Below are positions 1 to 64,000 of a stretch of 64,000 nt of DNA, piece after piece (position 1 is the first letter of the stretch; every line of letters starts with the position of its first letter). This stretch comes from Antedon mediterranea. Its lineage: Eukaryota; Animalia; Echinodermata. The translations under genes and the position numbers were made by a program. The notes below the pieces were generated by a model, which searched no databases, was not told where the DNA came from, and saw only the letters and a program-made list of their open reading frames with translations. The stretch spans positions 16,737,648 through 16,801,647 of the forward strand of contig NC_092673.1 in NCBI RefSeq assembly GCF_964355755.1, in the 5' to 3' direction.

Positions 1-452
1 TGGATTCGACTATGTAGAAACGGAATTTAATTTCCAAATTAAAACACTGCATTGTAACAATATTATAATCGGTCTGCTTTTCTTTCATCGATGATGACAA
101 TAGAAATAAGGGTAGGGCGTGTGTATGTATCACCGCCGGTCAGTGTACACACCAGGTCACAAAGCTTTAAAGAAATATTTTTAATTGTTATCCCGAATAT
201 GTGTGTTAGAGTAATTCGTTTTGATATATAATCATTTTGGTATACTAACAATTTGAACAAGCTGCCTCTACGCGCCTAGTCGTAAATCCAATCCTAGATT
301 CTATATTTACCGATATTGCGCCCCCTATATAGTTTTTGATAAATTACTAATAATGTTATGGTATCGATAGATTGTAAGCCAGCTGAATGGTTAGTTCTTG
401 AGTCTCGTAATGTAACGCTGTAGCATTAGGCTAGGGTTCGAGAATTGATTTG

Positions 453-507
<55 letters not shown>

Positions 508-1134
508 ATATTTGTTTTACTCACCATCTTCTTTATTGACCATAGTTAAGGTTAACTACACGCGATTTGTCAACAAACAACGAAACCGATGAATGATTGT
601 CGATTACACTGATGTGTATGTGTGGTGCGCGCTTTTAAATTCGTATTGAATATATCGTGCCTCCTCTTCCTCCTACCCTGCTTAATTTGCGTATGGTTTT
701 CGAATGATGATCATGAAATACACAAACGGGTGTAATTCCATCGTTAGTTACTTTAGTGTTTCAATAAAACCGTCTCTGCAATATGATGGAAATAAGCGTC
801 ACTGTCGGTTAATGTATACACCGGTCCCAAAGAGTCAGGGTCAATTACTTTTTTTTTAGAAATATGTTTAATGTGTATTATTATTATTATAGTTTAATAT
901 AAGCGTATTTTATAAATTTCATCTCCATCGATTCTATAATCATATTTTAAAATCAAAATGCTATGTTTTAAATTCTATCTAGGTTTCTCTCTCTCTCTCT
1001 CTCTGCCCCTCTCCTTCTCTGCTTATTAATTTGGATTCGACTATGTAGAAACGGAATTTAGATTCCAAATTAAAACACTGCATTGTAACAATATTATAAT
1101 CGGTCTGCATTGCTTTTATCGATGATGACAATAG

Positions 1135-1495
1135 AGATTATGCACATAAGGCATGTGTATTGTTAGATTGTACACATAAGGCATGTGTATTGTTAGATTG
1201 TACACATAAGGCATGTGCATTGTTAGATTGTACACATAAGGCATGTGCATTGTTAGATTGTACACATAAGGCATGTGTATTGTTAGATTGTGCACATAAG
1301 GCATGTGCATTGTTAGATTGTACACATAAGGCATGTGTATTGTTAGATTGTACACATAAGGCATGTGTATTGTTAGATTGTACACATAAGGCATGTGTAT
1401 TGTTAGATTGTACACATAAGGCATGTGCAGTGTTAGATTGTGTACATAAGGCATGTGCATTGTTAGATTGTACACATAAGGCATGTGCATTGTTA
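1135..1495. repeat. 30-bp minisatellite, ~12 copies
   Basis: Unit ttagattgtacacataaggcatgtg(t/c)attg. Confidence 0.95.
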
Positions 1496-1909
1496 CCGCA
1501 CAAAATAAAACTGATGAGAAATTTAATTTCATTATGCAATTTTATCTTAATTAGTCAGTAAAACATTTTTTCATGGCTTACTAATGGAGATTTTGATGTA
1601 GTTTTATTTGATTAACAAATGGTAACATGCATTGATAGTTGACAAACATTTTGTGGTTTTAATAAAATGAAATAATTTATTATATAATATAGAGTAAATT
1701 ACACAGAAAAAGTAATGTGATGATGTGTGTTTGCCTAGCCTTTGTTTACTGTGCACTTTCACATTGGCTGGAAAATGCCAGGGCAATTTACAGTCATTGT
1801 TGTCTTTCAGGTTTAGACTTATTATTATTAATTATAGAAGTGATTATTAATTTCCAATAGACCATATCATAAAAACCCATCAAAAACTGCGTTTGTGATT
1901 TTGTTCTCT

Positions 1910-4377
1910 TAGACCGTGGGCTGATGCTCAAAATTGTGACTTGTCGTGGTGCCACCCCTGGCAGCTACCCAGTTTTTATATATAAAGTTGTAAAAAAAAT
2001 TTAAAACATAAAACACCAACTCGCCATCGTCGTAAATAAACAGTTTTAATAAAAAACGATAAACTACGAAGAAAAATCAACAGTTAAATACCAACGGTTG
2101 GACCAATCACAATTAACCTCTCATATGTGAGAAACAATCTCATCCAATGAGAAACGTTTTAACACAGCCGTGTGGCTCGGTTCATCGCGTCAATACAGAA
2201 ACATGGCTGCGTCGGATGATAAACAAACGTTTTTAGAGGAAGAAGATGAGGAAAATACTCCAGATTATTGCTGTATGCACGTATCAAATTCCAAAGGAAA
2301 ACTAGTAAAATTAACTGGGAAAGGTTATGCGAAATTTAAAGAATGCTGCTCACGTTGGAAGGTTCTGAATTGCCCTGAAAAGTAAAATTGCATCATCCTT
2401 CGTGTTCGAAGAATATGAGGCCACTAACAGTACACTACTCCTACCTAGTAGTAGTAGTACTACCGCCGACGAAGACGAAGAAGGACCGTCTACTAGCACT
2501 GCTAGTTTGACGTCTAGGTCAAGAAAAAGGTTAGCATTTTCTTTGTCTGTATTTTAAAACTATGCTAGATTGTTCGCTTATAGCTTTATATCGATTTATA
2601 CGCTAGTGTAGCTAGCTAAAGCAAATTAACGCCGATCGAAAGCGAGGCAAGAAGGCTATGCTGGCCTCTACTTTAGGCTAGGCTAGGCTAGGTCTAGTCT
2701 ATACCTAGTAGAAGTTTCTAGCTAGAATTCCGAATCGGAGCCTAGGGCCTTAGACTATGAATTCCGATTGTAATGTCCGATTCTTTTGGTATTGTCAACT
2801 GTCTACATACTAGATATTCAAATAACACAGTGTTGTTGTTACATTGTTTTTTTGTAGGATTAAAAGTGGTGGGATTCCTGGATACCACACTGAGTGTTAT
2901 TCCAACTTCTGCAATATTATTATTACTAAGATTAAACGAGCTGAAGCACGGGACTTAAAGTGGAAAGGTAAGTTTCAGAATATATATAATAATAATAATG
3001 TCAAGCACCTATTGCCAAGGCATCTAAGCGAATAAAAATGAAAGGAAAAGAAAATATCTGTGAAAAGTATAACTGTACTCAACTGGTAAAATGTGTTCAT
3101 TCATCGGCAACTTGCCTTTATTATTCCTAAATTCATCCTTTAGTTTCATTCCTACTCCTTTAACTGTCATTGTAATTTAGTATCTGGTCACATAGACACT
3201 GTAACAATAAATATTAATTATTGAACACTATTCTTTCAAAGCACAAGAAGTTTTGGAACCTAGTCCAAATGTTGAGGAAATTGCAGGTGATGAACACAAC
3301 ACAGCACAAGCTTCCAAGATTCTTTTGCGATCTATGATGCCTGAAGACCGTCCACGTGTTGATCGTGCACATGTGTTGCCACCGATATGTATTATTTGTA
3401 AGCGTGTACAATATGCAACTAACAACATTCAAGAAAGCGCAGAGTGGAGAAGTTGGTGCAGTGTGAGACCATTGATGGAGGATGTTTAAAAACAGCAGAA
3501 ACGCTAAAAAAGGATCAAGAAATGCTGTTAAAAATCCACGATAAAGATTTGGTAGCTATTGAAGCTAAGTATCACCGATCGTGCTACTTAAAATACACAA
3601 GTGTATGTAGACGCTACAGTCGAACTGAAAACCCAGAAGTGGATCTGTACTGTCAATCGTATAACATCTTCTGTCAAAATGTTATTGAGCAGAGAATCAT
3701 TAAAGATAACCAAATTTCATTATTTGCCAAATAGAATATCCTGTAATAATATATGCAATATCCAAGTCAAATTTATTAATTTTGTGATAATTGTAACTTG
3801 GTATATAGTATTTATGTTACCAAGTCTCTAATAAATGTGATGAGTATATAAATAAAGGTTGTCTATAGTATTTTACAATTATTATACACACAATACATTG
3901 ACATAAAAATCATCTTTATGTTTGTTCTTTAAAATTGAAATAAAATAATCCTTTTCAATCACGTTTCCACTCTATTTTATAATTTATAACGTTTTGATAC
4001 AAAATCAACAACTTCCAATGTAATATAATACAGTATCTGTGGTACTGCTATGTCTTACTACTGTATTACTATACAGACAGGTACAGTATTGTGAGCTTAT
4101 TTAATTTATAAAAATGCGCCCTCTATTGGCAAACATAGATATTGTATAATGCAAAAGAATAGGGAGTTTTACATTTTGGCAATAGAGGGCGCATGTTTTT
4201 AATTAATAATCTTAAAATCGTTCTAATTAATTAATGTGCAACTTTTTTCACTGGCGAGTTTGGTTTTTATGATATGATATATGTGTAGAACAATTCTACA
4301 AAAGATGAGGTAGCTGCCAGAGGGTCACCACGAAACTCAAAAACTAAGCCACTTTTCAGTGTTCAGCCCACGGCCTA
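1910..4377 (+). mobile_element. Academ-like DNA transposon, internally deleted
   Basis: Termini TAGACCGTGGGCTGA / TCAGCCCACGGCCTA with further inverted blocks (tggcagctacc/ggtagctgcca). 3-bp TSD tct; the empty site is visible in the paralogous block at ~54695. Broken ORF pieces (2202-3734) include DLVAIEAKYHRSCY. Confidence 0.7.
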
Positions 4378-4800
4378 TCTGTTATATAAAATCTTTTATT
4401 TTCTATTGAATAGGCTGACATGCAAGACTGATTTAGGAAGTCAGGTGATGCACAGAACGCGGCAAAGAGGGTGTTGGCACTTTGCATTACAATAAACACC
4501 TTATAGGCTGGTAGCGGACAATCCCATTGCTGGACCAGTGAATGGAGGATTCTTTTCCAGACAAATGATGTAATTTTATGGTTAACATTATTTATGAATT
4601 CATTAGTGTGATGTGAGTTATATATTTTTTAAATTTCATTATAGTAATTTGACTTTTAAGCTAGTAGAGCTTGTTGTATGAAGGTTTAAACAGTCTGGTT
4701 TAAAGCTAGTCCGTAATAATACAACACAATGGTTCATACAACAAACAGTAGCCAAAACATATTTTGGTTTATAATCCAACAGATATGTTGTGTGAGAATA
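4378..4800 (+). promoter_or_regulatory. Third copy of the same block (no coding exon recognised directly downstream)
   Basis: Alignable by eye to 54696-54927 plus 57090-57290. Confidence 0.4.
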
Positions 4801-4862
4801 AATGCTGTTTTAAATGTCTTATTAATTCTTTTTAATTGTGGTTTGCTGTCTTTAAATTAGCT

Positions 4863-5048
4863 TTTGATTGCCATGTTAATACTGAGACTATCTTACCTAT
4901 TGATTGCCATGTTGATACTGAGACTATCTTACCTTTTGATTGCCATGTTTATACTGAGACTATCTTACTGTACCTATTGATTGCCATGTTGATACTGAGA
5001 CTATCTTACCTATTGATTGCCATGTTTATACTGAGACTATCTTACCTA
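4863..5048. repeat. 36-bp minisatellite, 5 copies
   Basis: Unit ttgattgccatgttgatactgagactatcttaccta. Confidence 0.9.
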
Positions 5049-7189
5049 CTGTAACAAACAATATTATTTATGTAATTATTAGAATCAGGGACATTTCGGA
5101 TCAGTCATAGAGGAAACAATTAAATAGTTTTTTCCTCCATAGACCCAGATCCCACAATTAGGATATAAATGGGTGGTAGTTTGCAATAGTTATACAATTT
5201 TAAAAGAATGATTTTTTAAACTGAATAATCAACTATTTTATTATATGGTTTACAATTTTTATAAAAATGTTGATTTTCTCTTTGTGAAAAAAATTGGTCA
5301 TACTTAAAATTGCAGTGTAAGGCAATAATTGTCCTTTTTAAGTGCTTATAACATCATGTAATTGTGCGTTATTTTATGAATTTCAATGATTGATCATAGA
5401 TTAAAAACCAAAAGTCATTTAGTATTGGCACTTTGACAAAATTTAAGTCATATCAAGGGAAAACTTTCTACGGATTAAAAATGGCATGTTTCACAAGAAA
5501 TTACGCGCGCAGCGCACACGCATTTAAAATTTCAAAATGCATTTATATTTACAAATTCTCGAGTACGATGATATTGACTGTGTAATTTTTGTGTGGCAAC
5601 ACTCGCGTCATCTACTGGGTCTTGAACTCGCGATGAAATTGTCATTCCATCGCAAGACAACGCCTCATGTACTGCGCCACGGAACTTGCTTGAAGAAATT
5701 AAGCAACTAAACTATTTAAACTATGCATACATAGCGCCTTCATTTGTTATTAGTCCTCCCTAGATGTGATGAAAGACCGTTTGTGATTGGTTAATACTCA
5801 CAGTAGTAACTCAGTATGCGCGCGACGCGGTGAACATCCGGTGATTCGGCACGAAGAAGACGAATTATTATTTATTCGACCTACCTGATTATGATAATAT
5901 TAATGTATAGGCTTATTGGTGGAAATTCTTCTGTTATTATTTAAACGACCTAGGCTAGTGATTATTTTATTGCCAAGGAATCAGTAATTACTGTATCTGT
6001 ATATTATTCTTCGCAAGGTAAGGTGTCTATGCAGCTTGTTTACATACAATAAAAAAAGGAGGCCTAGCCTAGCTACCAGACCCAGCAGATATTCTACTTG
6101 TTGTTGGCTATGTAATATAACAGATATCGCCTTATATATCCTATCATAACAAACTATTCAAAACTTTCTATTATTTAAAAATCGAAGAAAATCGGGTCTC
6201 AGATCCATCCTATATATGTGTTTCTCGGAGACTTGGTTATCGGAGGGAAAGTCGGATTGAACGTTTTGAGATTTGTGGGTTCCAGTTATTTTGAGGAATT
6301 CCCTGCTACAATTGTAAATAATAGTGCAATGACTTTGCACAATAATAAAGTTAAACAGCCTAATTAAATTGCACAAGAGAAGCTGTTGCACAATTTGATA
6401 CCACAAAAACCTAATGAGGAACATACATAGCCAATCCCATCACTCACTGCACAGCCGACCACTTTTCTTTCCAAAATTCTCCTCCACAATATTAGTTTGT
6501 GTGTGATTTGTATTTATTTCTTCTAGGTTGCATTTGCTATGTATTATTTGTATGGCATTTGATGGAATAAATGCTTGTTGAATTGAATTGAAGTCCTGGG
6601 TGGGCTATTGCACCATTGGTGACCTCTTAAGATCTAAAACTTTGGCATTTCTACTATACTAGTGGTACAGTAACTCACTGACAGACTATAGTAATCTACA
6701 GTTTAATTTCTGCGGACACAAGTTTGGACTGAAATATTGGAATCTAACAATGAGTAATCTAACCAGGCAGTTTTCTTGGGTGGTTTATAAGTTGTATTAA
6801 AGTCCAGTAATTGTTGTTACAAATAACTACATATCAATATCAATCCATGTGTTATTACAACATAGAAAGAATGTTGTAAACATTTTAAAATAAAGATTAT
6901 AGATCCAATATGTGCTTCTACATGTTCACAAGTATTCCTTACATCATTGACAATCAATTTAATCATTATCATTGTCAAATTGACCTTTCACCTGCATTTA
7001 GATTAATATTTTTTCAAATTTTAATTTTTCCTTTGCTCTTCATGTCAAGCAATTTCAGTTGTTATTATTAATAACAATGTTAATATTTCATTTTATTATC
7101 ACTCTGTGTAAATATAACCAAAATGGTAATAGTACAGAGAGTTATAAACTGCTGTGTGTTCTATTTATTATCTTTGTTTAACATTAGAA

Positions 7190-10100
7190 TACAATGTTAA
7201 TATTAAATCTATGGTAAAGATTATCTATAAACAATTGTATAACAGGAACTCAATAAAACAAAACAAACAAATCATTAATAACAATGTTAATAAAGATTAT
7301 CTATAAACAATTGTATAACAGGAACTCAATAATCAAAACAAACAAATCATTAATAACAATGTTAATATTAAATCTATGGTAAAGATTATCTATAAACAAT
7401 TGTATAACAGGAACTCAATAATCAAAACAAACAAATCATTAATAACAATGTTAATATTAAATCTATGGTAAAGATTATCTATAAACAATTGTATAACAGG
7501 AACTCAATAATCAAAACAAACAAATCATTAATAACAATGTTAATATTAAATCTATGGTAAAGAAATCTATAAACAATTGTATAACAGGAACTCAATAAAC
7601 AAAACAAACAAATCATTAATAACAATGTTAATATTAAAATCTATGGTTTAAGATTATCTATAAACAATTGTATAACAGGAACTCAATAATCAAAACAAAC
7701 AAATCATTAATAACAATGTTAATATTAAAATCTATGGTTTAAGATTATCTATAAACAATTGTATAACAGGAACTCAATAATCAAAACAAACAAATCATTA
7801 ATAACAATGTTAATATTAAATCTATGGTAAAGATTATCTATAAACAATTGTATAACAGGAACTCAATAATCAAAACAAACAAATCATTAATAACAATGTT
7901 AATATTAAATCTATGGTAAAGATTATCTATAAACAATTGTATAACATGAACTCAATAATCAAAACTAACAAATCATTAATAACAATGTTAATATTAAATC
8001 TATGGTAAAGATTATCTATAAACAATTGTATAACAGGAACTCAATAATCAAAACAAACAAATCATTAATAACAATGTTAATATTAAATCTATGGTAAAGA
8101 TTATCTATAAACAATTGTATAACAGGAACTCAATAAAACAAAACAAACAAATCATTAATAACAATGTTAATAAAGATTATCTATAAACAATTGTATAACA
8201 GGAACTCAATAATCAAAACAAACAAATCATTAATAACAATGTTAATATTAAATCTATGGTAAAGATTATCTATAAACAATTGTATAACAGGAACTCAATA
8301 ATCAAAACAAACAAATCATTAATAACAATGTTAATATTAAATCTATGGTAAAGATTATCTATAAACAATTGTATAACAGGAACTCAATAATCAAAACAAA
8401 CAAATCATTAATAACAATGTTAATATTAAATCTATGGTAAAGAAATCTATAAACAATTGTATAACAGGAACTCAATAAACAAAACAAACAAATCATTAAT
8501 AACAATGTTAATATTAAAATCTATGGTTTAAGATTATCTATAAACAATTGTATAACAGGAACTCAATAATCAAAACAAACAAATCATTAATAACAATGTT
8601 AATATTAAAATCTATGGTTTAAGATTATCTATAAACAATTGTATAACAGGAACTCAATAATCAAAACAAACAAATCATTAATAACAATGTTAATATTAAA
8701 TCTATGGTAAAGATTATCTATAAACAATTGTATAACAGGAACTCAATAATCAAAACAAACAAATCATTAATAACAATGTTAATATTAAATCTATGGTAAA
8801 GATTATCTATAAACAATTGTATAACATGAACTCAATAATCAAAACTAACAAATCATTAATAACAATGTTAATATTAAATCTATGGTAAAGATTATCTATA
8901 AACAATTGTATAACAGGAACTCAATAATCAAAACAAACAAATCATTAATAACAATGTTAATATTAAATCTATGGTAAAGATTATCTATAAACAATTGTAT
9001 AACAGGAACTCAATAATCAAAACAAACAAATCATTAATAACAATGTTAATATTAAATCTATGGTAAAGATTATCTGATAACAATTGTATAACAGGAACTC
9101 AATAATAAAAACTAACAAATCATTAATAACAATGTTAATATTAAAATCTATGGTTTAAGATTATCTATAAACAATTGTATAACAGGAACTCAATAATCAA
9201 AACAAACAAATCATTAATAACAATGTTAATATTAAATCTATGGTTTAAGATTATCTATAAACAATTGTATAACAGGAACTCAATAATCAAAACAAACAAA
9301 TCATTAATAACAATGTTAATATTAAATCTATGGTAAAGATTATCTATAAACAATTGTATAACACAGGGAAAATTTTCATTTAAAAATTTTGTTTAGCAAT
9401 ATTGCTAATCAAACTGATTTTTAGGTCGAGAAATATAGTTTTGTATAGTATTGTTTGCTACACAATTTTCAAAATGTGTAGCAATAAGGTTGTTTTGTAT
9501 AGCTTTTTGCTACGCTACACTGGCGAAAATGTTCCCTGTAACAGGAACTCAATAATCAAAACAAACAAATCATTAATAACAATGTTAATATTAAATCTAT
9601 GGTAAAGATTATCTATAAACAATTGTATAACAGGAACTCAATAATCAAAACAAACAAATCATTAATAACAATGTTAATATTAAATCTATGGTAAAGATTA
9701 TCTATAAACAATTGTATAACAGGAACTCAATAAACAAAACAAACAAATCATTAATAACAATGTTAATATTAAAATCTATGGTTTAAGATTATCTATAAAC
9801 AATTGTATAACAGGAACTCAATAATCAAAACAAACAAATCATTAATAACAATGTTAATATTAAATCTATGGTAAAGAAATCTATAAACAATTGTATAACA
9901 GGAACTCAATAAACAAAACAAACAAATCATTAATAACAATGTTAATATTAAATCTATGGTAAAGAAAAGATTATCTGATAACAATTGTATAACATGAACT
10001 CAATAATCAAAACAAACTAATCATTAATAACAATGTTAATATTAAATCTATGGTTTAAGATTATCTGATAACAATTGTATAACATGAACTCAATAATCAA

Positions 10101-10200
10101 AACAAACTAATCATTAATAACAATGTTAATATTAAATCTATGGTAAAGATTATCTATAAACAATTGTATAACAGGAACTCAATAAACAAACAAAACAAAC
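7190..10200. repeat. ~89-bp satellite (~32 units) with an 880-bp higher-order duplication
   Basis: Unit taataacaatgttaatattaaatctatggtaaagattatctataaacaattgtataacaggaactcaataatcaaaacaaacaaatcat. Diagnostic variants recur at +880. Confidence 0.95.
9363..9539. mobile_element. 177-bp MITE inserted in the 89-bp satellite
   Basis: TIR ACAGGGAAAATTTTC / GAAAATGTTCCCTGT; aac duplicated on both sides; the satellite register resumes after it. Confidence 0.75.
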
Positions 10201-11404
10201 TAATCAATTAATTTTTTTTAATAACAATTTTTACCCTGGATTTCTGTATAAATGTTATAATGAACTTTGACTTGTATTAATTGAGAATACCTGTTTTTAA
10301 TCCCACTATCAGAAAGGATTACATAATTGCAGCCAATAAAAATCTAATTCAAACCAAATTAATAATAATATGTCTGAGAACTTACTTACAGTAGACAGAT
10401 TAATTAACAATTGCAAAATGATTTTTTAAGCATTTTATAGCAATTATTTATAATAAAAACTAGATTTGAACTTGTCATGGTAATGAGTTAGGCTATTGCA
10501 CAATGCATTGTAACACACACATACTATTATGTGCAATTGTACGAACAGCATAGCCGTAGGCTTAATCCATTTCAGTCGATCAAAGGGGTATTTCTACCGT
10601 TCAACAAGCGTCAACATTTGACCGTAATAGCATTGTAAACAGTTTAGTTGATGGTTAGTTTTTATTTTACGCAACTCGCGTTTATTTAAACATTTGAATA
10701 TGATGACTTTTTCAAAATGAAAAATAAATTCATATGTCTGAAAGATACTTGTTTGAGTAAATTGGAAGAAAACTGATAAAAATTAAGTAAGGCAATAAGA
10801 TGATGTAGCTGCTCACAATTAAAATAGTGAGATAGATAGTAGTTTTTGTTTCATTATGCAATGATAAATAAAAAAATAAAATTAATGTGAAGTAGGATTG
10901 CCCTTCCCATGGATTTATTTTTTCCTTCTTGATATACCTTACCAATAATTAACCAGTTTATAGGCCAATAAATAATATTATCAATACTATTATCACAATA
11001 TAAAATGGCATAGTAGGCCTCTACTAACCAAACGGAGTCTCCCTAATTAGCCTTTAGTGAAAATTGTTTTTTATACCTAAACAATTCCTTCAAAACACAC
11101 ATTATTATCCTAAAGCACAACATATTATTAATTTGCACTTTTTTTTATAAAGCTAACATTATTATTATTGGTAATTTGTGAATCTTTATTTTACAGTTTT
11201 AATTCTACATGTTATCCTATTTCTTATAGAATTACTTTACATTTACCTACTCAATGTGCAAGGTGTCCTTTAAATTGAGTAAATGGCTCAGCCCAGAGAT
11301 ATATAAAGAGTTACAACATTGAATGATTAGAAGCCATTTGTTTATTTTGTATAGCGTTTTCCTGTAGTTCATGCATTATTTTTAGATCTATGAAATAATG
11401 CTTA

Positions 11405-12331
11405 CGCCCGTATTCTTAAACTGGACTTTAGTCGTAGTTCGAGCTAAAACTAAAAAAATGACGTCATTTTAATTCATAAACCGAACTTCAACTAAATCGC
11501 CGACTAATTCAGGCTAACCTCGACTAAATCGAGACGGATTTTGATCGATTTTTTTAGTCCTGAAGGAGGCAGGCTAAATGGTCGACTAAATGGTTTTTAA
11601 ACGATGTTTATAAAAAACGTAACAGTCATTGAGTTGTTATATTGGCCAGATATTGAAGAATGAAATATCTATATTTATATTAGCTTAATTAAATATACAT
11701 TGGTATAAGTTATAATAATGAAAATAATCTTTATTTAGAACTGTATACAAATTACATTATTTTCTTCGCGCAAGTCCGACTTGAGCTACGTCACGCCATA
11801 GCGACAATGGGAGATGCGGCAATTCACCACGCGATGGAATGTTTAGGGGGCCTAGCGCTTTCTTGTCACGCTATGAAGTGCGTGGTTCGTCGCGATCATA
11901 CTTTGTTGGGGGCCTAGAAAATATAAAAGTTACCGTACCGCCGTGGTTCCTAAATATATTTTGAAGATTTTATTTGTTGTTAATCAAATATACTTCACTG
12001 TTAAATTAATACTGATCTTGTTCTTATAATTAACGATTAAAATTATTTTTCATGTATATAGTCCTGATGCGTAAAAAGTGTTGTAAGAAATGGAAAGTGA
12101 TATCAATGCGCAAAATTTCGTCTGCTCCTCAAATACTCTCTTGTCATTGGCCAATGTATAGCCTTTGTTACCCAGACGTGTGCAACTCGACTAAAAGCTC
12201 GACTTCATTAAGTCGAACTGCAAACTTCGACTACTTCGTTTTTTAATCGAATTTGAAGTAATAGCTCGAACTACGACTTTTTCAAGTCGAACTTCGAACT
12301 ACGACTAAAGTCCGGTTTAAGAATACGGGCG
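11405..12331. mobile_element. PIF/Harbinger-like MITE, complete
   Basis: ~37-bp TIRs CGCCCGTATTCTTAAAC(T/C)GGACTTTAGTCGTAGTTCG; TTA on both sides. Confidence 0.85.
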
Positions 12332-12524
12332 TTAGATTCTGTTTATATTTTAGTAATTTATTTTATTAATGGTCTTGATTCGGTAGCCTATATGTATTTT
12401 TTATAATGAACAAAAAAATAAATGCTACATGCAAGTTGTGATAAATCAAGTCATATAACACACATATTCATCCCTCTTTATGGCTCTGTGTTTTTAACAC
12501 AAACTGCTCCACCAACTTTATTAA

Positions 12525-13068
12525 AGATGTATTGTCCCTTGAAACACAAAAAAATGAAGGTCAAAATATTCTAAATTTAAATTGGCCATATCAAAGTAAT
12601 ATTAAAGTTATACACTTTAAGTCAAAAATTTTAGCCAAAAACAACAATTTTGCGTAATTAACAGGTAAATTAATTTGATTACATTTCGTCTGGAAAATCG
12701 TCGCGAGCGAAAGATAAACAAAGATTTCAAACCATTATGCATGATGCTAATTAGGATTGTTTACAACTCGTCACGGTTGAGAAGGTGTTCTCACACAGAT
12801 CGAGAGGAAGTTTCATGATTATGCATACAGCGAGTAGCCAGACATGCGCGTTGCATTATAAGATGTGTTTTGATCGAAAACTTTGACTGGAAGTCAAAGT
12901 TATTTTTTGAACAAAAAAACATCTGTATTTCAGTTAAATGATTGAATTTTTTCCGACTAATTTTTGGTGAAAGTTTAATAACTATTATGATACTTCGAAA
13001 TGAACCACTTTTTTCGGAAATCTTTTTTTAAATATTTGTTTTGAATTGGTCAAAGGGACAATACATCT
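12525..13068. mobile_element. TTAA-specific MITE (Kolobok-like)
   Basis: ttaa|AGATGTATTGTCCCTT ... AAGGGACAATACATCT|ttaa. Confidence 0.8.
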
Positions 13069-13216
13069 TTAAATTTCCAAGACTCGTTCATCATTTCATT
13101 TGTAATAATTTGCCTTTATTATTTGCCTTTATTATTTTCTTTCTTTCTTTCTTTCAATCATCAATAAATCTTATAATGTACTAGCCCAATTATTTATTCT
13201 TTGCCGCAAGTACTTC

Positions 13217-15463
13217 CAGTGTTCTCCCCAGGATTCACATCAAGCGTCATGCTTCCGTCCCCCGATTTTTGGTAATTGACACCCTAGATGGCCGGAAATT
13301 CATGCTGAATGACACCTCTAGTTTGGTCGGAAACGACACTTATAGTGCACTACCTACTTTTACGCGATAAGAAAACAATTTTTCGTTCATTACGAATGTC
13401 AGGGGGAAGTCCCCAATTTTAAAAAAGGCCTACTCATCAGTAGGACAACTCTAATTGGCCGGAAATGACACTTCATAGCGCGTTAGCAAACAGCAAAACG
13501 ATCGTAGCCTACTTTTTCCGCGGGTAAACATACGCAATAAGAAACATTTTTTGCGTTCATTACAAACGTCAGGGGGAAGTCCCCAATGACAAAAAATAGG
13601 CCTACTCGTCAGTAGAACAACTCTAGTTGGCCGGAAATGACACTTAGCGCGCTAGCAAACTGCAGAATGATCGTACTGTAGCCTACTTTTTCCGCCGGTA
13701 AATATACCCGATAAGGGGGATTAGTTCCCGATGAAATACAGCCCGACTAGTTAGTAGGACACCTTTAGTTGGCCGGAAAGGACACTTCATTTTTTTGTCT
13801 TTTATGGGCTCGTCCCACTTTTATTTCAGTTTGCAGTAAAAATTAAAAACAAAGGTCATGTTCTCCATTTTTCTTGTCACATGCAAGTGACGCGTACATA
13901 TTTGTGATTATTGTTAAAACTTGTTTTATTTTAATGACATAGTATATTTAAAAGTGAATAAAAAAAAAATTTACAATTATTAAAAACATTTACTTATGAC
14001 CTACATATATATACAAGCATGCTGAATATTGCGGATTTCATATAAATTATTAAAATTGTCTAGAAACATAATCAAGGGTTACATTTAAAATCACTTGAAA
14101 TAAAAAAGGGCTACACATTTATATTAAAACTTATACAGCATATGTCACACAAATATAAAATACAATTGTAAATCGTAGGGAGAGAGATCTCCAGCACATA
14201 TATATTTTAATTATTCAATAAGTCAAATATCTTGTCTTTACTATTTTTCCATTTCTGATCAGCAGTATAAAAGTCATACGAATAGTCATTAGATATGAGG
14301 TTTATAATTTCATTTTTAAATAGACCCCAAATATTTGCAGATTCTTTTTTTTTCTGTCGTTTCTAGTTCTTTATATATTATGGAGGATTTATATACAAAA
14401 TGTAAAAACTGAAATTAATTCGTTTACAAGTTTGTTTGTTGTTCCCAAAATTACATTAACCCACTTTGGGAAGTCTTGCTGTACTGTAACCTCATTTGGA
14501 AGACACTGAACCAGCATATCTTTAAGCTTTTTCCAGACTGGTTGAATAGTTTTACATGCAATTAATAAGTGTTCTTCATTTTCTATATGATTTTTACACT
14601 TATTACATTTGTCTGTTGTGGATAATTTCCATCTTTTTAGTATTTTTTTACATATAAGGATTCGATGTAACAACTTAAAATTAAATTGAGCTACTTTTAC
14701 GATGTGTTTCATTCTACATACTTTTCTATTCCATATTTCATTCCTGTCAATAATTTCATCTCTAAATTCTATTTCCCATTTCATTTGAGGAAAGGACACT
14801 TCATAGCGCGCTAGCAAACAGCAGAACAATCGTAGCCTTCTTGATTGGAATGCAAATGTATGATCGATGCAGCTAGCAAATGAATTGCGCCTAGCAATTT
14901 AATTATTTTTTATGGTGTGTGCATACGTAACCGACGAAAGAGTAATTAAATTTTACCAATCCATAGAGAGTCAATTAATTCAGTGTGGTATTGAAAATAT
15001 CATTAATAATTTATTTGTTAATGCACATAACATTTTTACAAGAAAATATACAATCATTATTTTAACTTTATTTACAATATACAAGTTACCGCATTTTAAA
15101 CGATTCAGGCAACAGCCAATACTAGAGATCGAAAGAGGAACATGGCAGGAACAAAACATGAGTTTACATCTCTCGGTGGCGGCCGATGAAAGTGCGTCTC
15201 AGTCGCAGTAACATTTTGTTACGCAGTCTTTTGTTTTTCGTCTAGTGGTCATGTCACGTGTCTCGTATGCATTGGGCACTTTATGCATGCCTCAGCTCTA
15301 GAAAGTACCTGCCTGTTATTAATCCATTTTTAGAAAGGTTGTGGTTGATATTTTTAAGCGTCACGGATAAGGTTTTAAGCGTCACAGCCGACCGTAAAGC
15401 GTCACGGCAGAGAACCCAAGCGTCACGATACGGTGACGCTTCAAGGGCCTGGGGAGAACACTG
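13217..15463. mobile_element. hAT-like non-autonomous element with internal subrepeats
   Basis: 16-bp perfect TIR CAGTGTTCTCCCCAGG / CCTGGGGAGAACACTG; no matching 8-bp TSD seen. Confidence 0.6.
13791..14788 (-). mobile_element. 5'-truncated LINE (L1/Tx1-like ORF2 zinc-finger end) nested in the hAT-like element
   Basis: 16-bp TSD ggaaaggacacttcat (13775-13790 and 14789-14804), T-run at the left junction. Minus ORF FNFKLLHRIL...CNKC...EEHLLIAC (zf-RVT type). Confidence 0.8.
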
Positions 15464-15724
15464 AATTACATTTTTTTAAATATAAGAAAACGTTTAAAGT
15501 ATTTTGTTGCTCCTAATCTATACTTTACATGGGTTAATGGAGATAATTTTGACACAATTTGATCTGTATATCACATGACTTTTAAGTTTAACCCAATGTC
15601 GTAACTCTTTGTATATGGTACTGGCTCCGCCCATAATTTGTTCGTTTACATTGGTTGAATAGGAATTATGATATCTTCCTAACACTATCTTTGTTTATAT
15701 TAAGTTTGCAAACGATAGATAGGT

Positions 15725-15945
15725 AAACACGATTTATATTTTCTATTTAATAGGCTGGTATGCAAGACTGATTGGGAAGTCATGTGACGCACAGAAGCAG
15801 TGACAATTATAAACACCTTATTATAGTCAAGTAGCGTCTGTTGATGTAGAGCTGTTAGTCAGACTGATTTACCAGTGGATGGAGGATTGTTTCCAGAGTA
15901 GGGTACCAACAATTCTGTTGTTCAGATTCAGTTGTAGTGTGAGTT
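15725..15945 (+). promoter_or_regulatory. Putative promoter / non-coding first exon of the ROCO gene
   Basis: Contains ATTGG (reverse CCAAT) and GGAAGTCATGTGAC (ETS core overlapping a CATGTG E-box), and ends at a gtgagt donor (~15939). An acceptor at 17747 precedes the ATG exon. The block is conserved in two paralogous copies. Confidence 0.45.
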
Positions 15946-17050
15946 TTTTATATTATTTTAACAGAATATTTAATTTAACTTTACAGAATTGTGCTTTGTT
16001 TTATGACAATTACAGGAATAGCAATACTTTGTTTGGAAATGTTGGTTCATGGCAACCCAGTTGCATCCATTGAAGTGTTTCTCAACTATTTTATTTTTAC
16101 AGCAAAAATTGCAATACAATAAAATTACAGATTTTAATTCGAAATTCAGAGGCTTAAAAGGTAATCTTGGTGAACACTACAAGGGTGATCACTATCTTTT
16201 GCTCAAATTCTGCCTATGTTATCACTTACCTTTCATTTCAGGCTTTTCATTTAATAGCACATAAATTGTTCAATAAACTTGTGTTAAAATGTTAATATCA
16301 AACGTACTAATGTCTGTTGTTGGAGAGTACAAAGGTCACAGAAGTTAGGCTGCTGAATATCTTGTAGTACTAAGTATATATTGAACGAAACATGTCTGAC
16401 ATGAAAATAAAAAAAGGTGTATTAGCCTGATAGTACAGTGATACGCCCGTATTCTTAAACCGGACTTTAGTCGTAGTTTGAACTTTGACTTTAAAAAGTG
16501 TTAGTTACTGTACAGTTACAGGCTCTAGACCCCTTGATTTCTATGCTACAATTTACCCAATAAATATAGGCATATTTTGAACTTTAAAGGTCACTTCTTT
16601 TTAAAATTGAAAAAATGGATTGACACAATTATTGCGCATCAGTTTTTTGCACACAGTATTTTATTTATGCATTATGAAAAATGGAAAAAGTGGCTACCCT
16701 AAATCTGATTAAAATTGCCTCAAAAGACGCTAGAACGCGTTGCTTCAAGGGGCTTCGCCATCTGGACCCCCACCGGGGGCCCTTGGCGGCCCCTCCCTGA
16801 CACCCAGCCTAGAGAGAGATTAACCAAATTATTAACCAAATAACTGATACGTTTTTCTGATACTCACAATTGCCTAGAGGGATGTTTTTGCCGTTTTTTT
16901 AGGGTGTAAAGTATAGCGGCCAAACTGAATGGGAGCCATTTGTTGTGTATTAATTAAAGAAAAGTCATAATTGCCGTTTGGGAAAATGAATCCACAAAAC
17001 AATGTTTCCAGTTGTTGATCTTTCAATCAATTATTATGAACAAAATAATA

Positions 17051-17692
17051 ATCTTCATTCAGTAACGCCAGCATACAAGTCATCTTCATTCAGTAACACC
17101 AGCATACAGGTCGTCTTCATTCAGTAACGCCAGCATACAGGTCATCTTCATGTAGTAACACCAGCATACAGGTCGTCTTCATTCAGTAACGCCAGCACAC
17201 AGGTCATCTTCATTCAGTAACACCAGCATACAGGTCATCTTCATTCAGTAACGCCAGCATACAGGTCATCTTCATTCAGCAACACCAGCATACAGGTCAT
17301 CTTCATTCAGTAACGCCAGCATACAGGTCATCTTCATTCAGTAACACCAGCATACAGGAGTCATCTGCATGCAGTAACACCAGCATACATCTCATCTTCA
17401 TTCAGTAACACCAGCATTTATACAGGTCATCTTCATTCAGTAATATGCAGACATACAGGTCATCTTCATTCAGTAACGCCAGCATGCAGGTCATCTTTAT
17501 TCAGTATCACCATACAGGTCATCTTCATGCAGACGTAACACCAGCATACAGGTCATCTTTCATTCAGTAACACCAGCATACATGTCATCTTCATTCAGTA
17601 ACGCCAGCATACAGGTCATCTTCATTCAGTAACACCAGCATACAGGAGTCATCTTCATGCAGTAACACCAGCATACAGGTCATCTTTCATTC
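17051..17692. repeat. 31-bp minisatellite
   Basis: Unit tcatcttcattcagtaac(a/g)ccagcatacagg. Confidence 0.93.
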
Positions 17693-17826
17693 ATTTAATG
17701 CAAAGGTTTCTGTCTGATGGAATTATGTTTTACATTCATATTTTCAGAAGAGAATGTGTAGTCTTACTTTTACACTAGAAGCTATCGGCATTAATAATTG
17801 TTAAATGAAGACACTGTATTTTTGCA

Positions 17827-18227
17827 ATGGAAAGGTACGTTTTTAACAATTATTTCAAACAAAAATAACCAGCTCCAATATGTGTTGATATTATTGAAAT
17901 ATGTAACTATTAAAAACAAATTAAAATGTTTGAATAGTTATATTGACATACTTTATAATCAGAATTTATAGTTCAAACAAAAAGAAAACACTTTGATTTT
18001 AAGATATTCTTTTGAGAAAAATACTTCAAAATTCTTAAAAGATTATAAAATCCAAAATTATTTCTAATAATTTCCATCAATCATTCTCAATAAATACACG
18101 GGTATAAATGGATTATTTCTTACATTTTGACAGGAAACTTTTGGAAGAAGCTTGGTCAAGGAATGATTTGAAAACAATTAAACAAATCTGTAAGACGCAA
18201 CCAGGTCTTCTGAAATCTATCAATAAG
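17827..18227 (+). CDS. Start exon and ankyrin N-capping repeat (MERKLLEEAWSRNDLKTIKQICKTQPGLLKSINK)
   Basis: ATGGAAAG|gtacgt (17827-17834) joins cag|GAAACTT (18134). The exon ends AATAAG|gtataa in phase 0 like the repeat exons. The helix-turn-helix pattern KLLEEA..NDL..IKQI resembles ankyrin N-caps. Confidence 0.75.
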
Positions 18228-21200
18228 GTATAAAAACAGATATATTTTTATAATATTATCAAAGAAGAAATTCTTTTCATTAAAGTTTAAAATTATAGAG
18301 GATGTAATTTTATTTAATAGTTTAAAGCTTTTTTACTTAATGAATTACAATTCTTTTGCATTATCACACTGATGATGGAGGTATAACCTGCATATACTGA
18401 TTAACCACATTAGGCTAAAAATAATAATATAAATACACACTGATGATGGAGGTATAACCTGCATGTACTGATTAACCACATTAGGCTAAAAATAATAATA
18501 TAAATACACACTGATGATGGAGGTATAACCTGCATATACTGATTAACCACATTATACACACTGATGATGGAGGTATAAACCTGCATGTACTGATTAACCA
18601 CATTAGGCTAAAAATAATAATATAAATACACACTGATGATGGAGGTATAACCTGCATGTACTGATTAACCACATTAGGCTAAAAATAATAATATAAATAC
18701 ACACTGATGATAGGGGTATAACCTGCATGCACTGATTAACCACATTAGGCTAAAAATAATAATATAAATACACACTGATGGGTATGGCAAGCCTCAGCTG
18801 TCTGGAGTATTCGAAATATTATATTATTAATAATGTGGTAAACCATTCTATTTTGTTCTACTCATGTATTAATAATGATAATTATGATTATTTACCACAA
18901 TATTTAGCAGCAATTGTTGTTGTTTGTATTGACAAAAAACAAACAATTTCACATAATGTCTGTTGTCAGTATTTATAAACTTCATTATGATTCCTTTCCA
19001 GTTTGGTGACCCTCCATTACATTCATATCTGAGGGATCGTGGATATACTGCACCTACCTTAGAAATAGTGACTTGTCTCATTCAGCATGGGGCACCAGTA
19101 GCATTGCAAAATAAGGTAAATGTACAGGGATTTGCTAGTGTAGTAGGCTAACATTCTATAGATATGCTGTGGTAAACCATTCTATTTTGTTCTACTCATT
19201 TATTAATAATGATAATTATGATTATTTACCATAATATTTAGTAGCAATTGTTGTTGTTTGTATTGACAAAAAAAACAAACAATTTCACATAATGTCTGTT
19301 GTCAGTATTTATAAACTTTATTGTGATTCCTTTCCAGGATGGTGACACTCCATTACATTCATATCTGAGGGATCGTGTATATACTGCACCTACCTTAGAA
19401 ATAGTGACGTGTCTCATTCAGCATGGGGCACCAGTAGCATTGCAAAATAAGGTAATGTACAGGGATTTGCTAGTGTAATAGGCTAACATTCTATAGATAT
19501 GATGTGGTAAACCATCCTATTTTGTTCTACTCATTTATTAATAATGATAATTATGATTATTTACCACAATATTTAGTAGCAATTGTTGTTGTTTGTATTG
19601 AAAAAAAAAACAAACAATTTTACATAATGTCTGTTGTCAGTATTTATAAACTTTATTATGATTCCTTTCCAGTATGGTAACACTCCATCACATTCATATC
19701 TGAGGCATGGACACTCTACCTCAGAAATAGTGACGTGTCTCATTCAGCATGGGGCACCAGTAGCATTGCAAAATAAGGTAATGTACAGGGATTTGCTAGT
19801 GTAATAGGCTAACATTCTATAGATATGATGTGGTAAACCATTCTATTTTGTTCTACTCATTTATTAATAATGATAATTATGATTATTTACCACAATATTT
19901 AGTAGCAATTGTTGTTGTTTGTATTGAAAAAAAAAACAAACAATTTTACATAATGTTTGTTGTCAGTATTTATAAACTTTATTGTGATTCCTTTCCAGCG
20001 TGGTGACACTCTATTACATTTACATCTGTTGAGTGTATATACACCTACCTTAGAAATAGTGACTTGTCTCATTCAGCATGGGACACCAGTAGCATTGCAA
20101 AATAAGGTAAATGTGCAGGGATTTGCTAGTGTAATAGGCTAACATTCTATAGATATGCTGTGGTAAACCATTCTATTTTGTTCTACTCATTTATTAATAA
20201 TGATAATTTGATTATTTACCACAATATTTAGCAGCAATTGTTGTTGTTTGTATTGACCAAAAAAAACAAACAATTTCACATAATGTCTGTTGTCAGTATT
20301 TATAAACTTTATTATGATTCCTTTCCAGGATGGTAACACTCCATTACATTCATATCTGGGGAGTGTACATAAACCTACCTTAGAAATGGTGACTTGTCTC
20401 ATTCAGCATGGGGCACCATTAGCATTGCAAAATAAGGTAATGTACAGGGATTTGCTAGTGTAATAGGCTAACATTCTATAGATATGATGTGGTAAACCAT
20501 TCTATTTTGTTCTACTCATTTATTAATAATGATAATTATGATTATTTATCACAATATTTAGCAGCAATTGTTGTTGTTTGTATTGAAAAAAAAAACAAAC
20601 AATTTCACATAATGTCTGTTGTCAGTATTTATAAACTTCATTATGATTCCTTTCCAGCGTGGTGACACTCCATTACATTCATATATGAGGAATGGATATC
20701 CACTTACCTTAGAAATAGTGACGTGTCTCATTCAGCATGGGGCACCAGTAGCATTGCAAAATAAGGTAATGTACAGGGATTTGCTAGTGTAGTAGGCTAA
20801 CATTCTATAGATATGCTGTGGTAAACCATTCTATTTTGTTCTACTCATTTATTAATAATGATAATTATGATTATTTACCACAATATTTAGCAGCAATTGT
20901 TGTTGTTTGTATTGAAAAAAAAAACAACCAATTTCACATAATGTTTGTTGTCAGTATTTATAAACTCCATTATGATTCCTTTCCAGTATGGTGACACTCC
21001 ATTACATATTTATCTGAGGAATGAACTTACTAGACCTACCTTAGAAATAGTGACTTGTCTCATTCAGCATGGGATACCAGTAGCATTGCAAAATAAGGTA
21101 AATGTGCAGGGATTTGCTAGTGTAATAGGCTAACATTCTATAGATATGCTGTGGTAAACCATTCTATTTTGTTCTACTCATTTATTAATAATGATAATTA

Positions 21201-24200
21201 TGATTATTTACCACAATATTTAGTAGCAATTGTTGTTGTTTGTATTGAAAAAAAAACAAACAATTTTACATAATGTCTGTTGTCAGTATTTATAAACTTT
21301 ATTGTGATTCCTTTCCAGTATGGTTACACTCCATTACATTCATATCTGGGGAGTGGATTTAAACCTACCTTAGAAATAGTGACGTGTCTCATTCAGCATG
21401 GGGCACCAGTAGCATTGCAAAATAAGGTAAATGTACAAGGATTTGCTAGTGTAATAGGCTAACATTCTATAGATATGCTGTGGTAAACCATTCTATTTTG
21501 TTCTACTCATTTATTAATAATGATAATTATGATTATTTACCACAATATTTAGTAGCAATTGTTGTTGTTTGTATTAACAAAAAAACAAACAATTTCACAT
21601 AATGTCTGTTGTCAGTATTTATAAACTTTATTATGATTCCTTTCCAGAATGGTGACACTCTATTACATTCATATCTGTTGAATGTACGTACACCTACCTT
21701 AGAAATAGTGACTTGTCTCATTCAGCATGGGGCACCAGTAGCATTGCAAAATAAGGTAATGTACAGGGATTTGCTAGTGTAATAGGCTAACATTCTATAG
21801 ATATGCTGTGGTAAACCATTCTATTTTGTTCTACTCATTTATTAATAATGATAATTATGATTATTTACCACAATATTTAGCAGCAATTGTTGTTGTTTGT
21901 ATTAACAAAAAACAAACAATTTCACATAATGTCTGTTGTCAGTATTTATAAACTTCATTATGATTCCTTTCCAGGATGGTGACACTCCATTACATTCATA
22001 TCTGAGGAGAGGAGACCCTACCTTAGAAATAGTGACGTGTCTCATTGAGCATGGGACACCAGTAGCATTGCAAAATAAGGTAATGTACAGGGATTTGCTA
22101 GTGTAATAGGCTAACATTCTATAGATATGATGTGGTAAACCATTCTATTTTGTTCTACTCATTTATTAATAATGATAATTATGATTATTTACCACAATAT
22201 TTAGCAGCAATTGTTGTTGTTTGTATTAACAAAAAACAACAATTTCACATAATGTCTGTTGTCAGTATTTATAAACTTCATTATGATTCCTTTCCAGTTT
22301 GGTGACACTCCATTACATTCATATCTGAGGGGAGGAGACCCTACCTTAGAAATAGTGACGTGTCTCATTGAGCATGGGACACCAGTAGCATTGCAAAATA
22401 AGGTAATGTACAGGGATTTGCTAGTGTAATAGGCTAACATTGTATAGATATGCTGTGGTAAACCATTCTATTTTGTTCTACTCATTTATTAATAATGATA
22501 ATTATGATTATTTACCACAATATTTAGTAGCAATTGTTGTTGTTTGTATTGAAAAAAAACAAACAATTTCACATAATGTCTGTTGTCAGTATTTATAAAC
22601 TTTATTATGATTCCTTTCCAGTCTGGTGACACTCTATTACATTTATATCTGGGGAGTGGATATAGACCTACCTTAGAAATAGTGACTTGTCTCATTCAGC
22701 ATGGGACACCATTAGCATTGCAAAATAAGGTATTGTACAGGGATTTGCTAGTGTAATAGGCTAACATTCTATAGATATGCTGTGGTAAACCATTCTATTT
22801 TGTTCTACTCATTTATTAATAATGATAATTATGATTATTTACCACAATATTTAGTAGCAATTGTTGTTGTTTGTATTAACAAAAAACAAACAATTTTACA
22901 TAATGTCTGTTGTCAGTATTTATAAACTTTATTGTGATTCCTTTCCAGAATGGTAACACTCCATTACATTCATATCTGAGACATAGAGCACCTACCTTAG
23001 AAATAGTGACGTGTCTCATTCAGCAAGGGGAACCAGTAGCATTGCAAAATAAGGTAAATGCACAGGGATTTGCTAGTGTAATAGGCTAACATTCTATTCT
23101 ATTTTGTTCTGGTTTACCACATTATTTAGCAGTAATTTTTACTGTATTGTCTCATATTATGGCATATCTGCAGCATTGCAAAATAGGGTAATGTAGGCTT
23201 ACAAAGAATTGTCAGGACAATTTCACATTTTATTGTTATCAGTATTTATAAACTTCAACTTCAGTATCAATTAGCCTCCATATTAATCAATAGTATTACT
23301 ACCTCAAAGAGTAGTATTATTTAATCAGACTTACAGATATAGAATTCTCAAGTGTTTGATTTTTTTCACATTTTTCTCTTTTTACACAAAGCACATTCTA
23401 ACAAGTTTGTTTTGATTTAGATATTCATTTATAAGTCAACTATAATTGTAATGTGTTGTTGTTGTTTTAATATTTCATTTGTATCTGGATAGTATCCAAA
23501 TATTATTTTCTTTGAAAGTTTATAGTAAAACTATTTGTTGTTTTATATTATGGCTCAAACATTTTAACACATTTACCTACTGTTCCAAAGTAAACTTTTA
23601 TTCAATTTATCTCTCTCTCTCTCTCTCAATGTTGAAGGCGGTAGACTATAAACAGCAGCGCTTAAGTTTTGGTTTGGATACAGGAGTTATAGGTGGCGCA
23701 CTGTACAAGTTGATGTCATTTATTGGCAAATAGTAATTTCTATTCACGTCCTAATTTACAACCAATGTTAAAAAATAGTAAATCTACGTGTTATCACATG
23801 ATGCTCTTTCATCCAATCTCTAGATGGTAAATGTTTGAGCCATGACTGTATGTATGTGATGCGTATTAAAGTGTGTTATATTGTATATCAATAATTTCTC
23901 AAAAACTACTAAGTAACTACACCCATTTTTTAATAGGATGGAAATACACCTGTCTCTGTTTTAGAAAGTAACAGGTGGATAGGGTACCAGAGAAAAACTG
24001 AAATTTTAAACTTCTTTAAAAGTAAGTGAAGTTTTAATTATTAAAATTTTGGAATCAACTAGTTTTCATTACAAACGATAAAGATTTGATTTTTTGTCCC
24101 AAATGAAGAAGAATGTCCAGATAAAGAAAATTAACATTTATGATATCATTCACAGGTTCAGATGGCAATAGATTAAATAATCCACTGGGATTGTAGTAAA

Positions 24201-27200
24201 CATGGAAGTTGTGATATGTTGCAAGATGTAAAAACCTTATTTTTTATGATTTGAAAATTGCAAATAAATTAGAAAAATTATTTTGCCATTACGATAAAAA
24301 TACACAAAAATGCAAACTTTAAAATTCCTTTGAATTAACAATATTGAATAAATTTGGCCACACTTTTTTTTTATGGAACGTCATTTTTCACATCAAATCA
24401 ATCTCTTTATTCATCAATACATCAAAACAATTATACATAAACAAATTAAAGATTTGAAGATGAAAGGGACCTCAAAGAAACCCAAAGGGACTTGTGATAA
24501 AAGGACCACTATAAGCTAGTTACAAAAAAAACATACAAAAAATAAATTAATAAAATTAATAAAAATCCTGTATAGACAAATACACGGGATGCGCATTGTT
24601 AAGGAATATTTGAACTTTATTAATTGCATATAAATGTAAATGTAGAATATTTTTTTTTAAATGTAATCTATTATTATTTAAAATATGTATTCGCAATCGA
24701 GGCAAACAATTTACGATAGGAGGAGATAAATATTGAATTTAACAAGGCCATATAGATGTCTGCAGTCGCTTGCTCAAGTTAGTGTTTACCAACCGACCGA
24801 CATAGTGAGTTGTCGAGTGGCGTTGCACGTGACTAAAAATCTAATTTTCTTGTTAATCCCATTTTTTGTTTCCACAATGAATGAATTTTCTTCACATACT
24901 TTAAGCCAGCTTAAGAATTCTATTTCTCTGTATGTAAAATTAAGCATCATACATAATGTATTTTACCTTGGCTCCTACAATTGTATTATCTTGCAACTTC
25001 TTATGCAAATAGGCACAAAATAATAAGTAATATTTGAGCATAAACGCTTAAATAATTGTAAAAGTTGTTATAAATTAATGAGCTTTCAGTAGAGTACTTA
25101 CACACAGAATAATAGAATATTGCATTCATATTTTGTTTCTTTTTCTTCCCAACTTGTTGTTACTTTTTTCTGGAAGCCTAGTCTTAAAGTTTTATACTTA
25201 TAAGGTTTCCTTCCACACATACTATGTTTTATTAATTATTATCTTACATGTTTATATAATTATTATTATATGTATTTTTAATATGTGTGGAGAATATTTA
25301 TTTAATATTTATTGAATATTGCATTTAACGAATTGAATTGAATTGCAAATATTTATCCTTGGCTTGGTGTAGGCCTACTAAAAAAAGGTTGAGAATACAG
25401 AACCAAAACTGATAGTAATGTATGACAAAGTTAAACTTTTATAGTCTAAGGAACTTTCTTAGCCAATACATACAAGATTAAACCATTATAGGTAAGAGTT
25501 AAAAATCTATTTCAAAGACCCATTCCCTACAATTTTCGACGTTTTGTAAAAATAATGCAATATTACTTTAAAAACATTAAACCAGGTTATTCCTTGTCTT
25601 AGATGTACGTTTTATGGTAATTTATGATAAAATGAGAGAAAAAATGCACTACCTAAGTAGCTCGCAGTTTATTTATTATTATAAAGTTTATTAAAATCAT
25701 TAATAAACTTATATTATATATTTGATACTTTCTGATCGTACCAGACGTAGCCATAGCCAGTGGAACAAAGCAATGATTTTTAACCAATAACGAATAATAG
25801 AAATAAAGCAATCAATGTTTAAGGATAGTCTGCCTAATTCTGATCCGACAGCCACGCTGGGTGTGCTGTTTCCAATGCCTAAAATGAATCTTGAAAAACG
25901 TGTCTGTAAATGATCAATTGGTGATAAATTCGAAAAGCCCCATGTCTCACTCCCGTAAATTAAAATTTGTAAAACTTTGTCAAAAATGTGTTTCCATATA
26001 TTCTCTGGTAGGTATTGTGTTTTGCTATTAATTGATTGTAAATAGTATGTACGTTATTTGTTTTTTGACAATTGTGTTCAATTGTGTTATTCCACTGACC
26101 ATTTGAATTGAAAACCACTTCCAAGTAAGTATACGATTTAACAACTTCCATTTTAATGTTTATGTAATACCATTTTTCATATTTTCTTAATTTTTCATCT
26201 TTTTTAAATACCATTATTTTTATTTGTTTACATTTACACTAAGACCCTATGTGTCACAAAATATTTCCAATATAATTATTAAATGTTGTAAGCCTTTACT
26301 GTGTCTGCGAATAGTAATAAATCAGCAGCATTATTAGCAGATAGTTTATAAAGCAATCCCCGAATGGTATTTTTTCGTTATTTTGATTTAGCTAGTAATT
26401 CATAAATATATTAAATAGAGATGATGGCAGGGGTGACCCTTGTTGTATTCCAATTGAACATTCAAATAGGAGCGTTAATAAGTTTCCTATTTTTACATGT
26501 GCTAATAATTGGAAACTAAATAATAATATATATGACGTCATATATATTATTATTTACGCCTATTCTTCTTAATTTTAATAATAGAAAATTATGCTTTATA
26601 CTGTCAAGTGCACGTTTTAGATCAACGAAGCAACAAAATATTCTACCCCTTTTTTTACGTAGATATTTTTTAATTATCCTGTTAAGAATGAAAATATTAT
26701 CTAATGTGCGGAATCCCTTGCGAAAACTTGATTGTTCTTGTTAAATAATGTTATTGTTTTCAGTTAGTTATTCTAGTGTTAAGGATGTTTAAAAATATTT
26801 AAATTAATAACAGTAGTTGTTAACTGTATACATTGTAGTTAAAAATATACATTATTATTTATTATAGTATATTCAGAATGAATGATTGCTTGTACACAGT
26901 CACCCACAAGTGTTTGTAAGGCTTTGTATCACACAGAGCCTTTATATATAACCTTATACCATTGAAAAAAAAAGACTTTTAATATAGTGTTTTTTATGAA
27001 AATATATAATATGTAATATTTTTGTTTTGTGCATTTTTTTAGATTTACCAAGTACTACTGTTGAGCAATTTCAAACACAATTTCAGAAACAGACAAGTGA
27101 CGAACAGAAAACAAAACTTCTTAAGCCAGAGAGTGGTGAGTTTAAGAATAAGACCTGCTGTATGTTTTATGATTGTATCTATATATAATTTAACAGAATT

Positions 27201-30200
27201 GTGATTAAAATGGGATTTCAGTAAAGAGAGAATTAGATGCTAATGTTATTTAAAAAATCATTTCTGAGCGGTACTGTAAAAAGGCGAAAAAGTGTGCAAC
27301 TGATAACAAATAACAAATGGAGAGATTTTATTTATCATAAATAAAACAAACAGTTGATTGTTTCCATTTAAAATACTGTAATAATGGAATGAAGCTAGTT
27401 TGCAGATTTATGTGGCATGCTTGCTTGATTTTTGCTTGATTGTTGATTTTTAGGTTATATGCATTATCATGCGATCACGCGATGTACGCGCGATTTAACG
27501 AAATAACGTTTGTAATCATATCTTCACAAGCATGAATCACTTTTAAACAAAATTTGGTACTCATAAATTTCAGGTCGATGTGGTTATGTTTTCACAGTGC
27601 GCAATCAAACATTACGTGGTCTACGCGCGATTTAACGAAATCACGTTTGTAATCATATCTTCACAAGCATGAATCACTTTTAAACAAAATTTTAAAAATA
27701 ATATAGATCGTCAGAATGCTCGGGAACACGTATTTTTTATTTCATTTTCTTGAAGTGTACAGTATGTATAATATGTATGATTTGTTATGAAATTAAGAGA
27801 ACAAAAGTTGATAAAGTCATCATTAATTGCATTTTAAATTAAAAAAAATTTATTTCGACAATCAAAAAATTATGACATTTTCTTAGGCCGAAATAACAAA
27901 TTTCTTCTTTCAAAATAAAAGTTCATATATTAAAGTTAAAACTATATAGTTTGACAGTGCATCGTTTTTTAACATTTTTAAAGATGTCATCATAGTAAAA
28001 CATTATAATTCATTGCGGTATGTAATAATCTATCTGCGCCAAAGTGGTTACTGCATAGTAAATACATGGAGGAATCTTTCTACAACTTTTAGTCAGTTGT
28101 GTATAGCTCGGTGGTCTGTGCTCGTGTCTATGGCATTTAAGGTACCGAGATCGAGTCTCACATTGGGAAAGGAAATAAGATTTTTTTTTATTATCCATAT
28201 TGTTTGTTCAATTTTATTTTTTAGTGTATAGATTATACACATAATTTATAATGAAATCTATAAAATGTAAGTAATGTCTTTATTATTATGTAACAATGTG
28301 GTTTATGACATTATACGCAGAGGGATCTTTGATCGAATTGTGATACCAGCTATTGTATTCCCGTTAGCAAGATCCTATATATAAATAATTAAAGATTCTG
28401 AGAAAATCAATCAATCAATATATCTTTAAAAATCAATTATCTTTATTTAAATCAGTGATCTTTATTTAAATCAATGCATATAACCTATAATTCGTCATAG
28501 TGACTAATTAAATTCTAGTTTTTTTTAAACTTTATTTACTCCAGATGTTTAAAAAATCTATTAAAATCTTGATTCAATTTTCAGATATTGCTGCACGTGA
28601 ATTAGATTTTCAGAAAGCATACAATGAAGCCTTGAAAGATGGATCCGTCCCAGTCAATCTTGGAATGCTTAAGGTGATTGGACAAGAAGGAGTTGGTAAA
28701 ACATGCCTCATAAATGCATGTCTTGGAAAGATGTAAGTAGTTGGACAGTAAAATTGACATTACAAAATACATGTAGGTACTGCCTAATTATAACAATAAT
28801 AGATAATAGAATTAAATTTTAACATTGTTTTGTAATTTTAAATGAAAAATCATTTTAATTGTTGACTAAATAACTGATTTAAAATGTGTATTTTATAAAT
28901 AAAGACTATTGAAATAGTAACTATACTGGTATCTATAATTAAAAAGAGAAAATTGAATTTTACAGCACTAAAAATGAATGACATTCATTGTTGGTTTCAA
29001 ATTATTATATTATTATTATATGTATCTCAGATTTGAGGAAGAACATAAAGTTACAGATGGCATAGCAGTGATAAGGACTGTAAGCACAACATGGAAAGAG
29101 GCTAAAGCTGATAGTGGTAAACATGAATACAAATTAGCATATTACTCTTCCCATCATCATAGGCTATGTAACAATATTTATCTTTGATCTCATTATCATA
29201 GACACAAACAGGCCCACAATGAAACTGAGATGTAGAATGGAATTCAATAAATGCATACAACTGTAGTATGATACAGCAATTGTTACTCTATGATCCCTTA
29301 ACACACAAGCTATTGTTTGTTGATGTACTGTAATTGTAATTTTACTTTAAATAATCAATCAGTTAAAGTATTGTCACCTATTAATGTATCTGCTGAAATA
29401 ATACGTACAAATGTCTTTTTTCTGTACAGGTAATCCTTCAAAACAGTATACAAAAATCGTCACTGACAAACTGAGAGAAAAGAAACCCAAAGACGTATGT
29501 CAATAATAGTGTAATGAAAACATAAAATGAATAAAGTAGCACCTACAGGACTATTGCAAACCAGACACTTACGCCCATATTCTTAAACCGGACTTTAGTC
29601 GTAGTTCGAGCTAAAACTGAAAAAATGACGTCATATTAATTCATAAACCGAACTTCAACTAAATCACCGACTAAATCAGGCCAACCTCGACTAAATCAAG
29701 ACGGATTTTGATCGATTTTTTTTAGTCCTGGAGGGGGCAGGCTAAATGGTCGACTAAATGGTTTTTAAACGATGTTTATAAAAAACGTAACAGTCATTGA
29801 GTTGTTATATTGGCCAGATATTGAAGAATGAAATATCTATATTTATATTAGCTTAATTAAATATACATTGGTATAAGTTATAATAATGAAAATCATCTTT
29901 ATTTACAACTGTATACAAATTACATTATTTTCTTTGCGCAAGTCCGACTTGAACTATGTCACGCCATAGCGACAATGGGAGATGCGGCAATTCACCACGC
30001 GATGGAATGTTTAGGGGGCCTAGCGCTTTCTTGTCACGCTAGGAAGTGCGTGGTTCGTCGCGATCATACTTTGTTGGAGGCCTAGAAAATATGAAAGTTA
30101 CCGTACCGCCATGGTTCCTAAATATATTTTGAAGATTTTGTTTGTTGTTAATCAAAAGTACTTCACTGTTAAATTAATACTGATCTTGTTCTAATAATTA

Positions 30201-33200
30201 ACGATTAAAATTATTTTTCATGTATAGTCCTGATGCGTAAAAAGTTTTGTAAGAAAATGGAAAGTGATATCAATGCGCAAAATTTCGTCTGCTCCTCAAA
30301 TACTCTCTTGTCATTGGCCAATGTTTAGCCTTTGTTACCCAGACGTGTGCAACTCGACTAAAAGCTCGACTTCATTAAGTCGAACTGCAAACTTCGACTA
30401 CTTCGTTTTAGAATCGAATTTGAAGTAATAGCTCGAACTACGACTTTTTCAAGTCGAACTTCGAACTACGACTAAAGTCCGGTTTAAGAAACAGTATACA
30501 AAAATGGTCACTGACAAATTGAGAGAAAAGAAAACTATAAACGTAATGTCAATAATAATGTAATAAAAACATATAAAGTATTAGTACCTACAGGACTATT
30601 GCAAACCAGTCACTTAGGGTTTCTTTCTAAATGAATCAATGAGGCATTATGATTCTTTTTCGATCATTTTATAATCCAATTTACTTAAAAAATTAAAGTT
30701 GATTTTGCTTTTGAGAGTAAATAATATTAGTTTTCTCTTATATTAAATTGTAAACAATACTGTATTTTACTTTGAATAAACATTTGTTTCTTTTTTATAT
30801 CCATTTATTTTTTTTTTTTATGTGTCAGATTGACATGAAACCACCTATAGATGATGATGAGGATGGTATTGTTGTTAATGACAACAAAGGTGATTACAAA
30901 AATGAAGGTATGTAACTTTCCATTAAATTCTAATTATTATTACTAGATGGCACGCTCGCTTCGCTCGCGTACCATCTAGGTCGTGCCCACAGATGGTTCT
31001 CGAATACACAGTCATTTCAGCGTAACAAAACTGGCGATTTCAAATGTACGTACCGCAGGACTATAATACATTGTCATTTACAGAAACGAATAAATAGACA
31101 CGATGATTTATGTAGTCAGCTAAAATTAGCACCCTGGGAATTACTTCCGAAGGAGAAACTTATTACAAATGAGTCCAAATTTTTGATTTGGACTCATTTA
31201 AAGAAACCCAATTTGTGTTTTGTATGTAACATATTAGGGTTGAGGGATGGGAAAGCGGATAGGTACAAAGAAGAACAATTTTTAAATATATTCTTTATCC
31301 ACTCAGTAACGAAATATTTTGTTCATGTTTTATAGGCCTATAAATAATATACCTCTAAATACAGTAAAACATTTGCGATTTAATACTTGTTAAAACTGTC
31401 ACTGTCATAATCGATTGAAATATTAAAGTACATGTCACGATACACCACTACGACGTTTATATTATTGGTAATTATTAATTAATACAAACGTTGAGAAGGA
31501 ACTGTCAGTATAAAGTTTATTTGTATATAGTAATGTGTTTATATATCTAACAGTAGAGCCTATCCACAATCTCAGTAATAAAGTTTATTTGTTCATCATC
31601 ATCATCATATCATCACAGTACGAACATTCACAGTAAGAAATGTTCGATTCAAATGAGGACCGAAAATAGTTTATAGGTATTTACAGTACAGTATTGTCAA
31701 AGTATTGCAAGTTTATTCTCAAAGGGCCCATATATTTACCTACCGTATGTGTTAAACCAAGGACTCATCAATTTACCTACTTGTGTTAAACCAAACTTTG
31801 GCAGACTGAGAGATTGGGATGTTCCATTCATCGCAAATCAATACATTTGTATAATCGTATATTAAATATATCAAAATAGTATTTTTTTAAAGAAAATCGG
31901 CCTGTCTTCAACATTATGATGCTGTACTCTAGCTGTTCAACCGGTTTTCAGCTATTAAAAACAATTATCGTAGGAAGAGATAGGAAAATGCGAAGCCTCC
32001 TCGCATTTTTGTGGCGGGTATTTTTTCAAGACGGACATCCATTAGACAGTGTATACCACGATCTGAAAAACCCCTATTTGGGGCAAATCGTTGAACCTAA
32101 ATTTGTTTTAATCGTCAATAACTAATTATCTAACTTAATTTAATTAGTAAACAGGGTTACATCAGGTGGTTAAAATCAGTACCGAAAGTACGAACCAACT
32201 TTACATACCATCGAGTAAAAATTCTAGAAGTAAGGCGCGATTTACCGAATTTTGTCCTTACGTAAATTTATATATAGATTATATATTACATAGCCTATGT
32301 AAATACGCGAACGTGATTGGTTGAAACTGCATCACATGACTACCGCTGCGAGGATAGTAAATCGTATATATCCTCGAGAACGATGATATTGACTGAGTAA
32401 TTTTCCCGTAATTATCGTGTCCCCTGTCATTAATCATATAAATTATCGAGTACGATGATATTGACTGTGTAATTTTTGTGTGCAACATTCGCGTTTGCCG
32501 ATAAATAAACAAAAGTCATCTACTGGGTCTTGAACTCGCGATGAAATTGTCACTCCATCACAAGACAACGTTTCATGCGCTGCGCCACACGGAACTTGCT
32601 TGAAGAAATTACTCAACTAAACTATTTAAACTATGCATACATAGCGCCCTCATTTATTTTTAGTCCTCCCAAGAGGTGTTGAAACACCGTTTGTGATTGG
32701 TTAATACTCACAGTAGTATCGGGTACGCGCGCGACGCACTGAACATCTGGTGATGATTCGACTCGAAAGAAGACGAATTATTATTTATTCGGCCTACCTG
32801 ATAATATTATTATTATTAATGTAGGCTTATTGATGGAAATTCTTCTGTTATTATTTAAACGACCTAGGCTAGTGAATATGTTATTTTCAAGGAATCATTA
32901 ATTAGTAATTATCTGTATATTATTCTTCGAAAGGTAAGGTGTCTGGGCAGCTTGTTTACATACAATACAAAAAGGAGGCCTACCTAGCCTAGCTACCCGA
33001 CCCAGCAGATATTCTACTTATTGTAATATAACAGATATCGCCTTTTATATCGGTAAAATATAAGATTAGACATCCCCTCGGGAATGATATTAAGTTCTTG
33101 GGAATTATATATTCCCTCGAACATAATATCATTCCCTCAGGGATGTCTAATCTTATATTTAAGCTCTAAGCAGTCAATATCTGTATAATATTACATTTTT

Positions 33201-36200
33201 TGTAGTCAAAACACTAATTTGCAATTATCTGTTTGCAATTTCTGTCATATTAAGTTTGTGCTGTAGTTATTTGAAACAGATTATTAATTAGATTTTCCAA
33301 TTTAAAGTAACTTTTAATTTTTCTATAAAATTATTAAATTTATGTGATCAGAGTTGGAGGTAAAGCAACCTATCAAGTGTAACAATTATGGTGACATACT
33401 TTTCTACCTCTACTCTGACAACAATGATGACAACAATGATGACGACAATGATGACGACTCGGTGTAACAATGATTATGAAGACTGCAATGATGATAATGA
33501 CAACAATGATGACGACTCGGTGTAACAATGATTATGAAGACTGCAATGATGATAATGACAACAATGATGACGACTCGGTGTAACAATGATTATGAAGACT
33601 GCAATGATGATAATGACAATTACAACAATGATGATAATTAGAACAACTATAACAATATGTTAATGACTTTTACAATGATTAAAATAATGATGCTTGTTTA
33701 CATGTGTTGAGAGTGACCAAATTGTGTTTCCACTACAGATACTGATAGAGCTACTGAAGCTATTCCATTTGATACAGATCAGCAGTTAGATAAAGATGTA
33801 ATCAAGAAACTTGAGGAAAAAAAGGAGGACCCCTTGGAAGAAACATTTAACATCTGGGATCATGGAGGTCAATTAATATACCATGGTATACATCGCGTAA
33901 GTTATAATATATGTATTTGCCTTGAAGTTAATATTATATTGAAATTGTTTAAATACTTTGTACACAGCCAGTTAAAAGAAAATGTCTCTGTCTAACATAA
34001 TGGTATGACCAAGGTTTAATTTGTTCATTCAGTAATCGCAAAATTCTTTCCATGGTACTGCTTTATATAAATTGTTATTACAAATTTTGCCTACGTCAAC
34101 AAAAAAAGTATTTTCAGTAACTGTTTTCAATCATAACTTATTTTAACAGTGTTATATGAATTTGTACTAGAAAAATGCTTTAATAAAAAGATTATCAATA
34201 GTAAATGTATAAACACAGTTTATAAAAAGACAAATAAAATGATACTTATTTATTAAGCTTTAAAGCATATTAATCAAATATTTGAATAAAAACAAATTGT
34301 GTTTTTGCAGATGTTCATGACATTACAAGCACTTTATATTGTAGTGTTCGACCTAAGTGTAGACCTCAATGATCCTGCTGTTTATATTGATTCCAATGGA
34401 GTAAGTAGTTTGCTATATATTTTATGCATTACAAAGAGTTTTATTTCATACCTTCCAAATGAGCTGCATACATTTACATATTTGAAACCTAACCATTTTT
34501 TAAAAAATTTTTGGTTAGAAATCATTTACTTCTTCATTTCATTTTAGTTGAACAAAGATAAAATGTTTTTTAAACTTTTTTTTTTTTTTTTACAGGAAAA
34601 GTGTGAACATCATTGGACCAATCTCCAGTTCATATTATCTTACATCCTGTCAGTTTATTCTCATAGTCGTATTGTGAAAGAAGATGAGGAGAATGAAGTT
34701 AACAAACCAACTATCCTTATTGTGGGTACACATAAGGGTAAGCTTGGTAAGACTGAAAAAGAACAAAATGATGAGGTAATCTATTTCTATAGCTATCTTA
34801 AAAATTACCTAAAAGACATATTACTGCTCTAAAAATATGAAGATACTTTATTAACCAACTTTATATAGGTATATAATAATAACAAAATTTTAAATATTAT
34901 TTTAAATAAATATATATGTATATTACATTTTATAAACTTTTTGCAACCAGGCAAATATCATTTTTGAGAAGGTTCAAGATGTGCTTAGAGGAAAACTGTA
35001 TGAAGAACATATCTATCAATATTTTGCCATTGAAAACAGCCGAGAAACAACAGATAAAAGCTTTAGTGATCTCAAAGAGGTTATTGAAAAGTTTATGGCC
35101 ACTTTAGAAAAAGATGTTCCTTTAAAGTGGATGCGTTTTCGATGTGACCTTCAAGACCTCAGAAGGGAAAAACATTTTTCTTTGTGTCCTTTAGAAGAGG
35201 TAAACTTTATTTTGTAACCACATTAATAATCTTACTTTGAGCATTACAACTGAATTAATAGTTCCATGTTCTGCCACAGTGTATTAATCAGAGGAACTCT
35301 ACACCCAAATGTATAGAAAACTCGGATTTCAAAATCTGAGTTTACTAGTTTCATTCTGACCACTGAAATGGACCGATCCATTATTAATCGGAGGGATTAT
35401 AAAAATACATTATACCTTTTTATAAACATTTCATTGCAGTATTAATGTTATAAGTTAGGATTTGCAAAATTTTATTAATTTAATACATTCGTCTCAAAAG
35501 TACAACAATAAAATAGACATGAGAAACAAACATTGCCACATGGTAAGCTGCAATATTACTCTTTCATATTGAAAAATGGTATATAGTACTGATTAGATTT
35601 CTGTAAAGACAGTCTAATTTGAATGGATATAGAAACAATTTAGGAATGGAGACTTGCATGAGAAAACGGTTTAACATCTATAGTGCTTGCTTCTTCTATA
35701 TTATCTAAACTGAAATACCAAATAAATGTATATCTACCATGTTTTAAAAACTGAATATGATTTCTATTTTAATTATGTTTTTAAAATCTAATATTATAAC
35801 CATTATTTCTAGCTCAAAGTACTGGCAACTAAGAATGGTATTGAAAAAGGACAATCAATCCTTCTTAACTTCCTGTATGATCTTGGTGAAATTGTTTACA
35901 TGCCTGACAACAAATTATTAAGAGATAAAGCAGTGTTAGATCCGATGCAGCTGGTTGAAATTGTTACTGCTTTTGTAACAGTCATTCCACCAAAGTTTCC
36001 AGTAAGTACAGTAGGCCCATGTAATATTTCAAATTGTAAATATGTGTTTGTGGTGTCACTCCTATGCAAGTTCGGTGCAGTTCCTTATTCCATTATTTTT
36101 GATCATAGTACTTAAGAATTCTTTTTTTGGTATAGAAGCCTGCATTTAGGAGACTTGACAAGGGCATATTGGAAGAAAAGTTGTTGCGAAAATTATGGAA

Positions 36201-39200
36201 AGAGCGTAAAGTTGACGAAGGAAAGAATTTTGAGTTCCTTGTGGCACTGATGATTCAATTAGGTTTCATTTGTGAAAAGACGACGACCAGCAGCCAAGAT
36301 GTGGCAAGTACATCTACAGTAGGTTTTATTCAGTTATCTTTTTTAACATGTTATATTTTGTATGCAAGATTGTGTAAAAAATAATTTTTTTGGGATGATA
36401 CATACTTTTTAATTAATTAATTAAATTTTACATAAAATTTCAAAATATTTGTAGAGTTATGACATATTCTGGTTAAACTTTCTGCTGAAGATGTTTTTAA
36501 CATGTACAGGAAATGATTTTCGTTTTCTTATTAAAAGAAATTTAAATGGCATTTTACAAATCAACAATTTCAGGAATGTGTTGGAAAGCGATCATTCTTT
36601 GTGCCACTACGCCTTGCTTTCAAGACATCAAGTGAAGTGAAACCAGTGCCTGATGAATTTCCAGCTATCAGTATCTATTACGACTTTAAGGGATATCTGC
36701 CAGATTTATTGTTTCCATATATGATTATTGATTTCCTCAACAAATTTCAAAAGAAAGGCGATGACCCAATACTCTTGTATAATCATGCTGAACTTTACTT
36801 CAACCAAGATCATCATGTGACCTTATCTCTTGTCAAATTTCTGACTACAGACGAGGAGGATGAAAGAAAGTTCTTGTTAAAGGTACTGTATCATATAATT
36901 TCTTGTGATTAAGTCATTTTAATCTAAAAATAAACTTAAATTCAGATACCAAAACATTACTTTTCTTCTTTTTTCAGGTGACTATTAAAAGAACAAATGT
37001 TCCTAATGAAGCAAGTAATTTAGAACCCTCTTCTGAAGCATGTAAAGAAGTATGTTATTTCATATATCAGTTTTTAAAACTATATGATTTTTTATAGATA
37101 TTTTTGTTGATTTGTTTTTTTTTGTATTTATGACATAGTTTAAAATAACTTAAATATTTAAATTCATGTTTGTGTAGTTTACTTGACGTGTAATATAATT
37201 TGTAATTTTTATTGATATACATTATTAATTGAATATTAAATTGATTATTGACAATTGATTTATAAAAACATTACATCTTAAACAAATAAATGATATAATC
37301 TTAATATTATATAAATTTAAAATACAAACAACTTAAAGTACAGTTATCAAAGCTAGTTTATAAGTGATTTTCACTGAAATGAAATTTTTATATGGTCATG
37401 AATCTTGGCCTCAATGCCTGCAATTAAAACTTTATAAACAATAATGAGGTTTATTGTATGGTGACAAGATTTTGTTACATTTGTGACAAAATATGTAAAA
37501 TGTTGATAGTAGTGATAATTCACCTTATATTTGTATTTTAGGAATTTATTTCAATTATTATTGTTTTATTTTTTCCTTTATAACTATTTTGTATTGTAAA
37601 TGTTTAGTGAACATTTTAAAAATGTGTGCTACATTGTTTATGTGTTAATTGCATGTTTTTGGATATTTACCTTTATATCTTTAGGTTTTGTTAACGATCC
37701 AGAAGTCATTTGCACCTACTAAAGATGGTGGTAGAAGAGGGATTCAATATGAGAGATGCATACTTTGTGGTGTATGTAGTGATACATCAGAAAAGAAACA
37801 CATTCAAAATCTTGGTGATTTCCAGGACGAGAAGTTGCCATGCACCAAAACTGGCACGTATATGAGTATGGATGTTACACGTTACAAGCAGCTATTTGGA
37901 GGTAAGAATAAAAACAGAGACAGACAAGTTCGATTTTATTTCACTGATATATTTACTACTAGTACTACAACCATGTGTATTCGAATTTGGTGTAATGGTT
38001 ATGTAACCAGCCTTTCAGTTGACTAACAATAGAACAGCAACGCCAAAAACAAACGGGTGAATTTGAAAATAATCATCAACAAACTTGTACATTAAATCTA
38101 ATTATGTTTTAAAATTACAATTCACATATTATAACTGTTGCCTCTTGTACAAAAATGAAGTTTTTTGGACAAGTAGTTCTCGAGAAAATGCAATTTTAGT
38201 TTACTCAATACTTTAAGACTGTTCGCTGGCTTTTGAAAACACTAGCAGGTCTGAAAATAATTCTAAAAAGTGGTCCAGAATTGGGACCGTGGTCCGGATT
38301 GCCTCCAAAATTTAATGGAAAGATTTTGGGAAAGATCTTGTAATTACTTTTTGAGTAATCCTGCTAACAAACAAACAGACAGACAGACACACACGATTGA
38401 CTACATATACCTCCTTGGCGGAGGTAAATAATAAAATTTATGTAAACCGATAAAATGTGGGGAAAAACCTAAATATACTAGTACTAGTACTATGATAAGA
38501 GGAATTAATATATCACAGTTAACAGCAGCATTTCACCTAACTCATATTTCATCATATGGCAATACAATTACGTAATGCATATAGCGCTTAACATTTTCAA
38601 AATTGATTTTGGATGAAATTGGAGTACGTTTCAGGCAATTTTAAGCGTTTAAAAAATTGCCATTAGTGCGCAGATTTTTCACAAGCCTTTATTTTAATAA
38701 TTTCATCATATTTTATTCAACTCGAAATTGCGTAATACAAGCACCTCAAAAAGGACAGGCTAGGCACGTGTAAGTTAACAAAATGGTGCAAATATGCCAA
38801 GCTTTATAATTAATATAGGTCGTTTGAATGCTCGGGAACACCCATTTTGCATTTCATTTTCTTAAAGTGTATGTATCATATGTATGATTTATTATGAAAT
38901 TAAGTCATCACTATATTGCATATTAAATTTAAAAAAATTAATTTTGACAATCAAACAAATTATGACATTTTCTTGGGCCGAAATAACAAACTAAACATTA
39001 ACTTTCTTCCGTAAATATACTTTTAGTCAGTTGCATGGCTCGGTGGTCTGTGCTCGTGTCTATGACATTCAAGGTACCGAGATCGAGTTTCACCTTGGGG
39101 ACGAAACGAAATAAGACTTTTTTTATATCCGTATTGTTTGTTCAATTTTATTTCTTAGTGTATAGATTATACACATGATTTATAATGAAATCTAGATAAA

Positions 39201-42200
39201 AAGTAACTTGTATCTTTATTATTATGTAACAAATGTGGTCTATGACATTATACGCAGAGGGATATTGATTGGATTGTGATATTGTACTATCAGAATCATT
39301 ATTGATAATCTATACATTGTTACAACATGCTGCTATTAGCTGTGATATCTTCATTCCTCTTACCAGTAGTAGTACTATCAGAATCATTATTGATAATCTA
39401 TACATTGTTACAACATGCTGCTATTAGCTGTGATATCTTCATTCCTCTTACCTTAAAAAAAGCTATACAAAACAACCTTATTGCTACACATTTTGAAAAT
39501 TGTGTAGCAAAAAATACAATACAAAACTATGTTTCTCGACTTAAAAATCAGTTTGATTAGCAATATTGCTAAACAAAATTGTTAAATGAAAATTTTCCCT
39601 GTCAGTAGTAGTACTATCAGAATCATTATTGATAATCTATACATTGTTACAACATGCTGCTATTAGCTGTAATATCTTCATTCCTCTTACCAGTAGTAGT
39701 ACTATCAGAATCATTATTGATAATCTATACATTGTTACAACATGCTGCTATTAGCTGTGATATCTTCATTCCTCTTACCAGTAGTAGTACTATCAGAATC
39801 ATTATTGATAATCTATACATTGTTATAACATGCTGATATTAGCTGTGATATCTTCATTCCTCTTACCAGTAGTAGTACTATCAGAATCATTATTGATAAT
39901 CTATACATTGTTACAACATGCTGCTATTAGCTGTGATATCTTCATTCCTCTAATACCAGTAGTAGTACTATCAGAATCATTATTGATAATCTATACATTG
40001 TTACAACATGCTGCTATTTAGCTGTGATATCTTCATTCAGTAGTAGTAGTAGTAGTAGTAGAATCATTATTGATAATCTATATATTGTTACAACATGCTG
40101 CTATTAGCTGTGATATCTTCACTCCTCTTACCTGTAGTAGTACTATCAGAATCATTATTGATAATCTATACATTGTTACAACATGCTGATATTAGCTGTG
40201 ATATCTTCATTCCTCTTACCAGTAGTAGTACTAGTAGAATCATTATTGATAATTTCATATTTAGTTAAAATATTAACAATCTATTTGCTAATATCAAGAT
40301 AGTTAAAATTCAAAAAATGTTAATGTTGGAGGTTTAATATTGTAAACCTATTTTATTTGTGTTGGCTGTTTTGTTTGAATCTCATTAGGATGCAACACAA
40401 GAATGTAGGCAAAACAAGTAATTTAACCAATGACAAGTGAATAAGCTCAGATGAGCTGTGCATTGCATCTTGGTATGCATCCATGAGATACTTTGCTAAT
40501 GTTCATGTGATGTGCCCACATATGGACATGATGATGATATGTTTGATACTTTTTATACTTCTCCTGAAAATGACAAACTTAAATATATTTTGGGATACTC
40601 AGATAATTTAATTGATGAAGAGTGTGAAAATATTTTGGATAGTTTTTGTAAAAGATACCTAAAACAAGCATGGCAATTTCGAAATGATTCACTGAATTCC
40701 ATGACTCAATAACTATGTTATCTACATTGCTACATTAAGTAAATTGAAAAAAAAGTGGGGGGGGGGGGGGGAGAGGAGTTGGGGGTTTTTCGTAATAAGC
40801 TGTGTTTATCAGCTGATTTTATTTTATTTTATACACTTTTACTATATCTTGTTTTGTATTCATTGTGTAAAGTAATGATCTACTGTATGTATCGATGTAA
40901 ATTGGGGGGGGGGGGGTAGGATAGGGGTTGATAGTTGCTTTTGCCTTTTTTTACTTTTCTGTTAATTGTTATATTTTATATTGTGAAGGATGCACCTTTG
41001 TGCTAAGTGTGCCACCGATCTAAAGGTGTAATTCCAAATAAATAAATAAATAAATATATGATGTCATATCAATACCATATTTGGGCATATCACTCATATT
41101 TGGGCACATCACACTTTTTTTGTCAGACACGTTTGATAGTGTAAACAGAGTTTTAGTATTAATGCACTACTTTCTTAATGATCAAATCTCAATCATCCAG
41201 TGTAAAAGTGCCATGTATATAAACAAATCCTAACGTACTTTAAACATATACTTCTAATTTTTATCATTTTTAGGCAGTAGTGATGAGGATGAAAGAGAAG
41301 GAACATCACGGAGTCACCAACAAAGTGAAGGTAAGATACTAGTAGATAAAGATAGTGATATTGTGGAACAATATTCCTGATCCTATTAAAAATGCATCCA
41401 CTATCTATTTCAAAACCCATCTTTTTTCTTTGTAATTTCTTTCTGTTTCTTCTCTCAGCGCTTTGGGACAATCTTTTGATTGTGTAAGCGCTTTATAAAT
41501 CGAACAACACACACACACACATAATGATGATGAACAAGATTATAATAATTTTAAATTAAAAAGTTGGTTATAATGATGATGATAATATACTCTCTCTTAA
41601 ATTTATGATCATATTATTATAGCACCAAGAATATAATGTTGATTATTAAGTTTAAAACTAGACTTGAAAGTGATTTGTGCAAACCCAAAAAAAAAATGTT
41701 TGTGAAAATTTGTAATGTTCAAGATTTGTGGTTATTTTGTACATGTTTGAGTTTTTGCGACGATAGCTTTCCATATATGATTGCATCAAATTACGATAGT
41801 ACTGTACTTACACCAAATGTATAATTGTTTATGGTCATCATGGTCTAGATGGCAAAGACAATTAGACTCATGTAACAGATGATCGGGTCTAGGCTAGCCT
41901 ATAGCTAGTAACAGGGGTACCCATTCAGTAATACTAGTACTATACTAGTTTACTACAGTAGTACTAGCAAGGCCTATCCTGCATGGGACACATAGTACTA
42001 TACTAGTTTACTAAAGTAGTACTAGCAAGGCCTATCCTGCATGGGACACATAGTACTATACTAGTTTACTAAAGTAGTACTAGCAAGGCCTATCCTGCAT
42101 GGGACACATAGTACTATACTAGTTTACTACAGTAGTACTAGCAAGGCCTATCCTGCATGGGACACATAGTACTATACTAGTTTACTAAAGTAGTACTAGC

Positions 42201-43872
42201 AAGGCCTATCCTGCATGGGACACATAGTACTATACTAGTTTACTACAGTAGTACTAGCAAGGCCTATCCTGCATGGGACACATAGTACTATACTAGTTTA
42301 CTACAGTAGTAGCAAGGCCTATCCTGCATGGGACACATAGTACTATACTAGTTTACTACAGTAGTACTAGCAAGGCCTATCCTGCATGGGACACATAGTA
42401 CTATATTAGTTTACTACAGTAGTACTAGCAAGGCCTATCCTGCATGGGACACATAGTATCATCACAGACGCATTCAATTCGAACCTGAACTAAATAAATT
42501 AGCATTAACACAAATGCATAAAATCAACAGTTCAATTGAGAAATAGTTTTACAGCAATGCATTAATCTTTGTTGGCAACACATTGGGAAAGCAAAACCAA
42601 GGACATGCCTCTACCCGCCCTTGGCTTACGTACCAGCCGAGCTATGGCTGCCTTCAGCCAACTACTGTCAAGTCCTTAATTTTAATTGTTTAATATACCA
42701 AAACTTGCCACATATAGCCAAGTCTAGAATGACACACATGTGACTGTCAATTTTTCCAGAATTTACAATATCAAGTTTTCCAAAGTTTACAGTAGTTTGA
42801 TATTTCTTATTGAACTTGATCTGAACCTGACATAATTCCACAATATTTTTATTTTGAAATAGTAAAGTGGAGAGAGAACATAACACAAATTTAACATTTA
42901 CCTCAATTACTTTTAAATTTTTTAAATTTTTTTTTGCTTTTATTTTACATTTTGTTGATATTCTATACTTATAATTAAACAAACAAATTATTTTCATTTT
43001 GGAAACAATAATAAAAAATAATAATAAATGTGCTATAATTTTATTTGCAGACAGGAACACAATTGCAGAATCGAAAACTTGCGACAATTTCCAAGATCTA
43101 AAAGCTGGTCTCAGTGGATGCTTTGACGGTGAAAAATACCGTTGGCTAAGATTCCTACTATTTTCTCACTTGAGTGTCAGTGAAATTACAAATCCACAGT
43201 TCAATGGACATAACTTACTCAATGCACTTGAAGACAAAGGTTTCATCTCACCAAGCAATGTTAACTTGCTGTTAGAGATTACAAATACATCTGAAATCCA
43301 ACAGGCCAAAGATCTTGTATCAAAGTATATGACAGACAACAACATTCTGAATAGACATACTGGTAAAGCTAAGTTGTCACATTACAGAAAGCGACTGTTC
43401 AAGGCCCTGAATCAAGTTGACCCAGATGCATTACGTAATGTTACTGCTTACTATAAATTAACAAAATATAGCTTCTCCAATGTATGGGATGCAGTTCTCT
43501 ATCTGGAGATTGATAAACAATTAGTAGATGATTTAGACAAAATAAATCGGTTTGCAGAACGTCTTAGCACAACAGCAAGTAACATACTACTTGGTATGCA
43601 TTTCTACTTTATATTGTATTAAGTTATTTGTAATATTATTGAATCTTTCATTTATAAACAGTTTAAGTAATTATCATATATTATCATATTTATGATGCTA
43701 ATCTACTGAATTTATTACAGTGGAAAATATTGTGTTTTATGAATTTATATTTATTTTTCATAATCTTAAAAAAACAATTACAATTTCCACAATAATCATG
43801 ATAACTGTTATACTAAATTTATTGACACTGTTTTTCATTTGTATAGATCTCTCAGAAGATAAGAAGACTTAA
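17827..43872 (+). CDS. Ankyrin-repeat ROCO protein: ANK (N-cap + 13 repeats + C-cap) - ROC - COR - tandem DED-like; ~1445 aa, 33 coding exons
   Basis: Manual splicing with GT-AG sites and consistent phases. Exons: 17827-17834, 18134-18227, 13 ANK exons (19002-23053), 23937-24021, 27043-27135, 28585-28732, 29031-29116, 29430-29494, 30829-30907, 33739-33896, 34311-34400, 34596-34775, 34951-35199, 35813-36001, 36136-36318, 36574-36882, 36978-37049, 37685-37901, 41274-41330, 43051-43593, 43847-43872. Total 4338 nt, divisible by 3, no internal stop seen. AATAAA at ~43897. Confidence 0.88.
18365..18780. repeat. 71-bp minisatellite between the N-cap exon and the ankyrin array
   Basis: Unit cacactgatgatggaggtataacctgcat(a/g)tactgattaaccacattaggctaaaaataataatataaata. 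Confidence 0.92.
18835..23095 (+). repeat. Tandem array of 13 exon+intron units (~323-336 bp) with near-identical ~220-bp introns
   Basis: The same intron text (gtaatgtacagggatttgctagtgtaataggctaacattctatagatatg...ttcctttccag) recurs 13 times with only scattered SNPs and poly-A length changes. Confidence 0.97.
19002..23053 (+). CDS. Thirteen single-ankyrin-repeat, phase-0 exons
   Basis: Exons 19002-19115, 19338-19451, 19673-19777, 19999-20106, 20329-20436, 20658-20765, 20987-21097, 21319-21426, 21648-21755, 21975-22079, 22298-22402, 22622-22729, 22949-23053. Each lies between ttcctttccag and aataag|gta. Consensus xG(D/N)TPLHSYL-[variable loop]-PTLEIVTCLIQHGAPVALQNK matches the ankyrin GxTPLH...EIV..L...GA..N pattern. 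Confidence 0.93.
23100..23260 (+). pseudogene. Degenerate 14th ankyrin unit at the array edge
   Basis: ttgtctcatattatggcatatctgcagcattgcaaaatagggtaatgta retains the 3' half of the exon and the donor. The acceptor and variable half are missing and the flanking intron is diverged. Confidence 0.7.
23937..24021 (+). CDS. Ankyrin C-capping exon (DGNTPVSVLESNRWIGYQRKTEILNFFK)
   Basis: taatag|GATGGAAATACACCT, phase-0 acceptor. GNTP motif and EIL..F helix; donor gtaagt at 24022. Confidence 0.8.
25600..26790 (-). mobile_element. Degenerate LINE reverse-transcriptase fragment in a ROCO intron
   Basis: Minus-strand motifs CFVDLKRALDS, GIQQGSPLPSSLF, LLFADT and VVKSYTYL, with stops and frameshifts. Confidence 0.75.
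27714..28350 (+). mobile_element. Interspersed repeat with tRNA-like core; second copy 38826-39282
   Basis: Two alignable copies; tagctcggtggtc...gagatcgag resembles degenerate A and B boxes. Confidence 0.55.
28585..35199 (+). CDS. ROC (Ras of complex proteins) GTPase domain exons, running into the start of COR
   Basis: P-loop VIGQEGVGKTCLI (exon 28585-28732), switch I TDGI (29031-29116), switch II IWDHGGQLIYHGIHR (33739-33896), ALYIVVFDLS (34311-34400), G4-like ILIVGTHKG (34596-34775), FAIEN and VPLKW (34951-35199). Confidence 0.9.
29572..30490. mobile_element. Second copy of the same Harbinger-like MITE, right tip truncated, in a ROC intron
   Basis: Near-identical to 11405-12331; preceded by TTA; ends ggtttaagaa. 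A solo TIR fragment also lies at ~16444-16500. Confidence 0.85.
30942..32278 (-). mobile_element. Non-autonomous Helitron-like element
   Basis: On the minus strand it starts TCTATATATA and ends with the GC hairpin gcgagcgaagcgagcg followed by CTAGT. Confidence 0.6.
32280..33190. mobile_element. Unclassified interspersed element; second partial copy at ~5558-6140
   Basis: 32446-33050 matches 5558-6140. Internal gatattgactg / terminal cagtcaatatc inverted motif, a ~105-bp hairpin at 33056-33160, and a tRNA-like A/B-box segment on the minus strand. Confidence 0.6.
33417..33640. repeat. 58-bp repeat built from gat/gac/aat triplets (intronic)
   Basis: Three gactcggtgtaacaatgattatgaagactgcaatgat units. 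Confidence 0.85.
35813..37901 (+). CDS. COR domain exons
   Basis: LLNFLYDLGEIVY...LRDKAVLDPMQLVEI, GILEEKLLRKLW, LM..LG.IC and FFVPLRL match COR-A/COR-B patterns; ends in a Cys cluster (CILCGVC...C). Confidence 0.85.
39283..40250. repeat. 88-bp satellite (intronic)
   Basis: Unit cagtagtagtactatcagaatcattattgataatctatacattgttacaacatgctgctattagctgtgatatcttcattcctcttac. Confidence 0.93.
39453..39602 (-). mobile_element. Truncated inverted copy of the 177-bp MITE in the 88-bp satellite
   Basis: Reverse complement of 9363-9510; one TIR retained (gaaaattttccctgt). Confidence 0.75.
41934..42458. repeat. 58-bp minisatellite, ~9 copies
   Basis: Unit tagtactatactagtttactacagtagtactagcaaggcctatcctgcatgggacaca. 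Confidence 0.93.
43051..43593 (+). CDS. Tandem death-effector-domain-like exon
   Basis: FQDLKAGLS...LRFLLFSHL...LLNALEDKGFISPSNVNLLLEI...DLVSKY followed by LSHYRKRLFKALNQV...VWDAVLYLE. These resemble the DED1/DED2 patterns of caspase-8/FLIP prodomains. Confidence 0.72.
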
Positions 43873-44102
43873 GTCACATACTTAGCACAATGATGCAATA
43901 AACATGGACATTCTATTCATACAAATATTAGACGGCGTTAAAGTGTTGAAAACTGGTACCAGTACAATCTACCTGTTAACTCTTTTATCTGCAAATTGAG
44001 TAGTGATTTGGTTGCGATGTAATGTTAACATGTCATATCTCAATGTACAAAAGCGTAGATGTTTAGAAATTAAAACACACTAGTTATCCAAAAAAAAATA
44101 TC

Positions 44103-44730
44103 TGTCCCCTTATAATAGGATTAAATCAACTATTTGGCACTCTCAAACGTGTCCCTGTCCCTTTAATAGGGTTAAATCAACTATTTGGCACTCTCAAACG
44201 TGTACCTGTCCCTTTAATAGGATTAAATCAACCATTTGGCACTCTCAATAGTGTACCTGTCCCTTTAATAGGATTAAATCAACCATTTGGCACTCTCAAA
44301 CGTGTCCCTGTCCCTTTAATAGGATTAAATCAACCATTTGGCACTCTCAAACCTGTCCCTGTCCCTTTAATAGGATTAAATCAACCACTTGGCACTCTCA
44401 AACGTGTCCCTGTCCCTTTAAAAGGGGTGTCCCCTGATTAGGAGTTGGCTGTAGTGTTAAAACATATATTTCCCCTCGTTTTATGAGAAAGTGTCCCCTG
44501 AATGGCCCCGGGTGTACTAAAGAAGGGGTTTACTCCAGTAGTAAAGAGGAGGGGTGTGTCCCCTGAATAAAGGTGTCCTAGAGAAGGGGTTTACTCCAGT
44601 AGTAAAGAGGAGGGGTGTGTCCCCTGAATAAAGGTGTCCTAAAGAAGGGGTTTACTCCAGTAGTAAAGAGGAGGGGTGTGTCCCCTGAATAGGGGTGTCC
44701 TAAAGAAGGGGTTTACTCCAGTAGTAAAGT
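44103..44730. repeat. 51-bp (44103-44425) and 61-bp (44510-44730) tandem repeats downstream of the ROCO stop
   Basis: Units tgtccctttaataggattaaatcaaccatttggcactctcaaacgtgtccc and agaaggggtttactccagtagtaaagaggaggggtgtgtcccctgaat... Confidence 0.88.
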
Positions 44731-44967
44731 TCTATTGTTGAAAGATTTATTATAAGATTTCAGCGTACTAAACGGTACATGAATGTTAGCAACAAAAAAA
44801 AGAGGACAAAACAAAATAACAATACTGGAATATTACAAAAAATAACAGTAGGCCTACAAAACTCAAAAAATCATGTTACCCAAAAATATACATGGGTGGG
44901 TATAAAACATTGCTACTGTTCCTGCAGGCATTACCTATATTTAGAGATAAGACCATTTTAACTGTTT

Positions 44968-45275
44968 TTATATTTTGTTGAGATTACAGGCAAAAATCAA
45001 ACGACCAACATACTTTTTAAAAAAAATAAGTAATTGGTTTAAGGTAGAAGAATATGTGCTACCCTCAATGCCATAAACGAATAATGGATTAATAAATGAA
45101 TTGTAGATTATAATTAGCATGTCTTGAGGAACAAAATATCTCAACTTAAATAATATGCCTATTTTTTTTATTACATTTTGTAATAAACTATGAATATTAT
45201 TTTTCCATGAAAGAAATTGATCAAACAAGCCTATCTACTTCATTTATTACATTCTCTCCAATATACCCCGATACA
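44968..45275 (-). mobile_element. CR1/L2-like LINE ORF2 fragment
   Basis: LSWKNNIHSLLQNVIKKIGILFKLRYFVPQDMLIIIYNSFINPLFVYGIE is typical of the post-RT region. Confidence 0.65.
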
Positions 45276-47048
45276 ATTTTGTTTAAAATCTTTCTTCTGT
45301 TTTGAAAAATAATCCAAAGTTTATTAAAAACAAAAATTTTCTCCTGAAGGAATTCAACCTTGCTTGTCAAATGAAACGACAACATTATAGTACAGTACAG
45401 TAAATGAACTGAGATTAAATATTAAAAATAAAGAGGCAAAATACCCTTAACTGGAAGTAGTTGGAATGTCTTCCAATTTTTTTTTAACTTGTATGCTTTG
45501 TTAATTTATTATAAAAACAAAATGGGACAAAAACATATGCAAATGAGACCAGGTAAAAGGAAGTAAATAATTAAATCCTTGCGCCCTCTAATCCTTCCCC
45601 TTACCATACTAGACATAGACACAACTTTGTTGAATCTCACTGTGCTACTAAACGGCACTTTTCTAGCCCTGTTCCATAGTTGATCCGATTATTAAATGTT
45701 TGATGAATGAATTGTTTATAGTGTTAAATTTTTTTGTACTAAACTATATATTTTTTATATGAATGAATTTTATAATGTCAATTTGGTAAATGAAATGTTT
45801 TATATTTTGATGTTTTTTCACTTTCAATTAAATTTTGTAAATTAAACTCAATTCAGTATTTATGCTGTTAATGTTATGTTTTAATGTTATTCATATTTGT
45901 TAATAAATACTAATGAATGAAAAAACATATTTGTTTGTTTGTAAGGATAGTGTTTTTGAAGGGGGTGGATTTTAACATCGAGGAGATCATTATATCAAAA
46001 TGTACGTGCTAGCTATTGTTAAAAATGTATTGTATATTATAGGAATAATATCCAATCCACCAATCCAGAGAATAATAAAAGTTCTTCGATATTACACTAC
46101 ACAGCGATAATTGTTACGCAGACAAAAATGGTGATTGCGCCCTCTATAAAAATTAAAGTTTAATCACCCCAACAAACCACTCGCATGTTTAATATCCTTG
46201 AAGAATGTCAAACATAAGATTAAGAAGTAAGTTTTTGTTTGCGTCATTATTATCATACCATATCATATACGGAATTCGTTATACTATATTGTTTTAATAG
46301 CAGGTCTTTCTTCTTTTAATTTTTGGATCTTATATTCGTATCCTAGACTGCGCCTAGGCTAGGCCTCATACTCTCTCTCTAGCTAGGCTAGGCCTAGTAG
46401 TCTATTGGTATTGCTAGGGATTCCCATTGCTAGTAGTTTAGTAGGCCTAGGCCCTACCTCTAGCCTTGCTCTAGCTAACAAAGGCCTAGTAGTAGAGTAG
46501 TAGGCAGGGAGGGAGTCTCCACAACTTGCTGTTAGTTAGGGAACGGACATCAACCCCGCAACCCCTGTCTCTGTCTGCTGGGGCTATATACCCTGGCCTT
46601 ATCAATACACCAAGCCATCCATCTCGTTGGTCGAATCAGGTTTTACTTTGTTTATGAATGGAGAAAAAATATATTATACGTAAGCTTTTTAACCACCCAA
46701 TCAGAAGTGAGTTGACGTTGTTTCTATACTTGTGTCACCACATAACAAACAGGCCTTCCTGGGGTTTCCCTGATCTCACAACATGCATTCAAACACCGTG
46801 TTGTGGTCTTTCATTTAAAAAAAACACAGTGTGGTGGTCTTTTGTTTCCATGATGCATCGAAACGACGAATGCATAGTTTGACGTAATGCGTAAAAAACT
46901 ACTGAACTTTTCTATTTAATACTGAAATTTATTTTAACAATTTGAGAACTTGCAATGCACATAGAATATGATCATGGACCTATCTAATTTATAGGTCCAT
47001 GGCATGATAAAGAAATTGGTACACTATTTAAAAAGTGTAATAAGGGAT

Positions 47049-50000
47049 CATCTCACAGTGTGTTGATTGACTTGGTACTGTAGACCATTCACTGTGGCTG
47101 CTGTGTACAATCTCACAGTGTGTAGATTGACTTGGTACTGTACACCATGCACTGTGGCTGCTGTGTACAATCTCACAGTGTGTTAATTGACTTGGTACTG
47201 TACACCATGCACTGTGGCTGCTGTGTACAATCTCACAGTGTGTTGATTGACTTGGTACTGTACACCATTCACTGTGGCTGCTGTGTATAATCTCACAGTG
47301 TGTTGATTGACTTGGTACTGTACACCATGCACTGTGGCTGCCGTGTACAATATCACAGTGTGTTGATTGACTTGGTACTATAGACCATGCACTGTGGCTG
47401 CTGTGTACAATCTCACAGTGTGTTGATTGACTTGGTACTATACACCATGCACTGTGGCTGCTGTGTACAATCTCACAGTGTGTTGATTGACTTGGTACTG
47501 TACACCATGCACTGTGGCTGCTGTGTACAATCTCACAGTGTGTTGATTGACTTGGTACTGTACACCATGTACTGTGGCTGCCGTGCACAATCTCACAGTG
47601 TGTTGATTGACTTGGTACTGTACACCATGCACTGTGGCTGCCGTGCACAATCTCACAGTGTGTTGATTGACTTGGTACTGTACACCATGCACTGTGGCTG
47701 CTGTGTACAATCACACAGTGTGTTGATTGACTTGGTACTGTACACCATGCACTGTGGCTGCTGTGTACCATCTCACAGTGTGTTGATTGACTTGGTACTG
47801 TACACCATTCACTGTGGCTGCTGTGTGCAATCTCACAATGTGTTGATTGACTTGTAGACAGGTTCCATTTCTCAAAAAACGGCCTAGAAAACGAATCAAG
47901 AAGCATTTTTGGGTAGAAGCTGGGATCCACTTGGTTTAGGATATTTCGACCTCGCTGATTACGAATATGGCGGATCCCAAGCGAAATTCGGCCATCTAAG
48001 CCCTTAATTTGCATAATTAAAAATGGCGGCCATTTTTTATAATTACCCTATATCTCGAGAACCACTAGTCACAGATAATTAATTTTGGTGTCAAAATGTT
48101 TTAAATATATGGTTTTATATTCACTTTAATGACACATTTTCTCAAAAAATTGATGCAAGTCGTATTTCTGACATTTTGACCTTTGACCTTGATTTATCGT
48201 ATCTCAGTAACCAATAATCGGAGAGACACGAAATAGGGCTCAAATTGTTCAGAAACTATACATTCATATTTATTATAATGAAATGTTTTTACAAAAAATG
48301 GCCGATTCTACAACTATTGACCTTTGAACTATTAGTCAAATATAATAATATAATAATAATATAACTTTGAAAATTGTGGTCTTATGAATTTTTTTTTCTT
48401 TTTAAATTGTTTAAAACATGTGTGTTTCTATCCAGTCTAATGGCATATTTTGTACAAGAATGGCCGATAGTATGGTTATTGACCTTTTAACTACAGCATA
48501 GGCCTACTGTATACTAAATATAATATAATTGCATAACTATGAAATTATTTATACACAATAATAATTAGTAACATTATAAAATTCACTGCCATCAAATATG
48601 ATGTGTTATGATTTATATAGATTTAAAAAGGAATTTGAATACGCAAGTTACATTTTTTGAAATTTGAAATTTGAAATTACCTGCCATCAATATGATGGAG
48701 TGTGCTTATAGATTTTCTAAAATGTGAACATGTCAGCTACATTTGGAAATTACCTGCCATCAATATGATGGATTATGATTATAGATTTAAATAAAAATTT
48801 GAACACGTAACCTACATTAGAAAATTACCTGCTATCAATATGATGGATTATGATTATAGATTTAAAAAAGAATTTGAACACGTCAGCTACATTTGGAAAT
48901 TTGGAAATTACCTGCCATCAATATGATGGATTATGATTGTATAGTACCTGCCATCAATATGATGGATTATGATTATAGAATTAAAAAAGAATTTGAACAC
49001 GTCAGCTACATTTGGAAATTGGGAAATTACCTGCCATCAATATGATGGATTATGATTATAGATTTTAAAAAGAATTTGAACACGTAAGCTACATTTGGAA
49101 ATTTGGAAATTACCTGCCATCAATATGATGGATTATGATTGTATAGTACCTGCCATCAATATGATGGATTATGATTATAGATTTAAAAAAGAATTTGAAC
49201 ACGTAAGCTACATTTGAAAATTACTTGCCATCAATATGATGGATTATGATTGTATAGATTTAAAAGAAAATGTGAACACGTACGTAAGCTACATTTGGAA
49301 TGAACATGTTAAGGGCATCAGTTAAGATCATTCATGCAAAGGTTTCCGTCATCTTTAGCGTTGTTACAGCGGCATAAAGCTGTACATGGTAGTTTTGACT
49401 TCTTGCACCTACATCTATTGGCAGGTTATGTATCGTGTCTTGCATCCACAATAAATCATCTCTAACGAAGCAGTAGGAATAGCTTCATTTTTCAGAAGCA
49501 CTGGTTGAAGTTTACCATTAGATAGCTCCCAACCAAAATATGTTGGTGATGGCAAATGCTGGATTGGCGATACAGCTTTTTTCCATACGAGTGCTTGGAA
49601 GTGTGCTCTTTTTATATGTTGGTGCACTGCATCGCTTGTTGGAGGTAATGCCTTTTTTTTTTAAAGCCTAACTTTATTGGTACTTTTAACTTGACCAACA
49701 CCGTAAACGTAGCAAATGAATCTTTCCGATTTCATAATAACTTGGTCACTGATAGGTTTTCTCCCAGGTCTTTAATTAGTTCATACCTTTTTTTAATACT
49801 TCCCATGCCGATGCCTTTGAGTGACCACTTAGATATGAGCAGTGAAGAGTTAAATTACTGTATGTATGTATTAATATAATTTAACTCTTCCCTGGATATG
49901 AGGTAGTATCGCATCCACTAATAGTGTGGAATGGAATCAGTGCTTTTGCAGAACCCTCGGGCAAGGCTTGAAAAATGTCTTTTATAGATACTTTCTTTTT

Positions 50001-52607
50001 TTGGATGTCCCTGTCATCATCCATTTGGATACCATGCTTTGGTAGTGAGACACTAGAATCACTAGTACGTCTGTATCCCTAGAAGCAACTACAACTGTGT
50101 CGTATCGGACATTGGCAGCATGACAAGTCTCGTGTCCGATTCTTCATGGTCTGACCAGAGACAACGTATTCGTGTACAATTTTGATGATTTAACAACTGA
50201 TTCTTTCATAAATCCACCAGCTGTGACAATTTCTTTGTCTATAGGAGCTTGACGAATCAACTCCTCTGATAGAAATCGTGTCAGATCTGCATTATTATCT
50301 TGTAATGCCAACAAGTTTGACCAGCAATTTGGCAGCGGTATTTCACCACTTTCTATAATTCGACGAATTGGTCTCTGTGTTTTGGTTCATCTTTGTCTGG
50401 TGGTGTCCTTTATCGACAGTTTTAAGTTAGGCATGCCATGTTAAAAAAAAAAAAAATTACCTCCAACAAGCGATGCAGTGCACCAGCATCATATAAAAAG
50501 AGCACACTTCCAAGCACTCGTATTGAAAAAAGCTGTATCGCCAATCCAGCATTTGCCATCACCAACATATTTTGGTTGGGAGCTATCTAATGGTAAACTT
50601 CAACCAGTGCTTCTGAAAAATGAAGCTATTCCTACTGCTTCGTTAGAGATGATTTATTGTGGATGCAAGACACGATGCATAACCATATAGATGTAGGTGC
50701 AAAAAGTCAAAACTACCATGTACAGCTTTAATATGCTACTGTAACAACGCTAAAGATGACGGAAACCTTTGCATGAATGATCAAAACTGATGCCCTTAAC
50801 ATGTTCATTCCCAATGTAGCTTACGTGTTCACTATTCTTTCAAACCTATACAATTATAATCCATCATATTGATGGCAGGTAATTTCCAAATTTCCAAATG
50901 TGGCTGACGTGTTCAAATTCTTTTTTAATTCTATAATCATAATCCATCATATTGATGGCTGGTACTATACAATCATAATCCATCATATTGATGGCAGGTA
51001 ATTTCCAAATGTAGCTGACGTGTTCAAATCCTTTTTTAAATCTATAATCATAATCCATCATATTGATGGCAGGTAATTTTCTAATGTAGCTTATGTGTTC
51101 AAATTCTTTTTTAAATCTATAATCATAATCCATCATATTGATGGCAGGTAATTTCCAAATGTAGCTGACATGTTCACATTTAAAAAAATCTATAATCATA
51201 CTCCATCATATTGATGGCAGGTAATTTTAAATTTCAACAAATGTAACTTGCGTGTTCAATTTTTTTTTAAATCTATATAAATCATAACACATCATATTTG
51301 ATGGCAGTGAATTTTATAATTTTACTAATTATTATTGAGTATAAATAATTTCATAGTTATGCAATTATATTATATTATATTCAGTATACAGTAGGCCTAT
51401 GCTGTAGTTTAAAGGTCAATAACCATACTATCGGCCATTCTTGTACAAAATGTGCCATTAGACTGTATAGAAACACACATGTTTTAAACAATTTAAAAAG
51501 AAAAAAAAATTCATAAGACCACAATTTTCAAAGTTATATTATTATTATATTATTATATTTGACTAATAGTTCAAAGGTCAATAGTTGTAGAATCGGCCAT
51601 TTTTTGTAAAAACATTTCATTATAATAAATAAGAATGTATAGTTTCTGAACAATTTGAGCCCTATTTCGTGTCTCTCCGATTATTGGTTACTGAGATACG
51701 ATAAATCAAGGTCAAAGGTCAAAATGTCAGAAATACGACTTGCATCAATTTTTTGAGAAAATGTGTCATTAAAGTGAATATAAAAACATATATTTAAAAC
51801 ATTTTGACACCAAAATTAATTATCTGTGACTAGTGGTTCTCGAGATATAGGGTAATTATAAAAAATGGCCGCCATTTTTAATTATGCAAATTAAGGGCTT
51901 AGATGGCCGAATTTCGCTTGGGATCCGCCATATTCGTAATCAGCGAGGTCGAAATATCCTAAATCAAGTGGATCCCAGCTTCTACCCAAAAATGCTTCTT
52001 ACATCATATTTCAGAGGAAATAGAACTTGTCTATTGGTACTGTAGACCATGCACTGTGGCTGCTGTGTACAATCTCACAGTGTGTTGATTGACTTGGTAC
52101 TGTACACCATGCACTGTGGCTGCTGTGTACAATCTCACAGTGTGTTGATTGACTTGGTACTGTACACCATGCACTGTGGCTGCCGTGCACAATCTCACAG
52201 TGTGTTGATTGACTTGGTACTGTAGACCATGCACTGTGGCTGCTGTGTACAATCTCACAGTGTGTTGATTGACTTGGTACTGTACACCTTGCACTGTGGC
52301 TGCTGTGTACAATCTCACAGTTTGTTGATTGACTTGGTACTGTACACCATGCACTGTGGCTACTGTGTACAATCTCACAGTGTGTTGATTGACTTGGTAC
52401 TATAGACCATGCACTGTGGCTGCTGTGTACAATCTCACAGTGTGTTGATTGACTTGGTACTGTACACCATGCACTGTGGCTGCTGTGTACAATCTCACAG
52501 TGTGTTGATTGACTTGGTACTGTACACCATGCACTGTGGCTGCTGTGTACAATCTCACAGTGTGTTGATTGACTTGGTACTGTACACCATGCACTGTGGC
52601 TGCTGTG
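47049..52607. repeat. 60-bp minisatellite split into 47049-47854 and 52034-52607 by the palindromic element
   Basis: Unit ctgtgtacaatctcacagtgtgttgattgacttggtactgtacaccatgcactgtggctg, same orientation on both sides. Confidence 0.95.
47855..52033. mobile_element. Palindromic (foldback) Academ-like element inserted in a 60-bp minisatellite
   Basis: Termini TAGACAGGTTC / GAACTTGTCTA, 3-bp TSD ttg. Inverted arms ~47898-49675 and ~50424-52000 both carry HIKRAHFQA...FGW...CGCKT.C and the Cys-rich C-terminus. The minus-strand loop has DHEESDTR and VVVASRDTDV motifs. Confidence 0.8.
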
Positions 52608-53505
52608 AGTACAGTACATGCCGTATCTGAATTTCCTCAACTCAGGATGAATGCCACTATACATTTATGATACAGTTTTGTCACAATTGTGTGCATTAAC
52701 TATTATTACGTTATCAGATTTGTGATTTGTGATATGCATTATTTGTACTGACAAGTATCTGTCATCTATTATCATATCAATTGTCTGGTAAAATTGTCAA
52801 CTAGATGTTGTCTTATGATTACCTCATCCTTTGGAAAGGACATAAAGTTGTGAACAACATAAATAAACATTTTATATGTCAAGTAGGATAATTATAGGTG
52901 CTGTGCTGTACTATGGCTACTGTAAATCTGAATTCAGTTTACAGTTACACCGTCGAAAATACTTTTTATTTTTTTGTTTTATTGACATTAATTTATTGTG
53001 ACTTAAAAGTTTAATTTGTTTAAAAGAATATTACTATTTCTAATGTACAGTTTACTACAAAGGATTGTGTTGTTGTTTTTATGTGTTAGATTGTACACAT
53101 AAGGCATGTGCATTGTTACCTCACAAAATAAAACTGATAGGAAATTTAATTTCATTATGCAATTATTTTATCTTAATTAGTCAGTAAAACATTTTTTCAT
53201 GGCTTAGACTTAGAGCACTCTTCATACTAATGGAGATTTTGATGTATAAGTTTCATCCGATTAACAAATGGTAACATGCAATGACAGTTGACAAACATTT
53301 TGTGGTTTTAATAAATGAAATAATTTATTATATAATATAGAGTAAATTACACAGAAAAAGTAATGTGATGATGTGTGTTTGCCTAGCCTTTGTTTACTGT
53401 GCACTTTCACCTTGGCTGGAAAACCCCAGGGCAATTTACAGTCATTGTTGTCTTTCAGGTTTAGACACGCAAGTGACTATTAATCAGACCAAAACTGGTC
53501 AAACT

Positions 53506-54657
53506 AACATTACTATTTGTATGCCTAGTGACATTATTGACATAATTTCATAAACATCTTCATGTCGTACAACTACTCGTAACATTTTTCTCAACTTTCT
53601 ATCATCTAAAAGTCGTAGTTAGTCATGCCTCAGGTCACATTCTATGGTCACCGTACAGGTAGGCTACTACATTAGTACTTCTATGAATGGATGACTAGCC
53701 GGTGACAATAACGCTAGTTGGTCATACCCAGTACCGTTTTGATTTTACGATCATTCGGGAAACCACCTCACGACGATTATACAGGCCTAGGAGCCGACAT
53801 AGATCTCTAGTGGGATCTAACCGTCATAAGTCATTCCTCACATTCAAAATCTATTCTTTTAATTAACAAACATTTCCTTTTTCTACATTCTATACTACTT
53901 TTTTATATTCTACCATATTATATACCTATGTTATATTTTCGATCTTCTACTACTATGTACGATACACTTTATAAACATACACTATTGTACAACTCTGCAT
54001 CACGCACATCGTACGCAAGCATTTCATTCTATTACGCGCACGCACTAATATCGAACATAGAGTATTTTAAACTAAAACCATACAACAACAAGACATCCAC
54101 CGATTCAGTTCAAAACCATTTTAAGGTAAATTTTTAATTAATTATTTTCTATCCACTCTACCATTTTCATATAAAGATACCATGGAACCACGTCAGGTCA
54201 AGTTCAATATTGAATATCGAAACGTGGCAGGCTATATGGCGCTTGACCTTTGACAAGATCGCCTAAAATTTATAATTTAAATCTACGATACTTAGTATTG
54301 TATATTCAGGAATAGCCGCTCCATAGTCTCTTTGCTTTTCTTCCTTATATCTTATTCTTATTAACTCAAAATTATTTTTACTAACAAACATTACTATTTG
54401 TATGCCTAGTGTGTAAACCTTATTGACATAATTTCATAAACATCTTCATGTCGTACAACTACTCGTAACATTTTTCTCAACTTTCTATCATCTAAAAGTC
54501 GTAGTTAGTCATGCCTCGGGTCACATTCTATGGTCACCGTACAGGTAGGCTACTACATTAGTACTTCTATGAATGGATGACTAGCCGGTGACAATAACGC
54601 TAGTTGGTCATACCCAGTACCGTTTTGATTTTACGATCATTCGGGAAACCACCTCAC
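53506..54657. repeat. ~265-bp direct repeats (53506-53771, 54387-54657) flanking ~600 bp
   Basis: aacattactatttgtatgcctagtg...cgggaaaccacctcac occurs twice, near-identical. Confidence 0.85.
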
Positions 54658-54689
54658 AACGAAAATCTATTAACAGCTGCATGTGAGTT

Positions 54690-54927
54690 TGTTCTCTGTT
54701 TATATAAAATCTTTTATTTTCCATTGAATAGGCTGACATGCAAGACTGATTTAGGAAGTCATGTGACACACAGAACACAGCACACTTTGCATAACAATAA
54801 ACACCTTGTAGGCGGTTAGCGTCCTTTGATGTAGAGCTGTACAATCCCATTGCTTACCAGGAGGAGATGGAGCGTTCGTTTTAGACATTCATAACCATGA
54901 TTGTGTAATTTAATTCATTAGTGTGAG
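54690..54927 (+). promoter_or_regulatory. Paralogous promoter/first-exon block upstream of the pseudokinase
   Basis: aataggctgacatgcaagactgatttaggaagtcatgtgacacacagaa...taaacacctt matches 15750-15830 and 4408-4505. Confidence 0.45.
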
Positions 54928-57089
54928 CATGGATTAAAGAATAGAAGGATATGCATCAACGTGAGATCAAGGGTTCCTTGACTCTCGCCGACAGACCGCG
55001 GACCGCCCACAATGTTACAGTTTAATTAACCGCATGGTAACAACGAAACGAACGAAACGGTCGCATGCCTAATATATTGTTTACTGCACATGTGCAACGA
55101 CATTTAACCTTGTTGACTACGCTTCTTTCGCGCGTTCTTTGTTGCACTGTATGTATTCATACATATTTGAACAGTATAATCAGTGGCGTAACGGCTATGT
55201 GCGCTCACTGGCTAAACCGAAGCTTGGGGCCCATGAGCAGTGCCCAGAGGAACAGGCATAAAATATGTTGAAAATGCTAAAAACGTCCGAGGCCTCGATC
55301 TTTGAAACTTGGAGGGCCACTTAGGTTTCCTAAACAAGTGGCTTCAGGCCTCTGCCTCACGCCAATGAGTATAATGTTTATTGAAAACAGTTATTAAATT
55401 ACATTGTATGTTATTGTGAAGACCCTAGTGTAGGCCTACTTCATTAATATACCAGATAAAAACAATACTATATTGTTATTGGCTTAGAATTGTAGATGCT
55501 ATAATTTTAATTAGTATAGGTTTCTGCCGCGATTGATCTACGCTAATGTTTTAGGCCTATGACATTAAAGTAGCATTTTATGACCTGTAGTAGCCCTACA
55601 TCTGAGACAATAACTATTTATTTGTTGTCTCAGCCTACATGTAAAATTACAAAATCAGCAAGGATACTAGGCCTAGGCCTTCTAGGCTTACTAGTAAACC
55701 ATATGATTTGCCGACATTGATACTGCCTAGGTAGGCCTATGCTAATCTTAAGTGTAGTAGATACAACGTGTAATCATGATCTATATACAGTAGAACCTCC
55801 ATTTTACGTATGGTACGGGACCGAAAGGCGTACGTAAAACAAGGGATTCGTAAAATCAAGATTGACCTTAAATTGACCCCAAATACGTAGAGATCGTAGC
55901 TAGCCGTATTTGCCTACTTCTGTACTGTGTACAGTATGCGTCACTAGCTTAGCTAGGCCTAGGCTATTCAGGCTAGGCTAGCAGGCCTAGCAAGATGTGA
56001 GGCCTAACTAGAAAAGTACAGTATATACAGGCTGTGCGATGTTTAAATAAAGTGTAAAATATAATTGTTTTCTATCAATAAAAACAGTCGCTGCTTTAGG
56101 GGGAATGCACATGCGTAGCTTGTTCCCCACACAGCAGAATTCCTCACACAGCCATGATTGTGGCTTTGTGTGCTTTGTTGTTGTTAAATTGCGCCCTCAA
56201 TGTAAGAAAATGATGACGTCATCGGTTATTTTAAGCGTACGTAAAATCGAGGGAACGTAAAATCAGGGTACGTAAAACACAGGTTCTACTGTACTCACCG
56301 TTGTCTTACTTCTTGTGTGAATAATAATAGGTACTTCGTTTGTTCGTGATCAAGTTTGCCCTGCGTGTACTTTTCAAAACGACCGCTAGGTAACGAATCG
56401 CAACTATACATAGCCAGCCAATCCCGGATCAGGGATCGCTGTTTTCATTCAATTAGACCCGGTGATTGGATGTGATGTGGATGACATAACCACTAGCCAA
56501 TCATCAGGCACTACAATTTAAATAATCACATCGATAATTAAGGAGATTTATGAAGAAACCACTGCTTAGCCATATATTAAAAACACGATTGTTGTATGGG
56601 TGAACACTGGCCACGCTAATAACAACATACATGGTCAAATGCATAATTTAATATTCTATAGATTAACGCAATTTTTAATGACAGAAGATGGCAGGCAAAT
56701 AATGATAATTCAAATATAAAAATTGCATATTTTATTAATATTACCAACTACTTAAAATTACCAGTCGTAAGAAAGTGAACTTTTCGTAGTCCGATTGTGA
56801 TGAAACTAAAACAGAATTATTCAGCAATATATTTTTGTTGTCAATTAATCATCGAGGCAGACATGTCAATAGAACATTCAGACTGCGCATACGATTTCTA
56901 CATGGTTACGTTTTGGTCTAAAAAAATGTAACAGTTGATTCGCAGCGTTTTACAGAGGGCCGCGGTTAGAGTCACAGAGTTCAATGAGTGTGTTTGTTTG
57001 ATTGGCAGCAGTGCTTTAGTATAGGCAAGCGCGTTGTAAAATCGTTTGATGTCACCGTCGATGCATATCCTTCTATTCTTTAATCCATG
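54928..57089. mobile_element. P-superfamily-like non-autonomous element with nested MITEs
   Basis: 30-bp perfect TIR CATGGATTAAAGAATAGAAGGATATGCATC; 7-bp TSD gtgtgag; absent from the paralogous block at ~4610. Confidence 0.8.
55788..56291. mobile_element. Tc1/mariner-pogo-like MITE nested in the P-like element
   Basis: ta|CAGTAGAACCT ... AGGTTCTACTG|ta with cgtaaaa subterminal repeats. Confidence 0.75.
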
Positions 57090-57998
57090 GTGTGAGTTAT
57101 ATTATTTGTTTTTATTTCATTACAGCAAATTTTAGGCTAATTTTACTTTTTGTAGTAATATGAAGGTTAATAAAAAGCTAGTCAAACAATAATACAATAA
57201 CAATGTACGTTGGATTATAGTAAACATTAGCCAAAACAGGGTTCATTTATCCAGCAGAAGTATGTCGTGTGGTTTGATATGCTAAAGGCAAATTTACACA
57301 GACGAGCGGTAAAGGTGAGCGGAAAACTCACAACAGGATAGAAACAGATTTGATTTTGTAAAAATACCGCGCGGTAATTATGGATTCTGGCCAACCACCG
57401 AGATGATTGAAATGACATCATCTATCATATTAACAACTTTTTTTGCTCGAGTCTGTCGATTCAAAGCCGACAATAAATACGAGTGCTGTAGTAGGCCTAG
57501 CCTAGTTTTGGAATTTCTTACTCAGAAATATAAACAACTATGACGTGACTGTATAAGGATAGTGAAAAGAAAATATACATTTATAATGTTATTAGGCAAA
57601 AAGTCAAAACTTAGGCCTGTGTGTGCTAGGCCTACTGACAGTCAGGTCCATGCTCCAACTTTACGATTTTATTTTCTAATGTTTGGAACTTTTTCAGTGG
57701 TGGAGTTTTTTTAACGGTGACTTCAAACATATGATTCAAGAATACTGTGTAATTGAAGTTTACAAATCTTTTATTTAAATCTGTGCTATTCTTTTGGCTC
57801 ACAAATTACCAGTATGCAGTTGAGTCAAATAGAATGTTCAAGTTTGGTGATATGATTAAATGCCATGTAGAGAATTTTGATAGTAAATTAATGTTATAAT
57901 TCAATTTATTTGGATTTTTCTAATATTTATATACTATAACTTTGCATAAAGTACATAAATGGTTTGTTTTTTACAGAAAGTCATTTGGATGAAAAGTA

Positions 57999-60900
57999 AT
58001 GGCAACTATTAAGGCAGTAACAGATTTATATCCTGAACTTTTAGAAATACCAAAAGATGATGTTGAATTTGGACAATGTATCAAAAAGGGTCAAATGAGC
58101 AACGTGTTTAAAGGTGTTTGGAAAACTAAAGATGATTTTCCAGTTGTGATTCAACGTCTCCATGTTCCGGACATTGATGTTCTTACTTTAAGAAAAATTA
58201 AAGCAGATGAAGAAAAAAAAGACCTTGGTAGAAAGTTCATTGTAGAGGTTCTAGGGGTCATTACCAATGACCCATGGAGCTACTGTATTGTAATGGAATA
58301 TGCAGTCAATGGTTCATTATTCGATTATTTAAAGCAGAGACGAAAACAGCAGCAACCTCTGGAGAAGGACCAATTTTTCACTTGGACTCGCCAAAGTGCT
58401 CTTGCAATACAGTATCTTCATGATCTTGGCAAAATTTATTGTAACATCAAATCACCAAATTTTGTTATTACTGATAGATATAATTTGAAACTTTCCGATT
58501 GGACTGGATTTTCAATTTCTTTTCCATGGAAGGCCCCTGAAAGTTTTATAGATTGTGGGTCAGACATATACTCATACGGTGTTGTGATATGGGAAATGTG
58601 GACTTTGCGAGACCCACATGACACGGATAAGGTGGACAGTATGTATCCGCTAGATGAAGGAACGCCCTCTAAGTTAAAAGATATGCTGCATAGTTGCTGG
58701 GAGGTGGACAGAATGAAAAGGCCAAGTATTCCAGATATGCTGCAAACCATGGAGGATTTGTCTGTTACAATGGGGATTGAAATCAAAGATTTTATAGAGG
58801 TGTGTTTCCTAAATATCCTTTTCAATAAGATTTTAATCCAGTGAGTCTAGAGGTTCCCGGTGAAATTACAACCTCATCAAAAGCATTCAAACCCTTTACT
58901 TGGACTCGATATTTTTAGTCAACTGCTGTATGTAACTACAATAACATTTTAATTTTCTATAAAGTGAAATTCATTCCAATCCTCATTTTAAGATTTAAAG
59001 AATTAAAACATATACATAATTTAAAGCTATCACAATAAATTAAAAGAAAAATGAATTGAACACAATTAATGTATTAGAAATGCTTGCAGATATTATGTAC
59101 ATTAATACTAATATATTTTATTTTATAGATCCCAGAAGACTCTCCATTAGGTGATAGAGGGAGTGATAGTGATGTAAATGTAACAGGAACTTTAAAAAAG
59201 GTTAGTAAATAAAGTTTATGTGATTTGCCTATGAGTTTCATCTCTTTTGCCATTTTTCACATTCAAATATTTTGTTTATTCATGCCTAATTTTGCTCTTA
59301 TAGACTATTCTCTTTCGTTGGGGTTTTTATTTTGAATAAAATGGGTCACATGATTTAGCTATGCTGTAATGTATGTCCTACTGTATACAACAGAGATCAA
59401 TTCATACAGAAGCTACTAAGCAGACCATTTTGGTTGTACCAGATGTTGTGACACTCGACTGTAGTTGGCGGTAGGACAAGCCGTCTAGGGTCACATCTGG
59501 ACGCAATGTCCCCGGAACCACCGGTAGGTGGCGCTGTACACGACTATAGCTGTAACGGGACACTCAATACTTTCTTAGCGGAATATCAGGTAAAAGACCT
59601 GTGACGTCACAAAGAACGTCGTCTTCAGCATGTCTTCGGAAGCAACGTCTTCGGAGGCATTGAGATGCTCGGAAATGTCACCCAAACAAAGTTCAAAGTT
59701 CAAAATGATCATGTAAGACAATGAATAGGACTTTCGAGTATAGAAAAGATGTCAACACTGTTCTGATTGGTCGGTTAAAATGCTTACGTATAATCATAGT
59801 CAATTGCCTATGGTATAATATATGTTTTATTCATTCATATACAAAGTAAAACCCGATTGGATCAACAAACTGGATGGCTCAGTGGGCTTGTATTGAGGCC
59901 AGGGGGGTGCATGATCGCTTCTGTACTTGACAGTTTTTAAAATATTTGTTTGAGAGAGGTTATTTAGAGGGTTAGGTTTTATTTATGTTTTCCTTCAAGA
60001 CAAGTTCATAGTTGATAAAACTAAGCCGTCAGACAGATAGATACACTATTATTAGTATTAGACTAAACAACGATGCCACATACATGACCAATGTGAAGAC
60101 ACTATCCCAACATTCACTTCCAACATCAACATCAGTAGGTGAGATGAATAGGACTATTCATCATTACCCATACAGGGAATGCATCCTCTCACCACCAAAG
60201 TCCTTCATCAACAAGTCATCCTCCAAGCACAGGAACATAACACAAAGTATGTGGAACATCAAAACAGTTCAAGAATCGTTAGAAGACACTTCGCGATAAT
60301 TGCCCCATTATCAACAAAATTTCAATGAAGATTAATGAAGCGTTGACTGCTGATAAGGTATCAAAACCCCAGCGACCTACTCTACTTATTTTAAGCAATA
60401 TCGAAAAAGTCACACGTCGAGAAACGAAACTAATTATAGTGTAGGCATGTGTATCTCCCAAGATCCTCTTAAAATGATTGCTAATATCTATCGAATTATT
60501 GTTTACCATCTCGCCGCACATTGTCAAAATAAAATGTTAACCTGAACGGCGCTTAACTAGGCCAATATCATTTTCATTGCTAGGATAAGTGACACTGCAA
60601 ATGGAAATAAAAATGTGAAGTCAAGTAACAAACATAATATAAAAGCATTTCTGAAACGAGAACATGAAGTGAACTAAGAAATGTAGACGATAGATTCACT
60701 TTTTAACTTACGATACAATAATTAACAGCAGTTTTGTTTCTTGAGAGATAATCAGAAACGTTGTTAATTTTCGTTCCTTTGAGTCTAAACAACTTCCTTC
60801 ATTATAAGGTGAACGACCGTCATTTCTAATAAAATCGAGGAGGAAGAAGAAATCAAGATGCACATGTTTAAGTTGAATGAGTTCGTCATCAAAACATGCG

Positions 60901-61652
60901 TGTGTAACGTGTCATCATGCGCATAAACGTCACACGTAATGTAACAGCACAAGAGGCGACATCTGTCATATAAGCTTGTTTCTACGAATGTTATTATAGT
61001 TCGGATTTTCTTTTCTTTGCCGCCATCGAGTAACCTACCGTACTTAATTTGCTCGACGTATGCCGCTGCGGCACAACCTCAGAATACACATCAATATCGA
61101 TACTGTATTATTTGTATCATTGTACCAGAACATTCTATAATACACCGTCACATAAGTATCACATGTGATACCTGTAACATGCCATAAGCCTAACTTAATA
61201 TTAAACATTCCACATTTTACATATACATGTGAAAGAATCTGCCTATAATTTATAAGGGCAGACACTGATGTGTACAGATAATCGGATTAAAATCAGACAA
61301 AAATTCATTCATTGTTTGTATACAATATAAATAAAATAATAACCTGCATACTTTGTATACTGTACTATTCTCTAGTGCAATACAATATTTGACACTGACA
61401 GTGTTTGCAAATGGGTTATGTAGTATAATGCCAGATATTACTGAAATGAAAATACTATTATTTTTGCAGTGGTTTAGAAGTTTTTCTATTTGATTGTTTA
61501 ACTATAAAAGTAATTCACAAGATTATACATACACAAACAAATCTAATTTAGTTTGAAAAATAATGTATTGAAATAAATGTTACAGAATTTATTTTTTGTA
61601 CTGTAGATGACAACGCAATATGGTGAAATGGATGTAGATCCTACAACTTATG
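57999..61652 (+). CDS. TKL-group (ZAK/MLK-like) pseudokinase; 3' end uncertain, may continue beyond the window
   Basis: Exon 57977-58799 (ATG 57999) encodes a kinase fold: YCIVMEYAVNGSLFDYL, IKSPNFVI, FPWKAPE, SDIYSYGVVIWEM, CWEVDRMKRPS. Catalytic motifs are degenerate (VVIQ, YCN, DWT). In-phase downstream exons 59129-59200 and 61607-61652. Confidence 0.8.
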
Positions 61653-61879
61653 GTAAGTTTTTGAAAATTAAAATGTGATGAAAGGTGTATTTACTGTAGA
61701 TATTAGATTCTGCTTATTTTAACAGTGTGAGCATGGGTGACATTGAAATTTCAGATTCTGATGATGATTCTGATTTATTCCATGCACTTTCAATGTAGTA
61801 AGATTTAATCAAACCAACTTTATGTTAACCATGTTTCTTCTTTTAGCCGACTTGTCTGCCATCTGGCAAGTCACACAGT

Positions 61880-62700
61880 GTTTAATTGCCTCAGTAACAT
61901 GTACATCCATTTTAGGTCACGCAATTTAGTTCGAACTATGTCCCAATGGTGTTCGTGAGCAAGTTGAACTAACTGAGCAGTAAGTATTGAAGGTACAACG
62001 ACACGCTGACCCCTAAATATAATCCCATTGTGAGTAGCTAACTCATCCTAAATTCTGTTTGCGTAGTGGCTAATGTCACAAACCGCATCTTCATCATCCT
62101 TATTTATAGCCGAATCGGAAATTTGTATTGGTAATCGCGAAAGGGAGTCTGCAATTAATTTAACTCATTACTTGGGTGTGTTGACATCATCTTTTGAAAA
62201 CAAGATGGAGCTGATGATGAGCCAAAATAAACTGTACAAAAACGAAAAACACCATCATGTGTTATGAATGCTGTAAGGTCCCAACTATCAGAATCCAACT
62301 CGAGCTGGTGGTAAGCAGACTAATTTAGAAAAATGAGTTGCCCCTTGGGTCTCACTTATTAGCTCTTCCACTATAGCTTCATTCGGTTTCCATAAATCGA
62401 CACATATTCTGATGTTACTGTTTTTTTCCACGCTACTACTATAGGCGACACCCACTCAGAAGAATCAACTTTTTCATTGATGCCTTCAGAAACCACTGTA
62501 ATTCTTCAGAAACTGCTTGCCGCACCGTAAATGGAAGTTTACGTAGTTTTTGTTAAACAGGTTTTATATCAGGACAAACTTTGACCTTATGTGTAAAACT
62601 ACCTAGCCTTTCTGAAAACAAACATGGAAACTGTGATTGTACATCATTAAAAGTAGTCTCATAACATGAAAGTGTGCTCCCTTCAATATTGGGTAGTAAC
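61880..62700 (-). mobile_element. Degenerate Gypsy-like pol fragment
   Basis: Minus strand reads PDIKPV*QKLRKLPFTVRQAVSEEL...VDSSEWVSPIVVAWKK, the N-terminus of an LTR-retrotransposon RT, with stops and frameshifts. Confidence 0.7.
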
Positions 62701-62869
62701 AAAGTGCGAGGCAGCGAGGCACGCGAGGCAGGGAAGGCATGCGAGGCAAGTAAGAAATTTATGCGAGGCATCGTTTTACCATCATCAAAAAATGCGAGGC
62801 ATCATTTTATCATTTCTCAAAATTGCAAGGCAGGAAATCACCGAAATTGAAGTAGCCTAGGCCTAGGCC

Positions 62870-63705
62870 CGCTAGGCTAGTTTCCTTTTGCACCTGCCTT
62901 GTATTTTAACCAACTTTATCCTGAATACCACAGCTTAGAATTAGTAGGCCTACTTTAATGAAGAAAAATCACATAAAAGTAACAATAAATCCATTAAATT
63001 GGTGATTTTACAGACGTTGTTTTTCTCGCATTTCGCACACTCAATGTTCAATATTTTGGTTTCTATGGAACGCCAAAAGAGCAAAATTAATTAGAGGGCT
63101 AAAAACTCTGTGGAATCCATTTATATTTAACGCATTATTTGGTGAAAATCAAGTACAATTTCAATAGATTTTGTCACTGTCAGTAAGGAAAAATGTTACT
63201 GTTCACCGGTGTACTGTTGATAATGTACACGGTTTCGGTAACCTTTTAAAGAATAAAATAGAAAAATTCATCATAATATCCTTAGTAGGATGTCCTAGGT
63301 CTAGACTAGGTAGTGATGTTGATTTAGGATCGATTATTATTCTTTGAAAACAGAACAGTATCAGCAGTAACATATTACAGCATTTTTATTGACAAATTAA
63401 CAAATATATATTTCACCAATAAATGCATGTGAAATTGACGCCTTCCACTGAGTTTTAGTCCTCTATTATCGTTGCTCTTTTGACGCTCCATAGAAACAAA
63501 AATATTGAACATTGAATAAGTGAAATTCGCGAACAGTGTGCGAGAAACACGCCTGTAAAATCATTAATTTAAGGATTTATTTGTTACTTTTTATGTGATT
63601 CTTTCATTAAAGTACTCATGAGGTATACTTCTAAGGTGTGGTATTCACACGATAAAGTTAGTTATCAAATTTGGAGTAAAAATACAAGCGAAGGAAACTA
63701 GCGCC
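62870..63705. mobile_element. Old foldback/MITE with ~230-bp degenerate inverted arms
   Basis: ctagtttcctt...tcaatgttcaatattttggtttctatgga versus tccatagaaacaaaaatattgaacattga...aaggaaactag. Confidence 0.6.
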
Positions 63706-64000
63706 AGGTTTATTAGTACGTACATGGACAACAATAAATAAAAATCGTTCGTAATATACCTAGCTTACTAAAACAGGAATAGTGTATCATTATTAAATAT
63801 TACACCAATTATTATTATATCAAAATTGATTAAATTATTTTCTACATAGGCCTCTTATCTAGGTTAGGGCTAAGCATATTAGCTAAAGTTTAATTTTAGG
63901 CCTAGTATTACAATTGTCGGACGTAAGTCTTTTTTCACACGCGCTCCAGAATTCTGTCGCAATTTTTTTCTTTGCGGCATGTTATTGGATCGCCATATCA

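Follow-up and report, generated by a model that had tools for sequence, protein, structure and literature searches.

An immune role for ROCO proteins is a standing hypothesis, in brown algae as well as for LRRK2 and MFHAS1 in inflammation, and to our knowledge it has had no clear output. The LRR-ROCOs of brown algae, which are the closest known system to the gene described here, are candidate immune receptors (Zambounis et al., PMC3341825; Teng et al., PMC11378527). According to the accessible parts of the respective papers, DED-NACHT NLRs occur in amphioxus, sea urchin, and Nematostella (PMC2575513), and the repeats of fungal NACHT-ANK NLRs are both conserved and positively selected (PMC4986451). 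The same kind of sources describe ROC-COR combined with CARD, death, or TPR domains in Trichoplax ROCOs and DAPK1 (PMC6337361; PMC4104024), a lineage-specific expansion to 17 or more ROCOs in Trichoplax, and Aplysia ROCOs with LRR, TIR, or death domains (PMC9334734). As far as these texts go, precedents for a ROCO that links sensor, switch, and effector exist both in the brown-algal receptors and in the Trichoplax and DAPK1 domain combinations.

In this study, a window of 64,000 nucleotides from the crinoid Antedon mediterranea (the whole stretch of DNA that was analysed) was found to contain a predicted gene at 17827-43872 that is a new animal counterpart of the brown-algal system. Insofar as the latter is covered by the accessible text, both have an expanded family, one exon per N-terminal repeat, and a kinase-free repeat-ROC-COR layout, with diversifying selection on the concave face there and diversifying change of the binding face here. 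Different from the brown-algal proteins, the crinoid repeats are of the ankyrin type instead of LRRs, and their exons are in phase 0 and not in phase 2. The crinoid gene further differs in that its repeats vary in length, its introns are almost identical, its product carries a tandem DED at the C-terminus, and its host is an animal.

A repeat sensor, a nucleotide switch, and a death-fold adaptor are shared with NLR/STAND proteins as described in the sources at hand, sensor and adaptor both being present here, and the tandem-DED module also heads NACHT-LRR proteins. Similar to fungal NACHT-ANK NLRs, the ankyrins combine concerted evolution with binding-face diversification (PMC4986451, accessible part). 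In contrast to NLRs, the crinoid protein has a Ras-like GTPase and COR and not a STAND ATPase, its domain order is reversed, and ROC-COR is reported to follow a dimer/monomer cycle whereas NLRs form a ring. With DAPK1, Trichoplax, and Aplysia ROCOs, as far as they are covered, it shares the union of ROC-COR with death-fold or TIR adaptors and repeats as well as lineage-specific expansion. Unlike DAPK1 and the Trichoplax ROCOs, it has no kinase, and its death-fold part is a tandem DED rather than a CARD or a death domain; neither the N-terminal kinase nor the C-terminal death domain of the DAPK1 group is present. Exon-per-repeat hypervariable ankyrins are not described for these ROCOs in the material covered. 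Searches of the accessible literature gave no description of ANK-ROC-COR-DED proteins or of crinoid ROCOs, although Figure 2 of PMC11378527, with about 40 architectures of animal ROCOs, may include this one.

Gene Model and Domain Organization

The gene model comprises 33 coordinate-defined exons on the forward strand, with GT-AG at all introns, and encodes 1,445 aa in an open frame that is unbroken across 26 kb. A 32-exon version, from ATG at 17827 to TAA at 43872, was likewise a single open frame (1,426 aa) with GT-AG at every intron; the longer protein results from adding the 57-nt phase 1-1 linker exon 31 (41274..41330), taken from P0001, and the frame is open with or without it. P0001, an NCBI-annotated Antedon mediterranea protein of 856 aa, is identical letter for letter to model residues 590-1445. 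The domain order is cap, 13 ankyrin repeats, cap, ROC-COR, and tandem DED, and the module borders are phase-1 introns.

Exons 1 and 2 (17827-17834 and 18134-18227; aa 1-34) provide the start codon and N-terminal capping helices, and their product matches the N-terminus of paralogues P0013 and P0015. They are followed by a tandem array of 13 units of 329 bp (18834..23097) with the ankyrin exons (aa 35-503) and by the remnant of a decayed 14th unit (23172..23257), located by blastn with one unit. Exon 16 (23937..24021; aa 504-532), which ends in phase 1, encodes a degenerate last repeat or C-cap, a region across which the alignment with P0014 is uninterrupted. Exon 17 (27043..27135) is a phase 1-1 linker that also precedes ROC in paralogues P0009, P0012, P0014, P0016, and P0017. 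The ROC GTPase, running into the start of COR, is encoded by exons 18-25 (28585..35199), and the COR domain, Cys-rich in its C-terminal part and recognized by Pfam COR-A and Roco structure matches, by exons 26-30 (35813..37901). Exon 32 (43051..43593; 543 nt, phase 1-1) holds the whole tandem DED (aa 1257-1438), and exon 33 (43847..43902) closes the frame with the stop codon at 43870-43872; the hexamer at 43897 is a polyadenylation signal.

A first-pass annotation of this DNA had proposed a single open spliced frame that joins a capped ankyrin solenoid, ROC-COR, and two DED-like folds and lacks kinase and LRR. The 33-exon model and the identity of its last 856 aa with P0001 bear out this frame, and neither a kinase nor an LRR is found in the model or among the five Pfam matches on P0001. 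The possibility that a downstream kinase exon at 58 kb supplies a C-terminal kinase of the LRRK kind was discarded, as this exon lies 14 kb past the polyadenylation signal and the stop codon, at which P0001 also ends. Tandem repeats are abundant across the window.

Following the annotation, the region could be divided into two neighboring genes, an ankyrin-only gene (exons 1-16) and a ROC-COR-tandem-DED gene starting from the internal Met 590, which we consider unlikely. P0001 does start at aa 590, but this Met lies inside exon 18, and its use removes a conserved pre-P-loop stretch that is retained in paralogues. Although P0013 and P0015 are modeled as ANK-only, the ANK-ROC fusion is carried by the Antedon paralogue P0014, in an alignment that continues unbroken across the last repeats, the cap, and the linker into ROC (79% over 356 columns), and by Anneissia P0034, in which one HSP spans model aa 289 to 1166. 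Read-through of the exon 16 end meets a stop two codons on and the AT-rich intron past it holds polyadenylation hexamers; against this, phases match across both introns 16 and 17. In the models of P0009 and P0017, the first 30 aa correspond to sequence that is non-coding in the present gene (intron 16), so the 5′-end annotation in the ROCO family looks unreliable. Reads of three out of five sequencing runs over 23650-33400 cover the introns and show GT..AG at none of the 15 joints listed (of 334), and these runs therefore behave as DNA and are uninformative about splicing.

Ankyrin Exon Array and Binding-Face Diversification

Every repeat of the array is encoded by one phase 0-0 exon of 105, 108, 111, or 114 nt (first 19002-19115, last 22949-23053), with introns of 218-222 nt each. 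The ankyrin type is indicated by Pfam Ank (E 0.003 for a single 38-aa exon and E 7.5e-16 for the same repeats in paralogue P0013). All 13 repeats are distinct in sequence, exon length changes are all in frame, and the loop has 5-8 aa. The array units are mosaic, with 118 of 210 informative site pairs failing the four-gamete test, and because adjacent units resemble each other no more than units further apart do (P 0.29), stepwise duplication in its simple form is unsupported. A search of the window for spare exons, either inverted or lying in introns, gave none.

Capped, near-identical framework repeats with a variable beta-turn and helix 1 are also typical of DARPin libraries as described in the accessible parts of PMC4308713, PMC8683736, and PMC8229355. 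Compared with DARPins, the crinoid repeats are natural, have an extra variable loop of 5-8 residues after helix 1, and are fixed at positions 2 and 33, adjoining the splice donor. The gene provides a natural variable-ankyrin scaffold with an additional loop.

The p-distance of the array introns is 0.031 (~3%) and pS of the exons 0.034, a calibration that rests on only three synonymous alleles; within the first 10 codons of the ankyrin exon, pN is 0.158. In codon 1, each of the four bases occurs at both the first and the second position, and the third position does not vary. The predicted binding face was preset from a designed-ankyrin library (PMC4308713, as far as accessible) as repeat positions 2, 3, 5, 10, 13, and 33. 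These six positions carry 13 nonsynonymous alleles over 14.6 sites (0.89), which exceeds both the intron baseline (20 alleles over 219 sites, 0.09; P 4e-8) and the framework (13 alleles over 55.4 sites, 0.23; P 9e-4), the P values being optimistic because gene conversion makes the repeats non-independent. Amino-acid change is in excess at the predicted binding-face positions. Counted against a receptor are the elevation of the framework above the intron rate (0.23 vs 0.09, P 0.014), Pro-to-Leu changes of the conserved TPLH motif in three repeats, the invariance of two of the six preset positions (2 and 33), and the finding that 3% of randomly drawn six-position sets attain a value as high as that observed.

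Raised framework change and TPLH substitutions, together with the partial models common among paralogues and the abundance of tandem repeats in the window, would agree with neutral or relaxed evolution, in which a minisatellite-like unit expands by slippage in a birth-and-death family and the variation is mutational noise of a gene with little function. This explanation appears very unlikely, as variation spares introns and synonymous sites and clusters on few codons, frame and splice sites are retained in all 13 array exons, the same hairpin and loop positions vary in seven repeats from three paralogues, and the whole frame is intact over 26 kb. The ankyrin-bearing gene is likely a fast-diversifying immune sensor.

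ROC-COR GTPase

On P0001, Pfam identifies Roc (E 1.4e-13) followed by COR-A (E 2.4e-12), the order that defines ROCO proteins, and the most similar solved structures are those of prokaryotic Roco proteins and LRRK2, with COR matches to 4wnr and 3dpu; this region is a ROC-COR. The ROC contains the G1 P-loop at aa 595, the switch I Thr, and G3; an acidic stretch is inserted between G2 and G3, and the usual Asp is missing from G4. This residue is absent in all 20 Antedon sequences with a G4 match and present in six of seven Anneissia sequences. Normal GTP switching is not assured because of its absence; the accessible text of PMC6337361 describes G4-G5 motifs as variable in ROCOs.

Neither NACHT nor NB-ARC was found on P0001 or the 11 exon pieces scanned, and the protein is not an NLR because the STAND ATPase core is absent. 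ROC-COR had been proposed to replace NACHT/NB-ARC as switch and oligomeriser. It is described as a GTPase switch between dimer and monomer, with GTP tied to monomerisation in the LRRK2 model (PMC6337361, accessible part), and not as an oligomeriser that forms a wheel as NACHT does.

Predicted Tandem DED Module

The C-terminal exon is predicted to encode a tandem DED fold. The Pfam match is weak (E 6.6e-4, first half only, under the curated cut-off), and phmmer against PDB returned two chance matches and nothing else. An AlphaFold2 model from a 45-row alignment reached pLDDT 95.7 and pTM 0.89, compared with a pLDDT of just 40.4 for the single-sequence fold. Two packed death-effector folds are seen in the predicted structure, and the five matches that Foldseek gives at E<=0.001 are all tandem-DED chains of caspase-8 (TM 0.68-0.73, 177-189 columns). 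The caspase-8 tandem DED is matched over the whole length at E 2e-4 with probability 1.00; a further caspase-8 match at E 1.4e-6 is partly owed to caspase sequences inside the alignment used. The top matches of an Atlas search (0.90-0.92) are DED clusters. The model confidence and the caspase-8 tandem DED as best match agree with the two DED-like folds suggested by the first-pass annotation.

The nearest relatives of the module form the N-terminal parts of NLRs, large GTPases, and TRIM proteins. Among the 35 of 71 module relatives that were scanned, eight have NACHT (five of them also LRR), two a caspase domain, one TIR, and three a kinase. A profile built without NLR and caspase relatives gave E 1e-25 to 2e-44 for the listed NLR modules, E 2e-17 and 5e-9 for two caspase prodomains, and just E 0.46 for the NACHT relative P0112. 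Both prodomains, whose species may not be Antedon, are ~24% identical to the module and branch away from it (100/99). The presence of module relatives at the head of NACHT-LRR NLRs and caspases supports the analogy with NLRs.

A single protein might also act as a brake or decoy, either with its tandem DED capping filaments in the manner of cFLIP and vFLIP or as a scaffold without switching that would guard host proteins or titrate them. The fold is the same in cFLIP and vFLIP, the protein is without a catalytic effector, and its G4 aspartate is missing. However, caspase-8 chains outrank FLIP chains in Foldseek, the nearest module relatives are those heading NLRs, large GTPases, and TRIM proteins, and the diversified binding face suits recognition of variable ligands; we regard a brake or decoy as improbable.

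Proposed Receptor Model

We favor, with moderate confidence, a single crinoid gene whose product senses non-self in the cytosol, with ankyrin ligand binding, a ROC-COR switch, and tandem-DED output. Unequal crossover and gene conversion would copy and mix the exon-intron units, and selection would diversify residues of the hairpin, helix 1, and the helix-1/2 loop, yielding a solenoid that is the predicted ligand binder. Ligand binding may shift the nucleotide and dimer state of the ROC-COR GTPase, a putative on/off switch. Clustered or freed tandem DEDs could then nucleate a filament of DEDs together with a tandem-DED caspase, and in this way the predicted module would relay the signal to DED-bearing caspases or adaptors, leading to cell death or inflammatory signaling. 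Such a protein would work like an NLR but be built from a GTPase, with death signaling independent of the NLR ATPase.

Binding-face diversification and the shared tandem-DED module support the sensor-switch-effector logic of NLRs that had been proposed for this gene; the oligomeriser role has to be qualified, and the logic itself has precedents. A kinase-free animal ROCO that unites a selected recognition surface with a predicted death-fold output common to NLRs and caspases makes the immune hypothesis directly testable. The repeat-diversifying design recurs in the LRR proteins of brown algae, the ANK-NLRs of fungi, and the ANK-ROCO of a deuterostome. It is conceivable, though rather doubtful, that crinoids have independently evolved intracellular immune receptors with a GTPase at the core, which would be the third such class in animals. 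Such a class would have a DARPin-like sensor library (13 interchangeable phase-0 exons in several paralogues, whose skipping would permit as many as 8,192 in-frame subsets in each gene, or which might rearrange somatically) and a shared tandem-DED code to caspases also used by the animal's own NLRs.

Crinoid ROCO Family

The gene is a member of an expanded, domain-swapping crinoid ROCO family, of which the paralogous loci are visible only as annotated proteins. Antedon proteins account for 22 of 36 relatives of P0001, and 18 of these 22 form one clade (100/100). Partial models are common among the paralogues. Neither the array with one exon per repeat nor the expansion of the family was noticed in the first-pass annotation, and these are the stronger findings. 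Modules upstream in the clade are ANK, DED, death, or kinase, and those downstream are DED, death, or predicted membrane tails; paralogue P0025 has the order kinase-ROC-COR-death.

Gene Model and Family Context

The window is AT-rich animal DNA with many introns, and the C-terminal exon of the ROCO gene has a 100% match in NCBI to a feather star protein (Antedon mediterranea) that is named as uncharacterized; 12 of 12 matches are from this species. We placed 32 exons by coordinate, from ATG 17827 to TAA 43872, which form a single open frame of 1,426 aa with GT-AG borders at all introns. Addition of an extra 57-nt exon (41274-41330), taken from the annotated Antedon protein P0001, gives a model of 33 exons and 1,445 aa, and the one open spliced frame proposed in the first-pass annotation is thereby borne out at sequence level. 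Residues 590-1445 of this model are exactly P0001; therefore, the ROC-COR-DED join is already present in public annotation, without the ANK half.

Three lines of evidence support the ANK-ROC join: the intron phases match at the junction; the paralogue P0014 runs from ankyrin repeats through a cap exon and a linker exon into ROC (79% identity to the ROCO model); and in Anneissia japonica a single HSP of the relative P0034 spans model residues 289-1166. ANK-only models of two relatives (P0013 and P0015) count against it and would fit two genes instead of one. However, the 5′ ends of models in this family seem to be badly annotated: the initial 30 residues of P0009 and P0017, two further relatives, match intron 16 of the ROCO gene (25815-25904). 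These two probably share intron 16 with the ROCO gene, and unannotated ANK arrays may lie upstream of them. The matching segment also overlaps an antisense ORF that resembles a retrotransposon remnant and has no match in Pfam. ANK through tandem DED is probably a single gene, and a division into two genes is unlikely.

Relatives of P0001 (n = 36) include 22 from Antedon, seven from Anneissia and one from Ptychodera. A tree was built from the 25 sequences that cover >300 residues of the G3-COR region, and its 18 Antedon members form one clade (100/100). Their upstream modules vary among ANK, DED pairs, death or kinase, and their downstream modules among tandem DED, death domains or hydrophobic tails, although misannotation may account for part of this variety. 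In the ROCO gene, the modules are bordered by phase-1 introns (16, 17, 30, 31 and 32), a classic condition for exon shuffling.

Variation Within the Ankyrin Array

The array consists of a 329-bp unit in 13.0 copies (18834-23097; Tandem Repeats Finder), each unit pairing a phase 0-0 exon (105-114 nt) with an intron of 218-222 nt. The mean difference among 12 array introns is 3.1% and that at synonymous sites 3.4%, compared with 15.8% at nonsynonymous sites of codons 1-10 of the ankyrin exons; set beside this diversification, neutral expansion is very unlikely. Six different amino acids occur at codon 1, in which each of the first two positions takes all four bases and the third is fixed, and the loop behind helix 1 (5-8 residues) is distinct in every repeat.

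Positions of a designed-ankyrin library were mapped onto the exons by the usual G4-x-T6-P7-L8-H9 numbering. The sites preset for the test (2, 3, 5, 10, 13 and 33) are the randomised positions of that library as stated in PMC4308713, and the count omits position 14 and the length-variable loop. The preset sites had 0.89 nonsynonymous alleles per site. This exceeds both the intron value of 0.09 (approximate P = 4e-8) and the framework value of 0.23 (approximate P = 9e-4). Counting against a binding-face excess, random six-position sets equal the preset-site value in 3% of 100,000 draws, preset positions 2 and 33 are invariant, the framework rate also exceeds the intron rate (approximate P = 0.014), and the ankyrin exons show only three synonymous alleles. 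The four-gamete test, run on 12 of the 13 units, is violated by 118 of 210 informative site pairs, and neighbouring units are no more similar than distant ones. This pattern suggests conversion or unequal crossover among units, so that the P values can be taken only as approximate. In three paralogues, seven repeats show variation at these same positions, and no exact copy of a ROCO-gene repeat occurs among them.

ROC-COR and Tandem DED Modules

Pfam Roc and COR-A match the protein clearly, confirming by profile the ROC and COR assignments made at first pass, and among solved structures prokaryotic Roco proteins and LRRK2 come closest. The ROC domain has its G1 and G3 motifs. The G4 aspartate, which reads guanine in Ras-like proteins, is absent (34596-34775, forward strand) in 20 of 20 Antedon sequences with a G4 match and retained in six of seven from Anneissia, possibly reflecting a lineage-wide change of nucleotide handling in Antedon ROCOs. 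According to PMC6337361, G4-G5 is variable in ROCOs, COR mediates dimers, and one model links GTP binding to monomerisation. Of the switch/oligomeriser role previously suggested for ROC-COR, "switch" is therefore the better supported part and "oligomeriser" the less supported.

The tandem DED is encoded by one exon of 543 nt (phase 1-1). An AlphaFold2 model from a 45-row alignment (pLDDT 95.7, pTM 0.89) predicts the fold. Foldseek gave 140 matches to it at E ≤ 10; the five with E ≤ 0.001 are each a caspase-8 tandem-DED chain in full-length alignment, and cFLIP and viral FLIPs rank below. The two C-terminal DED-like folds recognised earlier thus hold as a predicted structure. The best cluster in the atlas (0.92) has 87 members, most commonly from Echinodermata, half of them DED-annotated.

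A full-library search returned 71 relatives of the module, of which 35, mainly long ones, were chosen for a domain scan. Domains found among these are NACHT (eight, five with LRR), caspase domains with catalytic motifs (two), TIR (one), kinase (three), TRIM-NHL-like (two), URGCP GTPase (one), TPR-STAND (one) and ROC or COR (three); two look like chance repeat matches. A profile from Antedon paralogues alone recovers NLR and caspase modules. In a tree of 34 modules, that of the ROCO gene groups with modules from NLRs, URGCP and other ROCOs (clade support 98/95), and caspase and TIR modules branch separately. Because Pfam detects at most the first half of the module, this network is probably under-annotated. 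Across the relatives P0044-P0112, the ~170-aa module occurs on NLRs, caspases, TIR, RIP-like kinases, TRIM-NHL, ZU5 and URGCP-type GTPases, as a promiscuous adaptor. Two DED-NACHT-LRR relatives (P0067 and P0111) contain long near-identical LRR runs with few variable positions, suggesting for these NLRs the same repeat-diversifying regime as in the ankyrin array.

Proposed Function and Comparison With Known Systems

The ROCO gene is real and intact, and it represents a new animal form of the candidate repeat-shuffling ROCO receptors. On balance we favour, with some reserve, a cytosolic receptor with an ankyrin sensor, ROC-COR and a tandem DED output. The variable ankyrins would recognise a molecule that is foreign or altered; ROC-COR would then change in bound nucleotide and in dimerisation, and its tandem DED partner module would nucleate a DED assembly that includes a caspase or adaptor. 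Of these elements, the anatomy and the repeat diversification are observed and the DED fold is predicted; the binding of a ligand, the switching and the recruitment of a caspase are inferred. A decoy or scaffold appears improbable.

By its defining ROC-COR tandem the product is a ROCO and not an NLR. The NLR-like label survives as a likeness of predicted output and repeat evolution, and fails as membership. Sensor diversification resembles that of brown-algal LRR-ROCOs (PMC3341825, PMC11378527), repeat evolution that of fungal NACHT-ANK NLRs (PMC4986451), and the output, here predicted, that of invertebrate DED-NACHT NLRs (PMC2575513). In Trichoplax, ROC-COR is known in combination with CARD, death or TPR domains (PMC4104024), and Aplysia has it together with TIR or death domains (PMC9334734). 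AP-GTPases and DED expansions belong to marine invertebrate conflict systems (PMC8195603, PMC7159879), and the ANK-ROC-COR-DED architecture is not described in the excerpts of these two papers. In our literature search the gene, its family and this architecture were unreported, although figures or supplements may carry such a listing.

Other Elements in the Window

Downstream of the ROCO gene, one large exon (57999-58800, forward strand) codes for a kinase fold of TKL type (Pfam E = 2e-25). Its beta-3 lysine, HRD aspartate and DFG motif appear replaced, and it is likely a pseudokinase opening a separate gene. A 925-bp element occurs in intron 20 (29568-30490) and upstream of the ROCO gene (11401-12323) at 96.6% identity, and the intronic copy is followed, near 30490, by a partial duplicate of exon 20. 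A LINE reverse-transcriptase remnant also lies upstream (14389-14898, reverse strand; zf-RVT E = 3.5e-7). The region 47050-52607 contains a 95% inverted duplication (47898-49100 vs 50808-52000) flanked by 60-bp minisatellite arrays, and its layout resembles a foldback element.

Follow-up and report, generated by a model that had tools for sequence, protein, structure and literature searches.

Results

An array of ankyrin exons at the N-terminal end of a predicted ROCO gene

The window, i.e. the whole 64,000-nucleotide stretch of Antedon mediterranea DNA that was analysed, carries a tandem array for which the tandem-repeat search gave 13.0 copies with 93% matches (Table 1). In all 13 units, a common acceptor (..TTCCAG) and an AAG/GT donor enclose an exon that is stop-free, in phase 0/0 and encodes one ankyrin repeat, and all units lie on one strand. 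The 12 internal introns measure 218-222 nt and are about 97% identical. The exon lengths, given in array order in Table 1, fall into classes that are multiples of 3, and the intron indels are of 1 nt. The initial annotation of this DNA had described 13 one-exon, phase-0 ankyrin repeats in units of about 330 bp, stop-free and of 105, 108, 111 or 114 bp, and had listed residue 1, residue 3 and the segment after helix 1 for the 13 repeats; all of this agrees with our data. Its near-invariant introns stand as well, but the near-invariant 3' half of the exon does so only in part, position 28 being A, T, I or E.

Table 1. Position and strand of the array and of the exons of the gene model in the window.
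Feature	Position	Strand	Remarks
Predicted start-codon exon piece (Met-Glu-Arg)	17827..17834	+	Manual model; paralogues P0014 and P0015 likewise start MER
N-terminal capping repeat exon	18134..18227	+	AG/GT, in frame; 79% / 68% identity to P0014 / P0015 N-caps; helical cap in P0014 model
Tandem array, 13 intron+exon units	18834..23097	+	Period 329 bp
ANK exon 1	19002..19115	+	114 nt, phase 0/0; Pfam Ank 18.1 bits, under 21.1 cut-off
ANK exon 2	19338..19451	+	114 nt
ANK exon 3	19673..19777	+	105 nt
ANK exon 4	19999..20106	+	108 nt
ANK exon 5	20329..20436	+	108 nt; Pfam Ank 23.1 bits, over cut-off
ANK exon 6	20658..20765	+	108 nt
ANK exon 7	20987..21097	+	111 nt
ANK exon 8	21319..21426	+	108 nt
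ANK exon 9	21648..21755	+	108 nt
ANK exon 10	21975..22079	+	105 nt
ANK exon 11	22298..22402	+	105 nt
ANK exon 12	22622..22729	+	108 nt
ANK exon 13	22949..23053	+	105 nt
Relic of a further unit	23160..23195	+	Exon end and donor-like site (match at 23187), without acceptor
C-terminal capping repeat exon	23937..24021	+	In frame; 69% identity to P0016 C-cap
ANK-Roc linker exon	27043..27135	+	Same segment in P0016, P0009, P0012
Roc region overall	28585..35199	+	Pfam Roc 51.6 bits, cut-off 27, scored on P0001
Roc GTPase exons, first four	28585-28732, 29031-29116, 29430-29494, 30829-30907	+	Pfam Roc on P0001
Roc GTPase exons, last four	33739-33896, 34311-34400, 34596-34775, 34951-35199	+	Final one extends into COR
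COR and downstream exons (span 35813..37901)	35813-36001, 36136-36318, 36574-36882, 36978-37049, 37685-37901	+	Pfam COR-A 47.4 bits, cut-off 35.3
Acidic linker exon	41274..41330	+	Gene model
DED-like exon	43051..43593	+	One Pfam DED match, possibly tandem pair; 20.3 bits, E 7e-4, under 35.9 cut-off
Last coding exon with stop codon	43847..43872	+	Same end as P0001

Of the 65 exon-frames that the other five reading frames give in the array, 63 are interrupted by stops; the stop-free frame taken alone is weak coding evidence (P = 0.11). Two of the 13 exons, each scanned alone, were compared with Pfam Ank: exon 5 passed the cut-off and exon 1 failed, and paralogues P0013-P0016 passed. Neither orphan nor inverted repeat exons were found in the window, where tblastn with the ANK paralogues matched only the array and its caps. 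The window is also rich in tandem repeats, with 48 rows in the tandem-repeat listing.

The array reads in frame into a manual model of 33 exons and 1445 aa, stop-free and with AG/GT at every internal junction, whose domain order is N-cap, 13 ANK, C-cap, Roc, COR and DED-like tail. This host gene was absent from the initial annotation. Residues 590-1445 of the model are identical to the NCBI protein P0001 (856 aa) of the crinoid A. mediterranea, which begins just ahead of the Roc P-loop and omits the array. Roc is directly followed by COR, both score above their Pfam cut-offs, and the best PDB matches are Roco proteins. The P-loop and WDxGGQ motifs of Roc are present; G4 reads THKG and lacks the usual Asp, which is found in P0013 and in Anneissia homologues. 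The tail of the gene matches Pfam DED weakly and does not match Death; DED scores of paralogues P0011 and P0044 are 35.6 and 45.5 bits. In P0016, the C-cap sits after two ANK repeats and before Roc. No signal peptide or membrane segment was evident when the N-terminus of the model was read by eye. According to this model, the array is likely to be the N-terminal variable sensor end of a large GTPase and death-fold protein.

Paralogues of the array and its gene

The gene model of P0013, which lies on another contig, is N-cap-8 ANK-C-cap-Roc-COR-DED, that of P0016 is ANK-ANK-C-cap-linker-Roc, and those of P0014 and P0015 are N-cap-ANK; these domain joins are those of predicted gene models, and the exon structure of the paralogues is deduced from protein models only. 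The initial annotation had advised a search for paralogous arrays; the repeats of P0013 vary at the same positions as those of the array (Spearman 0.55, P = 0.002). Repeat identity is 83% within the window array, 79% within P0013 and 64% between the two, each array having its own fixed scaffold residues.

As many as 24 related A. mediterranea protein clusters name the same 36,192,472-bp longest contig; many of them are fragments, and 24 is therefore not a gene count. Pfam ankyrin matches occur in only 3 of these 24 models. P0009 and P0039 start with a segment matching window positions 25815-25904, and P0016 opens with an in-frame translation of the same intron end as in the window array, a sign that annotation breaks inside such arrays. 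The receptor-like context is firmer than was apparent at first, because the array is N-terminal in a ROCO model with a DED-like tail and lies inside a large paralogue cluster. When representative proteins were searched with P0016 as query, none of the 140 new proteins among the best 150 had at least two HxYL-type repeats, and 3 had a Roc-type motif. This is weak evidence that such repeats may be lineage-restricted, because long generic ankyrin proteins crowd the match list.

Amino-acid changes concentrate in the hairpin and helix 1

Mean pairwise diversity was 0.026 in the introns (217 gap-free sites, all 18 variable sites being biallelic), whereas the array exons gave 0.038 at synonymous and 0.103 at nonsynonymous sites (32 gap-free codons). 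The coding positions are thus more diverged than the adjacent introns, as had been claimed. At repeat positions 3, 5, 10, 13 and 14, which were chosen post hoc from the data, nonsynonymous diversity was 0.39. The minimum number of nonsynonymous changes was 31 in 72.6 sites, compared with 21 in 240.4 intron and synonymous sites (P = 2e-8); for positions 3-14, i.e. the hairpin and helix 1, it was 23 in 26.6 sites, a rate 9.9 times that of the same intron and synonymous sites (P = 2e-12). Changes at codon positions 1-2 and 3 numbered 29 and 3 (P = 0.002), and 8 and 0 in the loops of the six 108-nt exons; both splits speak against a simple mutational hot spot. The first repeat codon has four alleles at position 1, four at position 2 and an invariant third position. 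Codon maximum likelihood gave an omega of 3.7 overall and 12.5 in the 5' block (lnL -387.0 vs -396.1 with omega 1), and also 4.3 in the 3' half of the repeat; the method assumes one tree, an assumption violated by recombination, and we down-weighted these values because of recombination between units. Both approaches place dN above dS at the hairpin and helix-1 codons, the outcome that the receptor proposal had called for.

The nonsynonymous excess extends beyond the DARPin-type positions. Outside positions 3-14 the ratio was 3.0 (P = 0.002 relative to intron and synonymous sites together, P = 0.19 relative to the synonymous sites of the exons alone), and the variable position 28 is off the binding face. 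Purifying selection was not clearly visible in the helix-2 half (ratio 2.0, P = 0.08).

The intron variants show signs of exchange between array units. The four-gamete test failed for 27 of the 45 pairs of gap-free informative intron sites, whereas clonal simulations gave means of 2-19% incompatible pairs (P = 0.002-0.012), and this lends support to the concerted evolution suggested earlier. No distance-dependent recombination signal was found: site pairs farther apart were not more often incompatible (P = 0.29), nor did the similarity of two introns follow their distance along the array.

Position of the variable sites on the ankyrin fold

The predicted fold of paralogue P0014 has a pLDDT of 93.5 and a TM of about 0.79 to DARPins. 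On this model, the array repeats are predicted to be ankyrin repeats forming a hairpin-helix-turn-helix stack; together with the Pfam match of exon 5, it supports the ankyrin identity first proposed. When mapped via P0014 (not the window product), the variable sites are located in the hairpin, in helix 1 and in the turn after it, and secondary structure and the ankyrin consensus suggest that they would form a contiguous binding surface. DARPins, which are engineered, likewise have an N-cap, self-compatible internal repeats on a constant scaffold and a C-cap, with variation on the concave face. In contrast, the array is natural, its binding is predicted, and its repeats are of 35-38 aa instead of 33, the turn between helices 1 and 2 holding the extra residues. 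DARPin libraries randomise positions 2 and 33 among others; both are invariant in this array, whose most variable element is an insertion of 2-5 residues in the helix 1-helix 2 turn. The DARPin likeness drawn in the initial annotation therefore holds for positions 3, 5, 13 and 14, which vary, and breaks down at positions 2 and 33 and at the turn.

Discussion

We consider it reasonably probable that the array is spliced and forms the variable sensor domain of a ROCO protein of this crinoid, with the order ANK-Roc-COR-DED-like, which would work as an intracellular non-self receptor. Instead of sensing pathogens directly, a coding and diversifying array could also be the target or decoy in a conflict, escaping or baiting a pathogen protein, or could serve allorecognition or gamete recognition. 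Positive selection signals conflict and does not give its direction, and fungal repeat receptors under the same evolutionary regime control allorecognition (PMC4986451). The variation is however focused on the canonical binding face and falls on the same sites in P0013, as expected for a binder, which makes this alternative somewhat unlikely; surface allorecognition in particular is disfavoured by the N-terminus of the model, in which neither a signal peptide nor a membrane segment could be seen by eye. If the array were instead a silent reservoir, or a set of recently inactivated exons, with transcripts beginning downstream (e.g. near 25815) and encoding an ANK-less Roc-COR-DED protein, one would understand why P0001 is without the array, why 21 of the 24 same-contig models have no ankyrin match and why P0009 and P0039 start where they do, and the weakness of the stop-free frame would be no surprise. 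We find this quite unlikely in view of the 13 intact splice-site pairs, the codon-position bias, the exon lengths in multiples of 3 as opposed to 1-nt intron indels, and the start codon, N-cap and C-cap that flank the array in frame; the intron-end start of P0016, too, speaks for broken annotation. The nine sequencing runs, from four studies, include none listed as RNA. Intron sequence is covered by run X5, which was presumed to be RNA, and the 15 joints listed (158 further) include no spliced exon-exon join; both results are uninformative on expression either way.

A recent and neutral amplification of the units, in which constraint is relaxed and the loop undergoes local slippage or hypermutation, with no adaptive diversification, would fit the repeat-rich window, the low synonymous and intron divergence and the helix-2 half, but it is incompatible with the 29 to 3 codon-position split, with the alleles of the first repeat codon and with the variable sites shared by P0013; this very unlikely reading is largely refuted. 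Tandem arrays are also error-prone, and none of the contig pieces listed spans the stretch. Yet a falsely expanded or mosaic repeat is hardly credible when the 13 exons are mutually distinct in a codon-structured fashion, the downstream exons match an independent annotation exactly, and the summed depth of the array unit, which is not a copy number, is many-fold above that of nearby intron bins in each of the four runs compared.

The precedents named in the initial annotation are described in the literature (PMC4986451, PMC3341825, PMC11378527). ROCO genes of the brown alga Ectocarpus have one LRR per exon (Zambounis et al. 2012, PMC3341825; Teng et al. 2024, PMC11378527). They share with the crinoid gene a Roc-COR core, N-terminal repeats that are each encoded by a symmetric exon of their own and are under diversifying selection, recombination within the gene, an expanded family and a function as immune receptors that is a proposal in both. 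They differ in using LRR in place of ankyrin and phase 2 in place of phase 0 (PMC11378527), and in having inverted and orphan repeat exons; the animal host, the DED-like tail and near-identical introns forming a satellite-like array are found here. Alternative splicing of repeat exons is an algal feature, whereas the crinoid array is known from genomic DNA alone.

Fungal NLRs with highly conserved ANK, TPR or WD repeats, such as Podospora HNWD and Pa_3_8560, include a published ankyrin case of concerted evolution with diversifying selection (Dyrka et al. 2014, PMC4986451; see also PMC13449251). There, as here, near-identical ankyrin repeats show positive selection on the inner helix and hairpin, and some ANK units have non-canonical lengths (33-36 aa). 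The mean pairwise identity of our repeats (29 aligned positions) stands beside fungal figures of 85% (PMC4986451) and Psim 0.7 (PMC13449251), obtained by T-REKS and thus a different measure. Unlike the crinoid protein, with its Roc-COR and N-terminal repeats, the fungal receptors have a NACHT/NB-ARC STAND NTPase, C-terminal repeats and an N-terminal effector; their accessible descriptions do not mention one exon per repeat with homogenised introns, and report polymorphism of repeat number among individuals, whereas the crinoid array is known from one assembly. NLR membership was rejected on domain content, the central domain being Roc-COR and not NACHT/NB-ARC.

No kinase exon was matched upstream of the array, the only kinase match being downstream at 58 kb. 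DAPK has a CaM-regulated kinase domain at its N-terminus and a death domain at its C-terminus, with the order ANK-Roc-COR-death. We rejected DAPK orthology on domain content, as the model starts with the N-cap, has no kinase and its tail is not Death. DAPK1 and other animal ROCOs (LRRK2, Trichoplax) do combine repeats, Roc-COR and a death-fold domain; the present gene model differs in that it lacks a kinase, ends in a DED-like tail where those have a death domain, belongs to a lineage-specific cluster and has repeats that are hypervariable and exon-modular. At least 17 ROCOs, with TPR, LRR, CARD or death domains, occur in Trichoplax (PMC4104024). Conflict systems of bacteria with the order LRR-AP-GTPase(Roc)-COR-effector (PMC8195603) also join fast-evolving N-terminal repeats to a GTPase-COR switch and a variable C-terminal effector, but they are prokaryotic, LRR-based and intron-less. 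Our literature search, mostly outside subscription papers, found no animal or crinoid ankyrin precedent; the numbers of conserved repeats in metazoans in supplementary table S2 of PMC4986451 may bear on this. The principle itself has precedents in brown-algal ROCOs and in the ankyrin repeats of fungal NLRs, and its animal ankyrin form appears to be the new part.

For the receptor that we favour, near-identical introns and almost invariant helix-2 halves would provide the homology for unequal crossing-over and gene conversion in the germ line. Such exchange would homogenise the scaffold and shuffle, gain or lose whole repeats, symmetric phase 0 preserving the frame, while selection would keep amino-acid variants at positions 3, 5, 10, 13 and 14 as well as in-frame changes of length in the turn between helices 1 and 2. 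By domain logic, a protein of microbial or viral origin, or one of altered self, would bind to the concave ANK face and thereby trip the nucleotide and dimer switch of Roc-COR; a DED adaptor or caspase-8-like partner would then be recruited by the DED-like module at the C-terminus for death or defence signalling. It is a bolder and unlikely idea that crinoids hold a natural DARPin library, clustered ANK-Roc-COR-DED receptors drawing combinatorial surfaces from interchangeable phase-0 ankyrin exons through germ-line exchange within and between loci and through exon skipping or somatic recombination in one animal, with the identical introns as the sites of exchange; if true, it would mean an anticipatory intracellular recognition repertoire in an invertebrate deuterostome.

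If spliced and polymorphic, the array would be an animal, ankyrin-based case of a design hitherto known from brown algae (one LRR or TPR per exon) and from fungi (conserved ANK/WD/TPR repeats). It would then favour a convergent origin of receptors that unite variable repeats, an NTPase switch and a death fold, and would suggest that ROCO proteins are a class of NLR-like sensors in echinoderms. There has been little work on crinoid immunity, and because the database model of the locus omits the array, annotation may systematically overlook sensors of this kind. With its near-identical introns, the array offers a simple system to measure how gene conversion and positive selection act at sites only a few bases apart. 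The evolved variable sites, among them the turn of variable length between helices 1 and 2, suggest that binders could also be designed with positions outside the standard DARPin set.

The tandem ankyrin array

The data give good support to diversifying selection on an exon-modular ankyrin array at the N-terminal end of a crinoid ROCO model that belongs to an expanded family. In all 13 units an identical acceptor and an AAG/GT donor flank one phase-0 exon of 105, 108, 111 or 114 nt that is free of stops. This agrees with the initial annotation, whose residue lists for the 13 units also match the sequence. The 12 internal introns measure 218–222 nt. When the five alternative frames were read, 63 of 65 exon-frames contained stops; the stop-free state of the array exons is by itself weak evidence (P = 0.11). 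A Pfam ankyrin scan of two single exons placed one above the cut-off and one slightly below it. The leftover of an extra unit, made only of an exon end and a donor-like site, suggests an earlier unit loss.

By profile and by predicted fold, the latter modelled on the paralogue P0014, the array is an ankyrin domain. The fold was predicted for P0014 with a 26-row alignment, in place of the array's own spliced product; it had a pLDDT of 93.5, the helices of its first internal repeat at 39–46 and 51–59, and a TM of about 0.79 with DARPins. In this register, repeat positions 3 and 5 would belong to the hairpin and 10, 13 and 14 to helix 1, with 2–5 extra residues predicted in the inter-helix turn. 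The ankyrin binding surface is the concave face made by the inner helices and hairpins (available text of PMC4986451 and PMC8229355).

Features of the window, in window positions
Feature	Position	Strand	Remark
Start codon	17827		hand-read gene model
N-cap exon	18134-18227	+	hand-read gene model
Tandem array	18834-23097		329-bp period, 13.0 copies
Unit leftover	23160-23195	+	
C-cap exon	23937-24021	+	hand-read gene model
17 exons after C-cap exon	stop at 43872		hand-read gene model
ATG-started segment	25815-25904	+	30 codons
Roc G4 motif	34596-34775	+	usual Asp missing
Fragments of interrupted reading frame	2200-3720	+	seen by eye
Short-segment copies	~4400-4600, 15750-15950, 54730-54920	+	three, diverged, seen by eye
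Interspersed element	11401-12323, 29568-30490		two copies (97%), ~920 bp, ends matching
Inverted-repeat element	47855-52033		632-nt arms at 99%, more arms inward
Protein kinase domain	58002-58802	+	267-codon open stretch

Selection on ankyrin codons

Mean pairwise diversity was lowest in introns (0.026), followed by exon synonymous sites (0.038) and nonsynonymous sites (0.103), the exon values being taken over 32 gap-free codons with the indel-bearing loop excluded. The greater divergence of coding than of intron positions reported initially was borne out. Changes were then counted as the minimum per site, independently of any tree. Nonsynonymous changes in the whole exon numbered 31 over 72.6 sites, compared with 21 over the 240.4 intron plus synonymous sites (ratio 4.9, P = 2e-8); with exon synonymous sites as the only reference, the excess had P = 0.02. 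The ratio was 9.9 for hairpin plus helix 1 (P = 2e-12) and 2.0 for helix 2 plus linker (P = 0.08). It reached 12.1 at positions 2, 3, 5, 13, 14 and 33, the six sites randomised in DARPin libraries, and was 3.0 at the other positions (P = 0.002), meaning that the excess is centred on the DARPin positions yet also extends beyond them. An excess of amino-acid change at predicted binding-face codons is established. A GY codon model gave an omega of 3.7 (lnL −387.0, compared with −396.1 at omega 1), and 12.5 and 4.3 for the 5' and 3' blocks. At hairpin and helix-1 codons dN was above dS; because recombination inflates omega, we placed the weight on the counts.

A local mutator behind the variable exon codons is unlikely, since changes fell on codon positions 1 and 2 rather than 3 (29 versus 3, P = 0.002). 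The first exon codon has four alleles at position 1 and four at position 2 with an invariant third base, and in the six 108-nt loops all 4 third positions are invariant whereas 6 of the 8 first and second positions vary.

Exchange between units

Gap-free informative sites in the introns form 45 pairs; 27 of them failed the four-gamete test, compared with 2–19% incompatible pairs on average in clonal simulations (P = 0.002–0.012). Within the array, incompatibility did not increase with distance (P = 0.29), and introns next to each other were no more similar than those far apart. Modular phase-0 exons, near-identical introns and inter-unit exchange are established.

Repeat identity was 83% within the array, 79% within P0013, a paralogue on a different contig, and 64% between the two. 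Four scaffold positions carry fixed differences, and the variable positions coincide (Spearman 0.55, P = 0.002). As judged from these alignments, the pattern fits homogenisation inside each array with parallel diversification; independent recent expansions of both arrays would give a similar one.

Gene model and family

The gene model codes for 1445 residues in 33 exons; every internal junction is AG/GT and there is no internal stop. A Roc-COR test on its sequence classes the gene as a ROCO. Residues 590–1445 are matched exactly by P0001, the NCBI model of the locus in the feather star Antedon mediterranea, with 100% identity over the DED-like exon. In Pfam, P0001 scores above the cut-offs for both Roc and COR-A, with a sub-threshold DED match. 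As it begins immediately ahead of the P-loop, the array is absent from the database model. The joins from caps and ANK to Roc that P0001 lacks appear to be provided by paralogue models: P0016 reads ANK-ANK-C-cap-linker-Roc, P0013 reads N-cap-8 ANK-C-cap-Roc-COR-DED, and P0014 and P0015 read N-cap plus ANK. The first five residues of P0016 are the in-frame translation of the array's intron end, which suggests a paralogous array sharing that junction and intron end, with gene annotation breaking off within arrays of this kind.

Two other identities were ruled out for the gene model: DAPK, as kinase and death domain are missing, and NLR, as NACHT or NB-ARC is missing. The ATG-started segment matches the N-terminus of the NCBI models P0009 and P0039 at 87% identity and is either an annotation artefact or an alternative first exon that would yield an ANK-less isoform. 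In the Antedon cluster and several other Antedon paralogues the G4 motif is THKG or THKA, and most Antedon paralogues lack the usual Asp, so nucleotide handling may differ there; the Asp is retained in P0013, P0017 and the Anneissia proteins.

Twenty-four related protein clusters, three with ankyrin hits, list one common longest contig (36,192,472 bp), and further related clusters lie on four other contigs. The crinoid Anneissia japonica also has ANK-Roc proteins (P0056, P0059), with more ordinary repeats. Both caps vary among paralogues at the end of helix 1 and the next turn; cap identity is 79%, 68% and 69%, versus 94–97% for the nearest Roc-COR. The proteins P0044, P0047, P0058 and P0012 carry other N-terminal modules (DED, kinase) on the same Roc-COR subfamily, and it appears common in Antedon mediterranea for domains to be swapped around a constant Roc-COR core.

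Proposed mechanism and competing readings

Units would be exchanged by unequal crossing-over and conversion, with the introns and the constant exon half serving as homology, and a changing intracellular ligand would select among the variants. Bound ligand would trip the Roc-COR switch, and the DED would recruit a death or defence adaptor. We consider this chain as a whole, from exchanging array to DED signalling, probable. That the same array acts as a decoy or serves allorecognition is unlikely. Diversification within one individual seems quite unlikely.

An unspliced reservoir, with which a database model starting downstream of the array would be compatible, is distinctly improbable; an in-frame route from the array to Roc-COR and the DED-like tail is established. 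Neutral amplification could account for near-identical introns, and faces the skew of the changes by codon position; we hold it to be very improbable. Extremely improbable is an artefact. In the sequencing runs, summed depth, which is not copy number and shows no more than the presence of multiple copies of the unit in the raw data, was 18,712 in the unit-holding bin versus 462–628 in four nearby intron bins for X1, and 544 versus 20–34 for X5. The corresponding values were 10,036 versus 374–918 for X6 (organism B) and 20.5 versus 0–1.2 for X9 (organism C). With 26 differences, one X9 contig spans 22838–23057 (intron end plus exon), showing that the unit is present in another organism.

Relation to known systems

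In the available text of the sources, the array works like the brown-algal ROCOs, in which one exon encodes one LRR under diversifying selection and shuffling (PMC3341825, PMC11378527), with somatic recombinants unreported according to the latter. It also works like fungal NLRs with conserved ANK repeats: their repeat number is polymorphic, and positive selection acts on five repeat positions, most of which lie on the concave face (PMC4986451, PMC13449251). From similarly partial text, Trichoplax has expanded animal ROCOs with repeats and death folds (PMC4104024), Aplysia has TIR-ROCO proteins (PMC9334734), and a role as conflict sensors has been proposed for bacterial LRR-GTPase-COR-effector systems (PMC8195603); PMC8683736 and PMC12314368 give general background only. 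The underlying principle has precedents; what appears new is the combination in an animal. Searches covering the main text of part of the literature listed no animal precedent for one ankyrin per exon.

Other features of the window

The kinase domain (Pfam PK_Tyr_Ser-Thr, 90 bits) belongs to a distinct gene downstream of the ROCO model and shares 26% identity with the N-terminal kinase of P0047 (kinase-Roc-COR-Death). The short-segment copies, upstream of the ROCO gene and the kinase gene, end in a GTGAG-like donor and may be promoters or non-coding first exons related to one another. One copy of the interspersed element lies inside a Roc intron. The inverted-repeat element, whose terminal arms are very long, sits inserted in a 60-bp tandem array. 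It resembles a TIR or foldback DNA transposon whose interior has decayed. The fragments of interrupted reading frame look like a decayed transposon-associated zinc-finger protein.
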